A model generated the notes under the pieces. It saw only the letters and a list, made by a program, of their open reading frames with translations, had not been told where the DNA came from and searched no databases. A program made the position numbers and the translations under genes. Positions 1 to 53,802 of a stretch of 53,802 nucleotides of DNA are shown piece by piece (position 1 is the first letter of the stretch; every line of letters starts with the position of its first letter). The stretch is from a virus. Lineage: Duplodnaviria > Caudoviricetes. Location: IMG/VR virus record IMGVR_UViG_3300034072_000696, positions 1-53,802 of that record; one strand, 5' to 3'.

Positions 1-19
1 CAGCGGGGCAGGGCTGGTC

Positions 20-3013
20 ATGAAGTCCGCCTACTACCTCGGCCTGACGGACACGAGCCGCTGGGGCGACCGTATTTTCGACTCGCTGACGGCATGGAAC
101 ACGGGCCGCGCCAGCGCCTCCCAGTTCGACACCGAGGTCTGCGAGATCGGCATGGCCTGGGACGACATCAAATCGGGTGGCCTGACGCTCAACGTGCCGG
201 CAGCGGAACTCATCGTGACGACGCGCGTCAACGGCGTGCGTTCGGCGGGGTTCCATAACTTCCGCAACGACCAGGGCTACGCTTTTACCGTGCCCGCCTT
301 CGGCGGCAACGCGCTAACTTTCGGCGCGTACCGCACGAAGACCGACGGCTTCGTGGTCCATGTCGTCGGCCACAGCGGCATCCAGGGCATCTACAGCAAC
401 AAGGCCGGTGCCAAAGCGCACAACATGTTCGTCTACAAAGACGTGTATGGCGACGGCGGCAACGGTATTTCGTTCGACTGCCAGTTGGCGGAGGTCGTGA
501 ACTGTGTCACCTCTGGCTTTAGCCGCGGCGTCTACATCTACTCGAACGCCAACGGCAGCTTGATCGCGAACAACATCTCGGCGGGCAATACCTTCGGCTT
601 CGGGTCGAACCTGACGCAGACGCGCGGCTACTACTACAACAACATCAGCATCGGCAACGTCAGCGGTAACTGGCCGGCGCTGACGGGGCAGGAGGGCATG
701 GCGAACAACGCCGGCCTGTCCACGGACACGATTTGGGGCAGCAACTCGGTGGCGCTGACCACCGCCGCCTTCGTTTCCTGGAATGCGGTGGAGCCGTACA
801 AGAGCGACTTCCGCCCGGCTGCGATCTCGTCACCGCAGGTCGACAAGGGTACGGACTACTTCGGGCGTCTGCCGTACGACGCGGGCGAAAACGAGGTGCC
901 GAACTACTACCCCGTCGACCCGGGCAAGATCGACATCGGCCCGTACGAATTTGACCACGGCTACGGCCTGACGCCGCAGTCTCAGCCGGTCCAGGTCTCC
1001 GACATCGTGGACGGTTCGCGCATCAAGATCGCCAAGCAGTCCGATGGCGCCGAGCTGTACAACGCGGTGCTGGCGGGTGCGACCTCGATCAGCTACACCG
1101 AGTCGTTGAGCACCAACACGCCGGTCTACCTGTACGTGCGCAAGGGCTCGACCGCACCGTTCTTCAAGCCGCTGCGCCTGGGCGCGAACATCGACGCCGT
1201 GCAGGGCCTGAGCCAGTCGCTCGCCGGCCTGCAGATCGCGGACATCGCCCGCGCCGCCAGCTACCCGGCTGGAGTGGCGACGGACTGGACGTTCAACGCC
1301 GGCACGGGCGCGATTACGCACGTTTCGGGCAGCGACCGCTACACGGTGCAGAGCCTCTACAGCTACTACCGTGACTACACGGACGACAGCGCGACGGTCG
1401 ATGACACTCTGCTCATGGACGGCACGACGCCGACGGTGTTCAGCCTCATCAACACGGGCAGCATCACCGACGCGCACTTGCAGTACCTCAAGGGCGGCTC
1501 GATTGAATTCCAGGACGGCACGCTCTGGAGCAACGTCTATTCGGTCGGCGCACTGAGCGGCAACCCCGACGTCTACCTCTACCAAGGCGCGACCAAGCTC
1601 ACGTCGTTTTGGGGTAGCGGCCACATCGACATTCTCGTGAAGGCGGCAGCAGCGGGCGTGCCCGTCAGCAGCGGCCTGGTCACCGGGTACGCCCGCAAGT
1701 TCGGCTACACCTACGACCACTACGAGGTGGATATGTCCTCCGGGGGCCGCAACGTCATGCCGCTGGCGAGCCTCCCTGATCCTGCCATCGACGACACCGA
1801 GGCGACGGTGGCCGGCTGGAACGACATCGGCGTCAGCTTCGGCTCGTACGCGCTCGATTTCAGCGACGGCGCCGGCGCGCAGACGTATCACGCCCGCATC
1901 GACTGCAACGGTCGCCCGCTGGCCCAGGTGTACCAGCGCATGCAGTACCTGACCCGCGGCGGTTCCAGCGTGTCGCTGAACGGTGTGCCGGGCGAGCGAT
2001 ACCAGGCAGCGCACCCCAGCTTCGCCCCGATCAAGACCGCGCCGTTCGGTGTGTACTCGGGCGGCGTCTGGTCGCTGGCCCCGGGCGTGTGGCTGGATAA
2101 TGTCGCTTCGGGCGACCTCTACAACTTCGTCCTCACGGACGCCGCGGGTGGCGCGCACCAGAACGTCGCGGCCCTGTTCCAGTCGGTCAGCATCGCGGGC
2201 GTGCTCCCTGGCTCGCGGGTCCAGATTTACGACACCAGCAACGACCTGGAGCTGTTCAACGACATCGCGGCCACTAGCACGGTGAGCTGGCAGGACAGCG
2301 TGGCGCCGGTGGGCGACCGCGCGATCCGCCTCCGCGTGGCGTATGTGGATGGCGCGGATGCGCGCAACTTCATCGAAGCCAGCATCGGCACCTGTGGCAC
2401 TGCAGCAGGCAACAAGGACGTGACCTATCTGGTGAGCCAGACGACGGACGCGGTCTACAACGCCAACGCCATCGACGGCAGCACGGTCACGGGTGTGACG
2501 TTCACGGACGCGACCGTGGACACGATGAACATCAACATCAACGCGGGCACGGTGAATCTCGGCCAGCTCTATGCGGCCTGGGTCTGGTACGCGTTCAGCG
2601 CGGCCGGCATCGCGACGGACATCGACTACATCCGCGCCATCGACCAGGCCAACTACGTCTACTCGAATCTGCGCTGGAAGAACACCACCAGCCCGGCTAC
2701 GCCGCTCAAGATCACGGGCGGGTACGCCTGGGACTCGGTTACGGAAGACCCGACGGACCTCGTGGATGTCACTGGCGGCACGGTGTTCCTGACCCCGCCG
2801 CACGTCGTCGCGAAGACGATCACGGTGACGGGCGGGAACGTCATCACGGGGGACGTAGGCGATCTGCCGACGGCCTCGCAAGTGGCGGCGGCGGTCCTGG
2901 CTGCGGCGGCGACGGACCCGATCCACGCAGACACCAAGCGCATGAACGGCGCAGCGGTGTTCGGGGACGGTAGCGAAGGCGACCGCTGGCGGGGCGCGGG
3001 TGTTTCACCCTAG
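20..3013 (+). CDS. Large virion-associated protein with N-terminal parallel beta-helix-like repeats (spike/decoration?); may extend upstream of the window
   Basis: 997 aa, G/S/T/N-rich, NNISxGN-type repeats, DIGPYE motif; frame is open back to the window edge. Confidence 0.6.
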   Translation: MKSAYYLGLTDTSRWGDRIFDSLTAWNTGRASASQFDTEVCEIGMAWDDIKSGGLTLNVPAAELIVTTRVNGVRSAGFHNFRNDQGYAFTVPAFGGNALTFGAYRTKTDGFVVHVVGHSGIQGIYSNKAGAKAHNMFVYKDVYGDGGNGISFDCQLAEVVNCVTSGFSRGVYIYSNANGSLIANNISAGNTFGFGSNLTQTRGYYYNNISIGNVSGNWPALTGQEGMANNAGLSTDTIWGSNSVALTTAAFVSWNAVEPYKSDFRPAAISSPQVDKGTDYFGRLPYDAGENEVPNYYPVDPGKIDIGPYEFDHGYGLTPQSQPVQVSDIVDGSRIKIAKQSDGAELYNAVLAGATSISYTESLSTNTPVYLYVRKGSTAPFFKPLRLGANIDAVQGLSQSLAGLQIADIARAASYPAGVATDWTFNAGTGAITHVSGSDRYTVQSLYSYYRDYTDDSATVDDTLLMDGTTPTVFSLINTGSITDAHLQYLKGGSIEFQDGTLWSNVYSVGALSGNPDVYLYQGATKLTSFWGSGHIDILVKAAAAGVPVSSGLVTGYARKFGYTYDHYEVDMSSGGRNVMPLASLPDPAIDDTEATVAGWNDIGVSFGSYALDFSDGAGAQTYHARIDCNGRPLAQVYQRMQYLTRGGSSVSLNGVPGERYQAAHPSFAPIKTAPFGVYSGGVWSLAPGVWLDNVASGDLYNFVLTDAAGGAHQNVAALFQSVSIAGVLPGSRVQIYDTSNDLELFNDIAATSTVSWQDSVAPVGDRAIRLRVAYVDGADARNFIEASIGTCGTAAGNKDVTYLVSQTTDAVYNANAIDGSTVTGVTFTDATVDTMNININAGTVNLGQLYAAWVWYAFSAAGIATDIDYIRAIDQANYVYSNLRWKNTTSPATPLKITGGYAWDSVTEDPTDLVDVTGGTVFLTPPHVVAKTITVTGGNVITGDVGDLPTASQVAAAVLAAAATDPIHADTKRMNGAAVFGDGSEGDRWRGAGVSP

Positions 3014-3545
3014 TTCGTTCCACAGCTCCAGCTTCCACCCGTCGTCATGGCGGGGTGTGGAAGGTGAGGTCCGGCCTGTTGTCCAGCCGCTCAACGGCGG
3101 CGTTCGGTTTACCCCGATCCGTGACGCCGAGCCGAGGCTGCGGATTAACGCGCGCGTCGCGCACACCGCGGGGGGCCGGCTACCGGCATCGGCGGGGGCG
3201 ACGGCTACTGTCTTCGCGGCAGGGTATGTGCGCGTTGTCAGCGGGGCCGCTGTGTGCGCCGGCGGCGCCCGACCGGCATTCAAGACGAAGCCGACGGCGA
3301 GCCGTGTATGTTGCATCGCACCAACGGCGAATGCCCGAGCTGTTTCCCGCCTCGCCGCGGCGACGAAAATGCTCCGCCAGGATGTCCGGCCAGCAGGGTA
3401 CGCGTGCCCGACGTTCCGCACGTACGACACATATTCGGCGTCAGCAGTAGCGCGCCCGCGCGGCGTTTTGAACCCCAGCGACGAAGAATTGTTGGCCCTT
3501 GTATACGCAGCGCGAAAAAAGCGCTTGACACACGCTTACAGGTAA
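3000..3545 (+). CDS. Hypothetical protein (GTG start)
   Basis: Overlaps end of upstream gene; N-terminal FHxSSFHxSSFH repeat and C-terminal DEELLAL typical of small phage structural-region ORFs. Confidence 0.5.
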   Translation: MFHPSSFHSSSFHPSSWRGVEGEVRPVVQPLNGGVRFTPIRDAEPRLRINARVAHTAGGRLPASAGATATVFAAGYVRVVSGAAVCAGGARPAFKTKPTASRVCCIAPTANARAVSRLAAATKMLRQDVRPAGYACPTFRTYDTYSASAVARPRGVLNPSDEELLALVYAARKKRLTHAYR

Positions 3546-3554
3546 GCATATAAG
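3525..3554 (+). promoter_or_regulatory. Sigma70-like promoter with palindromic operator between -35 and -10
   Basis: TTGACA 3525-3530, GCTTACAGGTAAGC 3534-3547, TATAAG 3549-3554. Confidence 0.75.
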
Positions 3555-3560
3555 ACACCT

Positions 3561-3800
3561 ATGAACGATATTGCGGTGCAACAAGCGCTACTGCTGATTA
3601 AGACGGCCCCGGAGCTTCAAGGCTTCCGTGACTGGCTTGTCGCGCAGCAGCTCTTGCTTGGCGACCGTCTCGTTTCCGCCGAGTCCGAAGTGGAGCTTCG
3701 CAACGCCCAAGGGGCCGCGCGCTTCCTCCGTGACTTGACGAAAAAGATCGAGGTTTCGGGCGACGTCCTAGCCCGAATCCGAGGTGAGGGTGCGCGATGA
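3561..3800 (+). CDS. Small head-module protein (Bbp19-like position)
   Basis: 79 aa helical ORF with RNAQG motif upstream of the scaffold gene. Confidence 0.6.
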   Translation: MNDIAVQQALLLIKTAPELQGFRDWLVAQQLLLGDRLVSAESEVELRNAQGAARFLRDLTKKIEVSGDVLARIRGEGAR

Positions 3801-3812
3801 GCGCACGTTTGC

Positions 3813-3935
3813 GTAGACCGTATCAACCCAGCGGGCTCGAAGGCTCCGAAGGGGTAGTCGGCACTTCCGTGCGTAGCACGGCTGTAGACCGTAACCCTGA
3901 CGAACACCGGACGGCAATGGGTATGTAGTCGGCAC
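3813..3935 (+). repeat. Tandem 71-nt-period repeat in scaffold gene leader (possible structured RNA)
   Basis: GTAGACCGTA at 3813 and 3884; GTAGTCGGCAC at 3854 and 3925; hairpin CCGTGC-GTA-GCACGG 3867-3881 between units. Confidence 0.7.
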
Positions 3936-3947
3936 GAGGAGAAAACG

Positions 3948-4916
3948 ATGGCACTACCGAAGGCAATCCAAGCAGAAGTTGATCGCGCTACCGCGATCGA
4001 ACAGCAACTCGCGCAACCGGCAGCTCCGGCCGTGGATACGTCCGCGCCCGCCGCGAATACTGAACCGGAAACGCCCGCTGACGTCCCCGTGGAGCAGCCT
4101 GCGGCAGTCGTACATCAACCGGACGAGACCCCGGCCCAACCCGAAGCGGAAGACATCTACCGCCGTCGCTATGAGGCCCTGCAAGGCAAGTTCAACGCCG
4201 AGGTTCCCCGCCTGACCCGTCAGGTCCAGGAATCGGAGCGTGTGATCGCGCAAATGCAGGCAGACCTCCAGGCGCTGCGCGAGAAGGTGAAAACCGAACC
4301 GGAGCAGCCGCAGCAATCGTCTCAGAAGGACGTTGAGGAGTTCGGCGCAGATTTGGTCGCAATGGTGAACCGCATCGCAGCGGAAGCCGCAACCAATGCC
4401 GCGCGTCGTTTGGAAGCCAAGTTCCGGGAGGAGCTGGCGAAGGTCGGCAGCCATGTCGGCGATGTGTCTCAGCAGGTTGTGGAATCGAAGACCAACGAGT
4501 TTTGGGGTGCAGTCCTGCACTTCGTACCCGATTGGGACGCGATCAACACCAACCCTGCATGGGTTGCATGGCTCGATACGCGCGCGCCGGGCTCGCTGCA
4601 CACCTACCGCGCCCTGGCCGAAGAAGCGGTCGCGCAGTTCAACCCCGAGCCGGTCGTCGAGTTGGCGAAGCTGTGGAAGTCGCAGCAAGCCCCCGAGAAG
4701 CCGGCAGGCAAGAAGCCTGATCTCCAAAAACAAGTATCACCCCCCGCAGCCCGCGCAAGCGGTCCTGCCCCCGACACCGCCCCGGTCTTCACGATGAAGG
4801 ATGTGGAGCAAATGGGTGACCCCCGCTTCATTGCTCGCATGAGCGAAGCGGAGTACGCCCAGCGTTCTGCAGCCATCGACCAGGCGCTTGTCGAAGGCCG
4901 GATTCGCATGAGCTAA
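3948..4916 (+). CDS. Capsid scaffolding protein
   Basis: P/E/Q/A-rich, coiled-coil, C-terminal EGRI motif, GAGGAG RBS, directly upstream of MCP. Confidence 0.8.
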   Translation: MALPKAIQAEVDRATAIEQQLAQPAAPAVDTSAPAANTEPETPADVPVEQPAAVVHQPDETPAQPEAEDIYRRRYEALQGKFNAEVPRLTRQVQESERVIAQMQADLQALREKVKTEPEQPQQSSQKDVEEFGADLVAMVNRIAAEAATNAARRLEAKFREELAKVGSHVGDVSQQVVESKTNEFWGAVLHFVPDWDAINTNPAWVAWLDTRAPGSLHTYRALAEEAVAQFNPEPVVELAKLWKSQQAPEKPAGKKPDLQKQVSPPAARASGPAPDTAPVFTMKDVEQMGDPRFIARMSEAEYAQRSAAIDQALVEGRIRMS

Positions 4917-4930
4917 AGCGGTTAATTCGT

Positions 4931-4944
4931 GCTTACACGTAACC
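4931..4944. promoter_or_regulatory. Palindromic operator copy upstream of MCP RBS
   Basis: GCTTACACGTAACC next to AGGAG. Confidence 0.7.
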
Positions 4945-4960
4945 ATTAGGAGAAATTCTC

Positions 4961-5938
4961 ATGCCGTATCCCACTACTGGTGATTTCGTCACCAACCCGA
5001 CTTACTCGGGCTCGTTTATCCCGACCCTGTGGTCGAGCAAGCTGAACGCCAAGTTCTACAAGGCGACCGTGTTCGGCGAAATCGCCAACACCGACTGGGA
5101 AGGCGAGATCAAGAACATGGGTGACAAGGTCACCATCAACAATGTTCCTGATCTCACCATCAGCAACTACACCGTCGGCGGCACCCTGAGCTATCAGGTT
5201 CCGACCCCGAGCACCATCACCCTGAACATCGACAAGGGCAAGTCCTTTGCGTTCAAGGTGTCCGATGTTCTGGCCTACCAGTCGGACATCAAGCTGATCG
5301 ACACGTTCTCGGACGATGCCGCCAGCAAGATGAAGGTCGCCATCGACAGCACCGTGGTCTACAACACCTTCTCGAAGGCCGCCGCCGCTAACAAGGGCGC
5401 GACCGCGGGTGTGAACTCCGGTGGCATCGACCTCGGCACCGACGCCGCCCCGGTCACCCTGACCGCCAGCAACGTCCTGGACGTGATCCTGCGCCTGGCC
5501 GCCGTGCTGGACGAGCAGAACGCCCCGGAAAGCGATCGTTGGCTGCTGCTGGACCCGCTGACCCGCCAACTGCTCATGCAGTCGAACCTGGCTCAAGCCC
5601 AGTACACCGGCGACGCCAGCTCCCCGGTTCGCAACGGCAAGATCGGCGGTATCGACCGCTTCACCGTCTACGTGACCAACAACCTGCCGCGCGCCGCCGC
5701 CGCATTCGATTTCAAGTCGGGTGATGGCTCCGAAGGTGGCGTGACCGCAGTGGCAGGCGCTCCGGCCCGCCGCGTGCTGGTCGCAGGTCACAAGTCGGCG
5801 ATCACCTTCGCCAGCCAGATGACCAAGATGGAGACCCTGCCGAACCAGAACGACTTCGGTTCGCTGGTTCGTGGTCTGAACGTCTACGGCTACGAAGTTG
5901 TGAAGCCCGACACCCTGACCTTCGCGGTCGTCAAGTAA
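4961..5938 (+). CDS. Major capsid protein (HK97 fold, P22-coat-like family)
   Basis: FIPTLWS, EGEIKNMGDKVTI, GLNVYGYEVVKP motifs; strong RBS; biased codon usage. Confidence 0.92.
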   Translation: MPYPTTGDFVTNPTYSGSFIPTLWSSKLNAKFYKATVFGEIANTDWEGEIKNMGDKVTINNVPDLTISNYTVGGTLSYQVPTPSTITLNIDKGKSFAFKVSDVLAYQSDIKLIDTFSDDAASKMKVAIDSTVVYNTFSKAAAANKGATAGVNSGGIDLGTDAAPVTLTASNVLDVILRLAAVLDEQNAPESDRWLLLDPLTRQLLMQSNLAQAQYTGDASSPVRNGKIGGIDRFTVYVTNNLPRAAAAFDFKSGDGSEGGVTAVAGAPARRVLVAGHKSAITFASQMTKMETLPNQNDFGSLVRGLNVYGYEVVKPDTLTFAVVK

Positions 5939-5952
5939 GTCGCTAGTGCAAC

Positions 5953-5979
5953 AACCCACACCCTCACGGGTGTGGGTTT
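5953..5979 (+). terminator. Hairpin / likely intrinsic terminator after MCP
   Basis: AACCCACACCC-TCAC-GGGTGTGGGTT followed by TCCTT. Confidence 0.7.
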
Positions 5980-5995
5980 CCTTACGGAGAACAAT

Positions 5996-6265
5996 ATGTC
6001 CCACACCATCGAATCCCTGGCCGCCATCCCTGGCGTTCAACTGGTCGCCGGCTCGTTTATCGCCCGCATCAACCACGCGAACACCGAGATCGCGACCGTC
6101 GGCAAGCATGACGGCATCCTGTCGTTGACCGAGGCCGGCATCGAGTTCCTCAAGACCCTGGAAGCCCCCGCCGCGAAGGCCGCAGCGCCGACCAAGGGTA
6201 AGGCTGCCAAGGCTGACGCCGCTCCGGTTGTCGGCGACGCTGAAAAGTCTCTGGACCTGGACTAA
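5996..6265 (+). CDS. Small hypothetical head-associated protein
   Basis: GGAG RBS, ATG 5996, A/K-rich C-terminus. Confidence 0.7.
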   Translation: MSHTIESLAAIPGVQLVAGSFIARINHANTEIATVGKHDGILSLTEAGIEFLKTLEAPAAKAAAPTKGKAAKADAAPVVGDAEKSLDLD

Positions 6266-6271
6266 ACGCCC

Positions 6272-6601
6272 ATGCCGTACACGATGCAGGATGTCATCGA
6301 CAAGGGCCGCTATCCGCTTAACGATCCGACCAAGGTTCGTTACCCGGATGCGGCGCTGCTCGGCTTCGGCAACGACGCCATCCTGCTCACGCGCAAGAAG
6401 CGCCCCGATTTGTTCCTCGGGGCGTGGTCGGCTCTGCCGGGCAATCTTGCGTTCGGGGATACGTTCCCGCTCCCCGACGAGTACGTACCGCTCGTCGCGG
6501 ACTACATTTCTGGCCGCGCCGAGCTGATCGACGACGAACACGCGAACTCCGGCCGTGCCGAGAAGCTCGTGATGACCTTCTATGAGGGCCTTCTGACGTG
6601 A
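6272..6601 (+). CDS. Putative head-tail adaptor-related protein (DUF6682-like)
   Basis: LND..VRYPDA.LL, RPDLF motifs; position after MCP. Confidence 0.55.
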   Translation: MPYTMQDVIDKGRYPLNDPTKVRYPDAALLGFGNDAILLTRKKRPDLFLGAWSALPGNLAFGDTFPLPDEYVPLVADYISGRAELIDDEHANSGRAEKLVMTFYEGLLT

Positions 6602-7239
6602 GTACCGCCGCTTGGGAGACCCTGTTCGACGACGTGCTGCCGGAAGTCAGCGCGTGCGCGCAGAACGTGGCTGCAGCGGCGATCCGCCGGGCCACGATCG
6701 AGTTTTGCCGCGACACCCTGGTCTATAGCGCGATCCTCGCGCCGATCAACGTCGTCGCGGGCCAGCGCCGCTACATCCTGACGCCCCCGTCAGCCGACGT
6801 GGCGGTAGGCATGATCTTGAATCTGTCGCTCGGTGGGGCTACGTGCCACCCGGTCGCGCCGGATGAACTCGCGGCGAACAACCCGTCCTGGATGCGTGAG
6901 ACGGGCTCGCCGCGCGGCTTCATGGAGCCGGAACCGGGCACCGTTGAGTTTTTCCCCATCCCGGACACGAACACCACTGCAGGACTGCAGGCGCACGTGG
7001 CGCTGATCCCGAGCCAAACCGCGCTCGGCGCTCCTGCGTGGCTGTTTGAGAAGCACGGGTTCGAGATCGCCGAGGGCGCCAAGCACTACTTGATGCTGAC
7101 CCCGGGCCGCCCGTACTCCAACCCGACCCTGGCCGATTTTTACGGGCGCCGTTTCGCCAGCGCCAAGACCGACGCCAAGAACGCTGCCAATCGTGGCGGC
7201 GCCCGCGCCGGTATGCGCATCCAGCTACGAAAGAGTTAA
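6598..7239 (+). CDS. Putative podoviral adaptor / tail tubular protein A-like
   Basis: GTGA overlap; ATIEFC, FFPIPD, PGRPYSNP motifs. Confidence 0.65.
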   Translation: MSTAAWETLFDDVLPEVSACAQNVAAAAIRRATIEFCRDTLVYSAILAPINVVAGQRRYILTPPSADVAVGMILNLSLGGATCHPVAPDELAANNPSWMRETGSPRGFMEPEPGTVEFFPIPDTNTTAGLQAHVALIPSQTALGAPAWLFEKHGFEIAEGAKHYLMLTPGRPYSNPTLADFYGRRFASAKTDAKNAANRGGARAGMRIQLRKS

Positions 7240-7242
7240 GCC

Positions 7243-8442
7243 ATGCCGAACCTACTCCTATCTGACTACGCGGTCACTACGCTGGCGTCCTCGTTCGACG
7301 CCGACGCGGGTACGTTCACGGTTGCGCCGGGCACCGGGGCGCTGTTCCCGACGCCCATCGGCGGCACGGGCACGTACATGATCCTGACGCTGGAGGACGA
7401 AGCCGGGAACACCGAAAAGATTAAGGTCTCGCACCGGGCGGGGGATGTGTTCGGCTCGAACACGTACCCGATTCAGCGGGGCTACGGCGGCACGTCCGCC
7501 CGCGCGTGGACTGGCGGGGACTCGCTCTCGCTGCGCTGGAACAAGACGACCGCGGAAGAAATGGCGGCGGAGGCAGCGGAGGGCGCGTTCGCGGCGCACG
7601 TTGTTGAGCCTGACCCGCACCCGCAGTACCTGCAGCTTGACGACGTGGCGGGTCTGTTCGTCGAGCGTTCTTCGGTCACGCCGTATATGCAGGCTGTGTT
7701 CGGGTCTGCGGACGCCGCGACGGTGCGCGGGGCAATCGGCGCGATGAGCGCGAGCGTCGTGCTCGGTAACTACCGCGGCGTGGCGTATTACGAAGATACG
7801 GCCACGCTCTCGCTGACGCACGCGGGGAAGCTGCTCCTCGCTGGCTCCACAGCCAGCACTAATTGGGCGATAAGCCTCCCGACCCCGACCGCGGATGACA
7901 TTGGTAAGCGATTCATGCTGCTGAACACCAGCGGTAAGCCCCTGGTGATTTCTCCGCCGGCGGCAGTCGCACCGGATGAGGCCGTGCTTATGGTCGACAA
8001 CGCCAATGTCGCGACCTTCACTCTACCCGCCACGGACACTATGGAATTCACTGTGGTCGGCTATGGCGCGATCAGCGGGGGCGGCAACAAGACGACGTGG
8101 GTCGGCCTGCACGTTCACAAGAAGACCCCCGTAACGGTGAACACGTTCAATGGGCGCACGGGTGCGGTTGCGCTGACGTCGGCGGATGTCACCAGCGCCC
8201 TTGGGTACACCCCGGCGAATACCTCACACACGCACAGTTACGTCGCGACCGATAGTAGTTCCGGGCGGGTTGGCAGTTACGGGACCGCTACCGGGTCACC
8301 TACGAGCGCGAACGCCACTATCTCGGGGGTGGGGAGCTGGGCTCCGCTTGGGGGTGGAACTTGGCGCCGCGCGTACGGCGTGGGTTGGGACCGCGGACCC
8401 GATGGGGACTCTTACACGTACCTGTTCCAACGCATCGCCTAA
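7243..8442 (+). CDS. Tail fibre protein
   Basis: DPHPQY and FNGRTGAV fibre motifs; G/T/S-rich C-terminus; followed by chaperone-like gene. Confidence 0.75.
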   Translation: MPNLLLSDYAVTTLASSFDADAGTFTVAPGTGALFPTPIGGTGTYMILTLEDEAGNTEKIKVSHRAGDVFGSNTYPIQRGYGGTSARAWTGGDSLSLRWNKTTAEEMAAEAAEGAFAAHVVEPDPHPQYLQLDDVAGLFVERSSVTPYMQAVFGSADAATVRGAIGAMSASVVLGNYRGVAYYEDTATLSLTHAGKLLLAGSTASTNWAISLPTPTADDIGKRFMLLNTSGKPLVISPPAAVAPDEAVLMVDNANVATFTLPATDTMEFTVVGYGAISGGGNKTTWVGLHVHKKTPVTVNTFNGRTGAVALTSADVTSALGYTPANTSHTHSYVATDSSSGRVGSYGTATGSPTSANATISGVGSWAPLGGGTWRRAYGVGWDRGPDGDSYTYLFQRIA

Positions 8443-8451
8443 AGGAGCGAC

Positions 8452-8889
8452 ATGATGGAAGCACGCAACCCGGCTTGGGCGAACGCAGAACACACGGTGA
8501 TTAATCTTGAATGGAACCACCCTGAGTACGGTTGGATTCCCTTTTCGGCGCTACCGGACGACGCCGAGGAGCACGGCCGCGCACTATTTCTGCTCGCAAC
8601 GGCGGAGGAGTTCGGACCTGTCGCTGAATACGTCGCGCCACCGGAGCCAGTGCCCAGCCGCTGCACCCGTCGCCAAGGTCGCCTTGCGCTGCTAAACGCG
8701 GGCTACCTGGAGATGGTGGAAGCGTCCATTGCGGCCATCGTCGACCCGGTGGAGCGCACGAAGGCACAGATTGAGTACGAGGCCGATACGTGGGAGCGGG
8801 CCAACCTGTTCCTGCAGGCTATGTGGGCGCAGCTCGGCGGTACGCCCGAGGGCCTGGACGACCTTTTCCGCTACGCGGTTACGCAATAA
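8452..8889 (+). CDS. Tail fibre assembly chaperone-like protein
   Basis: ARNPxW..HPEYGWIPF..D.E.HGR and TRRQGRLAL..LDDLF motifs; AAGGAG RBS. Confidence 0.7.
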   Translation: MMEARNPAWANAEHTVINLEWNHPEYGWIPFSALPDDAEEHGRALFLLATAEEFGPVAEYVAPPEPVPSRCTRRQGRLALLNAGYLEMVEASIAAIVDPVERTKAQIEYEADTWERANLFLQAMWAQLGGTPEGLDDLFRYAVTQ

Positions 8890-8902
8890 CTCAGGAGCGC
8901 GC

Positions 8903-9145
8903 ATGGTTATGACTACAACTGAAACCGCGGCGGAACGCGCGTCGGCGACCGCAACGTATCTCGCCAGTGGAGGGGCTGTGCTGTTCGGATTGACCGCGAA
9001 TGAATTGGCCGCGTATGTCGGTATCTTTGTGGCTGTGCTCACCTACGGGACGAACCTGTGGTTCAAGCACCAGCACCTGAAAATGGTCCGTGAAGCACTG
9101 CGCAAAGCGCCCGAGAAGGCCGTATGCGAGGTTGACACGCTGTGA
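8903..9145 (+). CDS. Holin
   Basis: 80 aa, hydrophobic segments, NLWFK plus basic C-terminus, AGGAG RBS, precedes lysozyme. Confidence 0.75.
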   Translation: MVMTTTETAAERASATATYLASGGAVLFGLTANELAAYVGIFVAVLTYGTNLWFKHQHLKMVREALRKAPEKAVCEVDTL

Positions 9146-9693
9146 TCCAGGTCCGAGTACCCCCGAAGCTGCTGCAGGTCAGCGGTGCGCTCCTGGTGGC
9201 CCTTGCGGTCTCCGAGGGGTTCGTGGGTGTCGCAGAGCCGCCCATCCCTGGCGATGTGCCGACTTTCGGGTATGGCGCGACCACGCACGCTGACGGCTCT
9301 CCCGTCCGCCGCGGGGAGCGCATCGACCCGGTCCAAGCGCTCGGGCTCCTACTGGAAGACGCGAACGCTCACGCTGCTGCTGTGGTGCGCTGCGCCGGTG
9401 CGCCGCTGTACCAGCACGAGTTCGATGCGTACACGCAGCTCGCGTACAACATCGGCGAGGCGGGCTTCTGCCGCTCGTCGATCCCGAAGAAGCTGGCCGC
9501 CGGAGACTACGTGGCGGCTTGCGCGACGATCCTCGACTACGTGTGCGGTCCGGCCAAGGAGCACGAACGGGTGACGACGCCGGGCGAACGCTGCTATCGC
9601 GCCCCGCACCAAGCACCCAAGAAAGTGATCCCGGGTCTTGAAAACCGACGGAGCAAAGAGTTCCGGCAGTGCATGGGGGTGCAGCATGGGTAA
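9142..9693 (+). CDS. SAR-type endolysin (GH24 lysozyme)
   Basis: N-terminal hydrophobic anchor, EG..GDVPTFGYG, YNIG, GLENRR.KE motifs. Confidence 0.9.
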   Translation: MIQVRVPPKLLQVSGALLVALAVSEGFVGVAEPPIPGDVPTFGYGATTHADGSPVRRGERIDPVQALGLLLEDANAHAAAVVRCAGAPLYQHEFDAYTQLAYNIGEAGFCRSSIPKKLAAGDYVAACATILDYVCGPAKEHERVTTPGERCYRAPHQAPKKVIPGLENRRSKEFRQCMGVQHG

Positions 9694-10093
9694 GAGCCTC
9701 GCCGCCGTAGCGGCTGTGATCGCTATCGCCCTCCTGGGTTACGGGAAGGGATACCACGACGCCAAACAAGCTGTCCAGGTGGCGGAAGGCAAGAAGCTGA
9801 CTGCGCAAGTGGCGGCGAACAAGAAACTACAGGAGACGCTCGATGATGAAACTCAAGCTGCTGCGGATCGTGAGCGGGCGCTGCGCATGGACCTTGCCGA
9901 TTCTGTTGAGCGCCTGCGCAAGCGGCCCGACCGTCTACCCGCCGAAAGCCGCGCTCACTGCCAGGGTGCCACTGGAGCAGAACTCAGTGCAGAGGATGGA
10001 ATCTTTCTTAGAGGGGAAGCTACCTCCGCCGCGATCTGCTGGTCAGAACTCGGACGGTGCTACCGCTTCGCGGACCGAGTAGAGGGTAAGTAA
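9686..10093 (+). CDS. Rz-like i-spanin
   Basis: N-terminal TM followed by coiled coil, downstream of endolysin. Confidence 0.75.
   Translation: MGKSLAAVAAVIAIALLGYGKGYHDAKQAVQVAEGKKLTAQVAANKKLQETLDDETQAAADRERALRMDLADSVERLRKRPDRLPAESRAHCQGATGAELSAEDGIFLRGEATSAAICWSELGRCYRFADRVEGK
9843..10082 (+). CDS. Rz1-like o-spanin embedded in Rz (+1 frame)
   Basis: AGGAG RBS at 9831, lipobox LSAC, Pro-rich mature region. Confidence 0.7.
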   Translation: MMKLKLLRIVSGRCAWTLPILLSACASGPTVYPPKAALTARVPLEQNSVQRMESFLEGKLPPPRSAGQNSDGATASRTE

Positions 10094-12078
10094 TGGGCGC
10101 CATTCGCATTGCCAACTTCGGGGGTGAAATCCCCCGTATGGACCGCCGCGCGCTGCCGGACACGAACGCGCAGATTTGTCGCGGGTCGCAGTTGGCGGAT
10201 GGCGCGCTCACCCCGCAGAAGACGCCGTTGCGCGTTGAGCTGGTGGGGCCGTCGCGCAGCGTGTTTCGCTTGTATGACAGCGGGGGGGACTACTGGCTCC
10301 GGTTTTCGCAGGATGTGGACGTCTGTCGCGGCCCGATTGCTGGTGACACGAGCTTCCGCGTACTGTACTCGTCCGCCGAGTTCGAGCCGCGACAGACCAA
10401 CCTCGCGCTGGCTAAGTCGGCGTCGCCGTTCCCCGGCGCGTGTTTCGTCCTGGGCGTTACGCCACCGGCGGCGAAGCCTACTTACTCGGTGTTCGGCGGC
10501 AGCGGGACCAATGAGTCCCGCGCATATGTCTACACCCTCGTCACCCAATGGGGCGAGGAGTCTTCGCCGTCCCCCGCGGGCGACATCGTCACTGGCTTCG
10601 CCAACGGCACGTGGAACCTGGACCTACCAAGCGGCCCGCCGCCCAATACGGGCGCTATCACGGGGGTCACGACTACCGCGACTACGGTGACAGTGGAAAC
10701 TGACTCGGTTTACGGGCTCCGTGTGGGCGAGCGGATTGCGTTCGCCGGCGTGCTCGGCATGACCGACCTCAACGCGGAATTCGCCATTCAGGCGATCGAC
10801 ACCGCGGCGAAGAAGATCACGGTCGCACTGGCGACGGAGCAAACCTATGTCGTCGGTGGGGCGTGGGCGCGCAAGGCCCCGCACAACACGACGGGCATGA
10901 AGAAGCGGATTTATCGCTCCATCACCACGGGCACGTCCGCCGAGTATTTCTTCATCGGCGAAGTCGACGTGACCACGGCGACGTTCGCGGACAACGTAAC
11001 CATCATCGGCGAGCCATGCCCGACCGTTGGATGGGCGATGCCGCCGGTCGGCATGCAGGGGATCGGGATTCTGCCGTCTGGAGCCGCGTATGGCTTCGTC
11101 GACAACGAGGTGTGCTTCTCGGAGCCGGGCGCCGTGTATGCGTGGCCCGTCCAGTACCGCATGACGTGCGCGAGCCCGGTCGTGGCGGTCAAGGACTTCG
11201 GGCAGTCGCTGGTCGTCGGCACCAAGGGTAGCCCCGAGATCATCTCCGGTATCGACCCCGCGGTAATGACCAAGTACAAGTTCCCCGTCGCGTGGCCGTG
11301 CGCCTCAAAGCGGTCGATGGTGAGTGTGCTGGACGGCGTGGTGTACGCGTCGCCCTTCGGCTTGGTCCTGGTCGACAACGCCGGCCCGCGCATGGCTGCA
11401 GACGCATGGTTTGACTCGTCCGCATGGCGTCGCCGCGTAGATTCCAACAACCTGCTGGCGGTCGAGTACAACGGCAAGTACGTGAGCCGGGTAGGGGAAA
11501 CCCTGATGTTCTTCGGCGAAGGTAAGCTGGTGTTTTTCAGCATGCCGGAAGTGACCGCGCTCTACACCGACCAGGCCAACGGCAAGCTCTATGTCGTCTC
11601 AGACGGCGAGCTGGTGGAGTGGGCGGCAGGCTCTGCGCGGTACGCGCTCGACTGGAAAAGCAAGGAGATCGTCTCTCCGCGCCCGTTGAGCCTCGGCGCC
11701 GCCAAGGTGGACGCTGACTTCACCGCCACGCCGGAGGAAACCGCGGCCTTGGCTGCAGCGCGCCAAGCCGTCATCGACGAGAACCTGGCGCTGATCGCTA
11801 CGGGCGACATCAAGGGCGGCATGGGCATGCTCCCGATGGGGAAGGCTGTGCTCAATGGGTCGCTGTTGAAGGCCCCGCCGCCGGCGTCGTACGACCAACT
11901 GGCGCTGATCCTGTACGTCAACAACGACGCGGTGTACTCCGTGCCGATCACGGACAGCCGTGCGGTGCGCCTCCCGGCCATCGGCAAGTACGACAACTTC
12001 GCGCTGCGCATCACGGGTAACGTGAAGGTTTGGGCGGTCCTGGTCGCTGATACGAAGGATGGACTCAAGGATGCGTAA
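10093..12078 (+). CDS. Tail nozzle / tubular protein B-like
   Basis: 661 aa, N-terminal FGGEIPR, FSEP...AWP, YASP.GLV, WKSK motifs of podoviral nozzle proteins. Confidence 0.75.
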   Translation: MGAIRIANFGGEIPRMDRRALPDTNAQICRGSQLADGALTPQKTPLRVELVGPSRSVFRLYDSGGDYWLRFSQDVDVCRGPIAGDTSFRVLYSSAEFEPRQTNLALAKSASPFPGACFVLGVTPPAAKPTYSVFGGSGTNESRAYVYTLVTQWGEESSPSPAGDIVTGFANGTWNLDLPSGPPPNTGAITGVTTTATTVTVETDSVYGLRVGERIAFAGVLGMTDLNAEFAIQAIDTAAKKITVALATEQTYVVGGAWARKAPHNTTGMKKRIYRSITTGTSAEYFFIGEVDVTTATFADNVTIIGEPCPTVGWAMPPVGMQGIGILPSGAAYGFVDNEVCFSEPGAVYAWPVQYRMTCASPVVAVKDFGQSLVVGTKGSPEIISGIDPAVMTKYKFPVAWPCASKRSMVSVLDGVVYASPFGLVLVDNAGPRMAADAWFDSSAWRRRVDSNNLLAVEYNGKYVSRVGETLMFFGEGKLVFFSMPEVTALYTDQANGKLYVVSDGELVEWAAGSARYALDWKSKEIVSPRPLSLGAAKVDADFTATPEETAALAAARQAVIDENLALIATGDIKGGMGMLPMGKAVLNGSLLKAPPPASYDQLALILYVNNDAVYSVPITDSRAVRLPAIGKYDNFALRITGNVKVWAVLVADTKDGLKDA

Positions 12079-12256
12079 ACCGACGATCGTGGTGGTGACT
12101 CGAGACCCGACGCTCCGGCCGACGCTTGACGCCATCAAGGAAAACATCGAAATCCTTACGGGGCAGCGCAGGAACGGGATCAAGCCGCTGCCCGCAACCG
12201 CTTCACTGGCGGATGTGATCGCAAAGGTGAATCAGATTATTGACAGGCTAGACTGA
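12071..12256 (+). CDS. Small hypothetical tail-module protein
   Basis: 61 aa, KENIEILTGQR motif, overlaps nozzle gene stop. Confidence 0.65.
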   Translation: MRKPTIVVVTRDPTLRPTLDAIKENIEILTGQRRNGIKPLPATASLADVIAKVNQIIDRLD

Positions 12257-12281
12257 GCCGTGTATATGCTTACGTGTAACC
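12240..12281 (+). promoter_or_regulatory. Internal sigma70-like promoter plus operator upstream of GNAT/ejection genes
   Basis: TTGACA 12240-12245, 17-nt spacer, TATATG 12263-12268, GCTTACGTGTAACC 12268-12281. Confidence 0.7.
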
Positions 12282-12296
12282 ACGTAAGCGGCGAAC

Positions 12297-12923
12297 ATGA
12301 CCGAAATCCAAGCGATTCTGCGTAGCGTTCTGGCGATGAATCAGGGAAGCCGCCTGACGCCGGAACTCGCGCTCGGAATCGAGCAAAGCATCGTCACCCA
12401 GGTGAGCGCGCTTCGCAGTCAGGACAAGGCAATCGCGCTGCGCGGGTTCGTCCCCGAGCAGTATCAGGACGTGGTCTTCGCCGTGGAGCGCATGGAAAAC
12501 CTCGTCGACGAGATCGAGCCGCTGCACCACGCGCACTGGCAAGAGTCGGAATCCGCGCGCCATGAGCTGCCGTACAACCCGAACTACGAGGGTTGGGTGC
12601 AGCACGAGCGCGCAGGTTCCTTCATGGTGTTCACCGTCCGTAACGCCACGGGCGCGCTCAAGGGCTACATGCAGATGTATGTCGGGCGCTCGAACCATAC
12701 CGGCGTCCTTCTGAGCAACGAAGACGCACTGTTCCTGGACCCTGAGGTTCGTAAGGGCTTCGTCTGCCGCCGGTTCGCTGCGTACGCCGAAAAGTGCATG
12801 CGCGAGCTTGGCGTGCGGGAAATCCGTCTGTCGGTGAAGAACACCAACGGCGTGTGGAAGGTGTGGACCCGCATGGGGTTCGCCGCCACGGGCGTGGAAC
12901 TCATCAAGATTCTGGAGGATTGA
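12297..12923 (+). CDS. GNAT-family acetyltransferase-like protein
   Basis: DALFLDPEVRKG (motif A), VWTRMGF (motif B). Confidence 0.75.
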   Translation: MTEIQAILRSVLAMNQGSRLTPELALGIEQSIVTQVSALRSQDKAIALRGFVPEQYQDVVFAVERMENLVDEIEPLHHAHWQESESARHELPYNPNYEGWVQHERAGSFMVFTVRNATGALKGYMQMYVGRSNHTGVLLSNEDALFLDPEVRKGFVCRRFAAYAEKCMRELGVREIRLSVKNTNGVWKVWTRMGFAATGVELIKILED

Positions 12924-12924
12924 T

Positions 12925-13833
12925 ATGTGTTCAAGCGGTAGCAGCGCGCCGGCGCCGGACCCTAACATTGGCATCGCCGCGCTCAAGAACTCGAAGATCG
13001 CGGAAGACACGCTGAACTGGTACAAGAAGATGTACGAGGAGAATCTGCCGCGTCAAGCCGCGGCGGATGACATGGCGCAGAAGCTCTACAAGCAGCAGTT
13101 CGACATGGCCGAGCACAACAAGGGCCGCGCCGACCAGCAGTGGAATTACTGGCAGGATACGTACCAGCCGGTCGAACGCCAGACGGTCATGGACTCGATG
13201 GGCTCCCGTTACCTGGGCGACAGCGACCGCGCGCTCCTGGCCTCGATTGTGTCTGGCACGAGCAACTTGGGCGGCGACGCGCTGACGTCCGAAATGGACC
13301 GCATCTCCCGCGCTGCAGCCGAGGGCGCCGCTACTCAGGCGGTTACCAGCTCGCAGGCGCTTGCGAACAGCTCCTACGCACAGCAGGCGCGCAACCTGTC
13401 CCGTTCGGGTATGGACCCGTCGCGCATGGCAGCCGCGGCTGCCGGCCTGGCGCAGAACCAGACCCTCACCAACGTGACCGCCGCGAACATGGCGCGTCAG
13501 GGCGTGTCGGATCAGCAGGCGGGTCTCCGTACCGGCGTGGCGAACTTCGGTCGCAACATGCCGAACACCGCTGGCCAAGCCTTCGGCCTCGCTACCCAAG
13601 CGGGTAACAGCGCGGGCCAGAACGGCATGATCGGCAACAACTACAACGCCGCGCAGAACGCGATGGTCGGGCAGGGCTTTGCGTCCGCCGCCAACACGAA
13701 CGCGTCGGTGATGTCGGGTCTGAATCAGCAATACGGCACCCAGGTCTCCGCGTGGGGCCAGCAGCAACAGGCTCAAAGCCAGGGCGCAGCAGGCTTGGGT
13801 TCGCTGGTTGGTATGGCGGCGATTGCGATTTGA
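12925..13833 (+). CDS. Internal virion (DNA ejection) protein
   Basis: MC..SAPAPDP start, A/G/Q/N-rich, Gly-rich hydrophobic C-terminus. Confidence 0.7.
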   Translation: MCSSGSSAPAPDPNIGIAALKNSKIAEDTLNWYKKMYEENLPRQAAADDMAQKLYKQQFDMAEHNKGRADQQWNYWQDTYQPVERQTVMDSMGSRYLGDSDRALLASIVSGTSNLGGDALTSEMDRISRAAAEGAATQAVTSSQALANSSYAQQARNLSRSGMDPSRMAAAAAGLAQNQTLTNVTAANMARQGVSDQQAGLRTGVANFGRNMPNTAGQAFGLATQAGNSAGQNGMIGNNYNAAQNAMVGQGFASAANTNASVMSGLNQQYGTQVSAWGQQQQAQSQGAAGLGSLVGMAAIAI

Positions 13834-15215
13834 GCGCGAACCGTCTCCACTCTCTTGGCGTTGAGCTTCTGGAGTCCCACGTTGTCGGTGGTACTGCGGA
13901 GGCTCAAGCCGCGTACTTTCTCAGCAAGCTCGACTTGCCGGAGGGGGCGCACGTCGTCGACATGGGTTGCGGCTCCGGCCGCTTCGCAAAGGTTCTGAGC
14001 GAGTTGTCCCCTCTGGAGCGGTGCTCCTTGGTCGCCCCCGATGCCGGGGAAATCCTGGTTGACGGGGCGGTTTTTTCCAAGGTGCAGGCCGACTATCACG
14101 AGACGGGGCTGCCGAGCGGCACGGCTGACGCTGTGCTGTTCATGTACTCGTTCCTGTACTCGCGCCCGAACAAGGCGCTGGCCGAGGCCCGCCGTCTACT
14201 CAAGCCGAACGGCAAGCTGCTCCTGTGGGAGCCGCTGGACGCGCCGAAGGCGTACGAGGAGCTGTTCCCGGGCAACCGCGCCATGACGCGCGAATTCGTC
14301 CTGGCCGAACTCAAGGCCGCCGGCTTCGTTGTTCGCGAGGTGGAGACGCCCGAGGCTGATAGCACTGCGGCGCAGAAGGCGCTCGCCGAACTCAGCGAAA
14401 GCTGGGTATTCGACGCGACGTTTGCCAAGGCGACCCCCACGCTGATCGTGGCGGAACGCGGCGCCCGTGACGACGCCGTCAACCACTCCTGGATCGCACA
14501 AGCGTTCGCGCGCCACCCGCGTGTCGCGTTCGAGTTTTCTGGCGGCCGTGACTCTCTGGCTGCTCTGTATCTGTTGCGCCCGTACTGGGGCCGCATGACG
14601 GTCTATCACACGGACACCGGCGACCAGTTCCCGGAGACCCAAGAGGTCGTGAGCCGAGTCGAGGCCATCGTGCCGCGCTTCGTGCGCATCAAGGGCCGCC
14701 TGCAGGAGTCGATCGAGCAGTTCGGGCTCCCGACGGACCTGTCGCCCGCAGGGGCGAACTCGGGTATGGGGGCGTGGCACTACGGCTCCCCGCGCCTGCA
14801 GGATCGCTACGACTGCTGCTACCGCAGCCTCATGGCGCCGATGCACGAGCGGGTCACTGCGGACGGCTGCACCCTGGTCATTCGCGGCCAGCGTGACACG
14901 GACTACAAGCTGCCGCCGATGCGGTCGGGTGAGTCGTTCGGCGTCGAGGTGCTGTACCCGATTGAGCGGTGGAACGACGACGACGTGCTGGGGTATCTGC
15001 AGGAGGTGGGGGTAGCTCCGGCCCGCTTCTACGAGCACGGCCTGGAGACGTCGCCGGAATGTATGCGCTGCAGCGCGTGGTGGGATGACAAGCGCGCGGC
15101 CTACATGAAGCAGTTCCACCCGGAAGCACACAAGGAATACGTGGCGCGACTCGTCTTCGTACGGAACGCCATCATGCCGCACCTGGCGGCGCTGGACACT
15201 GAGCTGGAGGGCTGA
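13830..15215 (+). CDS. Fusion of class I SAM methyltransferase and PAPS-reductase-family (PP-loop, Cys-rich) domain
   Basis: VVDMGCGSG; FSGGRDS, DTGDQFPET, DCC, RGQR..D, YPI..W, CMRC; TTG start overlapping upstream TGA. Confidence 0.85.
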   Translation: MSANRLHSLGVELLESHVVGGTAEAQAAYFLSKLDLPEGAHVVDMGCGSGRFAKVLSELSPLERCSLVAPDAGEILVDGAVFSKVQADYHETGLPSGTADAVLFMYSFLYSRPNKALAEARRLLKPNGKLLLWEPLDAPKAYEELFPGNRAMTREFVLAELKAAGFVVREVETPEADSTAAQKALAELSESWVFDATFAKATPTLIVAERGARDDAVNHSWIAQAFARHPRVAFEFSGGRDSLAALYLLRPYWGRMTVYHTDTGDQFPETQEVVSRVEAIVPRFVRIKGRLQESIEQFGLPTDLSPAGANSGMGAWHYGSPRLQDRYDCCYRSLMAPMHERVTADGCTLVIRGQRDTDYKLPPMRSGESFGVEVLYPIERWNDDDVLGYLQEVGVAPARFYEHGLETSPECMRCSAWWDDKRAAYMKQFHPEAHKEYVARLVFVRNAIMPHLAALDTELEG

Positions 15216-15217
15216 TT

Positions 15218-16678
15218 ATGAAATTGGGCGCATTCGCGGGCGGGCTGGCCGGCGGCATTGGCATGGGGATGAAGCTGCGCTCCCACATGGACGCGCAGGC
15301 GCAGCGGGACGACATCAAGGCGATCAACGCCACGCAGCCGACCGAGTTCTCTGGCCCGGACCAGTTCTCCACCGATCAGCAGGCGCAGATGCAGGGCCTG
15401 CAGGATAGCGGCCAAGGCTACTACGACGAGGAAGCCGGCTGGGTGGGTAACGACGGCGCACCGATCCAAGGTCTGCAGGCACCCACGCAGGCGGCCAAGA
15501 AGTCATACGCGATGGGCGACCACGTCCAGGATAAGGCATTCACCGACAATCAGGTCCGCGACTGGAAGAACAACGCCATCGCGCGCCGCGTCATGCAGGA
15601 CGACCCCACGGCGGGTATGAGCATGCTTCGCAGCCAGCAGGGCCTGCAGGCCGGCGACCTGGCGATCGCTGATGCGGAACGCACGGCGGGTAAGAACCGC
15701 GAGATCGACGCGCTGACCGCCGAGTACCAAGAGGCGATGCGCAACCCCGAGGCTGCAGTCGCGTTCATGCGCGCAGGCGCAGGGTTCGTCACGTCGGCAA
15801 AGGACAAGGACGGCAAGCACCGTTTCGACGAGTCGCTCGGCATCGACGACGAGGGCAACTGGACGGTGATCGGCAAGGATGGCAAGGTCCAGAAGTACGA
15901 CTTCCCGACCGGCTTCAACAAGATCGGGCAGCTCGTGGGTATGAACCCCGTGCAGTACATCTACGAGCAGCGCCTGGGTGCCGTAAGCCCTGACCACTAC
16001 AAGAATGTCGTCGGCTTCGCGGATAAGCGCGAGGACAACGCCCGCATGGACCGCCAGCTCGACGAGATGACCAAGTACCGCCAGGGCATGCTCGACGTAA
16101 ACCGCGTCCGTGCGGCACGTGGCGCGGGTGGTGCTGGTGGCGGTCTCGGCAAGCTGGCCCCCAAGGATCGGTTCATGCTCAGTCGCGACGACGCCACGAT
16201 CAAGTCGATCAACACCCAACTCAATAAGCTCGACCTGGAAGACCCGGCTCAAGCCCAGCGCGCCGAAGCACTCCAGCGCCAGCTCCTGATTACTCAGGGG
16301 CAGCAGTACGACCGTCTGAGTGGGCTCGGCATGATCCCCGAGGGCGTGAGCCGCGCGGACTTCATCGACCCGGCGGGTAGCGTCCAGACGTTCCAAGAGG
16401 GCGCGCGCAAGGTCATCCAGTACGCCAAGACCCCGGAGCACTTCCAGCAGGCGCTGCAGATGTTCCGTGAGGACGCCGAGGTCACTCGCGCTGTTTACGG
16501 CGACGAGGGCTATGAGGAAGTGCTGGCGGGCCTGCAGGACTACTACAGCCGGAAGTGGTCGCAACCGCGTCAGGCGGATATTGACCGCAACGCCGCGCGC
16601 AAGTCGGATGGTCTCCAGCGCCGTGAAGGCGCGCGCGACGCACGCTTGGCCCCGCAAACCCCGTGGCTCTCCCGTTAA
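15218..16678 (+). CDS. Internal virion (DNA ejection) protein
   Basis: N-terminal GAFAGGLAGG motif, helical Q/A/D-rich; position. Confidence 0.7.
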   Translation: MKLGAFAGGLAGGIGMGMKLRSHMDAQAQRDDIKAINATQPTEFSGPDQFSTDQQAQMQGLQDSGQGYYDEEAGWVGNDGAPIQGLQAPTQAAKKSYAMGDHVQDKAFTDNQVRDWKNNAIARRVMQDDPTAGMSMLRSQQGLQAGDLAIADAERTAGKNREIDALTAEYQEAMRNPEAAVAFMRAGAGFVTSAKDKDGKHRFDESLGIDDEGNWTVIGKDGKVQKYDFPTGFNKIGQLVGMNPVQYIYEQRLGAVSPDHYKNVVGFADKREDNARMDRQLDEMTKYRQGMLDVNRVRAARGAGGAGGGLGKLAPKDRFMLSRDDATIKSINTQLNKLDLEDPAQAQRAEALQRQLLITQGQQYDRLSGLGMIPEGVSRADFIDPAGSVQTFQEGARKVIQYAKTPEHFQQALQMFREDAEVTRAVYGDEGYEEVLAGLQDYYSRKWSQPRQADIDRNAARKSDGLQRREGARDARLAPQTPWLSR

Positions 16679-16687
16679 GGATCATTG

Positions 16688-19600
16688 ATGCGCTCTCGGC
16701 TCGACCAGCTACTCGCCAACGATAACGGCCAGGATCAACTGAACGATCCTGGCTTTGTCACCTCCGTCAAGCGCGGTATCGGCTCCACGATCACCGGCTT
16801 TGGGGAAATGGCGGGCGATATTACCGGCGACTACAACAACTCCATCCGCCAGTACGGCGAGGAGATGGTAGCGCGTAACCCCGCGGGGATTGTTTCGACG
16901 CAGGACATCGGCAGCAGCCCGTGGTTGGCCGTGAAGGAAGCCGCGGGTAGCTCCGTGGCGCCGCTACTCTCCGTCGGTCTGACGCGCGGTGCGGGCCGTG
17001 TCGCCGGCGGCCTTGGTGCGGGTCGTACCGCTGCTGCGCTCCGTAACCCTATCACTGCCGCCGAAGTCGCGGGTCTGCCGTCGTACGGCGAAATCGGTGA
17101 AGCACAGCGCGAGACCGGGACCGAGAACTGGGCATTGAAGCAGGGCGGCGCGTTGGCCGTCGGCGCGATCGAAAACCTCGGCGGTGTGCAGCGTGCACTG
17201 GGCTGGGGTGGCGGACGCGGTATGACGGAAGCCGCAGCACGAGAATTCATGGCCTCGCCGGGCCGTTCGTTCGGTAAGGCGTGGTTGAAGATGGGCGCCC
17301 AGGAAGCGGGCGAAGAAATGCTCCAGACGCCCATTGAGCGGGGTGCTGGCGGTCGTGATGCGTTCGACCAAGAGGGTATGGACCAGATCGGCTTCGGTGG
17401 TGCTATGGGCGCCATCGGCGGCTTGGCATTGGGTCCGCTGGGCGCTGCCGTGCAACGCAGCGGCGCACGTAACCACATCGAGCGAATTGACGCCGCACGC
17501 GCCACGCTGGCCGATTACAACGCGCCCTATGAGGATCGGCTGGACGCCGGCCAGTTCCTGACCCGTGTCATGGCGAACGACGTCAACGACGCGCAGGCGC
17601 AAGCCTGGTGGGGCGGCTACAACGAGGCGCTTGTTCAAGACCGCGACGTGCACGCCGCGAATGCTGCGATGGAAGCACGCCGCGCAGCCGTCGAGCAAGA
17701 GCTGCAGGCGGTCCACGACGAGCTGTTGAAGGCTGACTTCAATGCTTACCTGCGGGAGCAGTTGGGTGACCGTGGTGCATCCACGGACCTCCTCGACGCG
17801 ATCAACAAGACCACCGGCGTAACCAACATGCGGGAGCGCCTGCCGCTGTTCTACGGGCGGGACATCCCCGAGGTGGGCGGCGTGCAACCGACCAACCGTA
17901 TGACCCAGCCGGGCCAGGAGCGCGCCCAGTGGTGGCAGCAGCAGGGCGAAGGCGATCTGACCTCCCGCGGCCCGGGCTACGGCGACTGGTGGAACACGCA
18001 AGACACCACCCCGTATGAGGCGCGCGCAGCCGCGCAGCCGGGGGCGACCCGCGATCTGTTCTCGAACGAATGGCGAGCACCGGCGCAACCGGAAGCCCAA
18101 GTGGAGCAGGACGCCACGATGCGCCCGAACCGACGCCAAATGGCGCTGGACCTCGACGCCGAACGCCCGCCGATCTACATGGGCGCCACGGGGGCGGGCT
18201 TCTCCCAGCTCCCGATCACCGACGACATCCGCCCGGCTGCGAACATGGAATCCAGCCCGATGGTCGCCGCAGCTCGTGCGTTCCGCCAGCAGGGCGGCTC
18301 CAAGCGCGTATGGGACAACTTCCAGGCTCGTGTCGCTGATCTGGCGACCAACCCGGTCGAATTGGCTCGTGCGCTGCAGGCGCGTGAAGCCACAGCAGGT
18401 CAGGGCAAGGACACGTCTCACCCGAAGGCATGGCAAGCCGCCATCGCCGCGCTCAACATCCAAGGAGATCAGAATGGCAAAGGCATCGTTCAAGGCGCAG
18501 TCGGTACGAACCAGGACGGATACGCGAACTCCCAACAGCGTGACCAATCCCAAGACCTCGCCCAACGGGGTGGGAACCAAGTACAAGGGGATGCTGGAAA
18601 CCGATACGGCCAAGAAGTTGCGCGGCAAGAAGTAGATGCGCGGGCTCTAGTCGCCGCGGTCAAGGGCGACAGCAAAGAGGCGCAGCTTCTCCGTAAGGTG
18701 CTTGGCGTCGACGCGAACCTGGAAGTCGTGGGTAACCCGATGCCGTACAGTGAAGCGGGGCGCCTGTTTGGTTACGGCGGTGGCGGCAAGGACTCGCGCC
18801 AAGGTGCAGCAGCGGCACTGAACCGCATCCTCAAGCCCGTGCGCAAGCAAGGCGAGCCGCTGGCCAAGGTGCTCGACCGCATCGTCGCGCGCCTGCACGA
18901 CGTGGATATTACGACCGGCAGTTTCTCGCAGCTTGCGGGTGAGGGCGGTATCAGCGTACATCAGCGCGGGGAGACGGACAAGCGCACCCTGGCCGGCTGG
19001 GGTTCCAGCGTCGACTCCGAAACGCTTGCAGCGCAAAAAAGCGAGGAACCGGATGCGGACCTGCGCCATGTGGAGCGCACCACGGGCGCGATGCTCGAAG
19101 ACCGCGTAGTTGAGTATGAGGGCGATGGCGGCCAGGTCGAAGTTGAAGTCATCGACCAAGGCACCGCTGAGTTCAACGATGGCGCGGGACAATTCGACGA
19201 AGACTCGCACCTAAGCCGCCCCGCCGCGGAAGAAGACGCCACGGAGATGGCTGACGTCGAACTCGACGCCCGCTGGGTGGATTACAATGGCAACCCGATC
19301 AAGCAGGTCGACATCGACGACGCGCTCGAAGACTGGGAAGACCGCGACGGCACCACGCTACCGAAGCAGTTCCATCTGCAGTGGACGAAGGCGTGGGTGA
19401 ATTATCACAGCGGTGCGTTTGACGACCGCGTATTCCAGGAGATTTACCGTGGACTCACAACGCAAGTCGACACCGTCAACGCCCGAGAAAGCGGCGATTC
19501 GTCAGCAGCACCGGCAGGAGAGCCGGCGCGCGGCAACGAAGCTGCCGGAGCATATCAAGGGCTCCCCGAAGCTGGAGAAGATGTGGGCAGCGGGCGAGAC

Positions 19601-22600
19601 AATCCCGAATTGGCGGGAGGCGCCCGAGCTGTACCCGCACTTGAGCGAAGCGCAGATGGCAGCGCTGGACGCGGGATCGAGAGCGTACGCGGACGAGCTT
19701 CTAGCGGAAATCAGGACCGCGAAGTAACCGCCGAAACCATCAACGACCCGGCCTTGGTCGAGTCGTGGTGGAACAAGGGCGCCCGCGCAATGGGCGTGAC
19801 TTCGTGGGAAGGTCTGACTGAGGGCCAACGCCGCGTCCTCCTGAACACGGAGACGAAGCAAGACTTCGACGAGACCGCGCAGGAAATCGCCGACGACCTG
19901 AATGACGCCGGCCCCGGCCAGGACGCTATGTACTCCGAGGGCGCCGCTGGCGGCACCACGGTGGAAGCGGTCAACGCGGCCATCAAGCGTCTTTTCACCT
20001 CTCCGGCCCGCGCGGGTCTGGTGACGGTCTACGCCACGCAGGATGAGGCCAAGACCGCCGGCGCACTGAGCCAAGACTATAAGGGTCGTGCCCTGGGTTT
20101 CACCCACAAGGGCAAGGTCGGCCTCATCGCTGAGAACATCCGACCGGGTCAGGAGCTGGCCGTGCTGCTGCACGAAGTCGGCGTCCACCTCGGGATGAAG
20201 AAGCTCGTTGGCGCGGCCAATATGGACGCCATGATCGCGCAGATCGACGCATGGGCCGCGCGCAACGACAACAGCATCGAAACCCGCGTCGCCAAGCAGG
20301 CAGTGGAGCGCGCAGCGGCATCGTCGTCCAAGAACAAGACCGAGGAAAAGCTGGCCTACATGATCGAGGGCCTGGTCGCCGAGGGCGTGACCCCGACGCA
20401 GATGAAGTCCGCTGCCGGCCGGTTCCTGAATCGCGTGTGGAGCGCGGTTCGTGTTGCACTGCAGCAATTCGGCATCGGCGCCAAGTACGACGGGCAGCAG
20501 CTCGTGGACCTAGCCTATGGTGCTGCGAACATCGACGCCGCTGCGGTCGACACTGACAGCAGCTACTCTGAGTCGCCGGTCTTCAACGCCTGGTCGCAGA
20601 TGATGACCCCGGACAAGGCCAAGGGTGTCCTCGGCAATGCGTGGGACAAGGTCAAGACCATCGACCTCGGTTGGCGCACGCTGCGCGAGCTGTCCGAGCA
20701 TTCCAAGATGCCTTGGGTGGAGAAGTACGCCGATGCCCTGCAGGCCATGCAACGCGGCTCGAAGCAAATCCTGAACCGCGCCTCGACCGTGGATTACGAG
20801 TGGGCGCAACTGGACAAGGCCACCGCTGACCGGCTCTCGCAGGTCATGCGCGACGCCACGCGTGCGATGTTCGACCCCGCAGTCGACAAGCCGATGGACG
20901 AGGCGCAATCTGCCTTGGCCAAGCGGTACGAGGGTCTGTCCGACAAGGCCAAGGCGGTCTACACCAAGGCTCGGGACTTCTACGCCGACAACCGCCAGCA
21001 GCGCCAGCAGATCATGGAGAAGATCGCGGCGGAGACGAGTGATGCTGCAGTGCAGCAAGTTGTGCGCGAGTACAAGAACTTGAGGGGGCCGTACTTCCCC
21101 CTGATGCGCTTCGGCGAGTTCTACACCGTCGCCATGTCCAAGGAACTGGCCGCCCTCACTGCGAAGCAGGAGCAGGGGATGACCAGCGCCGCCGAGGACA
21201 AGCGGATCGCCGCGTTGCGTAAAGACCCGGCGCACTACATCACACGCACCCACGACAAGCTCTCGGAGGCCAAGGCCGACATGGCGGCCCTGCAGAAGCG
21301 CTTCCCCGAGGTGCGGTACAACCGTGTGGCCGATCGCCGCAGCAGCATTACCGCCTCGATGCCGGAACTGGAGCGCGTCACTGCGTCTCTGACCGCTGGC
21401 ATGCAGAAGGATGGCGCTGCCGCTATCCGCGACGCGATGGCTCAGATTTATTTCGACATGCTGCCGGAGCACCACGCGTTGAAGCGGGAGATGAAGCGCG
21501 AAGGCGTCCACGGCGAAAGCTCGGACATGCGCCGCGTGTTCTCTGCATCAGCCATCCAGCAGGCCCACTACATCAGCCGCCTGGAGCATGCCAAGGGTGT
21601 GTCCGAGGCACTGGAGGAAGGCCGCCGCGAAAGCACGAACTCCGACGCGACCGCGGTCTACAACGAGATCGTGAAACGGTCCAACACCGCGATGAAGCAG
21701 GATACGCCCAACGGGCTCGTGTCGGCCCTGGCATCGGCCAGCTACTTCGCGCACTTGGGTCTGTCGCCCGCGTTCATCCTGACCAACATGACTCAGGTGC
21801 CGGTGGTGGCGTACCCGTGGTTGGCTGCGCGCTACGGCGCCGGTGCCGCGTCCCGTGCGATCGCGACGGGCTACGCGGACGCCACGAAGATCATCAAGTC
21901 CACGTACAAGGGCAAGAACTGGCGTGCGGAACTCGACTGGAGCCAAGCCGGCCTTTCGTCCGACGAAGGCGCCATGCTGACTCACCTGCTGAACCAGAGC
22001 CTGCTGGACGTGACGATCGAGCACGATCTGACGGCTGTGGCCGAGTCCTCGCACGGCAAGATGAACGAGTACATGAAGATGGCGAACATGCCGGTCCACG
22101 TGACTGAGCTGATGAACCGTTCGACCGTGGCGCTTGCGTCGTATCGCCTGGCCCGTGGGAAGGGTCAAGCCCACGATGCAGCCGTCAAGACCGCAGTCAA
22201 GGCTGTGGCGGACACCCAGCTCGACTACACGGGCCTCAACGCCGCGCGCCACATGCAGACCCTGTTCGGTAGCCGGGATATGGCCCGTCTCGCGTTCCAG
22301 TTCCGCAAGTTCCAGCACGGCATGCTGCGCATGATCGGTCGCTCTATCCACGACGCCATCGGCGCCAACGGTGTGAGCGCAGAAGATCGTGCCGTCGCGC
22401 GCCGCCAGCTCGCGTACCTGGGTGCGACCACTTGGGCGTTCGCCGGTGTCCTGGGTATGCCTCTTGCCGGCACGGTGGCCTGGGTACTCGAAGCGCTGAT
22501 CCCGGAAGACGATGACGAGCCGCTGGACCTCGAAGTGGCGCTTCGCAACGTCATGACCGATATGCTGGGCAAGGAAGGCGCGGCGGTCGTCACCAACGGC

Positions 22601-23281
22601 CTCGTGGGGTCTCTGCTGGGCATCGACCTGACCAGCCGCGTCGGTATGGGCGACATCGCCTCCCCGACCCCATTTGCGCGTTCGGGGCGTACCGCGCAGG
22701 AAACCACGGCCAACTACTACGCCGCGGCGTTCGGTGGTGCTCCACTGGGGACCGTTGCCGACACGCTGGACGGCATCACCAAGATTGCCTCCGGCGACAT
22801 CGCCAAGGGGTTGGAAAAGGCGCTGCCGCTCAAGCTGGCGCAGAATCTGGTCCGCTCGGAGCGGTTCAGCCGCGAGGGTATGAGCGACAGCAAGGGCAAC
22901 ACGATCCTGTCGGAAGACAAGTTCGACTTCATGGACCTGGCGATGCGTGCGGCGGGTTTCCAGACCAAGAAGGAGTCCGACTACTACGCGGCCAACTCGG
23001 CGGTCATGAACCGCAAGGAAGCGGCCAGTGAGGTTCGGACGAACCTGCTGCGGGCCTACACCAAGGCCAAGCTGGCGGGGGAACCCACGGCAGAAGTCGA
23101 CGCCAAAATCCGCGAGTTCAACCAACGCCACCCGGAGAAGGGGGTCCGCATTGACGCGAGCACGAAGCTCAAGTCTTTGGAAGCCCGCCGCAAGATGGCG
23201 AAGGAACGGAACGCGTCGGGGCTACGGGCCGATAAGGGCAACAAGCCCTATCTGGATCAGGCCCGCTTCGTCGGGGAGTGA
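16688..23281 (+). CDS. Giant internal virion / polyvalent protein (zincin-like HExxxH and PLxRFG domain)
   Basis: 2197 aa; EAGEE..Q N-terminal motif, LLHEVGVH...EE, YFPLMRFG, C-terminal hydrophobic helices. Confidence 0.8.
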   Translation: MRSRLDQLLANDNGQDQLNDPGFVTSVKRGIGSTITGFGEMAGDITGDYNNSIRQYGEEMVARNPAGIVSTQDIGSSPWLAVKEAAGSSVAPLLSVGLTRGAGRVAGGLGAGRTAAALRNPITAAEVAGLPSYGEIGEAQRETGTENWALKQGGALAVGAIENLGGVQRALGWGGGRGMTEAAAREFMASPGRSFGKAWLKMGAQEAGEEMLQTPIERGAGGRDAFDQEGMDQIGFGGAMGAIGGLALGPLGAAVQRSGARNHIERIDAARATLADYNAPYEDRLDAGQFLTRVMANDVNDAQAQAWWGGYNEALVQDRDVHAANAAMEARRAAVEQELQAVHDELLKADFNAYLREQLGDRGASTDLLDAINKTTGVTNMRERLPLFYGRDIPEVGGVQPTNRMTQPGQERAQWWQQQGEGDLTSRGPGYGDWWNTQDTTPYEARAAAQPGATRDLFSNEWRAPAQPEAQVEQDATMRPNRRQMALDLDAERPPIYMGATGAGFSQLPITDDIRPAANMESSPMVAAARAFRQQGGSKRVWDNFQARVADLATNPVELARALQAREATAGQGKDTSHPKAWQAAIAALNIQGDQNGKGIVQGAVGTNQDGYANSQQRDQSQDLAQRGGNQVQGDAGNRYGQEVARQEVDARALVAAVKGDSKEAQLLRKVLGVDANLEVVGNPMPYSEAGRLFGYGGGGKDSRQGAAAALNRILKPVRKQGEPLAKVLDRIVARLHDVDITTGSFSQLAGEGGISVHQRGETDKRTLAGWGSSVDSETLAAQKSEEPDADLRHVERTTGAMLEDRVVEYEGDGGQVEVEVIDQGTAEFNDGAGQFDEDSHLSRPAAEEDATEMADVELDARWVDYNGNPIKQVDIDDALEDWEDRDGTTLPKQFHLQWTKAWVNYHSGAFDDRVFQEIYRGLTTQVDTVNARESGDSSAAPAGEPARGNEAAGAYQGLPEAGEDVGSGRDNPELAGGARAVPALERSADGSAGRGIESVRGRASSGNQDREVTAETINDPALVESWWNKGARAMGVTSWEGLTEGQRRVLLNTETKQDFDETAQEIADDLNDAGPGQDAMYSEGAAGGTTVEAVNAAIKRLFTSPARAGLVTVYATQDEAKTAGALSQDYKGRALGFTHKGKVGLIAENIRPGQELAVLLHEVGVHLGMKKLVGAANMDAMIAQIDAWAARNDNSIETRVAKQAVERAAASSSKNKTEEKLAYMIEGLVAEGVTPTQMKSAAGRFLNRVWSAVRVALQQFGIGAKYDGQQLVDLAYGAANIDAAAVDTDSSYSESPVFNAWSQMMTPDKAKGVLGNAWDKVKTIDLGWRTLRELSEHSKMPWVEKYADALQAMQRGSKQILNRASTVDYEWAQLDKATADRLSQVMRDATRAMFDPAVDKPMDEAQSALAKRYEGLSDKAKAVYTKARDFYADNRQQRQQIMEKIAAETSDAAVQQVVREYKNLRGPYFPLMRFGEFYTVAMSKELAALTAKQEQGMTSAAEDKRIAALRKDPAHYITRTHDKLSEAKADMAALQKRFPEVRYNRVADRRSSITASMPELERVTASLTAGMQKDGAAAIRDAMAQIYFDMLPEHHALKREMKREGVHGESSDMRRVFSASAIQQAHYISRLEHAKGVSEALEEGRRESTNSDATAVYNEIVKRSNTAMKQDTPNGLVSALASASYFAHLGLSPAFILTNMTQVPVVAYPWLAARYGAGAASRAIATGYADATKIIKSTYKGKNWRAELDWSQAGLSSDEGAMLTHLLNQSLLDVTIEHDLTAVAESSHGKMNEYMKMANMPVHVTELMNRSTVALASYRLARGKGQAHDAAVKTAVKAVADTQLDYTGLNAARHMQTLFGSRDMARLAFQFRKFQHGMLRMIGRSIHDAIGANGVSAEDRAVARRQLAYLGATTWAFAGVLGMPLAGTVAWVLEALIPEDDDEPLDLEVALRNVMTDMLGKEGAAVVTNGLVGSLLGIDLTSRVGMGDIASPTPFARSGRTAQETTANYYAAAFGGAPLGTVADTLDGITKIASGDIAKGLEKALPLKLAQNLVRSERFSREGMSDSKGNTILSEDKFDFMDLAMRAAGFQTKKESDYYAANSAVMNRKEAASEVRTNLLRAYTKAKLAGEPTAEVDAKIREFNQRHPEKGVRIDASTKLKSLEARRKMAKERNASGLRADKGNKPYLDQARFVGE
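18474..18635 (+). CDS. Putative nested gene (+1 frame), 53-aa basic peptide
   Basis: AAGGAG RBS 18462-18467, ATG, GC-rich third positions in this frame. Confidence 0.5.
   Translation: MAKASFKAQSVRTRTDTRTPNSVTNPKTSPNGVGTKYKGMLETDTAKKLRGKK
19449..19727 (+). CDS. Putative nested gene (+1 frame), 92 aa
   Basis: AGGAG RBS 19437-19441, GTG, GC-rich third positions, protein-like composition. Confidence 0.55.
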   Translation: MDSQRKSTPSTPEKAAIRQQHRQESRRAATKLPEHIKGSPKLEKMWAAGETIPNWREAPELYPHLSEAQMAALDAGSRAYADELLAEIRTAK

Positions 23282-23290
23282 GTGGTACGC

Positions 23291-23323
23291 CCCCACGCTC
23301 TCTCCTGTGGGGAGCGCGTGGGG
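23291..23323. terminator. GC-rich hairpin at end of late operon (terminator-like, no U-tract)
   Basis: CCCCACGC-T-CTCTCC-TGT-GGGGAG-C-GCGTGGGG. Confidence 0.55.
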
Positions 23324-23380
23324 AATTCGCGTGCGATAATGCGACCGCGCGCCGCGGAACCAGCGTCCGCACGCGAAACT

Positions 23381-23600
23381 GTGCTCCCCAAAATTTCCCC
23401 GTGCGTGCCGGAAAGCCCTGCAAATACTGGAAGTTCGATTCCCGTTCCCGGCACCATTATTGTTTAGCGGCGTTTAGCGCGAAATTAAATACCGTTAAAT
23501 ATCAGCAACATATCCAGCGGCGCCGTGCACGAAATTGACCCCGGAGTTAAATCTTTTTAAGCTCTGGTTCCCCACAATTTCCCCACGGGTTCCCCAAAAT
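23381..23600. repeat. TCCCCA-type repeats flanking attP (candidate integrase arm sites) with AT-rich spacer
   Basis: CTCCCCAAAATTTCCCC near 23384; TTCCCCACAATTTCCCCACGGGTTCCCCAAAAT 23568-23600. Confidence 0.6.
23433..23456 (+). mobile_element. attP core: 3' end of host tRNA (probably tRNA-Leu)
   Basis: GTTCGATTCCCGTTCCCGGCACCA = T-loop, T-stem 3' arm, acceptor 3' arm, discriminator A and CCA; 5' half absent; about 140 nt upstream of integrase. Confidence 0.8.
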
Positions 23601-24582
23601 GGCATCTATCCAACCAACGGCGAAGGGCTACCGCGCCCAAGTGGCGATCCTGGGCCAACGAGACTCCAAGACATGTCGAACCCGCAGAGAGGCGGAAGCC
23701 TGGGCCAGCGCGCGGGAAACCGAACTGCGTCGGGCGGCGACCTTGGAGCCAGGGAAGCGTGTGACGCTGCGCCAGGCCCTCGAACGCTACGTCGCGGAGA
23801 TCACGCCGGGGAAGCGGGGAGCGCGTGGGGAGACGCTGCGCATCGCCGCCTTTCTCCGGCACCGCGATTTGCCACTGGATGCCCCACTGGCGGACCTTTT
23901 GCCGGATGATTTCCAGGCTTGGCGTACTACGCGCCTTGGGGAAGTCGCGACCAGCTCAGTGCTGCGCGATATGAACATCCTGTCGGCGGTGCTGCAGCAG
24001 TGCAAGAAAGAGTGGCGGTACATCAAGGAGAGCCCCTTCTCCGACGTACGCCGGCCGACGCAGCCAGACCACCGGACGGTGACGATCACGTGGCGGCAGG
24101 CGCGCGCGATGGTGACCTCGATGGGGTATCGGCCTGGGCGACCTATCCGCACCACGTCTCAGGCGCTCGCGGTGGCGTTCCTGATGTCGTTGTACACCGG
24201 CATGCGGCAGGGTGAGGTGTGCGGGCTGGAGTGGCGCCATGTCCACGACGACTACGTCGAGCTGCCTGTGACCAAGACCACGAGCCGGGACGTGCCCCTG
24301 TCGAAGCGGGCGCGGCGGCTGCTGCAAGTAATGCAGGGGTGGGACTGTACCTATGTGTTCGGGCTGAACGCCAACTCGTCGTCCACACTGTTCACAAAGT
24401 ACCGGAAGCGACTGGGGCTTGATGGGTTCACCTTCCACGACGCGCGCCACACGGCGGCGACGGTGATCTCGCGGAAGGTCGATGTTCTGACCCTCTGCAA
24501 GATTTTTGGCTGGAAAGACCCCAAGTTCGCCATGATCTACTACAACCCGAAGCCGTCCGACGTGGCGAAGATGCTCGGTTAA
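23599..24582 (+). CDS. int: Tyrosine integrase
   Basis: TGMRQGE, K, FHDARH, LCKIFGW, C-terminal YY catalytic motifs. Confidence 0.95.
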   Translation: MASIQPTAKGYRAQVAILGQRDSKTCRTRREAEAWASARETELRRAATLEPGKRVTLRQALERYVAEITPGKRGARGETLRIAAFLRHRDLPLDAPLADLLPDDFQAWRTTRLGEVATSSVLRDMNILSAVLQQCKKEWRYIKESPFSDVRRPTQPDHRTVTITWRQARAMVTSMGYRPGRPIRTTSQALAVAFLMSLYTGMRQGEVCGLEWRHVHDDYVELPVTKTTSRDVPLSKRARRLLQVMQGWDCTYVFGLNANSSSTLFTKYRKRLGLDGFTFHDARHTAATVISRKVDVLTLCKIFGWKDPKFAMIYYNPKPSDVAKMLG

Positions 24583-24809
24583 GGTGCCCTTGCGGCAAGT
24601 ACCTTGTCCACTTCTGAGATAGGTACTTGCCCGAGGCGGTTGAGGTGGATTTGCCCCGCCCGGATGAGCTTACTCACCGTCACGTGGCACACGCCCAGCA
24701 TTTCGGCGGCTTGCTTCTGCGTAACCGAGGATGGTCGCGGGTGAGCTTCCGCGTAAATCTGGACCGCCTTCACCGCGATGGCGAGTGCGTTTTGGTCAGT
24801 CGTGTTCAC
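24579..24809 (-). CDS. xis: Excisionase-like HTH protein
   Basis: TQKQAAEMLGV..TVSKLIR.G HTH; converges on int with overlapping stops. Confidence 0.7.
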   Translation of the reverse strand: MNTTDQNALAIAVKAVQIYAEAHPRPSSVTQKQAAEMLGVCHVTVSKLIRAGQIHLNRLGQVPISEVDKVLAARAP

Positions 24810-27800
24810 GCGCTGCGCTCCGCAGAATCATCCTGCACGGGGGTGTCCTTCGACTCGTGCAGCGGGACTACGTTGGTAGCCGTCACGTGGGTCTCGATGT
24901 AACCCTGCGCGACCGCCAGGTCGAACTCCAGGGCGCGCGTCCTGCCGCCGGTGACCGTCGGTACGCCCCGGCACAGATACACCTTGGAGTCGTCCTCAGT
25001 GGCGTGGCGCTTCACGAAGCCCCCGGCCATCAAATCCCGCCGGAACTTCAACGGGCTGATCCCCTGGGTCTTACACCATTCGTTCAGCGCCGCGTGCGAC
25101 ACCAGCAACTGACCGGCCTCCGTGCTGGTCCCGAGGACCAAACGGGCCTTCACCGCGCCTCGGATATGGATGATCGGCAGCTCCGTCTTGCCGCCGCGTG
25201 CATCGAGCCCGTGGTACGCGTTGGTGACCAGGACGTTACCGTGGAGGTCCGCGAGGAACGCCGCCAGGGTTTCTTGGACGTTGTGGTTGTAGGACTTGGC
25301 AGATTCGCGCATACGGTCGATATGGTTGAGCGCCCAATCGCGCAGGGCCTTGAGGTCGAACTTGATGAGGCCCATGCGCTGCGCCACGAGGGCGCCGGTC
25401 ATGGCACAGGTCATGTGGTAGATGAAGAAGCGTTCCTTCGAGGCGTTGCCGCCGCGTTGGTTGACCGCGTTCGACAGCTTGGCGAACTGATTCTCCAGCG
25501 TGGTCTCGACGACGTCCCGGTTCTTCATGATCCAGCGGATGTACTCCAGGCCGACGACGCACGAGTTGCGGTTCATCAGGCGCTGTGACACGGCGGCGCA
25601 CTCTGCCTTGATGTCGGACTCCTCATCGGACATGGACGCCAGGCGGGGGTACTCATCCAGCGGCACTTCGAACAGACGCATCTGCACGGCTTCCGGGTTG
25701 AACTTGGTGTCCGTCAGTTGGTACGTCAGATTCTTGTTGCCCGTGATGAAACTCATGAGCTTCCACGGGGGCGCAGCCTCGCGCTCCTGGCCGCCGACCG
25801 TCATACCCACGCGGGGGCGACCGTTGGCCAGGGCATAGAGCACGTCAGCCAGTGGGTCTGCTTCCTTGAGGGTGTTGGTCACTTCGTCGTACAGCGTCGG
25901 CACGTGGTTCATGATGCTGGCCCGACCAGGCACAGCCTTCGGGGTGCAGTCGGCGACGATAACCTTCGCGGCTTCGGTGTAGATGTTCAGGCCGATGGTG
26001 CAGACCGAGGTCTTGCCGAGACCGGACGTGTCGCTGGTCAGCGCGAGCGGGATGCCGTTCCATTCAGCTCGGTGGAGCAGGGGGGTCAGCGCCGCGCCAA
26101 ACGCCGTGGCGATCGCATACTGGTACGGCTCGCCGTGCTCCCTGTTGTAGAGGAAGTCCACACCGTCGACCCAATCCGCCACGGTGCCTTGTGGGTTAAA
26201 GGCCGCCAGCAGGTCACGGTCAGAGACGCGCTTGCCGACACGCACCGTGCGGGTGTCGTTCTGCGTAATGACCGTGGTGCCGATCAGGAACTCGGTGTAG
26301 TTGTTGTGCCAGCCGAACTGCGTGTAGGTACAGACCTCCTGCACGTTCCGGCGCAGTTGTTCGAGAAAAGTGCCCATGAACGTAAATGCCAGTTTGTCGT
26401 TGGTGACAATGATTTCCTTCGAGGCCAGCGCGATCCGCATGGCGCGGGCGTCAGCGATGTGCTTCGTCGGAATATCGGTTTCGCGCCACTCGCCGGGGCG
26501 CACTTCGTAGCGGATGACCAGGGTGTAGGTGTCATCCTCATTCCGCACGCGACTGACGGGGTAAAACGCCGGCCGCGCGAACTCCTGCCAGAACGGGACG
26601 CCGGTGTCCTTGTCTTCGACCAGCGTAGACAACCCGCCGTTGGCGCAACGATACTTTTCGGGCCACAGGTCTTCGATGGACTTGGCCGGTTCAAGTGGTG
26701 TGGGTTCTGCGTCGGCCGCTGCGAGCGCCGGAGCTGCAGGCTGCGCCGCGTCGATCTTGGTGATCTTGGCGACGACAGGCGCGGTGCCCGTGGCGGCGTA
26801 GCCCAGTTGAATCGGGCTGCTGACGTTCATCGTGCAGCCAGCGCAGCCGGGTTCATTCAACTCGCGGAACTTGGCGCAGGTCGCAGGGCCGTGGGGCCAC
26901 TGATCGAGCTTGGCCTGGGTCTCCTCCCGGATATAGCCGGGGTACTGCTTGCTCCACTGATGGGCCAGGGCCTCGCCGTCGGTGCAGTGCTTGCTGACGC
27001 CCAGTGCTGCGTACCAGACGGGCTCCGATTCGCCGCCGGTGTCACGGAACTGTCGAATCTGCTCGCAGCGCTCTGCGATGAGTTCCAGCGAGCTGGGTGG
27101 GTACTCGACGGCCGCCAGATCGTTGCTCATGGCGAAGCGCGAGGCCCGGCGCTGCGGCAGCACCGCCACATCCACATCACCGACGTACTGCCGCAGGATC
27201 GCGGTCAGCGCCTCGCGTTCGACCGGCGCGGCTACGTGTTTAGCTGTAACCACGCGCTCGCCGTTCTTACGCCACGTGGCGCCGACGGGGCGCAGCACGC
27301 GGGATGAATCCATGTCGACCGCGGAGTCAACGAGCAGGCCGAACTTCTTGGTGGCCAGGCGCTTGAGCGCAGCCAGTTCCAGCCATTCCGCCGGCGTCGC
27401 ATCTTCGGTCAGCGTCCAGTAGATGTGGATGCCGCCGCCGCTGTCCACGAGCGTCGGAGCCGGCAGGCTGAGTTCGTCGACAAAGCGCGCGATCTCGCCC
27501 GCAGCTTGCTTCTTCGTGGTGTAGCAGCCGGGCTTGCCGATATCAATGTCGTCGTACAAAGAGCGGCACGCCACCACATTGGATTGGGTGCGGATGCGCT
27601 TCTTCTTGACGCCCTTTACTTCTTCCTCGTACCAGTCGCCGTAGCCGGCGCAGGCGTAGTAAATCGTCTTGCCTGCAGCGTCCAGTTGAGCGATGGCCTG
27701 CGCCATGCCCTCGATGGACCTGTGCGCGGTATAGCGCCACGCGGGGCGGTCCCGACCCGGGACATCGACCAGCTCGGCGAGCAGCTTGAGCCCGCCCGCA

Positions 27801-27835
27801 GGCAGGACCAGCTTCAAAAAATCGTATGTATTCAT
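24806..27835 (-). CDS. Primase-helicase (AEP/RepB-like primase, DUF927, P-loop helicase)
   Basis: DDID, DSGGGIHIYW, RVLRP; Cys cluster; QFGW; SGLGKT Walker A, LYDE Walker B. Confidence 0.88.
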   Translation of the reverse strand: MNTYDFLKLVLPAGGLKLLAELVDVPGRDRPAWRYTAHRSIEGMAQAIAQLDAAGKTIYYACAGYGDWYEEEVKGVKKKRIRTQSNVVACRSLYDDIDIGKPGCYTTKKQAAGEIARFVDELSLPAPTLVDSGGGIHIYWTLTEDATPAEWLELAALKRLATKKFGLLVDSAVDMDSSRVLRPVGATWRKNGERVVTAKHVAAPVEREALTAILRQYVGDVDVAVLPQRRASRFAMSNDLAAVEYPPSSLELIAERCEQIRQFRDTGGESEPVWYAALGVSKHCTDGEALAHQWSKQYPGYIREETQAKLDQWPHGPATCAKFRELNEPGCAGCTMNVSSPIQLGYAATGTAPVVAKITKIDAAQPAAPALAAADAEPTPLEPAKSIEDLWPEKYRCANGGLSTLVEDKDTGVPFWQEFARPAFYPVSRVRNEDDTYTLVIRYEVRPGEWRETDIPTKHIADARAMRIALASKEIIVTNDKLAFTFMGTFLEQLRRNVQEVCTYTQFGWHNNYTEFLIGTTVITQNDTRTVRVGKRVSDRDLLAAFNPQGTVADWVDGVDFLYNREHGEPYQYAIATAFGAALTPLLHRAEWNGIPLALTSDTSGLGKTSVCTIGLNIYTEAAKVIVADCTPKAVPGRASIMNHVPTLYDEVTNTLKEADPLADVLYALANGRPRVGMTVGGQEREAAPPWKLMSFITGNKNLTYQLTDTKFNPEAVQMRLFEVPLDEYPRLASMSDEESDIKAECAAVSQRLMNRNSCVVGLEYIRWIMKNRDVVETTLENQFAKLSNAVNQRGGNASKERFFIYHMTCAMTGALVAQRMGLIKFDLKALRDWALNHIDRMRESAKSYNHNVQETLAAFLADLHGNVLVTNAYHGLDARGGKTELPIIHIRGAVKARLVLGTSTEAGQLLVSHAALNEWCKTQGISPLKFRRDLMAGGFVKRHATEDDSKVYLCRGVPTVTGGRTRALEFDLAVAQGYIETHVTATNVVPLHESKDTPVQDDSAERSA

Positions 27836-27864
27836 AGCCCCCTCGACCCCGTGTTAAGCCTGCA

Positions 27865-28140
27865 TCACGGGGCTACAGCCGCGTCGACATAGTTCTTGAT
27901 CTTTTCCACGTTCTCGCGGCGCTTGGCCCGGGGGAGGCTGCTGCGCATCGGCAGCTTGCCCGCCTCAACCAAATCACCGAGGACCGACGAAACGGCCTCC
28001 ATACGGCGCTTGGTCAACGGGTGGACATGTACCACGCCTTCGGCTCGCAGGAGCCGCGAGATCGTCGTGAAGTGGACACCCGTTACGGTTGCCAGCTCAC
28101 GGTACGACAGTTCGGTCGACTTCAACTTCTCGTAATTCAT
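27865..28140 (-). CDS. XRE/Cro-like HTH protein
   Basis: LSYRELATVTGVHFTTISRL. Confidence 0.75.
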   Translation of the reverse strand: MNYEKLKSTELSYRELATVTGVHFTTISRLLRAEGVVHVHPLTKRRMEAVSSVLGDLVEAGKLPMRSSLPRAKRRENVEKIKNYVDAAVAP

Positions 28141-28208
28141 GAAAGCTCCAACAGTTGCAAGTGCGCGTTTTTGCCGAGCCGCGCCCCTCGGTACTACAGG
28201 GGGGTTAC

Positions 28209-29312
28209 TTACGCGTCGTCGAAGTCCAGATCGCTCAGAGCGGACGCCAGGCCCGAGCCTGCATCCACGGTCTGCACTTCGGTCGACTTGGCTGCGATCA
28301 CTTCGCCTTCCACTGCGGTAGCTTCGGCAGCGGCAACTTCTGCGGCAGCAGCCTCAGCTTCGGCAGCAGCCAGAGCAGCGGCGGCTTGTGCGGCGGCCAG
28401 CTTGGCGGCAGCAGCCTTGGCAGCGGCGGCCTTGGCAGCATCATCTGCAGCCGGAGCAGCGGTCGCTGCGGGTGCGGCCTTCGCAGCAGCCTTCGTCGTC
28501 TTCGCCGCGGGCTTGGTCGCCGGCGCGGTTTCCGTCGGAGTCGCCGCTGCAGCAGCCTTGGTCGGCGCCGGGATGGTCGGTGCGGCAGCAACCACATCCG
28601 AGCCGAGAATCTGCTTGGTGACCTCCAGGTCGCACGCCGCGGCGACTTGATCCACCGTGGCGTCGTCCAGCACGGCGATCGGCTTGAACGTCAGTGCGGG
28701 GTGCGCCACGGTGTAGTCGAAGCCGATCTTGGTGACGACTTCCTGGAACGGGTATCCGCGGGAGGCCAGCAGCTTGTTGAACTCGGTCAGCGGCTTGAGG
28801 CTGGCGGCGGGCACGCGCAGCAGCATGGGATCGTTCAGTGCGTTGACCGCAGCGATGGCCAGGCGCTTGGAGTCGGCGCAAGCCTTACCCTTACCGCCGG
28901 TGTCGCTGATGCGGGAGCCCCACTGGTTGTGCGGGCACGCGGCGCACGATTCGCACTGCTTGTTCTCGGCGTCAAGCGCGGGGAACTCGCCGTCGTTGGA
29001 GTAGCACTCCGGCTTGGCGTCCGAGCCCTCGGTGTAGTTGGTGCCGTAGAACACCTTGGCGGTCTTACCGGCACCCGGGAACACACCCAGGATCACGGCT
29101 TCGATGGATGCTGCGGGCTCGTCCGGGGTATCCGGCTTGGTCAGCAGCGTGGTTTCGTCGCCGCGGCGGATGTGGAAGACCTTGCCCTTGATGGACACGA
29201 CGGGGAAGCCGCCGCCACCGCCGCCCATGAGGTCGGTGGATACGGCGAAGGGGCTGCGCTCGCGGCGTGCGGGGAGGTTGCCGGCGGCGTCAAACGGGAT
29301 CAGGTTGCTCAT
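28209..29312 (-). CDS. Putative ssDNA-binding protein
   Basis: C.SNDG, CxxCPxNQWGS, GKAC, LRVPAASL; Ala-rich linker and acidic DLDFDDA tail; AGGAG RBS. Confidence 0.6.
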   Translation of the reverse strand: MSNLIPFDAAGNLPARRERSPFAVSTDLMGGGGGGFPVVSIKGKVFHIRRGDETTLLTKPDTPDEPAASIEAVILGVFPGAGKTAKVFYGTNYTEGSDAKPECYSNDGEFPALDAENKQCESCAACPHNQWGSRISDTGGKGKACADSKRLAIAAVNALNDPMLLRVPAASLKPLTEFNKLLASRGYPFQEVVTKIGFDYTVAHPALTFKPIAVLDDATVDQVAAACDLEVTKQILGSDVVAAAPTIPAPTKAAAAATPTETAPATKPAAKTTKAAAKAAPAATAAPAADDAAKAAAAKAAAAKLAAAQAAAALAAAEAEAAAAEVAAAEATAVEGEVIAAKSTEVQTVDAGSGLASALSDLDFDDA

Positions 29313-29339
29313 TGTGATTCTCCTAACGGGGGTAGTTGT

Positions 29340-29744
29340 TTAAGAACGACGGAAGCCGACTGCGGCCACTTCGTTCCAGTTCAGGCCGGGGGGCAGAACG
29401 CCGTGCTCGGCCTTGTAGGCTTCGACAGCCGTCTTGTTGGCGCGGACGTCAAGGAAGTCCCACGCCTGGTGCGGGATCACGAACTCCTCCATGAAGGCTT
29501 GGCGATCCGCAGTGGTGCAGGAGGTCTTGATGTTGCGGTACGCAGTGCCGTGCTCGCGGGACGAGGTGCTGTCCGTGCCGCGCTCGTTCAGTCGGCGGAG
29601 GACTTCGGCCTCGATCTTTTCTTGCCGGCTCTTGTCGTCGGCGTCGGCCGCGTCGTGCGCGGCTTTGCGTTGGGCGCGGCGGTCTCGGATTTCGACGAAC
29701 GCTGCGATTAGTACGTCGTCGGTGGCTTCGCTCAGTTTAGCCAT
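29340..29744 (-). CDS. Conserved phage replication-module protein
   Basis: 134 aa coiled N-terminus, HGTAY, LPPGLN motifs; AGGAG RBS. Confidence 0.7.
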   Translation of the reverse strand: MAKLSEATDDVLIAAFVEIRDRRAQRKAAHDAADADDKSRQEKIEAEVLRRLNERGTDSTSSREHGTAYRNIKTSCTTADRQAFMEEFVIPHQAWDFLDVRANKTAVEAYKAEHGVLPPGLNWNEVAAVGFRRS

Positions 29745-29754
29745 GTCTGCTCCT

Positions 29755-29797
29755 GGTTACGTGTAAGCACATTATACGGTTTAGTGTTGTTGGTCAA
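29755..29797 (-). promoter_or_regulatory. Leftward promoter with operator
   Basis: TATAAT (29771-29776, - strand), TTGACC at short 15-nt spacing, GGTTACGTGTAAGC 29755-29768. Confidence 0.65.
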
Positions 29798-31389
29798 AAA
29801 GTCGTTGCAAGTGCCTCCGTCTCGGTTCGTTCGCTTCGAATCATTTCGAGCAGAATGTTTTGCGCACTCTGCTTCTCCTTCAAGCGCTTGTAGTATTTCC
29901 GTTCGATATCGGTTCCCTCCACCATGACGATCAACTGACTGTGCTTCTGACCCGGACGGGTGATCCGGCCATTGGCCTGCTCAAACGTGTCGTTGGACGT
30001 GACCGGCGCGTACCAGATGATCGTGGACGCTGCCGTGAGGGTCAGGCCGTGGCTCATACTCGCTGGCTGCGCGACCAGAACCTGTGGCGTATCCGTCTTC
30101 TGAAACGCGTTGAAGATGCGGTCCCGCTCGCCCTTACCGACGCCACCGTGGATGATCTCAACAGTGAGGCCGGCGCCCTTCAAGTGCTCGGCGACCATTT
30201 CCAGTACCGCCACGAACGGTACGAACACGATGGTCTTGGTGCCCGCTTCGCGGATAACCTCCTCGACGACCGTAAGCCGGCTTGACGCGTCGAACAGCAG
30301 TGGCGCCCCGTCGTTCCCGTACGCCACGCCGCAGGCGATCTGGATCAGCTTCTGCGCCTTCACCGCCGCGTTGACTGCAGTCACCTCGCCGCTATCGACT
30401 TCGTGGTGCAGCGTCTCCAGCATGTTCTTGTACGCCGCGCGCTGCTCGCTCGTAAGCTCCACGGAGCGCGTCTGGTACACGCAGGGGGGCAGGTCGATAC
30501 ATTCGTCCCGCGTGTACCGGATCGCCGGCTGCATGGCGTCCTGGACCAGCTTGTGTGCGTCCGGGCGCGGCACCCACGAGAACGTCCCCACCTGGCGCAT
30601 CACGGACTCTTTAAACCGCTTCATGCTGGATGGCACGTTCTTCGGTGAAATGATCTGGCACTGCGCCCAGGCATCGGTTGGTGAGTTCGGCGTCGGCGTC
30701 CCGGTCAGGCCCCATACGATCCGCTCATGCTGCTTACAGGTAAGCGTTCGAAGGACACGGAAACGCTCCGCGCCGGCGGAACGAGCGATCTGCGCCAGCT
30801 CGTCGATAGCGATCACATTGATGTCCGGCCGATCGGCAAGCGCCTCCAAGAGCCCGCGCACCTTGATCCCATCATGGTTGATGAGATAGACATCGAAGTC
30901 TCGGTTGTCGAGCAGCTTGAGCCGCTTGTCCCTGGAGCCGTGCAGCACCGTGTAGTTCAGGTGCGGGAAACTCGTGAACAGTTCATCGCCCCAGGTGCGC
31001 TCCAGTGTTGAGAGCGGGGTGATGACCAAGAGCTTCTGCGCGCGGCCGATGGACCGCAGATAGTCGTAGGACCACAGCGTGCTGATCGTCTTTCCCGTGC
31101 CGATGTCGTTCAGGTTGAACGCGCGATCGTGAGTGGTGAGAAACCCGGCCGTCTCGCGTTGGTGGTTGAACGGGGTGAACTGGCCGGGCCAGTCGTAGTA
31201 GTAAAGGATGGGCGAGGGCGCCTTGATCCCGAGGTTGCGCAACACACGGACTTCGTCCACGCCGTGCTTGACCGCCACGTAGTCCTTGCCATCGTGGTTG
31301 ATGATCTTCGCCGACGGGATGACCGTGGTTACGCGAGCCGGGTCACGGAGCCGGAGTACCAGTGCCTTCTTGGGCTTGTATACGAGCAT
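29794..31389 (-). CDS. SNF2-family (SF2) helicase
   Basis: GTGKT, IDE, LTGTP, HGLTLT, QANGRITRPGQ. Confidence 0.92.
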   Translation of the reverse strand: MLVYKPKKALVLRLRDPARVTTVIPSAKIINHDGKDYVAVKHGVDEVRVLRNLGIKAPSPILYYYDWPGQFTPFNHQRETAGFLTTHDRAFNLNDIGTGKTISTLWSYDYLRSIGRAQKLLVITPLSTLERTWGDELFTSFPHLNYTVLHGSRDKRLKLLDNRDFDVYLINHDGIKVRGLLEALADRPDINVIAIDELAQIARSAGAERFRVLRTLTCKQHERIVWGLTGTPTPNSPTDAWAQCQIISPKNVPSSMKRFKESVMRQVGTFSWVPRPDAHKLVQDAMQPAIRYTRDECIDLPPCVYQTRSVELTSEQRAAYKNMLETLHHEVDSGEVTAVNAAVKAQKLIQIACGVAYGNDGAPLLFDASSRLTVVEEVIREAGTKTIVFVPFVAVLEMVAEHLKGAGLTVEIIHGGVGKGERDRIFNAFQKTDTPQVLVAQPASMSHGLTLTAASTIIWYAPVTSNDTFEQANGRITRPGQKHSQLIVMVEGTDIERKYYKRLKEKQSAQNILLEMIRSERTETEALATTF

Positions 31390-31627
31390 GGGGCGCCTCA
31401 ATGAATTCGACGAGCTTGGACAGGTAGTGCTGGGCCTTCTTCAAGTCTTCGATGCCACCCTTGTCGTTGCAGCGGGCGGTGTACTTGATGACGTTGCCGC
31501 GCAGGTAGCCGATGAACTCCTCGCGGGTCATCCACGATTCCATTGCGTGCCACGGCTGGATGGTCTTGCTGTTGTAGTGGTTGCCGCCGACCTGGGTGGC
31601 GTCGGCGGTTTGGTTTGCTACGTTCAT
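31343..31627 (-). CDS. DUF3310 (SaV-like) protein
   Basis: QVGGNHY, GNVIKY, EDLKKA..YL; AGAGG RBS before ATG 31627. Confidence 0.85.
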   Translation of the reverse strand: MNVANQTADATQVGGNHYNSKTIQPWHAMESWMTREEFIGYLRGNVIKYTARCNDKGGIEDLKKAQHYLSKLVEFIEAPHARIQAQEGTGTPAP

Positions 31628-31704
31628 GACGTTGTTACCTCTTGCGATGATCGGTGGCACGGGGGGGCCCATGCCCCCGGTGGCTGGGATGGGGAATATC
31701 GAGA

Positions 31705-31887
31705 TCATTTCGTGCGCGCCTTGTTGGTGATATACGCGCCGTAATCGACGTGCGGGCGCAGCGCGTCCTGTTCGCCTTGCAGGCGGTGAATCTCACCCGC
31801 CGCAAAATTGAGCGCTTCGACGAGTTCCTCCCGGGTGAGTTCGTCGATCGGGCGCCCGTAGAGCATGGCTACACGGGGTTCGCTCAT
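31705..31887 (-). CDS. Hypothetical protein
   Basis: 60 aa, overlaps upstream stop. Confidence 0.55.
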   Translation of the reverse strand: MSEPRVAMLYGRPIDELTREELVEALNFAAGEIHRLQGEQDALRPHVDYGAYITNKARTK

Positions 31888-32156
31888 TTCTTGTTCGGCA
31901 CCTTGTAGCCGGATTGGCCCTTGCGCCATCCGCGGTTAGTCTTTTGGTCCTGGACCACCGTGTTGCCCTTGGTGTTGCGCCCACCGTTGTCCAGCGCGAC
32001 CTTGTGCGCCACGTCCTTACCATCGCCGACCTTGGCGTCGCCGCGCTTGATGGCGGCTTGGCGCGCGGCGTTGTTGAGAACCCGCTTCTTCACGTTCTCG
32101 GGTCGGGCGTTGTATTCAGCCTGGTAGGCCAGCTTCTGCTTCGATGACTTTGGCAT
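31884..32156 (-). CDS. Small HNH-endonuclease-like protein
   Basis: GDGKDVAHK..L..GG.N...N.....NR motif. Confidence 0.75.
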   Translation of the reverse strand: MPKSSKQKLAYQAEYNARPENVKKRVLNNAARQAAIKRGDAKVGDGKDVAHKVALDNGGRNTKGNTVVQDQKTNRGWRKGQSGYKVPNKK

Positions 32157-32167
32157 GTTGTCTCCGG

Positions 32168-32512
32168 TTACACGTAAGCACGTAGGCAGTAATGGTTAAG
32201 AGCAGCGCGGAGCTGCTCCACGTCGTCAAATACACAGGCTTCGCCGCCTGCGGCTTGGATCGCCGCGATCTCGCGGAGCTGATTAGCGGTGGCGCCCTTG
32301 ATGTTACCGGGGGCCTTGGCCTCGAACCCACAAAACAGGCCGACGGTCTTGCCGACCATATCGGCGGTGATGGTGATCGGCGCGCAGACAATGAAGTCCG
32401 GTGCCCCAACGCGCCCCATCCCGTTACTGACCGGCATGTAGTAGTACGCGCCGATCTCCCCGAAATACTTTTTCGCTGCGTCCTTGACGCGCCCTTCCGG
32501 GGTCGCTGCCAT
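32168..32512 (-). CDS. VRR-NUC nuclease
   Basis: TPEGRVK, GAPDF, EAK, T.NQ, AGG. Confidence 0.88.
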   Translation of the reverse strand: MAATPEGRVKDAAKKYFGEIGAYYYMPVSNGMGRVGAPDFIVCAPITITADMVGKTVGLFCGFEAKAPGNIKGATANQLREIAAIQAAGGEACVFDDVEQLRAALNHYCLRAYV

Positions 32513-32670
32513 CAACTGCCCCCTCTTTCCGCAGTAAGCAGCGCGATCTCCTCAAGCGCGCGGCCAAGTCGGTCAGCCAGCTCCACTTCGGCGTCGGTCG
32601 TCTCGGCCTGGGAGCAGACATGGGTGATGAGGTCTTCATCGGTCAGTTGCGACAATTCGGCGATGCTCAA
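32512..32670 (-). CDS. Small hypothetical protein (52 aa, TTG start; not in ORF track)
   Basis: AGGAGAG RBS, MSIAELSQLTDEDL..., stop overlaps VRR-NUC ATG. Confidence 0.6.
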   Translation of the reverse strand: MSIAELSQLTDEDLITHVCSQAETTDAEVELADRLGRALEEIALLTAERGGS

Positions 32671-32702
32671 AATACTCTCTCCTGATTACTTGTAAGCTCT
32701 TA

Positions 32703-33374
32703 CTATTTACGCTTAGGTTCCCAAAACTCACAGTGCGCCCGGGTTGCGGGGCACCAACCGCGACACAAACCCGAGGGCTTCGGGAGCCACACGTTCTTGT
32801 CTGCTGCTGCCTGGATACGCCCGGCACGGCGCGCGTACTCCTCCCAAATCACTGGCAGCTCGTCTCGGTAAAATGATTTTTTTGAAACCTTGAAATCTTT
32901 GAGCCAGATGAAGGCAGTGTCAACCACGGGCAATTCCTTGTGGTGCTGCATGAGCACGCCGGCGGTCAATCGCAACTGATCTGAATCAGCCTTCACTTTA
33001 CCAGTTTTCCAATCGCCCGCGAAGCCCCTGTGCGGCTGGATGGCGCTCACGTCGATGATGGCCCGCACCCAAACGTCCTTGGCAAACCACCCGGTAGGTT
33101 CTAGGTTACGTGTAAGCGCGTATTGAGTTTCAGTTTTTACGTTTTTGAGGCCATCGAAACGCGCAGCCAGCGGCTCCCATTGCGCCATCCCTTCCGGCAG
33201 TGGGGTTTTGTCCCGCACTCGATACTCCAGGGCCTTATGGACCTCGTTCCCCCACGTCGTCGCCTCACTTGGGGGTTCCTTCACCAGCTTCGCAACTCGC
33301 ACCAAGTAAAACTGGCGGGGGCAGGTTTCAAATTGTGAGAGGGCCGAGTGCGACCATGCAATTTGCTTCGTCAT
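32703..33374 (-). CDS. PD-(D/E)XK Cas4/RecB-like exonuclease
   Basis: SHS....TCPR, IID, DWKTGK, QL, C-terminal C...WC....C. Confidence 0.85.
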   Translation of the reverse strand: MTKQIAWSHSALSQFETCPRQFYLVRVAKLVKEPPSEATTWGNEVHKALEYRVRDKTPLPEGMAQWEPLAARFDGLKNVKTETQYALTRNLEPTGWFAKDVWVRAIIDVSAIQPHRGFAGDWKTGKVKADSDQLRLTAGVLMQHHKELPVVDTAFIWLKDFKVSKKSFYRDELPVIWEEYARRAGRIQAAADKNVWLPKPSGLCRGWCPATRAHCEFWEPKRK

Positions 33375-33913
33375 TTAGGCAATTCTCCACGGGCGATTTC
33401 AGCGTCGATATCGGCCCACATTTGGTCTACCGCGTCGTTGAATTCATCCCGGTCGGCGCGCTCCTGGCCGCCGCCGAGTAAAGACTTGCGGACCTTCTGG
33501 CGGCGGAGCTGCCACGCGGCGACGCACTTGCGCGAGTACGCGGCCTTGGCATCCACGGTGTTCTCGATCAGCCCCGTAGCCAGAGCCGCGGCGATGGCCC
33601 TGTTGATGCGGTCGCGGCGCTCCTGCTGCACTACGCGGGTGTGGACCCGGCGGTAGAGCGCGTGGAGGTCGTCGTCATACGAGCGCGCGCCCTTGGTGCG
33701 CTGGTCGCGTTCCTTCTTGATGAAGGTGAGCCAGCCTGAAAGGTCGGCCGCGTACTTGGCGATGACGGGGCGCAAATACTCGTGATCTGGCGGCAGTCCG
33801 AACTTCGCGCCGAGCTTCTGCGCCAACGGCATATAAGAGTCCGCCAGGTCGAGGACTGCTGCGGGGGAGTCTGACTTGCGCAAAACGTCCTTAAACTGTT
33901 GAATCGTAGACAT
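33371..33913 (-). CDS. Hypothetical basic helical protein (180 aa)
   Basis: AGAGGGA RBS before ATG 33913; operator copy upstream at 33966-33979. Confidence 0.65.
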   Translation of the reverse strand: MSTIQQFKDVLRKSDSPAAVLDLADSYMPLAQKLGAKFGLPPDHEYLRPVIAKYAADLSGWLTFIKKERDQRTKGARSYDDDLHALYRRVHTRVVQQERRDRINRAIAAALATGLIENTVDAKAAYSRKCVAAWQLRRQKVRKSLLGGGQERADRDEFNDAVDQMWADIDAEIARGELPK

Positions 33914-34020
33914 GTTATGTCCCTCTTTTGCGTATTGTTGTATGTACATCATACACTTTCCGCCCGCGTACAAGTAAGCAATATAAACGAGCCACGGGCG
34001 GAGTTTTCTACTCCTTTTCC

Positions 34021-35982
34021 TTATTTCGCTTCGCCGTAACTCTGGGCGATGTCGCCCTCGGACCACGTGACCAGCTCCGGCCACCACTTCGGTGGGGTGC
34101 GCATCACGCCTTGAACGATGGCCAGGTGGGACTCCGCCTCCGCATCAGGGACGATATAGATCAGTTCGTCGTGGACCGACAGGACCGGCCAGTGCCCCGT
34201 GAGCTTCTTGACCTCCAGCATGTTGTCCGCGATCACGTCCCGTGCCAGAGCCTGCACGATGTTTTCATCGCACTTCCCGCCGTTCAGGAACGTGGTGTTG
34301 CGCCCGCGCCCCATCTTCCACGTGGCGCTGCCGTTTTCCACCTCTTGCCGCAGCTCCGGGTAGTAAATCAAGCGCCCGCTCGGGAGGAGGAAGCCTTCCG
34401 GGGTCGTGGTGACCAGGCCCCACGGGTCAACGGCTTGCGTAGCGCCGGTGACAATCGCCGTCAGCGCGTTTTGGCACCGCTTCCAGCCTTGCTGAATCGC
34501 AACGTACATCCGGCGCCAGCTCGACACGATAGACTTGGATTCGCCCTCGTCGATGTCCACCCCGCCCATCGTCTTGGCGATGGTGATGAACGTCTTCCAG
34601 CCGGCGCCGAAGCCCAGGCCCAAGTGGGCCACCTTACCGATCTGCCGCTGGTCCTTGGTCACTTCGTCGAACATCACGTTGTACAGCGTGGTGGCGAAAT
34701 CCTTGTAGAGATCGGCATCGCCCGGCGAGGCTTGGTACAACGCCATGCTGGACTCGACCTGCCACAAGAAGTGGTTGACGCGTAGCTCGATCCCGGACAA
34801 GTCGGCCACGACGACCTTGTATCCCTTCGGCGCGCGGAGGCACATGCGCAGCGCGTTGGAAATCTTCGGGATGATGTTGCCCAACTTATCCCGGGGGATG
34901 CGCGGCAGGTTTTGCTGGTTCAACCCCAGGGCGCCGCCCCAACGGCCTGTATGCCCGCCGTAGTAGGCGAGTGCGATCGGCATCATGCCATTGCACGCTC
35001 GGGCGACAGCGATGAACGCCTCCAGGCGGGTCTCGACTTGGGTGGACTTCACCCCGAGGCGCGCACTCGCGGCCAGCGCTACCAGTTCATTGTCCGACTC
35101 CTGCAGCGCGAGGAACGCCTCGTCCGTCTTCGACAGCGCCGGAATCATCTTCTCCGGGTTGGACGGCGATGGCTTCATCGGCACCTCGGCGCCCAGCGAC
35201 CGCAGGAACTCCGCGAACTTCGGGGCGCTGGCCAGCGTCATCTGCGCCGCAGTGATGACGTCTTCGTCGTCCATGCCCGGCCAGAATGCGCCGGCCTGCT
35301 TACCGATCGTGACGAGGAGTTGCCGCTTACGGGCTTGCTCCTCTACCAGTGCCGCTTCGAGCATGGGGATGTCCACTTCGAACTTCGGCTCGACCAGCAT
35401 GCGGATCGTGGCGTCGATGAGCCGCATTTCGCGCTTACTTGTACGCTTGAGAAGGAGCGAAAAAAGGCCCGCGCATTGCTCTGTGTCGTTGCGGTTGTAG
35501 ACCTTCATCGCTTCCAGCTCGTCAGGCGTGAAGTCCGCCAGGTGCTTGCCGCGGGTGTTCACCAGTGCGCTGTTGTCCTTGCGCGTGGCGATTCCCATCT
35601 GGCCCAGCTCGTCCTGGAAGTGCTCCACGAGCGCAGCCAGGGAGACCCCAATGGTCTTGCCGAAGTGCGGCTTCGCCATCGCCAGCGTGCAGCCCCACAT
35701 GGCCGGGCGGACGCCGCAGCGCCACGCCAGGATCATGGCGTCAAAGCCCGAGTTGTTGTGGGCGATGACCAGCTTGTCGGACCAGTCGATCTTCTTGAGC
35801 GCGGCGATGACGTTCTCCTCGCCGAAGATCACGTCCGTCGGGTGGTTGCCGAACTTCGCCGAGATACTGATGATCTCTGTCTCGGGGTGGAGACAGTACA
35901 AGATCGGGTTCATCTTGGACAGGCTGTGCGTCGTCGACCAGAAGGTTTCCAGGTCGAGGACAACAGGGGTGAGAGCAGCCAT
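34021..35982 (-). CDS. DNA polymerase family A with 3'-5' exonuclease
   Basis: DLET, HN..FD, HTGR, DLSGIELR, RQIGKVAHLG, VHDE. Confidence 0.95.
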   Translation of the reverse strand: MAALTPVVLDLETFWSTTHSLSKMNPILYCLHPETEIISISAKFGNHPTDVIFGEENVIAALKKIDWSDKLVIAHNNSGFDAMILAWRCGVRPAMWGCTLAMAKPHFGKTIGVSLAALVEHFQDELGQMGIATRKDNSALVNTRGKHLADFTPDELEAMKVYNRNDTEQCAGLFSLLLKRTSKREMRLIDATIRMLVEPKFEVDIPMLEAALVEEQARKRQLLVTIGKQAGAFWPGMDDEDVITAAQMTLASAPKFAEFLRSLGAEVPMKPSPSNPEKMIPALSKTDEAFLALQESDNELVALAASARLGVKSTQVETRLEAFIAVARACNGMMPIALAYYGGHTGRWGGALGLNQQNLPRIPRDKLGNIIPKISNALRMCLRAPKGYKVVVADLSGIELRVNHFLWQVESSMALYQASPGDADLYKDFATTLYNVMFDEVTKDQRQIGKVAHLGLGFGAGWKTFITIAKTMGGVDIDEGESKSIVSSWRRMYVAIQQGWKRCQNALTAIVTGATQAVDPWGLVTTTPEGFLLPSGRLIYYPELRQEVENGSATWKMGRGRNTTFLNGGKCDENIVQALARDVIADNMLEVKKLTGHWPVLSVHDELIYIVPDAEAESHLAIVQGVMRTPPKWWPELVTWSEGDIAQSYGEAK

Positions 35983-36233
35983 TAATTAGGCCGCCCCATA
36001 TTAAAGCCCTTGCTGGTGAAGCCTGCGTGGAGCGTGGTCTTCACGTGGTCCAGCATGATCTGCGTGGCCTGGGTGCCGGCCACGGGGTTGTCGGACATGT
36101 TCACAATCAGGCGGCCCATACTCTCAGCCAGGGCCAGGAGGACTTCGCCCTGATTGAAGCGGCCGTCGCCGATAGCGTTGGTGATGATCTGGACGATCCA
36201 CTGGACGTTGCCTGGATTAATCGGTTGCTGCAT
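35982..36233 (-). CDS. Hypothetical protein
   Basis: 83 aa, AAGGA RBS, translational coupling with pol. Confidence 0.65.
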   Translation of the reverse strand: MQQPINPGNVQWIVQIITNAIGDGRFNQGEVLLALAESMGRLIVNMSDNPVAGTQATQIMLDHVKTTLHAGFTSKGFNMGRPN

Positions 36234-36417
36234 GGTGTGTCGTTTCCTTGTATTTGAATTCGTACCCCGCGGCCGAGACCGCGTCTTTCATTTCGATGAT
36301 CTGGAGGAGCAGCGTCTTCATCTGCTCGTCCCGCGCTTCCAGGCGGCGCTTGGTTTCCGCCAACTCGGCTCTAGTGCGGGCCAGCTCCCACCGCAACCGA
36401 TCTCTATTCAGCGTCAC
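36217..36417 (-). CDS. Small coiled-coil protein
   Basis: GTG start in GTGA overlap with upstream gene. Confidence 0.55.
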   Translation of the reverse strand: MTLNRDRLRWELARTRAELAETKRRLEARDEQMKTLLLQIIEMKDAVSAAGYEFKYKETTHHAATD

Positions 36418-36713
36418 TTGATGCGCTCCCACACCGTCGCCTTGTTCGCTGCGGATACCCGCACCGCCCCTTTCTTCGCGAGGTAGCCCCGCTTCTCCAG
36501 TTTGTGCAGTGCATGGTTGGCGCTCGCGCTGGAGGCGTAGCCGAGAAGGCGCGCGGCGGCGGTCGTAGTGAGTCGTTCCCCCACGCTCCATTTGCCATCC
36601 ATACGTTCGTGCGCGGTCTGTTTACGGCTTTCTACGGCATCGGCCTCTGCGGCCCGCAGCGTCGCCGCGTAGGCCGCCGCGCGTCCGACTTGCTCAATCA
36701 TGGACGGGATCAT
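36414..36713 (-). CDS. Winged-HTH protein, paralog A
   Basis: TTAAARLLG....A..AL.KLEKRG, WERIK end. Confidence 0.65.
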   Translation of the reverse strand: MIPSMIEQVGRAAAYAATLRAAEADAVESRKQTAHERMDGKWSVGERLTTTAAARLLGYASSASANHALHKLEKRGYLAKKGAVRVSAANKATVWERIK

Positions 36714-36889
36714 TTGGTGCACCCCTCGCACTGCGCGTCGTTATGGCGGCTGTCGTAGTTGCACCGGGTCGTCGATCGGTCCTCGATGTATTGCTGCTTC
36801 ATCGTGAACTCGCCGTCGGGGCGGTAGTCGCGCACCAGGACGAAGTAACCCGGCTTCCGCTCTGAGTTCCGGCATCCGTACGGCTTCAT
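36710..36889 (-). CDS. Small Cys-containing protein (59 aa; not in ORF track)
   Basis: MKPYGCRN...C.Y.....CEGC; ATGA overlaps at both ends. Confidence 0.6.
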   Translation of the reverse strand: MKPYGCRNSERKPGYFVLVRDYRPDGEFTMKQQYIEDRSTTRCNYDSRHNDAQCEGCTK

Positions 36890-37230
36890 TTCAACCGCTC
36901 CCAGTGCACGACCTTGTAGCCGGACTCGCCACGGGTTTTGTCCCTGCGGATCACGACGCCGGCGAACTGCAGGCGGTCCAGCGCACCCATCGCGGCGGAG
37001 GTGCCGATGCGCATCATCTTGGCGAACGCGGTGGTAGGGCGCTGCTCGCCGACCGGCCAGTGGGGGTCAATCGCGGGCTTGACCCTGGTCTCGAAGTAGA
37101 CGAGCGCTCGATGGCGCCGCACCTCCTCTTTACTCGCGCCAGGGGCAATCGACGGCGCATTTGCGTCGCGCTCCGCGCCGGGTAGCGTCTTGTGCGCCGT
37201 TGCAAGTTGCTCAAACAGACCAGGGATCAC
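36886..37230 (-). CDS. Winged-HTH protein, paralog B
   Basis: TTAFAKMM....A..AL.RL..AG, WERLK end. Confidence 0.65.
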   Translation of the reverse strand: MIPGLFEQLATAHKTLPGAERDANAPSIAPGASKEEVRRHRALVYFETRVKPAIDPHWPVGEQRPTTAFAKMMRIGTSAAMGALDRLQFAGVVIRRDKTRGESGYKVVHWERLK

Positions 37231-37430
37231 AGCAGCCCCCTGTCGCGGGCCTTTTGCCAGTCGTCCCTACATTGGTCGTCGCACCAGCGCCGGCCCGCGG
37301 GGAGCGATGCGCCGCACTCGTTCAGGCACATGCCAGTTGCCTCGGCTTCGGGCTTCAAGTCCACCGACGCGATCCGGTTCTGCACAACCGCGGCCACCAG
37401 ATCATTGGCCGCGTCTACTACATCCGCCAT
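37227..37430 (-). CDS. DksA/TraR-like C4 zinc-finger protein
   Basis: MAD..D.A N-terminus, C...CG......RWC...C. Confidence 0.65.
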   Translation of the reverse strand: MADVVDAANDLVAAVVQNRIASVDLKPEAEATGMCLNECGASLPAGRRWCDDQCRDDWQKARDRGLL

Positions 37431-37603
37431 CAGAATTCCTTGTGCATGTTGAGAAGGTCTTTGTTCGCCATGCGGGTGGCGGCATCCAGGGAGAAACCCT
37501 GGGAGCGGTACGCCGCGATGGCATCAAGGACGAACTGCTCCTCCCACGCGTTGAGCGGGGGCGGCTCATGCGGGCCGTAGTGACCTTGCATACCGGGTTG
37601 CAT
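37430..37603 (-). CDS. Small hypothetical protein (57 aa)
   Basis: TGATG overlaps with both neighbours. Confidence 0.5.
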   Translation of the reverse strand: MQPGMQGHYGPHEPPPLNAWEEQFVLDAIAAYRSQGFSLDAATRMANKDLLNMHKEF

Positions 37604-37809
37604 CAGCGCACCCCCTGCATCAAACCGACGTTGGCGCCCTTGTAGACCTTTTCGTCATACTGGTCGGCCAGGCCGATAGCACCCACCCATTCGCCTGCTT
37701 CGTGGTACGTGTCGAACGCGGCGTCTTTGATGGGCCACCAGAACAGGCCCCACTTGAGCATGCAGACTTGCCACTTGGCGATAGCTGGGTTGAAACGAAT
37801 GGTGAACAT
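37603..37809 (-). CDS. Hypothetical protein
   Basis: AGGAG RBS, downstream of promoter/operator. Confidence 0.7.
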   Translation of the reverse strand: MFTIRFNPAIAKWQVCMLKWGLFWWPIKDAAFDTYHEAGEWVGAIGLADQYDEKVYKGANVGLMQGVR

Positions 37810-37825
37810 TTTTAAGTCTCCTAGT

Positions 37826-37847
37826 GCTTACGTGTAAGCACATTATA
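37826..37847 (-). promoter_or_regulatory. Leftward -10 box with perfect operator
   Basis: GTGCTTACGTGTAAGCAC followed by ATTATA (TATAAT on - strand). Confidence 0.7.
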
Positions 37848-37851
37848 CAGG

Positions 37852-38217
37852 TTAATACTCGGACGGGAGCAGCAGGATGTTGTCGATGAAGTAGAACACC
37901 CACTCGCCTTCGGGGCAGTCGGTGAACATGACCTCCTTCGTCCAGAAAGGCGGGATGTCGGTGTCATCCGCCCCGGTGATGGTTGCCTTCTTGTTCTCGA
38001 CCTTGAGCGTGACGATCATGAACGGGCGACCGGCGCACGCCGTGATGCCTTCCGTGGCGATGATGTCCAGGAACCAGTAGGCCCCGCCGCCGGCGTTCTC
38101 CGCGAAGAACTGGACCCCCTCCGTGTAGAGGACTTTGCGGTTGAGGTTGTGACGGAACCATGTCTCGGTGCCGGTGTACTGGGAGAGACCGTCGCGTAGA
38201 GTTTTCGGGTTATCCAT
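37852..38217 (-). CDS. DUF6876-like protein
   Basis: L.QYTGTE..RH, YTEGV, AYWFLD, FTDCP, LLLPSEY. Confidence 0.75.
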   Translation of the reverse strand: MDNPKTLRDGLSQYTGTETWFRHNLNRKVLYTEGVQFFAENAGGGAYWFLDIIATEGITACAGRPFMIVTLKVENKKATITGADDTDIPPFWTKEVMFTDCPEGEWVFYFIDNILLLPSEY

Positions 38218-38980
38218 GATGTGCGTACTCCTCTGTAAGAATGTCGCGCAATGCGGTCAGGCCGCCGTTGCAGTAGCGCAGGTTGGCTTTCGCGGCCTTG
38301 ATGGTCTCCGTGACGCTGTGGTCGATGAACTTCGTCATCGAGATCACGATGTCGGCGTGGCCGGCGGCACTCGCCAAACGGTTGCGGTGCTCCGTGGTCT
38401 GGTAGAAGGACAAGTCCAGCTCGCGGTGGAACTCTTGCTGGATCATGCCGGCCTGCTGCGGGAGTAGGCCGACGATCAGGACTCGGCGCTTACGCGGCGC
38501 CGGCGCAGTTGGCCCAGCGGCGATACCTTTTTCGGGAGCAGGGATCACCACGGACTTCACGGCCTTCGCGATAGCGTCGTCGACTTGAGCCTGCAGGGTG
38601 GCGTGCAACTGCGCGGTGACTTGCGTCGTAACCTGCGAGACCAGCGCGGAGACGAACTCCTGGATCGTCCGCTCGATCGTGAGTGGTGCGGGCGCTGGAT
38701 GCGCCACGGGGAGCACCGCTGCAGGGGTTGAAACGCTCTGTGTCGCGTCGTAGCCGAACGGGTAGAGTTTGTAAGGTGCTCGCCCTTTAGCCCCGCCCGG
38801 GGCCGACTGGACCCGTTGGATGAGGCGTTTGTTTACCAGGATGCGCACCGACGCGTCGACGGAACCCGGCGTGGTGTCGATGACTTCGGATGCGTCAGCG
38901 ACGGTCGACCCGGGGTTCTTCTGCACGAACTCCAGGATGGCCTGCTGGAGCCAGCCTTTTTCTTTCTTCATGCCAGCCAT
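38210..38980 (-). CDS. N-terminal winged HTH plus C-terminal DUF2325-like Rossmannoid domain
   Basis: AILEFVQKNPGST..DA; RVLIVG, ADIVI.MTKFIDHS, NGGLT.L. Confidence 0.6.
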   Translation of the reverse strand: MAGMKKEKGWLQQAILEFVQKNPGSTVADASEVIDTTPGSVDASVRILVNKRLIQRVQSAPGGAKGRAPYKLYPFGYDATQSVSTPAAVLPVAHPAPAPLTIERTIQEFVSALVSQVTTQVTAQLHATLQAQVDDAIAKAVKSVVIPAPEKGIAAGPTAPAPRKRRVLIVGLLPQQAGMIQQEFHRELDLSFYQTTEHRNRLASAAGHADIVISMTKFIDHSVTETIKAAKANLRYCNGGLTALRDILTEEYAHHG

Positions 38981-39885
38981 CCTTTCAGCGTGTCGAGGTC
39001 GGTCTCGAATCCCGCAGCGTTCTTGTGGCCACCGCCACCGAATGCCTTGGCGATTGCCGAGACGTCATAGTCGCCATTGCTGCGCAGGGAGCACTTGACC
39101 TTGCCATCTGCGCCGACGTACCAGAGCAGACCGTAGGTGCCGCTCTTGTTGGCGAGGACGTGGCCGGTTTCGCTGATGTGGTTCTGCGTGTTGAGGGCGA
39201 GGCCGATGTAAAGGTGCCCATCGTCATCGTCACCGAGCATACGCACCGTTTTGATCCCGCACGTCATCGCCTGCTTGGCTTGCTGCTCGACCATGATCTC
39301 TTGAGCACGGAGGATGGCTGCGCCTTCGTCGAACAGTGAATAGATGCCGGCATCCATCATTTCTGCCCACTGTTTAAAACTCCACGGCAGTCGGGCCTGT
39401 AACGCAGCGTGCATCTCCTTGCTCCCTTTCAGCTTGAACTGCCAGCGGTCACGGTCGTCGATGTGCTGGATCAGCATCGGGACTTCGGTGCCGGGGTGGA
39501 AGTATTCCCACGCCAGCAGGGCGCCTGATTTGTTGTTGTCGAGCGTAACGAATACGTTGCTGGAGTGGGCGTCGAATCGTGCGGTCGGTGTGTATTCGAT
39601 ATTTATCGACTCGAAAGCTGTCTTGTGGTGGTCGAGCCAGATAGTCTCGGCAGCGGCATCCATCACGTACTCCATCACAGCCTTGGGGAAACTGAAGTCA
39701 AGAATGTAGACTTCGCGACCGTGTACGATGCTGCCGAGTTCCATATCTTCGGGGACTAACTTACGCCAGTCGCCGCCGTGGTTCATCGGCAGATACTCGG
39801 CGTCGTCGCCGAACTTCATCCATGCTGCGAATGCTGCGCCAAAGCCGTCGGTGCAGTTGGCGTGGTAGATAACGAGAGGTTTCAT
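38968..39885 (-). CDS. DHH/DHHA1 phosphoesterase
   Basis: YH..C.DG, LDFS, LDHHKT, DDRD, SLRS, FGGGGHKNAAGF. Confidence 0.92.
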   Translation of the reverse strand: MKPLVIYHANCTDGFGAAFAAWMKFGDDAEYLPMNHGGDWRKLVPEDMELGSIVHGREVYILDFSFPKAVMEYVMDAAAETIWLDHHKTAFESINIEYTPTARFDAHSSNVFVTLDNNKSGALLAWEYFHPGTEVPMLIQHIDDRDRWQFKLKGSKEMHAALQARLPWSFKQWAEMMDAGIYSLFDEGAAILRAQEIMVEQQAKQAMTCGIKTVRMLGDDDDGHLYIGLALNTQNHISETGHVLANKSGTYGLLWYVGADGKVKCSLRSNGDYDVSAIAKAFGGGGHKNAAGFETDLDTLKGWLA

Positions 39886-40118
39886 GCTTGATCCTTGTAT
39901 TTGGAGAGAATCACTTCATTGACGATGCCAATCCCGCACTCGCGGAGCATTACATCGCGCACACGTACAAGCTCATCCACCAGCTCCCGCACAATCTCTG
40001 CTGTATGGGCGGTGGCGTAGGCTTCTGCGTCCTTGAGATGAACGTAATCAACAGCCGGGGTAAGCTCCGCGCCGTACTTGTTCGGCGCGGAGCGGGGCTT
40101 GTGCGGTGCGTAACGCAT
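39882..40118 (-). CDS. Hypothetical protein
   Basis: 78 aa, stop overlaps DHH start; start uncertain. Confidence 0.45.
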   Translation of the reverse strand: MRYAPHKPRSAPNKYGAELTPAVDYVHLKDAEAYATAHTAEIVRELVDELVRVRDVMLRECGIGIVNEVILSKYKDQA

Positions 40119-40296
40119 CCAGTCGGCCAAGCAAAAACTGGTAATGCTCTTGGTGGTACTCAGGCATCCAGCCGATCTGCTCGCGCAGCCAGAGTTCTTT
40201 AGCATCTTCCCTTTGCTGCGGCGTCATTTCCGACAGTCGCTTATCGCGTACAGCGTCGAAGTCTGGTGTTGACACCTTGGCCTGTGTGGTGGTCAT
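40048..40296 (-). CDS. Hypothetical protein
   Basis: AAGGA RBS, ATGA overlap. Confidence 0.55.
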   Translation of the reverse strand: MTTTQAKVSTPDFDAVRDKRLSEMTPQQREDAKELWLREQIGWMPEYHQEHYQFLLGRLDALRTAQAPLRAEQVRRGAYPGC

Positions 40297-40511
40297 TTGG
40301 TTTCCTTCATTGCCGTGCGGTGCGCGGCCTTAGTCATTCCGCGCCATTGCCTTACCATCATCGGACAAGGGACAAGGAATCCAACTCCGTCCCATTCCAG
40401 CATCCAGCGAGTTAAGACACCTCCAGGGAGTCGAACTACGCACTCGTACAGACCGTGATTCACCGGCTCAACATGGCGCGGAAACCATCGGGTTTTGCCT
40501 TTAGTGGCCAT
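40293..40511 (-). CDS. Hypothetical protein (72 aa)
   Basis: WFP..VEP...G.YE...W...QWRG motif typical of small phage proteins. Confidence 0.65.
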   Translation of the reverse strand: MATKGKTRWFPRHVEPVNHGLYECVVRLPGGVLTRWMLEWDGVGFLVPCPMMVRQWRGMTKAAHRTAMKETK

Positions 40512-41412
40512 CACTCCCCTCCTTGCCATCAGCAGGGGTGGCGAGCGTGGCGGCGTCGATTGCAGCGCGAGCGGTTGGGTGCCACTTCCCCCAAGGTTCG
40601 CCGTCGTAAAGCATCCTGAACCGGACGGGATTCGCACCACGCTTTTCCCACTGGACTGACCAAGGCAGCCCGAAAGTGGTGATGAAATCCAAGCGCGGAG
40701 AATCCTTTGCATCCTTCTCCGCTACCGGGGTAGATGCCGCTTGTGGCTGAATAGCTGTCGCGGAGGCGAGCATTGCGGAACGGTCATAGTGGCGAAGCTT
40801 TGTTATCGCCTCGCGCAGAATGTCACCGTCGGATTCATACAGCTCCGGGTGATGAACGCCTGACTCCGAGTTATTGATTACGCGATCCAAGAAGGATTGC
40901 AGGCGGCTAATCGTGTGCTGTGTATCACACATTTGATGTCCTTTCATTTCATCCGGCACCACCGCACAACCGGGCGGGATGGCTGGCTGGGGGCGGGTGT
41001 AGAGCTTGGTGCCTTCCGGCAAACTGAGCAGTCCAATTAGCGGCTTTAGGACATGCTTGCCGTTGTAATACCAGCAATCCTCATGCCATTCTTTATCGCG
41101 CACAACCTCCCCAACCGCCTCCACACCCTGACGGAGTTCGGCGAGCTGGGATTCGAGTTCATTGATACGGGCTTGCAGCTTTCGTTCGTCGATAGACAAC
41201 TGGCTAGTGCTTCTAGCCAGGCCCCATGCTTTAGCGTTATCCTCCCGCAGCGCCTTCACTGCTGGGATGTGGTCGAGGATGGCAGGGTCATCTGCCGACC
41301 GGCTTACACAGCCGTCGATAACCCAGTTGTGCATGTTCTTCTCCGCGAAGAACTGCGTCACCTTGCGGGCGGCTTCGGCGATTTCCTGGGGGATGTCGTC
41401 GATCCTGTTCAT
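40501..41412 (-). CDS. Mosaic hypothetical protein (Ea22/Ead-like region)
   Basis: LPEGTKLY..P, RLDF, RAAIDAA modules; lower GC. Confidence 0.6.
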   Translation of the reverse strand: MNRIDDIPQEIAEAARKVTQFFAEKNMHNWVIDGCVSRSADDPAILDHIPAVKALREDNAKAWGLARSTSQLSIDERKLQARINELESQLAELRQGVEAVGEVVRDKEWHEDCWYYNGKHVLKPLIGLLSLPEGTKLYTRPQPAIPPGCAVVPDEMKGHQMCDTQHTISRLQSFLDRVINNSESGVHHPELYESDGDILREAITKLRHYDRSAMLASATAIQPQAASTPVAEKDAKDSPRLDFITTFGLPWSVQWEKRGANPVRFRMLYDGEPWGKWHPTARAAIDAATLATPADGKEGSDGH

Positions 41413-41435
41413 TCGGGTTCCTTCTCCGGTTTGTG

Positions 41436-42659
41436 TCACGCGCCCTTGACGCAAAGGACTTGCTTGAGGACGTGCACCACGTCGATCAGGTCACGCTGGT
41501 TGTCCATGACGACGTCGATGTCCTTGTATGCGCCGGGGATTTCATCCAGCACCGCATCATCCTTCCGGCACTCGACGCCGGCGGTTTGTGCGGACAGGTC
41601 TGCCAGCGTGAACTTCTTGCGCGCCGCGGACCGGGACATGCTGCGCCCCGCGCCATGCGAGCACGAGCAGTACGATTCGAGATTCCCCTTGCCGCGTACG
41701 ATGTAGCTGCGCTGCCCCATCGACCCAGGGATGATGCCCAGGTCGCCTTCACGGGCACGTATGGCCCCCTTGCGTGTGACCCACAGGTTCCGACCGAAGT
41801 GGTTCTCACGCTCGACGTAGTTGTGGTGGCAGTTGATCGCCTCTTGTGTGATGATGAACTCGACCGGGATGTGGCGGCGCAGGGCGGCGATGACCGCCTC
41901 CATCATGACCTTGCGGTTCTCCAGCGCGTAGTTCTGCGCCCAATCGACGGCGGCCATGTAGTCGTCGAAGTCGTCGGTGTCCTCCGGCAGATACGCGAGG
42001 TCGCCGTCTGGCAGGTGGATGAAATACTGCTCCATGCGGCGCTTGGCCTTCTCGATGAAGTAGCTGCCGATCATGTTCCCGATGCCACGCGAACCCGAGT
42101 GCAGCATGATCCACACATCGTCGTTCTCGTCGAGGCAAAGCTCGATGAAGTGGTTGCCGGAGCCGAGCGTACCTAACTGACCGCCAGCCTTGCTCAGAAA
42201 CCGCTCCCACGACTTATCCGCCCCAACCCCAAAGACAGGAGCAAGAGCGTCAGCAATGCCCGAAAAGTCAGGCATGCGCTCCAGGTTGCGCTCGACATCT
42301 ACTTCGCGCTGATGGCGACCACCAGCGCCCAGCGGCACATCACGCTCGATCTGGTGGCGTATAGCGGTCAGCGAGTCAGGCAGGTCGCTGGCCTTGAGTG
42401 ACAGGCGCACGGCGTTCATGCCGCAGCCAATGTCCACGCCTACCGCTGCCGGAATGATCGCCTTGTCGGTCGCTATGACGCTGCCAATGGTCGATCCCTT
42501 GCCAGCATGAACGTCGGGCATCAGCGCAACCCCGTTGCCTGCAATGAACGGGAGGCGCGCCAGGTTCTTGGCCTGCGTCAGCGCCTCGTCCTCGATGTCA
42601 TTCGTCCAGATTTTGATCGGGCGCGCGCCCGGCTCGTTGATTACTTGCTTGAAAGTCAT
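41436..42659 (-). CDS. rtcB: RtcB RNA ligase
   Basis: MPDVHAGKG, GVDIGCG, GTLGSGNHFIE, HSGSRG, HHNY, RKGA, PGSMG, SHGAGR, DE.P.AYK. Confidence 0.96.
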   Translation of the reverse strand: MTFKQVINEPGARPIKIWTNDIEDEALTQAKNLARLPFIAGNGVALMPDVHAGKGSTIGSVIATDKAIIPAAVGVDIGCGMNAVRLSLKASDLPDSLTAIRHQIERDVPLGAGGRHQREVDVERNLERMPDFSGIADALAPVFGVGADKSWERFLSKAGGQLGTLGSGNHFIELCLDENDDVWIMLHSGSRGIGNMIGSYFIEKAKRRMEQYFIHLPDGDLAYLPEDTDDFDDYMAAVDWAQNYALENRKVMMEAVIAALRRHIPVEFIITQEAINCHHNYVERENHFGRNLWVTRKGAIRAREGDLGIIPGSMGQRSYIVRGKGNLESYCSCSHGAGRSMSRSAARKKFTLADLSAQTAGVECRKDDAVLDEIPGAYKDIDVVMDNQRDLIDVVHVLKQVLCVKGA

Positions 42660-43048
42660 GCCAATTCCTCCGGGATTTCGATTTCGTCGCCCATCTTGCT
42701 AGCGACGTAGCAGCGCATGGCGGCGATTAGGTGGGTTTTGCCGGTAGCATTGACGCCTTCTGTGCCGGTGCGATAAAAGAAAGCGTTGATAGCCTTATCG
42801 TCACCATAAACGCCCCGGAAAAGAATTCCTTCCCGCTCAATAATCGGCCCGGCCAGCGCCCAGTTTGTTGAAGCCCGGTAAAAGGCGGTGTGGAAGGCTT
42901 GGCCGTCTGCTACACGAGAAAAGGCCACCACTGCCGGCATTCCAGGGAACGCAGGGTGTATATCAACCGGGGTGCCTTCGCACTTCGCCACAGCCCAGTC
43001 GAGCTGGGCGCCTATCAGGTCTGCTGTCTTGATCTTCATGATCTTCAT
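42656..43048 (-). CDS. NinX/DUF2591-like protein
   Basis: L.G..LDWAVAK.EG, ST.W...GPIIERE, LIAAMRC. Confidence 0.8.
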   Translation of the reverse strand: MKIMKIKTADLIGAQLDWAVAKCEGTPVDIHPAFPGMPAVVAFSRVADGQAFHTAFYRASTNWALAGPIIEREGILFRGVYGDDKAINAFFYRTGTEGVNATGKTHLIAAMRCYVASKMGDEIEIPEELA

Positions 43049-43061
43049 GATCTGTCCTTGA

Positions 43062-43087
43062 GACACCCCGGCCGAAGCCGGGGTGTC
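43062..43087 (-). terminator. 11-bp hairpin with C(UUCG)G tetraloop
   Basis: GACACCCCGGC-TTCG-GCCGGGGTGTC on - strand; no U-tract. Confidence 0.55.
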
Positions 43088-43124
43088 GGTTTAGTAGCGG
43101 CGCCCACGAGCTTGGCGCGGCCCA

Positions 43125-43931
43125 TCACTTGAGGCTGATGAACGGAACGGCGCCGCCGGCTTGCGTCACAGGTAGCTTGCCGTCCCACTTCTCGATGGCC
43201 TTCAAGCGGACGTAGTCATCGCCGCCCTGGACAGAGATCGCTTGCGCGCTGATGCGGATGGCGTCCGCGTTACCCTGGGCCTCGACGCGCTTGCGGTCTG
43301 CCTCAGCCTTGGCGAGTTCGACTTCTTTCTGCTTCGTCATGATCTGGTAGTCACGCTTGGCGTTCTCCTTGATGCTCGCCTCCAGTGCCGGATCGGTCAC
43401 GAGGTTGCGGATGTTGACCGTGCGGACGAAGAACCAGCCCTTGCCAGCCTCAGTGTCGAGACTGGCCTGCAGAATCTTCGCGACCTCGGCCGCGATCTCG
43501 ACGCGCTTGGTGTGGATCACGTCGGACTTGAAATCGTCGACCGCGTTGAAGATGGCCTCGCGCGCCTGGCGGGTCACATAGTTGAATCCAATGCGCGCAC
43601 CATCTTCGGTCGGCTCGTATGAAACATCGCCCGGCCATCGCGTCATGATGGCGACAGCCTTGCTGGGGTCGATCTGCACATAGATGTCCACGTCCAGGTC
43701 TGCCAGGGTGATCTTGTCCGCGGTCTGCGGGCGCAGGTCCGACAGTTGGATCGGCAGTTCCTTAGTGGAGACCTCGGTCACACGCTTGAACAGGGTGAAG
43801 TACACGCCCGGCTGCATGGTCTCAGCGGAGACCTGGCCCATCGTGGACTCGACGCCCACGTTGCCGGTGTCGATCTGCGAACAGCCCGTCAGGGCAACTG
43901 CGATTGCTGCAGTGATGAGAAACTTCTTCAA
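43125..43931 (-). CDS. SPFH/Band 7/prohibitin-family lipoprotein
   Basis: LTGC lipobox, IDTGNVGV, AEA..AQG.ADA coil, IEKWDGKLP. Confidence 0.9.
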   Translation of the reverse strand: MKKFLITAAIAVALTGCSQIDTGNVGVESTMGQVSAETMQPGVYFTLFKRVTEVSTKELPIQLSDLRPQTADKITLADLDVDIYVQIDPSKAVAIMTRWPGDVSYEPTEDGARIGFNYVTRQAREAIFNAVDDFKSDVIHTKRVEIAAEVAKILQASLDTEAGKGWFFVRTVNIRNLVTDPALEASIKENAKRDYQIMTKQKEVELAKAEADRKRVEAQGNADAIRISAQAISVQGGDDYVRLKAIEKWDGKLPVTQAGGAVPFISLK

Positions 43932-43940
43932 AGCAAACTC

Positions 43941-44132
43941 CTAAAAGATAGATGCTGCAGGGAGGTGCAGCGCCGTCAGGATGACCAGCGCTGCGATGGC
44001 GAGGATCACGCCGAAGCGGATGCCGTGCAGGGCGATAAACCCGAACACGGCCTTCCTCGTGCTCGTCGGGGCCATGCTGTAAAACACGTAGCCGGCGACG
44101 AGCAGAAACAAGACGAGGAGGAGGTGGCGCAT
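43941..44132 (-). CDS. Small membrane protein (2 TM)
   Basis: 63 aa, two hydrophobic segments, upstream of SPFH. Confidence 0.7.
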   Translation of the reverse strand: MRHLLLVLFLLVAGYVFYSMAPTSTRKAVFGFIALHGIRFGVILAIAALVILTALHLPAASIF

Positions 44133-44135
44133 GGC

Positions 44136-44708
44136 TTACGCGCGGCTGTCCACGTACTCGACCAGCTTGGCGATGTCGGCCTTGATCGCGTCGATCTTGG
44201 CGACCAGCTTCTTGGGCTTGTTCTTGATGTCGTCGTAGCTCGTGACCTTGGCTTCGAGGTTGGCGATCATCGAGAAAATCTGGTCGTCGCTCATCTTGTC
44301 CGCGCGTTGGCCGTGGATCAGCACCACGGTCTCGATGGTCGGGCGCAGTGCGTCGCCAGTGTCGTACGCTTCCATCGCCGGGATTTTGGGGCTCTTGGCC
44401 TGGGGGATACTCGTTTCGTTCATTTCTGTTTCCTCCGTGCGAAGGGCCTGACCCTTCGTGGTTACGGTGAAGTTGCCTGCGCGGTCGACGTCGATCAGCT
44501 TGTGCGTCTGCGCTAGCCGGGACAAGACGGCGGTCGCGGAGCGTTCGCAATGTCGCGCCATGTTGACCAGCGACATACCCTGTTTGAAATACTCGATCAG
44601 CAGTGCGTCGTCGGACTTCGTCCACGAGCTACCTGACTTCGCTCCGCGCGGATACGCCTGCCCCGCCATGTTGACGGTGTTCGCCGAAGCGAAAATGTTT
44701 TCGTTCAT
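44136..44708 (-). CDS. Hypothetical protein with Myb/HTH-like N-terminus and coiled C-terminus
   Basis: G.SWT..DD..L......G.....MA....RS..AV.SRL; AGGAG RBS. Confidence 0.65.
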   Translation of the reverse strand: MNENIFASANTVNMAGQAYPRGAKSGSSWTKSDDALLIEYFKQGMSLVNMARHCERSATAVLSRLAQTHKLIDVDRAGNFTVTTKGQALRTEETEMNETSIPQAKSPKIPAMEAYDTGDALRPTIETVVLIHGQRADKMSDDQIFSMIANLEAKVTSYDDIKNKPKKLVAKIDAIKADIAKLVEYVDSRA

Positions 44709-44719
44709 GTGGTGCTCCT

Positions 44720-44742
44720 AAAGGCCGGGGTTCGCCCCGGCC
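44720..44742 (-). terminator. Intrinsic terminator-like hairpin
   Basis: GGCCGGGG-CGAA-CCCCGGCC-TTT on - strand. Confidence 0.6.
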
Positions 44743-44753
44743 CTATCGGTTGC

Positions 44754-45194
44754 TTAGGCGTCGATGGTGTACTTCACCGAGCCATCGGCCACTTCGTCGC
44801 GGCTCACCTTGAGGGTGACGGAGCGGGTGCCCTTGTCGCCCTTGCTGGTGAACACGCCCTTGACGCGGAAGTAGTCGTCGGTGACTTCGATCACGTCGGC
44901 GTCCTGGCCTTCGTCAAGGAAGTTCTTCACGCCGTCGAACTTGTGCAGCACGTCGCCTTCCTGCGGCCACTGATACACCGGCAGGTCGCTCGCAGCGGGG
45001 GCCTCGGCCGCGCCGGTGTCGGTCTGGTTACCAGTAACCACGTTGTCGGCCGGCTTGTCCGCGTGAGTGGTGCGTGCGCCGGTGACGATCGCATGGAGGA
45101 TGGCGTCGAACGGGCTGACGGCCTGCGGCTGGGCGCCCAGGGCGATGTGCAGGGTGACGTTGAGGTTCTTGATGTTGATGGTGGTCTTGCTCAT
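44754..45194 (-). CDS. Hypothetical protein
   Basis: 146 aa, AAGGAG RBS. Confidence 0.75.
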   Translation of the reverse strand: MSKTTINIKNLNVTLHIALGAQPQAVSPFDAILHAIVTGARTTHADKPADNVVTGNQTDTGAAEAPAASDLPVYQWPQEGDVLHKFDGVKNFLDEGQDADVIEVTDDYFRVKGVFTSKGDKGTRSVTLKVSRDEVADGSVKYTIDA

Positions 45195-45220
45195 GGTGTT
45201 GCTCCTTGTGGTTGAAAAGG

Positions 45221-45412
45221 TTAGACGGTGCCGAGTTCTGCGACGCCGTTGTACTGCATGTAGAGCGTTTCCGCGCCGTCGACGACGGTCAGGGTGGGCT
45301 CAACTCCAATGCGGGCTTCGACTTGCGCCTTGGCCTCGTCCGCGTCAGTCGCCAGGGTGACGAACCAACGCGTGCTATCGGGGGTTGCTGCTTGAATGAC
45401 AAAGGGTTGCAT
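45221..45412 (-). CDS. Small hypothetical protein (63 aa)
   Basis: AGGAG RBS before ATG 45412. Confidence 0.6.
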   Translation of the reverse strand: MQPFVIQAATPDSTRWFVTLATDADEAKAQVEARIGVEPTLTVVDGAETLYMQYNGVAELGTV

Positions 45413-45420
45413 TGCTTCTC

Positions 45421-46548
45421 CTACTGGTAGTTGTGGTAGTAATCGAATTCTTCGAGCGCGGTGACCGCCGTCATGGCGGTATCGCGGATCAATTCGACAA
45501 GCTCGTCTGCGCTCATCTTCAACACCATCGCCCGGAGTTCGGCCGTGGTCATGGCGTCGAGTTCGTAGACACTGGTGCCGGCGCTGGCTTGCGGCTTCTT
45601 GGGGGTGTAGCTGCGGCTCCACGAGCCGTACCCGCTCCAGTTACCCCACGAATCGGCGGGATCAACTTCGCCCGGCTTGCGGGTCTGCGGTAGGCCCGGG
45701 TCGGTCTTGAACGCGGCGACGCATGCGTTCTTCAAGCGGATGGCGTACTCAACGTCGAGGTCTTCGGCGCCACGGTGCTCGTTCATGTAGCCGCACGACA
45801 CGTTGGTGCACTCGCCGATCAGGTCGGTGTATTCCGCCGTGTCGGTGTACACGCCGCCGTCGTCCGGCTCCAGCTTCCCGCAGCCGTTGTCGTTCAGCAG
45901 CTTGGCCAGGGCCGTGGCGAACTCATCCGAGCAGCAGCGCCCGAGGGATTGGTGCGTGATGACCGAGCAGTCGCTTTTACGGTCGAACGCAATGGCCGCG
46001 GTCAGCCCCTTGAAGTCGTCGGGGAAGTTGTCCGTCACGAACTTGGAGCCGATGCCGCCGCACTCCTCGCCGCGGTGGAACATATAGACGCCCGGCACGC
46101 CGGCCTCGATCATGTTGAGCATGATCCATACACCCACGCCGTCGTCCGCGCCCAGGCATTCGTCGTCCTGCTTGTAGGCCACGAGCATGCCCGGGTCGAA
46201 CAGCACCTCCTGCTTCACGCGCTCGGGGTCTTTGCGGTGCACGGTGTCGACGTGACACGAGAACAGGATTTTCCCGTCGCCGACATCGACGCGGTATGCC
46301 ATGTCCTCCAGTTCGCCGGTCGCGTCGTCGATGCTGGCGTAATACACCGTCGGGTCCATCGGGCGGATGTACTTGTCGACGAACTGCGCCTCGCCGAGTG
46401 AGTGGTGCCCCCGCCGCATCGTCAGGATCGACAGGAGGCGATCCACGTTCTCCGCCACGAGATCAGGCGGCAAGGCAGAAGCGCTCGTCGCGGGCTTGGG
46501 TGTTGGCGAGGGTAGCGTGGGCGGCACGAGCGATAGTTGCTTGGTCAT
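45421..46548 (-). CDS. M28/M20-clan zinc peptidase/amidohydrolase
   Basis: CHVDTVH, LGADD, GEECGGIGS, AFDR, YTDT, GY.NEH; AAGGA RBS before ATG 46548. Confidence 0.88.
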   Translation of the reverse strand: MTKQLSLVPPTLPSPTPKPATSASALPPDLVAENVDRLLSILTMRRGHHSLGEAQFVDKYIRPMDPTVYYASIDDATGELEDMAYRVDVGDGKILFSCHVDTVHRKDPERVKQEVLFDPGMLVAYKQDDECLGADDGVGVWIMLNMIEAGVPGVYMFHRGEECGGIGSKFVTDNFPDDFKGLTAAIAFDRKSDCSVITHQSLGRCCSDEFATALAKLLNDNGCGKLEPDDGGVYTDTAEYTDLIGECTNVSCGYMNEHRGAEDLDVEYAIRLKNACVAAFKTDPGLPQTRKPGEVDPADSWGNWSGYGSWSRSYTPKKPQASAGTSVYELDAMTTAELRAMVLKMSADELVELIRDTAMTAVTALEEFDYYHNYQ

Positions 46549-48796
46549 GGTCTTGGTCCTTGTCGAAATAGTGGGGGTGATACTCGTGGTTGGTCCGCGC
46601 TGCGGTCGAAGTACACAAACGCATTTCGCGCAGTCGTTCCTTTTCGTCGGCGACTTCTTCGTCCTCGGGGTACTCGTCCTCGCAGTCCTCGTGGATGGTG
46701 ATCTCCTCGCCCTCATGGATCACCGTGACGGTGTCGCTCTTATGTGCGTAGTCGTTGCCATCCAGGTCGGGCCGGTCGAGTTGGACCGCCAGGTCGGGGT
46801 GGATCAACCCCCGGCTCGTGTCGACCAGGTCGTCGAGGTCGTAGTATTTGCCGGACTCGCTACACATATGGACGTTGAAGTGGTGCTCGTCGCCTTCGCG
46901 GTAGCTCTCGCCATCCGTCTCGCAGTAGATGACGTTGTCGTCGTGTATCCACGCCGTCGCCTGCCCATAGTTTCGGTTGTAGACGTTGGCGCGGGTGTAG
47001 TCGATACTCAGGCAGTGGTTGCACACGCAACGGTCTTCATATACACCGACGTAGTTCACTTCATCCTCGGAGTAGATGTCACCGTCGCAGTCCTCGCATA
47101 CCGCGATACGGGTGTCTAGCTCCACGTACCCCGAGGCGCTCGACGTGTAATCCGCGCAGCCCGTGGTGGCGACCATGTAGTCATCGCCCTCGGTCCAGTC
47201 GACTCCGTCGGTGTCTCCGTCCAGATACGGCACGATCAGCATGTCGCCGTTATAGACCCGGGCCGCGAGCTTCACGCCATCGAGGGTTTCATGGCATTCG
47301 CGATACCCCGATTTACGCAGCAGGAGCGCGAGGCGGCCGTCGCCATAGACACGGACGTAGGTCTTTTTGTCCTCATTCACGATGGACCGCGCATACACAC
47401 GCTCCTCGTCGCCGATATAGGCCAAGCGGAGGCCGTTACCTGCATACGCGTAAGCACGTACAGGGTGGTTAATGCCGTGCAGCTCGGAGTCGATGTGGCG
47501 GCTCGATGGGTGGTTGTACATCATGCACGAGCTGAAACCGTGGGCGTGCTCATACACCCATTCCCATCCGTCGGGATCGGTGTTCTCTTTGAACTGGAGC
47601 TGGTTGCACGCCTCCTCCTTCTTCGCTTCGATGTTGAAGGTCTCGACGAAATCCTTGATGGCCTTCTCGTCATACACATCCGAATAGAAGCGGGTCAGGT
47701 ATCGCCCGGGCTTGATCTTGGTGAACTTACCATTGAGCAGCGCGTCGATGCTGCGGGCATAGGCCAACATCGTGGGGTCTTCGGTGCTGACGTGCATCGC
47801 ATGGAAGAACGTCTCGACCTTGCCCCAGCCGATCGCGAGCGGGAAGTTCCGCCAGTCGCCGCAAGCGACCTTCGCCCCGAACGCGTCGAGCGCCACGCGC
47901 ACATGCTCGGGCACAACCTGCTCGAACACGCTGTACCCCGGGCGCACCAAATGCCCGAAGACCGGGTCATCCCCCAGCAGCTCCAGCGCGGCGACGATGT
48001 CTTTCTTGGCCACCGTGATCGCCTTGGCTACCCGGCGGCCGTGTGAGTGGTGCATCTGAATGTGCTGGAGCGCGTCCCTGCGATGGTTGTGCTCATACAA
48101 GGCGCTGCGTTTGGACGACGGCAGGTTGCCCAGTCGCATGTTCTTCTTAATGGCGGCGCGCAGCGCGGAGCGTTTCTGATCCTGATAGACCTTGGTCCAG
48201 TACGCGTTATGGCGCTCGTACTGCTCCAGGGACACCGGATCGGCCCGCACCGCGTCGGTGATGGAAATGAGGTCCGGCTTGTAGACGGTTTCCAGCGCAC
48301 CCAGAAGATTAGATGTCATGGTCGTAGCTCCAGCAGAAGGGTCGTTTTTCGGTGATGCATTCGAGTGCGGCTCGATACCAGGCGAAGTACCGCCGCGCAG
48401 TGGGTCGCGGAGTCGTTCGCGCCACATGCGAAGCAGGTTGGACGCGCTCATCGGGTCGGGGTCGTTCCCTGGGGGCGGGTCCGGGGGTGCCGGCCGGACG
48501 ATCCGCGCTGGCTGTTGCCGCCACGGATACAGGTCGTCGCCTTGCATGGCGCGGTCGGTCGCTGTCATCAGCCTCGGGGGGACAGGAGAAGTCATGCATG
48601 TCTGCACCTCCTGGTCCGCGCCCATATCGCCGGCGAGCAGATACTGAACACGAAACTGCGCATCCCGCGTGACTGCCTCGCGGTACTGCTGCATGCGGTA
48701 GTCCCGAATTTCGTCGATGATCGCGAGGTCCAGCTCGTTACCCCGGAGCGACGCGGCGGAACGGATGAACTGCGGGGGCGGTGGGTGTATTGGCAT
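46463..48796 (-). CDS. Large SCM-motif protein with CxxC repeats and ssrA-like C-terminus (alternative start 48319)
   Basis: KPGRYL, SSCM, ARS.V, RVYG, PYLD, CxxC..CxxC, ends ARDERFCLAA. Confidence 0.75.
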   Translation of the reverse strand: MPIHPPPPQFIRSAASLRGNELDLAIIDEIRDYRMQQYREAVTRDAQFRVQYLLAGDMGADQEVQTCMTSPVPPRLMTATDRAMQGDDLYPWRQQPARIVRPAPPDPPPGNDPDPMSASNLLRMWRERLRDPLRGGTSPGIEPHSNASPKNDPSAGATTMTSNLLGALETVYKPDLISITDAVRADPVSLEQYERHNAYWTKVYQDQKRSALRAAIKKNMRLGNLPSSKRSALYEHNHRRDALQHIQMHHSHGRRVAKAITVAKKDIVAALELLGDDPVFGHLVRPGYSVFEQVVPEHVRVALDAFGAKVACGDWRNFPLAIGWGKVETFFHAMHVSTEDPTMLAYARSIDALLNGKFTKIKPGRYLTRFYSDVYDEKAIKDFVETFNIEAKKEEACNQLQFKENTDPDGWEWVYEHAHGFSSCMMYNHPSSRHIDSELHGINHPVRAYAYAGNGLRLAYIGDEERVYARSIVNEDKKTYVRVYGDGRLALLLRKSGYRECHETLDGVKLAARVYNGDMLIVPYLDGDTDGVDWTEGDDYMVATTGCADYTSSASGYVELDTRIAVCEDCDGDIYSEDEVNYVGVYEDRCVCNHCLSIDYTRANVYNRNYGQATAWIHDDNVIYCETDGESYREGDEHHFNVHMCSESGKYYDLDDLVDTSRGLIHPDLAVQLDRPDLDGNDYAHKSDTVTVIHEGEEITIHEDCEDEYPEDEEVADEKERLREMRLCTSTAARTNHEYHPHYFDKDQDHDQATIARAAHATLANTQARDERFCLAA

Positions 48797-48807
48797 GTCA
48801 GATACTC

Positions 48808-48852
48808 GCTAACGTGTAAGCATATTATACACATAAGAGCGTACGTGTAAGC
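48808..48852 (-). promoter_or_regulatory. Leftward -10 box flanked by two operators
   Basis: GCTAACGTGTAAGC 48808-48821, ATTATA 48824-48829, GCGTACGTGTAAGC 48839-48852. Confidence 0.7.
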
Positions 48853-48859
48853 ACGTGAG

Positions 48860-49057
48860 TTACGAAAAGCACACGCGGCACAAATAGCGCAGCGCCTCCA
48901 GGGCGCCCCATATCAATGCCGCCGTGCCGATGACCAAAGCCACGTCCGCGAAGAACTCGCCACGTGTGTCCTGCTGCAGACGTCTAGGGCCGTTACGCTC
49001 CAACGGGTCCGGCTCGGGGTAGGCGACACGGGCGCGGCGCTTGTCGTGCGGGGTCAT
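48860..49057 (-). CDS. Small membrane protein
   Basis: 65 aa, C-terminal TM, AAGGAG RBS, ATGA overlap. Confidence 0.6.
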   Translation of the reverse strand: MTPHDKRRARVAYPEPDPLERNGPRRLQQDTRGEFFADVALVIGTAALIWGALEALRYLCRVCFS

Positions 49058-49317
49058 GGCTGCTCCTTCGCGATCAGTTCCTCGACCCGGCCGCAGGTCA
49101 CGAGCATCGTCGCGCTGGGGTCCATGTTGGCGGTCAGGGCGTGCTGCATATTAAGAGCGCCCAGCCAGAACATCGCGATGAGCTGCTGACCCCGCTTGGT
49201 GCGCGGGTTGATCCCGTCATTGGCGAGGATGTTGCAACACGCTTGCTTGAGCGCTTCGCGTTTTTCTTTCGTCAGCACGGGCGGATGAGTGGTGTCGTCG
49301 GGCGAAGTGGTCGTCAT
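49054..49317 (-). CDS. Hypothetical protein
   Basis: 87 aa, ATGA overlaps. Confidence 0.6.
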   Translation of the reverse strand: MTTTSPDDTTHPPVLTKEKREALKQACCNILANDGINPRTKRGQQLIAMFWLGALNMQHALTANMDPSATMLVTCGRVEELIAKEQP

Positions 49318-49601
49318 TCGGGGGCCTTTATATGGACAGTGAGGGGGAGCGCGTCAAAGTTGAGCGGCGGCACGCGCTGCTTAATAGCCCGCGGCATGAT
49401 GTTGAACGCCTGGGGCCAAAACATCGTCCGCAATCCATCCACGCTGACGAAGTAGCTTTTCTTCGCGCCATACCCGGTTCGATGCGCGAACAATTGATAC
49501 GCACCACGCTCGGCGATCAAGACAGGTTCGCGGGGGCGCGGGAAGTTTTCGGGCGGGATGAGGGAGCCAAGGAACTGGCGGGTGACTTTGATTTTCGGCA
49601 T
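49314..49601 (-). CDS. Hypothetical protein
   Basis: ATG 49601 immediately after operator 49604-49617. Confidence 0.55.
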   Translation of the reverse strand: MPKIKVTRQFLGSLIPPENFPRPREPVLIAERGAYQLFAHRTGYGAKKSYFVSVDGLRTMFWPQAFNIMPRAIKQRVPPLNFDALPLTVHIKAPE

Positions 49602-49676
49602 CGGATTACATGTAAGCACGTGACGCGCGGAGTGTAGCATATGCAACACCACAGGCTAGCGGGGCGGACTTTTTGT

Positions 49677-50040
49677 AATAGCCCAGAAGTTTTCACAATT
49701 GGCCCAAAATGGGGTGGGCATTCGGACTATTACGCGAGCCCTTGTGGCACAACGGATTGTGGGATTTTGTTCAAATAGCCCAGCGCCAGAAAAAATATAA
49801 CGCCATATACAATCCCCCGTACCCCGTTTCGCGCTCATTCCACATCGCCGCCCAAAACTCTACATGGGGATTTATTATTTTTTACTGGGCTATTGGTACT
49901 TTGATATATGGAATTGTTGGGAACCCCTACTGCCACAACGATCTTCAAGTGGTGACTTTCGACCGCCCCCCGGATTTACTGGGCTATTATGCGTGACGTT
50001 AGTATAGGAATTCTCGCCAAACCTTGTGGCGCAATGGTTC
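49677..50040. repeat. AT-rich non-coding region with symmetric iteron-like repeats (candidate origin or packaging site)
   Basis: AATAGCCCAG at 49677 and 49774; inverted at 49885 and 49979; CCTTGTGGC(A/G)CAA(C/T)GG near 49740 and 50022. Confidence 0.65.
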
Positions 50041-50129
50041 CCGTGGGGTTCAATCCGGTCCAGACCTGAAATGAAACTAAAACGATACACAGATTGCTTT
50101 CGCATTTCGATTTAGTATCATTTTTTCCG

Positions 50130-50197
50130 CATACGAAAACGGCCCCAAAATCCGTAGATTCCAGAGCCGTTTTCGTATGGCCCCTCTTGCGAGGGGC
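50130..50197 (-). terminator. Tandem RNA hairpins (GCAA loop, then 23-bp stem with UACG loop)
   Basis: GCCCCTC-GCAA-GAGGGGC; CATACGAAAACGGCTCTGGAATC-TACG-GATTTTGGGGCCGTTTTCGTATG. Confidence 0.7.
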
Positions 50198-50275
50198 GCG
50201 GGGTTAGCTGGCGAGGTACTGCGCCAGGGTGAGCGACATCGTGGCGCCGCCCGGCAGGTGCATGACGATCATGGC

Positions 50276-50770
50276 TTACTCCGTTTCCGCGGCCGACACG
50301 CGACCGGCCAGCGCCTTGAGGTCACGAATCAGGTCGGCGTGTTGCACGGTTTTCTTGCCCGCCTCAACTTCACGTTCGGCGCGCTTGATGAGTTCGCGGA
50401 CAGCCTCGGCGACGTCATACACGGACGACACTTGCTGCGGCTTCTTGGCGTGTTGCCACCACGGCAGGCCCAGCAGTTCGGTCGCGTCATACACGCCTTC
50501 GAACGATTTGTTGATGCCAAAGCGCTTGACGCCGTCCGATTCGGATTTGCGGAACATAACCGGCGTATTGGTTTCCGCCCATTTGACGATCGCGGCCAGG
50601 TCGGCGCCGGTCATTTGCTCCAGCAGATGATTGAACGGATCAGCATTGCCTTCGAAGGCGAAGCCAGCGCAACGCACGAGGATCACCTGCACATCGTCGC
50701 GCCATTTGGACGTGCGGGCACCCAAGCGCTTGATATCGGACATGAGTTGCGAGATAGCGGATTTAGCCAT
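50276..50770 (-). CDS. Probable first early protein, hypothetical (164 aa)
   Basis: GGAG RBS before ATG 50770; helical protein. Confidence 0.75.
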   Translation of the reverse strand: MAKSAISQLMSDIKRLGARTSKWRDDVQVILVRCAGFAFEGNADPFNHLLEQMTGADLAAIVKWAETNTPVMFRKSESDGVKRFGINKSFEGVYDATELLGLPWWQHAKKPQQVSSVYDVAEAVRELIKRAEREVEAGKKTVQHADLIRDLKALAGRVSAAETE

Positions 50771-51311
50771 TTTGAGTCTCCAGACAGGGTTTAGTCGCAT
50801 GAAAAAGCGCCCTAGGTAGGACGCTTTCAGATACGCCCGGATTTGCCCGATCCGGGGCGCGCCTGTAACGTGCGGCGCGCATGTATCCTGTCTGTCGTGA
50901 GCCCGTGCGCGGCGGCCGCGGCGGTACTCCCTAAAGCGCGCTTGCCTATCTCCTGATAGTCCCGTCGTGCCTTGCCCCTCAAAACCTTTCGGCCCTGATG
51001 CGCTCGTGCAAGCGGTAAGCATTACGCCCTATGAATCGGCGGTTAAACCGTCTCATAACGGACACCGTTGTTTCGGCCCGGTGCCCCATCCTAGGCATGC
51101 CTTCACATGCCGCCGAGCTTCCCGCGTTTTCTCGGCTTCGCGTCCTACACCTATGGGGCGGAGTAAATGCGCGGCGCGGCGGAACGGATGAAACGGCCTG
51201 GCCGGGGGGAGGGTAGGGGGGGGTGGGACCATGAGGTGATGCGACCCCCACCCCCTTCACGTGTTCCATACACCCCAAGCCCAAAATCCGCTTTGTGTAT
51301 AAAATGCATAC

Positions 51312-51515
51312 ATGCACCCCGTCGACCACAAGCTCCTGCTGACCGGCGTGCGACTCGTAGCCCAAACGGATGACCCGATGTTGCGATCCGCTGTTGCACT
51401 GCTCCTGGATCACGACAGCAGCCAGGCCCCGACCCCGGCGGAATGGAAGGCAATCGGCCTCATCGAGAAGATGTCCGACGCGTACTTCACGCTTCACGGC
51501 CACCGAGTCGCTTGA
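51312..51515 (+). CDS. Small hypothetical protein
   Basis: 67 aa, good codon usage, TATAAA just upstream. Confidence 0.55.
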   Translation: MHPVDHKLLLTGVRLVAQTDDPMLRSAVALLLDHDSSQAPTPAEWKAIGLIEKMSDAYFTLHGHRVA

Positions 51516-51568
51516 CGTAAATTTCCCCCTGCTGTACTCCTTGGGCATTAACGTGCTTACGGGTAAGC
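51512..51568 (+). promoter_or_regulatory. Possible terminase-operon promoter and perfect operator
   Basis: TTGACG 51512-51517, weak -10, GCTTACGGGTAAGC 51555-51568. Confidence 0.55.
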
Positions 51569-51569
51569 A

Positions 51570-51947
51570 GTGGAGCCGACGGAAGAAGACGCGATTGCAG
51601 GGATGGACCTGGCCCGCCGTGGTGCGGCTGCCCGGCTTCCGCTCGTCGTCGAGCACATGTTCGACGTCCTGCGCGACCCCGACTGCCCTGCGGGTAAGTT
51701 CTCGACCGCCGCTGACTTCATCTACAAAGCCTCCGGCATGGCGCAGCGGAATACCCCGTCGCCGACCGGCTCAGGCTTCCAGCTCAACATCGTCCTGGGC
51801 AAGCAGACCCTCTCCCTGGAGGCAGCGCCCCAGGCGGACCTGACGCAGACGACCAAGCTCGAATTCTCGCTCCCGCAACGGGACGCCGCCGAGGCGCGCA
51901 TGCCGGTGACGGTCGACGCCACACCGCTGGACTTCGACGATGAGTGA
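51570..51947 (+). CDS. terS: Terminase small subunit (putative; start uncertain)
   Basis: Position directly before TerL; helical core and GFQLNIVLG beta-strand. Confidence 0.6.
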   Translation: MEPTEEDAIAGMDLARRGAAARLPLVVEHMFDVLRDPDCPAGKFSTAADFIYKASGMAQRNTPSPTGSGFQLNIVLGKQTLSLEAAPQADLTQTTKLEFSLPQRDAAEARMPVTVDATPLDFDDE

Positions 51948-53361
51948 GAACACGATCACATTCACGCCGCCGCCCAGCGTGGAGCCCTTCCTGCTGGCGG
52001 ACAAGTTCGCGAACTTCATCGTAGGCCCGGTCGGCTCGACCAAGACGTCGGGCAGCATCATGAAAATCGCGTACGAGGCGTCACGCGTAGCACCGTGCAA
52101 GGACGGCATCCGCCGGTCGCGCTGCGTCGTCGTCCGTAACACCCGCGAGCAGCTCCGAGACACGACGATCCCGGACTTCCTCAAGTGGTTCCCGGACGGC
52201 GTGGCCGGCGCGTACATCAAGACCGAAGGGCGCTTCATCCTCCGCATCAGCGACATCGAGTGCGAGGTGCTGTTCCGCGGTCTCGATGAGGCCAACGACG
52301 TCCGGCGCCTGCTGTCCCTGCAGCTCACCTTCGGCTTCATGGACGAGTTCCGCGAGATCAACCCGGACATCTACAACGCACTGACCGGCCGCCTGGGTCG
52401 ATACCCCGACAAGAGCATGAACGGCGTCGGCTGCGTGGACGACGAGGGCAACGCGATCTACAAGGTTTGGGGGTCGACCAACCCGCCGGACGAAGGGACG
52501 TTTTGGGAGGAGCTGCTCACCGACCCGCCGGAGAACATGTCTGTCACGTTCCAGCCGAGCGGGCTGTCCGCCGAGGCTGACTGGCTGCACTACCTGCCGG
52601 ACGGCTACTACGAGAACTTGGCCAAGGGCAAGAGCGAGGCATGGATCAACGTCTACATCCACGGAAAGTTCGGCGAGTCCTTGTCTGGCAAGCCGGTGTT
52701 TCGGTGCTTCAATCCCTCGGTTCATGTGGCAAAGAATTCCATGCAGCCGAACCGCGTGTCTGCGAACCCGATCATCATCGGTTTCGACTGCACCGGCCTG
52801 AACCCGGCGGCGGTGATCGGTCAGCTCGGGTTCGAGTCTCGCGCCTACGTCTACGACACGGTCTACGCGACCGACATGGGCGTGTTGCGATTCATCCGCG
52901 AAAAACTCAAGCCTCTCCTGGCGAACAAGTACGCCGGCATGAGCACGGCCATCATCATCGACCCGGCGGGGATGGCCAGAGACTCCGAGGAACGCACTGT
53001 GAAGGACATGCTGGCCGCTGAGGGGCTTATCGCCCGCCCGGCCAGGTCCAACCTCCTGGCGCCGCGCTTGGCAGCCGTCGAGAACCTCCTGACGCGTTTC
53101 GTCGATGGTAGCCCCGGCCTGGTCATCTGCCCGAACGGGAGCAACGCGGACCTCATCGCGGCGTTGCGCAACCGCTACCGATTCAAGATCAACAGCAAGG
53201 GTGAAGCGTCCGACACGCCCGACAAGGCCCACCCGTGGGGCGACATCGCGGACGCGTTCCAGTATTTCTGCCTGCACGCCGACGGCGGCACGATCTTCGG
53301 CGGCGAGATGCGGCGCCAGGCAGTCCAAGTCCACGCAGCCCCGCGAGGCTGGGCGCGTTAA
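51940..53361 (+). CDS. terL: Terminase large subunit
   Basis: GPVGSTKT Walker A, VVRNT..QL..TT, FMDE, STNPP, GFD, IDPAG, DAFQY. Confidence 0.93.
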   Translation: MSENTITFTPPPSVEPFLLADKFANFIVGPVGSTKTSGSIMKIAYEASRVAPCKDGIRRSRCVVVRNTREQLRDTTIPDFLKWFPDGVAGAYIKTEGRFILRISDIECEVLFRGLDEANDVRRLLSLQLTFGFMDEFREINPDIYNALTGRLGRYPDKSMNGVGCVDDEGNAIYKVWGSTNPPDEGTFWEELLTDPPENMSVTFQPSGLSAEADWLHYLPDGYYENLAKGKSEAWINVYIHGKFGESLSGKPVFRCFNPSVHVAKNSMQPNRVSANPIIIGFDCTGLNPAAVIGQLGFESRAYVYDTVYATDMGVLRFIREKLKPLLANKYAGMSTAIIIDPAGMARDSEERTVKDMLAAEGLIARPARSNLLAPRLAAVENLLTRFVDGSPGLVICPNGSNADLIAALRNRYRFKINSKGEASDTPDKAHPWGDIADAFQYFCLHADGGTIFGGEMRRQAVQVHAAPRGWAR

Positions 53362-53378
53362 CCACAGAGGAGCACGAC

Positions 53379-53756
53379 ATGAACGAACCGATCGAGCAGG
53401 AAATCCAGCGCAAGGGCCTGAATGCACCACGCCTGACCCCGAACGACATCGAGGGGAACATCGCCAGCGAGCACTATTTCACCGCGGCAGAGGGCACGCT
53501 GGGCGCCGCCGTGTGGGGCGATTACGCGCCGACCATTGCAGCGGGCAGCTTCGAGCAGCCGAGGCAGTCGCTCGACTGCCTGACGTTCTGCGTGCTGATC
53601 CTCAAGAACGGCTTCACCGTGACCGGCGAATCTGCCTGCGCCAGCCCGGAGAACTTCGACGTCCAGATCGGCCGAAAGATCGCCCGCGAGAACGCGCTCC
53701 AGAAAATTTGGCCGCTCATGGGCTACGAGTTGAAGTCCCGCCTAAAAAGCGCTTGA
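53379..53756 (+). CDS. N4 Gp49 / Sf6 Gp66 family protein
   Basis: APRLTP, LTFCVLILKNGFTVTGESACASPENFD..IGRKIA..NA..KIWPLMGY; GAGGAG RBS. Confidence 0.88.
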   Translation: MNEPIEQEIQRKGLNAPRLTPNDIEGNIASEHYFTAAEGTLGAAVWGDYAPTIAAGSFEQPRQSLDCLTFCVLILKNGFTVTGESACASPENFDVQIGRKIARENALQKIWPLMGYELKSRLKSA

Positions 53757-53782
53757 CACACGCTTACGTGTAAGCATATAAG
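53744..53782 (+). promoter_or_regulatory. Promoter/operator cassette, 37/39 identical to 3516-3554
   Basis: TTGACA 53753-53758, GCTTACGTGTAAGC 53762-53775, TATAAG. Confidence 0.78.
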
Positions 53783-53802
53783 GGGGGAACCACATATGGC
53801 GT

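Follow-up and report, generated by a model that had tools for sequence, protein, structure and literature searches.

A palindrome network across the phage genome

The window, that is, the whole 53,802-nt stretch of DNA that was analysed, is an entire IMG/VR phage contig (about 91% complete), and nearly every gene block of this 54-kb genome begins with a 14-base palindrome. A motif scan of the whole window for GCTTAC-NN-GTAAGC at no more than one mismatch returned exactly 17 copies (5 exact and 12 with one mismatch; Table 1), reproducing all of the copies that an earlier sequence-only reading had listed. Five sites (3534, 4931, 12268, 51555, and 53762) belong to the structural and packaging genes and the remaining 12 to the replication arm. 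Positions 12,282–29,754 hold no site at this threshold, as that reading had said of the interval between 12.3 and 29.7 kb. In 100 dinucleotide-preserving shuffles of the window, the mean was 0.02 copies and the maximum 1, and the pattern read backwards, used as a control, had no match in the window. The presence of one over-represented motif in a phage genome (17 copies vs. 0.02 expected) is a trait of dispersed-operator regulons.

The mismatch histogram of the window (5 sites with no mismatch, 12 with one, 2 with two, and 17 with three) has a sharp break between real sites and background, because the two-mismatch count equals the background of about 2 sites given by a uniform-composition estimate. 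The core could be refined to GCTTAC-RY-GTAAGC with weaker symmetric flanks (yACgT...AcGTr), giving a total length of about 22–24 bp. All 12 single mismatches break the symmetry with no compensating change, therefore the sequence itself is conserved, and not just its pairing, a pattern typical of protein-binding sites and not of RNA stems.

Table 1 Palindromic sites and candidate binding proteins in the window, with their sequence context.
Feature	Coordinates	Strand	Context
Palindrome, exact	3534..3547		TTGACA-CAC-(site)-A-TATAAG spacer; ATG 3561 13 nt on (79-aa ORF, then 3948-4916 ORF, then capsid genes)
Palindrome, 1 mismatch	4931..4944		Followed by AGGAGA and ATG 4961 of major capsid gene; 16 nt gap
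Palindrome, 1 mismatch	12268..12281		Starts on final base of TTGACA-17-TATATG; extra third half-site GTAAGC 2 nt beyond; 15 nt to ATG 12297 (GNAT-like gene, then internal-virion-protein operon)
Palindrome, 1 mismatch	29755..29768		Minus-strand reading TATAAT-GT-(site)-AGGAG-ATG 29744 (134-aa gene heading operon whose last gene is the primase-helicase)
Palindrome, exact	30732..30745		Within SNF2 helicase gene (29794-31401)
Palindrome, 1 mismatch	32166..32179		9 nt from ATG 32156 (90-aa gene); overlaps stop codon of upstream gene
Palindrome, 1 mismatch	32684..32697		13 nt from TTG 32670; directly follows nuclease gene
Palindrome, 1 mismatch	33104..33117		Within PD-(D/E)XK nuclease gene (32703-33374)
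Palindrome, 1 mismatch	33966..33979		TATATT abuts on minus strand; 52 nt from ATG 33913 (181-aa helical protein P0001)
Palindrome, 1 mismatch	35433..35446		Within PolA, codons 179-184
Palindrome, exact	37826..37839		Minus-strand reading TATAAT-GT-(site)-ACTAGGAGA-ATG 37809
Palindrome, 1 mismatch	47442..47455		Within 777-aa ORF (46463-48796)
Palindrome, 1 mismatch	48808..48821		Minus-strand reading TATAAT-AT-(site); ATG 48796 11 nt on
Palindrome, 1 mismatch	48839..48852		Upstream of site 48808; starts of the two sites 31 bp apart
Palindrome, 1 mismatch	49604..49617		2 nt from in-frame ATG 49601; first site of leftward arm
Palindrome, exact	51555..51568		1 nt from GTG 51570 (125-aa gene immediately upstream of TerL)
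Palindrome, exact	53762..53775		TTGACA-CAC-(site)-A-TATAAG; 20 nt from ATG 53796 at contig end
Candidate binder 1: P0001, 181 aa, all-helical	33371..33913	-	Conserved basic residues on long helices
Candidate binder 2: 91-aa protein	27865..28140	-	Weak HTH hits; slot between 367-aa gene and primase
Candidate binder 3: 76-aa HTH_17 (excisionase-type) protein	24579..24809	-	Adjoins integrase

Placement of the sites relative to genes and promoters

Based on gene calls made here from ORFs, GC3, and family hits, 13 of the 17 sites are followed by a start codon no more than 52 nt away, although the zone within 60 nt upstream of starts makes up 7.3% of the genome (binomial P 2.9e-12). Nine of these 13 sites leave only 9–16 nt to the start codon, which is the room that an RBS needs. 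A hexamer matching TATAAT in at least five of six bases is touched by 7/17 sites, compared to 0.6% of 20,000 random places. Sites 3534 and 53762 occupy the spacer between TTGACA and TATAAG (the promoter at 53762 is a near-copy of that at 3534), and sites 29755, 33966, 37826, and 48808 follow the −10 hexamer by 0–2 nt. Site 48839 covers the −35 zone of the promoter at 48808, so that these two sites form a tandem pair. Overlap with predicted promoters and leaders across many operons, also a trait of dispersed-operator regulons, is present in the window.

The statement in the sequence-only reading that most sites overlap sigma70-like promoters holds in part: two sites are in the TTGACA/TATAAG spacer, five more touch a TATAAT-like hexamer, and site 12268 follows TTGACA-17-TATATG, but a clear −10 is found at only 7/17 sites, and a strict consensus promoter scan of positions 29,000–38,500 found no full promoter because the −35 boxes there are weak. 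The same reading had placed four copies inside genes, and our own gene calls agree (30732, 33104, 35433, and 47442); the 777-aa ORF that holds the last of these had no family match.

Because nine sites leave 9–16 nt to the start codon and seven touch −10-like hexamers, the palindrome would be positioned over the start of transcription, within the promoter spacer, or in the leader, and such placement relative to the predicted promoters is the geometry of repression. For sites with centres about 16–23 nt from the start codon, the position of a class I or II activator is geometrically impossible, and we infer that activation of either class is excluded there.

Conservation of the network in uncultured relatives

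Uncultured relatives with TerL, PolA, and capsid proteins 50–65% identical to those of the window carry the same 6-2-6 palindrome (half-site G-Y-T-W-A-C) at equivalent positions, both downstream of TerL and upstream of the capsid, 134-aa, 90-aa, TerS-position, and P0001 genes. The G+C content of these palindrome-bearing relatives ranges from 44–63%. When the best 80 TerL relatives were kept, 35 of the 80 loci contained at least two sites at 0.16 or more per kb. In relatives, a site follows the stop codon of TerL at a distance of no more than about 25 nt (compare window site 53762), and a palindrome occupies the position equivalent to site 4931 in L104, L105, and L107. Likewise, a site is found 21 nt upstream of the homologue of the 134-aa gene in G011, before the homologues of the 90-aa gene in G021 and G025, and, in G016, 51 nt upstream of the P0001 homologue and 22 nt upstream of the homologue of the 125-aa gene. 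Site 17635 of G011 directly follows its nuclease gene, as 32684 does in the window. With regard to the intragenic copies, G011 has a site at the identical PolA codons (residues K-R-T-S-K-R against P-L-T-S-K-A), with flanks that also differ from those of the window, and the nuclease genes of G016 and G025 each contain one site, both 503 nt from the gene start, a position different from that of 33104 in the window. The half-site stays near-constant across proteins about 55% identical, an atypical trait for an immunity repressor that speaks against the operator reading put forward below.

Other relatives use different palindromes, GTCCTA-AT-TAGGAC in L275 and GGTCTA-AT-TAGACC in L232, each with six sites (7 pattern matches vs. 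0.23–0.27 expected) that are also directly upstream of the RBS and ATG. Such lineage-specific palindromes fit with a phage-encoded binder. The contig G016 (22 sites, 86% complete) has half-sites GTTTA...TAAAC. Whereas the window encodes a tyrosine integrase (23599–24582), no integrase was found among the 53 of 79 ORFs scanned on the G016 contig, and the window integrase, used as a tblastn query, had no match in G016. Relatives were found in MAG contigs from Burkholderiales and from other betaproteobacteria.

Candidate binding proteins

Family scans with PHROGs (73 ORFs) and Pfam (64 ORFs) named no repressor in the window, and none of the four HTH candidates put forward in the sequence-only reading was confirmed. 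The product of 33371–33913 (P0001) is all-helical, with no HTH and no match to a DNA-binding fold. It was found in the window, G011, G016, G024, and G025, and was missing from the motif-bearing G021 (77% complete); 12 loci whose P0001 homologues are more distant contain few copies of the motif. Counterparts of 27865–28140, in an HTH grouping based on position and reading of the sequences, occur in the motif-less G022 and G023, and none was found in the motif-bearing G021 and G025. The remaining two (36414–37230 and 38210–38980) have no homologue in any motif-bearing relative.

A Phage_AlpA (PF05930) gene is present in G011, G016, G021, and G025, and in 14/14 motif-rich loci that cover its slot. 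The density of 0.16 sites per kb was reached by 14/17 AlpA-positive loci compared to 0/32 AlpA-negative loci, in a sample in which several loci are near-duplicates and all are related. The window and the complete G024 bear the network but lack an AlpA-family gene of the type seen in the relatives, so that Phage_AlpA does not accompany the network in every genome. For each of three candidate binder families, at least one genome does not fit, and no phage protein was both common to all motif-bearing genomes and missing from all motif-less ones.

A single regulator as the probable explanation

Many uncultured relatives share this layout, and the palindromes are most likely docking sites for a single phage regulator. 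We consider it probable that they are the operators of one phage-encoded, sequence-specific, symmetric protein that blocks nearly every transcription unit. The regulator would bind the 14-bp palindromes as a symmetric dimer (or higher multiple) and, from sites on the core promoter or in the short pre-RBS leader, would stop nearly all transcription units on both arms at initiation or in early elongation; the four intragenic copies may add further roadblocks or exert weak internal control. It is the geometry of the sites that points to repression rather than another action, and the block could serve either lysogeny or a timed or global shut-off. The proposal of the sequence-only reading that one regulator governs both replication and virion operons is in line with the occurrence of one symmetric motif on both arms, at positions where a bound protein could block transcription.

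If one protein gates every operon, one binding assay would suffice to reveal the full regulatory logic of a phage group that is large, uncultured, and apparently common, given the network in 35 of the best 80 TerL relatives kept. The lineage-specific half-sites would then form a natural series for the co-evolution of operator and regulator specificity, and could supply compact, orthogonal operator and repressor parts. Because the palindrome marks the starts of transcription units, it is also a practical annotation aid for contigs with no other annotation.

A broader version, which we put forward only tentatively and think rather doubtful, is that nearly all transcription units of a large, uncultured clade of betaproteobacterial podophage-like viruses are under one switch, operated by a new family of phage master regulators. 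This family might be that of the all-helical P0001, or there might be two proteins that share an operator in the manner of CI and Cro; binding would be to 6-2-6 palindromes lodged between the −10 of the promoter and the RBS, with an operator specificity that diversifies between lineages (GCTTAC, GTTWAC, GTCCTA, GGTCTA). Since the switch would be present with or without an integrase, it would keep the whole genome on hold (in dormancy, in a carrier state, or for timed release) rather than act as a classical lysogeny repressor.

Alternative explanations

It is unlikely, albeit less so than the other alternatives, that a phage protein binds the sites for a purpose other than simple repression. 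As a timing switch, it would repress some promoters and help others, for example with the spacer sites acting in a MerR-like manner; sites precede replication and virion genes alike, an arrangement that is hard to reconcile with a repressor of early genes only during lytic growth, and two late-gene sites lie exactly within an 18-bp spacer. However, most sites are located downstream of the −10 or within the leader, positions from which activators do not work, and there is no neat match between spacer sites and late genes because site 12268, of class B, also precedes a late operon. As a loading site for an antiterminator, the palindrome would be used near promoters like the AlpA element of Pseudomonas aeruginosa, and small Phage_AlpA-family proteins do track motif density among the relatives. 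In that system, the element (GGGACG) lies between −10 and −35 and acts in processive antitermination, but it is 6 bp long and is bound by one monomer of a larger protein with contact residues up to position 142 (PMC9371919). Sites 3534 and 53762 resemble it in lying between −35 and −10, whereas the window has no gene of the Pseudomonas type and none of the AlpA-family type of the relatives.

Returning to a phage-encoded repressor, its phage origin is opposed by the idea that the palindrome is a betaproteobacterial regulator box recruited by the phages, which we regard as quite unlikely. The half-site is almost constant across phages that diverge widely in protein sequence and G+C content, no phage protein fully tracks the presence and absence of the motif, and the relatives come from betaproteobacterial MAG contigs, all of which would suit a host protein. 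However, the motif is not enriched in host-order genomes, which were sampled Burkholderiales that may not include the true host: among 301 genomes, 17 contained the exact motif (18 sites in all vs. 31 for the reversed control), and the degenerate motif gave about 116 sites vs. about 436 in 151 genomes (hand tally). A filamentous prophage in tandem accounts for the only cluster found, that of G133, and other relatives use quite different 6-2-6 palindromes. The palindrome is thus no host regulon box in the Burkholderiales genomes searched.

Far less probable than a DNA operator is an element in the mRNA leader, either a hairpin or a protein-binding site by the RBS that controls translation or stability, for which the start-associated sequences of cluster K mycobacteriophages offer a parallel. 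The nine sites separated from the start codon by the RBS alone, and the palindromes of L275 and L232 just upstream of the RBS and ATG, would agree with such a role. However, the 6-bp stem cannot close over a 2-nt loop, the single mismatches are uncompensated, and of four leaders folded (z-scores −1.64, 0.30, 1.00, and 0.05), only one forms the hairpin in its minimum-energy fold; the two spacer sites would moreover be untranscribed if the flanking hexamers are real promoters. Equally remote is a special promoter (for a dedicated sigma factor or polymerase) or a replication, partition, or packaging site: the position of the motif is fixed relative to gene starts and the palindrome centre TAATTA in L275 and L232 is −10-like, but scans of 73 ORFs (PHROGs) and 64 ORFs (Pfam) revealed neither an RNA polymerase nor a sigma factor, promoter elements are directional and not palindromic, placement varies relative to the −10 and −35 hexamers, and partition or packaging sites cluster rather than precede most operons.

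Comparison with known systems

In cluster A mycobacteriophages (L5, Bxb1), one phage protein stops transcription at many stoperators on both arms, some of them distant from the main early promoters (PMC9283540, PMC6550527), and the repressor is described as a monomer that recognises an asymmetric sequence (PMC9283540). The 17 sites of the window are similarly dispersed (3.5–53.8 kb, both arms, 4 intragenic), but they are symmetric 6-2-6 palindromes with symmetric flanks and are mostly on core promoters or leaders. Stoperators are also orientation-dependent, whereas the palindrome has no orientation, and, unlike mycobacteriophages, the relatives of the window are found in Burkholderiales-type MAGs. 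The PHROGs and Pfam scans (73 and 64 ORFs) named no repressor of the L5 gp71 type in the window. The label 'stoperator-like' given by the sequence-only reading therefore fits only loosely: because the site is a palindrome, the analogy is limited to many dispersed sites and one protein.

The phiC31 repressor binds conserved inverted repeats, and coliphage P1 has dispersed, asymmetric C1 operators; in both phages a single repressor, tied to lysogeny, has well more than 10 operators across the genome, many of them at promoters of different gene classes. The operators of the window are likewise scattered genome-wide at promoters of different gene classes, but hosts, sequences, and proteins differ, the binder in the window is only a candidate, and the network also exists in relatives with no detected integrase. 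The KorA/KorB regulons of IncP plasmids comprise short palindromic operators at many promoters of one mobile element, and the KorA operator resembles the half-sites of G016. In contrast to these plasmid regulons, the network described here belongs to a phage, its sites are 14 bp compared to 12–13 bp, and no KorA or KorB homologue was found in the window by PHROGs and Pfam family scans.

Lambdoid CI/Cro operators, which are 14 bp long in phage 434, overlap the −35, −10, or +1 and are bound by an HTH dimer, but are confined to two control regions, whereas the sites of the window extend over 50 kb before early and late operons alike, with no CI/Cro pair evident. As in the lambdoid phages, the palindromes of the window are 14 bp long and lie on promoters, and the pair 48808/48839 recalls their cooperative operator pairs.

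Palindrome copies in the window

The window is a whole, linear IMG/VR virus record of 53,802 bp (CheckV completeness 91%, ~63% G+C), in which genes were called from ORFs and GC3 and then by family scans. Among public sequencing runs, its DNA occurs in four runs of one study (subsurface and soil metagenomes), two of them possibly its source, and no RNA run containing it is listed. A pattern search for the 6-2-6 palindrome GCTTAC-NN-GTAAGC returned exactly the 17 copies that had been claimed in the sequence-only reading, five of them exact and 12 with one mismatch, compared to a mean of 0.02 copies (maximum 1) in shuffled window sequence and no match for a control pattern read backwards. Sites with 0, 1, 2, and 3 mismatches numbered 5, 12, 2, and 17, respectively, and because the uniform-composition estimate for two mismatches is ~2, a sharp gap divides the real sites from background. 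The absence of copies from 12.3–29.7 kb, also claimed before, was confirmed. Symmetrised alignment of 16 sites gave the extended consensus yACgT-GCTTAC-RY-GTAAGC-AcGTr, with flanks weaker than the core, and the central pair was GT or AC in 9/17 sites. As an observation, the palindrome network is confirmed and strengthened; none of six representative 14-mers was found in the searchable literature text.

The ORF at 44754–45194 contains a further perfect palindrome, GGTTACCAGTAACC (45026–45039), with half-site GGTTAC and two mismatches to the consensus. Five of the 17 sites already have GGTTAC as their variant arm, and this palindrome may therefore represent an additional, weaker member of the set (the 18th).

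Coordinates of the genome arms and of promoter-associated palindromes
Feature	Position	Content or remark
Rightward arm	20-24582	capsid, tail-fibre-like, lysis, internal virion proteins, methyltransferase-PAPS-reductase fusion, 2198-aa PLxRFG/LPD39 protein, tyrosine integrase
Tyrosine integrase	23599-24582	end of rightward arm
Leftward arm	24579 to ~50770	HTH_17 protein, DUF927 primase-helicase, SNF2 helicase, PD-(D/E)XK nuclease, PolA, RtcB, many small ORFs
Short rightward block	51312-53756	includes TerL
Class A, TTGACA-CAC-(site)-A-TATAAG	3534, 53762	near-copies of one promoter
Class B, TATAAT-NN-(site)-RBS-ATG	29755, 37826, 48808	similar: 33966, 12268
Site 48839	31 bp upstream of 48808	over -35 zone of same promoter

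Placement at promoters and gene starts

The centres of 13/17 sites lie at most 60 nt upstream of a start codon, a zone that makes up 7.3% of the genome (P = 2.9e-12). In nine of these 13, the gap between palindrome and start codon is only 9–16 nt, and in most of the nine it is occupied by a Shine-Dalgarno-like run. The overlap with promoters that had been read from the sequence held in part: 7/17 sites touch a TATAAT-like hexamer (at least 5/6 bases) versus 0.6% of random places, whereas a good -10 was not evident for 10/17 sites and a strict consensus scan of 29.0–38.5 kb found no full sigma-70 promoter. In class B and leader sites, transcription would have to start inside or upstream of the palindrome because the RBS must be transcribed. 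A protein bound at the palindrome would thus occupy the spacer, the start point, or the early transcribed region, and we infer from this position that the palindrome is the place of a repressor rather than of a class I or II activator. The palindrome could alternatively be an RNA leader element, but a hairpin with 6 bp of stem and 2 nt of loop cannot form, four folded leaders gave z-scores of -1.64, 0.30, 1.00, and 0.05, symmetry is lost without compensation at all 12 one-mismatch sites, and Rfam scans of the window (like tRNA scans) returned nothing.

Conservation of the network among relatives

The nearest cultured phages are distant (33–41% identity; Pseudomonas phage Rollin, 38% in TerL, and Rhizobium phage RHph_TM3_14A, 41% in the capsid). 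An exact IMG/VR scan for TGCTTACNNGTAAGCA found 98 stretches, mostly single chance matches; by blastn, nine of these loci were similar to the window, and five homologous contigs were among them (L020, L035, L061, L091/L092, L097/L098). Five whole records (G005–G009) carry 1–5 copies each in 6–13 kb. As in the window, these copies closely precede the capsid gene or closely follow TerL; the capsid and TerL segments are roughly 50–65% identical to those of the window, at 51–63% G+C. Four contigs of 45% G+C (G001–G004), which each carry a single exact copy and did not resemble the window in tblastx, were set aside as chance or unrelated.

Alignment-based search revealed a very large clade of 555 TerL and 184 PolA relatives, from each of which the best 80 loci were analyzed. 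Some members have the half-site GTTGAC, GTTAAC, GTTTAC, or GCTAAC, with 6-2-6 geometry and positions unchanged. At least two family sites at a density of at least 0.16 per kb were present in 35/80 TerL loci (best 80 of 555), and in L125, L151, L171, and L188 a site lies within ~10 nt after the TerL stop. Among whole records, the network was confirmed in five, namely G011 (5 sites in 35 kb), G016 (11 sites with the narrow pattern and 22 with G-Y-T-W-A-C, 14/22 promoter-proximal), G021 (9 sites), G024 (10 sites versus 3 for the control), and G025 (10 sites in 14 kb), whereas four complete or near-complete genomes (G019, G020, G022, G023) had zero sites. The window and G011 share the position of the site inside the PolA gene to the codon, although both the encoded residues (K-R-T-S-K-R versus P-L-T-S-K-A) and the flanks differ; this comparison is suggestive of selection at the DNA level, and shared descent is also possible.

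Two PolA relatives without the motif of the window carry dispersed 6-2-6 palindromes of their own: six sites of GTCCTA-AT-TAGGAC in L275 (372–6621) and six of GGTCTA-AT-TAGACC in L232 (206–3905), with 7 pattern matches each versus 0.23–0.27 expected, again just before an RBS and ATG. Their centre, TAATTA, is -10-like, and a 174-aa double-HTH protein is encoded just downstream of one L275 site. An apparent AGCTRC-N4-GYAGCT network in the motif-less G023 (L299) proved to be a 12-bp tandem repeat, AGCTACGGGGGC, with ~7–8 copies at ~44,331–44,420.

Search for a host regulator box

Relatives are located in contigs of Oxalobacteraceae, Propionivibrio, Burkholderiaceae, and other betaproteobacterial MAGs, as well as one Bdellovibrio and one Phycisphaerales MAG, and the host is therefore probably betaproteobacterial. 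The exact palindrome occurred 18 times, in 17/301 genomes from the order of a Burkholderiaceae MAG carrying a related prophage (the actual host of the window may differ), versus 31 times for the reversed control, and a degenerate pattern ~116 times in 151 genomes versus ~436 for the control (hand tally). No host regulon with this box was found among the host-order genomes searched (301 exact, 151 degenerate).

The only cluster, in the host-order genome G133, belongs to a filamentous prophage in two tandem copies (G133:C1, L321, ~833,680–833,740 and 841,630–841,690; Rep_trans, Zot-family ATPase, Cro/C1-type HTH), with GTTAAC-GC-GTTAAC arrays of 8-bp period between divergent operons. Its HTH protein is unrelated to that of the window, and the arrays resemble the operator of the window but belong to an unrelated element.

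Candidate binding proteins

Four coding regions of the window had been nominated as HTH candidates, and none was confirmed. For two of them (36414–37230 and 38210–38980), homologues were absent from all relatives examined. The third, P0001 (33371–33913, 181 aa), is encoded directly after PolA behind its own palindrome-bearing promoter, and an HMM detected it in the window, G011, G016, G024, G025, and 28/80 PolA loci (best 80 of 184), but G021 bears the motif and lacks P0001, and the motif is sparse at 12 loci whose P0001 homologues are more distant. A word-indexed protein search returned only the self-match, and an alignment-based locus search only two loci, both already known. Its AlphaFold2 model (3 sequences; mean pLDDT 76.9) is predicted to be all-helical with seven helices; Foldseek found nothing in the PDB at E ≤0.001 and VIA-align gave only generic helical matches (best Z 7.2), so that the model offers no informative fold match and P0001 was not retained as a putative HTH protein. 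The fourth, a 91-aa protein (27865–28140), has weak HTH hits. Small proteins of other genomes occupy the same slot and were grouped with it by position and by reading of the sequences; the one in G016 weakly matches HTH_3. This group is present in the window, G011, G016, and G024 but also in the motif-less G022 and G023, and is missing in the motif-bearing G021 and G025.

In relatives, a Phage_AlpA protein (PF05930, 66–72 aa) is encoded between the SNF2 gene and the gene for a 134-aa protein, the first of the primase-helicase operon. Among 49 PolA loci that cover this slot, a density of at least 0.16 sites per kb was reached by 14/17 AlpA-positive versus 0/32 AlpA-negative loci (Fisher P = 1e-9, which is not an independent-sample probability because the loci are all related and several are near-duplicates). 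A gene of this type was not found in the window by HMM search, hhalign against 419 ORFs (best probability 12.8%), or relaxed tblastn, and the complete genome G024 also lacks one. The AlpA element of P. aeruginosa is a 6-bp site between -35 and -10 bound by one monomer (PMC9371919); class A sites of the window lie in the same place but are longer, at 14 bp.

The 134-aa protein, the 91-aa protein, and the 76-aa HTH_17 protein (24579–24809), a further candidate, had no significant match to PDB sequences, and the protein atlas placed the 134-aa protein only with DUF7307 and hypothetical viral clusters. When ORFs of 10 genomes were clustered, no family was present in all six motif-bearing and none of the four motif-less genomes. 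This could reflect the use of one operator by two proteins, a small binder that evolves too fast to be detected, or gaps in the contigs.

Comparison with known dispersed operators

That a single phage repressor can act at operators scattered over the genome is a known principle, which the present case shares. The inverted repeats of phiC31 and the C1 operators of P1 are of this kind, and so are the stoperators of cluster A mycobacteriophages (PMC9283540, PMC6550527). The window differs from these in that its sites are palindromes, mostly associated with core promoters or leaders, and conserved clade-wide with lineage-specific variants. The label 'stoperator-like' is accordingly only partly supported, fitting the dispersal of the sites but not their symmetry and position. 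The same is true of the suggested link to lysogeny: the window encodes an integrase, but, unlike known dispersed operators, the network also occurs in a relative with no integrase found (G016, 53/79 ORFs scanned in an 86% complete contig). We consider a genome-wide operator network under a single, putative phage-encoded regulator to be the best reading, and a reasonably probable one.

Other features of the genome

A SAM-methyltransferase and PAPS-reductase domain fusion (13752–15215) lies near the 2198-aa PLxRFG/LPD39 'polyvalent' virion-type protein (16685–23281). The left end of the record (1–20) is inside a 5'-open 1003-aa ORF with no family match, and the right end cuts off, after 7 nt, an ORF that starts at ATG 53796 and follows the last palindrome promoter; because the two ends fail to join in frame, some sequence is missing there. 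In the RtcB-type RNA ligase gene (41436–42659), which adjoins a stretch of atypical composition (39.9–41.4 kb), 751 bp are 82% DNA-identical to Bordetella phage vB_BbrM_PHB04, which suggests recent horizontal exchange; a 20-kb megablast query (30,000–50,000) gave this match alone.

An AT-richer region at 49660–50040 has no convincing coding frame (GC3 0.44–0.55 in the ORFs tested) and holds a second repeat family, with four copies of CTGGGCTATT (two per orientation), two exact copies of the 14-nt TTTACTGGGCTATT, and copies of CTTGTGGCRCAAYGG. These repeats, lying between the two arms, look like either the iterons of an origin or binding sites for a second regulator. The same control region contains a 23-nt inverted repeat with a 4-nt loop (50130–50179, 83% complementary).

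Follow-up and report, generated by a model that had tools for sequence, protein, structure and literature searches.

Does a phage protein that ends in Leu-Ala-Ala carry, within its own gene, a tag for degradation by the proteases of its host, or do these residues reflect chance and the crowded junction at which the gene stops? The question is raised by P0001, a 777 aa protein of an uncultured virus, whose C-terminus reads ...TQARDERFCLAA and is followed by TGA at 46465-46463. The window analysed here is the entire contig of that virus, 53,802 bases in length, with an estimated completeness of 91% and a G+C content of 60-64%. The initial annotation had described the end of the protein, QARDERFCLAA-stop, as a genetically encoded mimic of the ssrA tag, and this sequence makes up exactly the last 11 codons and the stop (Table 1). 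The free C-terminal Ala-Ala is encoded by GCC GCC TGA at 46471-46463, and the residue at position -3 (counted, like all such positions below, from the C-terminus) is Leu, as in ssrA.

A widespread phage protein and its peptidase neighbour

P0001 matches the profiles phrog_6980 (E 7e-20) and phrog_13313 (E 4.7e-14) over its core, both of them PHROGs of phage proteins without known function, and 1941 cluster representatives (50% identity clusters) match it at E<=1e-3; judged by these matches the open reading frame is a real gene. By tblastn the family is found in 287 phage records, among them 230 of Klebsiella, 34 of Vibrio and 10 of Escherichia, and gp10 of the Klebsiella phage KP34 is a homologue of P0001 (tblastn E 3e-10; some 26% identical, with the similarity confined to the core). 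Pfam holds no family for P0001, nor one at E<=1 over 16 members, a PDB sequence search with P0001 gave nothing better than E 0.006, Foldseek with its model stayed at E >= 0.1 throughout, and an atlas search returned unnamed phage clusters only, plus a weak PcfJ lead at 0.79.

The AlphaFold (AF2) model of P0001 has a mean pLDDT of 88 and its core, comprising residues 300-710, is well folded. The core includes a domain that carries the invariant SCM motif, for which two VIA-align searches found mostly GNAT-superfamily matches, all of them weak (Z <= 5.2; the best row has an rmsd of 3.4 Å over 91 residues), the fold neighbours including FemA/FemX, ATE1 and MprF. In one search all 50 rows listed fall on model residues 95-245, the majority of them on 98-203, and they are for the most part acetyltransferases of the GNAT superfamily, and the other again gave mostly GNAT-type folds together with a few FYVE-type zinc fingers at model residues 358-411. 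By this resemblance of the predicted fold, the SCM domain is possibly an enzyme akin to acyl- or aminoacyl-transferases. It is followed by two zinc-ribbon-like CxxC pairs whose four cysteines are all invariant in alignments A1 and A2; in alignment A3 (117 sequences) three are invariant and C592 is nearly so.

The window has a podovirus-like gene set that includes an internal virion protein, a DNA polymerase, a primase/helicase, a helicase and an RtcB ligase. A DNA-level search against phages gave no near match to it, and the polymerase shares 30-33% identity with those of Pseudomonas and Rhizobium phages, its cultured relatives being only distant. No tRNA or tmRNA genes were found in the window by ARAGORN, nor a tmRNA with the Rfam model RF00023. 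Besides the RtcB-type RNA ligase (E 1e-153) the window encodes a DHH phosphoesterase, a PAPS-reductase-like protein and an SPFH/Band-7 lipoprotein, and its structural arm holds a 2198-aa ORF. The P0001 ORF lies upstream of the replication genes, like KP34 gene 10 before the primase. An A+T-rich patch within this 62% G+C genome, 28 nt upstream of the ATG, contains a 10/12 match to a sigma-70-like promoter, the only such site found near the ORF where shuffles of the region lead one to expect 2.6.

The gene that follows P0001 encodes a clan-MH-like di-zinc peptidase and can be read from three starts. The ATG at 46551, which has AAGGA before it, gives an overlap of 89 nt with the P0001 ORF, the TTG at 46473, used in the recorded form P0191 (350 aa, beginning MPPDLV), one of 11 nt, and the in-frame GTG at 46458 none. 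Whether the tail is encoded in a gene overlap, as the initial annotation had it, therefore depends on the start that the peptidase uses. The residues H74, D76, D110, E136, E137, D164 and H233, which occupy the metal-binding and catalytic positions of clan MH, are invariant in 73 sequences of the peptidase family. The Pfam M28 model scores 16.5 bits against the peptidase, below its cut-off of 21.3, and a PDB sequence search with the peptidase gave no match. The peptidase directly follows in 64 of the 71 distinct loci of the family, is absent in five, and in the remaining two the contig ends; the pair also occurs in the phages KP34, ZH5, KpV48, Indie, KF1 and Pasto, and the two genes often overlap or abut, frequently with the ATG over the stop codon. 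In KP34 they are gp10 and gp11, which count among the core genes of the genus of KP34-like phages (Drulisvirus at present) and which the accessible text of the source gives only as conserved genes (PMC4411677). Like KP34 gp10, which ends in EEAA, P0001 has the same peptidase neighbour and the same place before the primase; unlike P0001, gp10 has Glu rather than Leu at -3, a difference explained below by an embedded ribosome-binding site.

Table 1. Features of the window, with strand and the basis of each assignment
Feature	Position	Strand	Basis
'SCM' family early protein ORF, P0001, 777 aa, KP34 gp10 homologue	46463..48796	-	profile and tblastn matches
Sigma-70-like promoter match, 10/12, in A+T-rich patch, 28 nt upstream of the ORF ATG	48824..48851	-	consensus match only
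SCM-motif domain, residues about 397-500 of P0001	47297..47607	-
Ser423-Cys424-Met425 ('SCM'), invariant motif, in domain with weak GNAT-like fold resemblance	47522..47530	-	alignments and structure search
Two CxxC pairs (C567, C570, C592, C595), zinc-ribbon-like, after the SCM domain	47012..47098	-	alignments
Tail past the well-folded core (residues 711-777), with an acidic stretch, a disordered part and a low-confidence helix	46466..46666	-	AF2 model
QARDERFCLAA, final 11 codons, and stop TGA (46463-46465)	46463..46498	-	sequence
CTT GCC GCC, Leu-Ala-Ala, last three residues; Ala-Ala is the family's conserved element	46466..46474	-	sequence
Clan-MH-like di-zinc peptidase gene, phrog_4191	45421..46551	-	profile match E 1.5e-65
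SPFH/Band-7 lipoprotein	43125..43931	-
RtcB-type RNA ligase	41436..42659	-
DHH phosphoesterase	38968..39885	-
2198-aa ORF of the structural arm	16685..23281	+
PAPS-reductase-like protein	13752..15215	+

The terminal alanines across the family

A single LAA end among some 60 genes is unremarkable on its own; the excess of Ala-Ala ends at the level of the family is very large. Loci of relatives were collected by a search with a 16-sequence alignment, which gave 79 loci, and a search with a single protein, which gave one. With duplicates merged 71 distinct loci were scored, or 70 in analyses that required 30 nt downstream; L037, L039, L055 and L077 went unscored as phmmer matched no ORF in them, and L074 runs off its contig. 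Ala-Ala ends 34 of the 71 distinct loci, against 0.53 expected from the Ala content of each protein, and the excess is present in every G+C band. In the collected family proteins the end is Ala-Ala in 97 and Ala in 128 of 190. Homologues do not lack the end that the initial annotation had noticed in P0001, since among the 150 of 1941 representatives listed 75 end in Ala-Ala and 99 in Ala. Conservation is confined to the extreme C-terminus, with 2.37 bits at position -1 (Ala in 126 of 188), 1.87 bits at -2 (Ala in 108 of 188), 0.90 bits at -3 and between 0.4 and 0.7 bits at all earlier positions.

The same end is rare in the controls. It occurs in 3 of 120 members of the peptidase family, a larger sample in which the 10 of 70 seen among peptidase ORFs of the loci was not upheld, in 10 of 260 other ORFs of the same loci, in 2 of 57 KP34 genes and, within the window, in 4 of 131 high-GC3 ORFs, where the three besides P0001 are short ORFs opposite longer ones. 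The second KP34 protein is the product of gene 2 (1564-2139 in the KP34 locus L089, 191 aa), which ends in LKVAA, so that gene 2 and gp10, both from the early region, are the only Ala-Ala enders among the 57 genes.

On a tree of the core domain Ala-Ala is found on 59 of 117 leaves with 28 state changes, as compared with 35-42 in ten of 200 label shuffles, and the trait thus runs through the whole family rather than being inherited within one clade. The 28 changes also show an end that is often lost or regained. As half of the family is without it, the end is dispensable in many lineages and not essential to the job of the protein. Among cultured phages six of eight end in Ala-Ala, on E. coli, Klebsiella, Acinetobacter and Bradyrhizobium hosts: E. 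coli phage ZH5 (QEAA), Klebsiella phages KpV48 and KP34 (both EEAA), Acinetobacter phage Indie (QEAA) and the Bradyrhizobium phages Pasto (AEAA) and BDU-MI-1 (RAAA). The two without it are Vibrio phage KF1 (DEDEE) and a P. putida phage (GELL). A scan of genome contigs found one family locus, in a metagenome-assembled genome, and its protein ends in QQAA. An alternative ending, -Gly-Glu or -Asn-Glu, is present in 8 of 190 proteins (P0088, P0090, P0097, P0099, P0114, P0169, P0172 and P0190); in locus L011 the codons GGG GAA and the stop form an SD-like run right before the ATG of the next gene.

The tail that bears the alanines is the least ordered part of P0001. In the predicted model it is exposed, with a pLDDT of 41-72 over about the last 67 residues, and the C-terminal end should be accessible and protrude from the core; the final 25 or so residues are predicted as a helix with a pLDDT of about 70 and may perhaps not be fully free. 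Among 117 relatives the tail extends 6-139 residues past the core and cannot be aligned between homologues. This range of lengths and the sharp fall-off in conservation together imply that the last two residues are what is selected, at whatever length the tail stops. The tails of the family are acidic, Asp and Glu making up 24.5% of the last 40 residues, and Glu is more frequent than any other residue at -3 and from -5 to -12. The median acidic fraction of the tail is 0.30 in relatives without Ala-Ala as compared with 0.24 in Ala-Ala enders, and acidity is therefore not tied to the end-tag.

The initial annotation had also seen a match to the E. coli tmRNA tag that extends beyond LAA. The reference for this comparison is the E. 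coli tag, as found by ARAGORN on E. coli K-12 and as given in the accessible part of PMC7652416, which may not be the tag of the host. In P0001 six of eleven positions (A, D, E, L, A, A) are identical to it, but the AxDE portion is not conserved in the family. Identity to the E. coli tag at four of the nine upstream positions is limited to the window and its closest relative, P0002, and the other 95 Ala-Ala enders match the E. coli upstream segment at 1-24% per position. Four of the 97 Ala-Ala tails reach the tag-match score of P0001, representing three lineages if P0001 and P0002 are counted as one, and the chance of such a score is 0.3-1.2% per tail. With the AxDE segment common to P0001 and P0002 only, the suggestion that the tail binds or titrates SspB finds no support.

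Ala-Ala and the gene junction

The last codons of the gene overlap or abut the next gene, which could point to an origin at the nucleotide level, Ala-Ala being then a chance occurrence or a by-product of constraints on the junction such as the overlap itself, an embedded ribosome-binding site or a hairpin. This explanation has in its favour that it accounts for certain features of the ends, as described below, and that DERFCLAA is common to the window and P0002, where dual coding with the start of the peptidase may hold the codons of the AxDE region. It is nevertheless very improbable, being largely refuted by the 34 Ala-Ala ends where about half of one was expected and by the behaviour of each of the three constraints.

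Overlap with the downstream gene is ruled out as the cause. Ala-Ala is equally frequent with and without it (11 of 23 loci with an ATG/stop overlap and 21 of 41 with other junctions), each of the two alanine positions shows all four GCN codons, and all three stop codons are employed (TAA 20, TGA 11, TAG 3). Many of the non-overlap junctions have their own ribosome-binding site past the stop. The constraint imposed by an embedded ribosome-binding site is visible at the neighbouring position instead. Among Ala-Ala loci Glu stands at -3 in 9 of the 11 that have the overlap vs 4 of the 23 that lack it (p=5e-4). The last codons contain an SD-like purine motif in 8 of the 11 vs 3 of the 23, and a hydrophobic residue is found at -3 in none of the 11 vs 13 of the 23. 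The Glu at -3 is thus due to the embedded SD-like motif or overlap, and where this constraint is absent the proteins end mostly in Leu/Val/Ile-Ala-Ala. An embedded ribosome-binding site accounts for the glutamate, but not for the alanines.

A hairpin at the junction fares no better as a general cause, as it is limited to one sub-clade. The mean z of junction folding is -0.38 for 33 Ala-Ala loci and 0.03 for 37 others, with -0.7 for the window, and overall the junctions fold no better than shuffles. Within the sub-clade, which comprises L031, L033, L035, L038, L040, L046 and Pasto (L084, about 3505-3535), the two Ala codons supply the 5' side of a hairpin with a 6-bp G+C stem and the stop codon in its loop, a GNRA-type tetraloop in three loci, and z values against shuffles range from -1.5 to -4.7. 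This hairpin might act on RNA stability or on coupling. Since neither the overlap, nor the SD-like motif, nor the hairpin explains Ala-Ala, the alanines are selected as amino acids.

Candidate readers of the Ala-Ala end

Selection on a free C-terminal Ala-Ala raises the question of what reads it, and for ClpX the requirements have been published. In the accessible sections of PMC7652416 the terminal Ala-Ala-COO- ranks first among the elements of the ssrA degron, mutation of either alanine raises KM, the antepenultimate Leu contributes modestly, and a tag goes unused when it is too short to stick out from the fold, about five residues or more being needed. The classes of ClpX degron include C-motif 1, seen on E. 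coli proteins with gene-encoded ssrA-like ends (PMC12723719, accessible sections). Like the E. coli ssrA tag and C-motif 1, P0001 has a Leu and a free Ala-Ala after an unstructured extension. The order of conservation in its family, with the last Ala above the penultimate Ala and this above position -3, matches the ClpX determinants in the accessible text of both sources (PMC7652416, PMC12723719), and a C-motif-1 degron is therefore the best reading of the end. Unlike the ssrA tag, the tail is encoded in the ORF and not added by tmRNA, of which the window has none, and unlike the E. coli tag its family has not conserved the part that binds SspB.

It is proposed, with about even chances of being right, that P0001 carries a genetically encoded ssrA-like degron of the C-motif 1 type through which ClpXP of the host would limit the lifetime of the protein. 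The free hydrophobic-Ala-Ala-COO- end at the tip of the long, exposed and acidic tail would be bound by host ClpXP, and possibly by other proteases that read ssrA-type ends, which would draw the tail in, unfold the protein and break it down, and the level of the protein would fall once expression of the gene stops. The protein would then be short-lived, which may matter for the infection. Several points count against the degron. Half of the family, KF1 and the P. putida phage included, is without Ala-Ala, the end changes frequently along the tree, and the helix predicted at the tip of the tail may leave it less than fully free. The Glu at -3 in the enterobacterial phages should weaken binding somewhat, as extrapolated from published mutational data, and a conserved free end could be read equally well by another partner. 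A literature search for the P0001/KP34 gp10 family together with Clp proteases found nothing.

The nearest such partner is the phage's own downstream di-zinc exopeptidase, which might dock on the end or trim it, in which case removal of alanines would stabilise or activate the protein. Clan MH enzymes cut from chain ends, and the retained clan MH residues suggest that the peptidase is probably active. The synteny is strong, in 64 of 71 loci and in all six phages named above, with genes that often overlap or abut. Synteny alone is nonetheless weak evidence of binding, and nothing ties the tail to the peptidase specifically: Ala-Ala ends 32 of 64 loci with the peptidase and one of five without it, numbers too small to tell. 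A prediction of the complex between the peptidase (alignment A4) and the C-terminal 70 residues of the protein scored 0.00, which speaks neither for nor against binding. Furthermore the conserved element is exactly that known for ClpX, so that no new partner is needed, and the exopeptidase is an unlikely reader. An extension of the idea is that the protein and the adjacent exopeptidase form a two-gene 'degron-editing' module, in which the peptidase reads or trims the Ala-Ala end or the acidic tail jams ClpXP; we regard such a module as unlikely. A literature search found no phage-encoded control of an ssrA-type end of such a kind.

The composition of the tail suggests two further roles. The first is that of a decoy, which the initial annotation had raised as a titration of ClpXP/SspB. 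The tail would bind ClpXP by its Ala-Ala, but its acidic, low-complexity tract beside a zinc-stabilised fold would resist unfolding, and if the early protein is abundant it would jam the protease and spare other phage proteins. The conservation of Ala-Ala applies here in the same way, and the Asp/Glu-rich tail adjoins the CxxC zinc domain, charged residues being known to give ClpX a poor grip. Against this, there is no sign of high abundance or of resistance to degradation in the protein, the SspB-binding segment is not conserved, and the tails of relatives without Ala-Ala are just as acidic, and a decoy is accordingly judged quite unlikely. The second is unrelated to proteolysis: the tail, acidic and tipped by a small hydrophobic end, would serve in a general way for docking another protein. 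Acidic C-terminal tails act as docking tails in the replication proteins of T7, where they carry an aromatic residue, and the tail of P0001 is acidic and disordered and its gene adjoins replication genes. Only the last two residues are conserved, however, they are alanines rather than a T7-type aromatic residue, and no partner is indicated; the probability of a docking tail is equally low.

The ClpX degron also has a precedent among phages. Mycobacteriophages with integration-dependent immunity carry ssrA-like tags on the integrase and on the viral form of the repressor (accessible text of PMC9635641, describing Broussard et al. 2013). Like these proteins, P0001 is the product of a phage gene that encodes its own ssrA-like tag with host proteolysis setting the level of the protein, which for P0001 is a prediction. 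The mycobacteriophages are temperate phages of Actinobacteria in which integration removes the tag as part of a lysis/lysogeny switch (PMC9635641, same portion), unlike the P0001 family, which consists of large proteins of lytic-type podoviruses and bears the tag family-wide. Gene-encoded ssrA-like tags are thus already known from E. coli proteins and mycobacteriophages, and the P0001 family is probably a further case.

This family is widespread and without known function, and its members include proteins of the KP34-like Klebsiella phages and of E. coli phages that are used in therapy research. The conserved Ala-Ala provides the first testable statement about it, namely that the level of the protein would be set by host proteolysis. 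The link between the Glu at -3 and the ribosome-binding site would mean that a degron and a signal for translational coupling are packed into the same few codons. Should the degron-editing module exist, the phage itself and not only its host would decide when the protein persists, and if the degron is real the family would represent a natural case, in lytic phages, of a gene that encodes its own ssrA-type tag.
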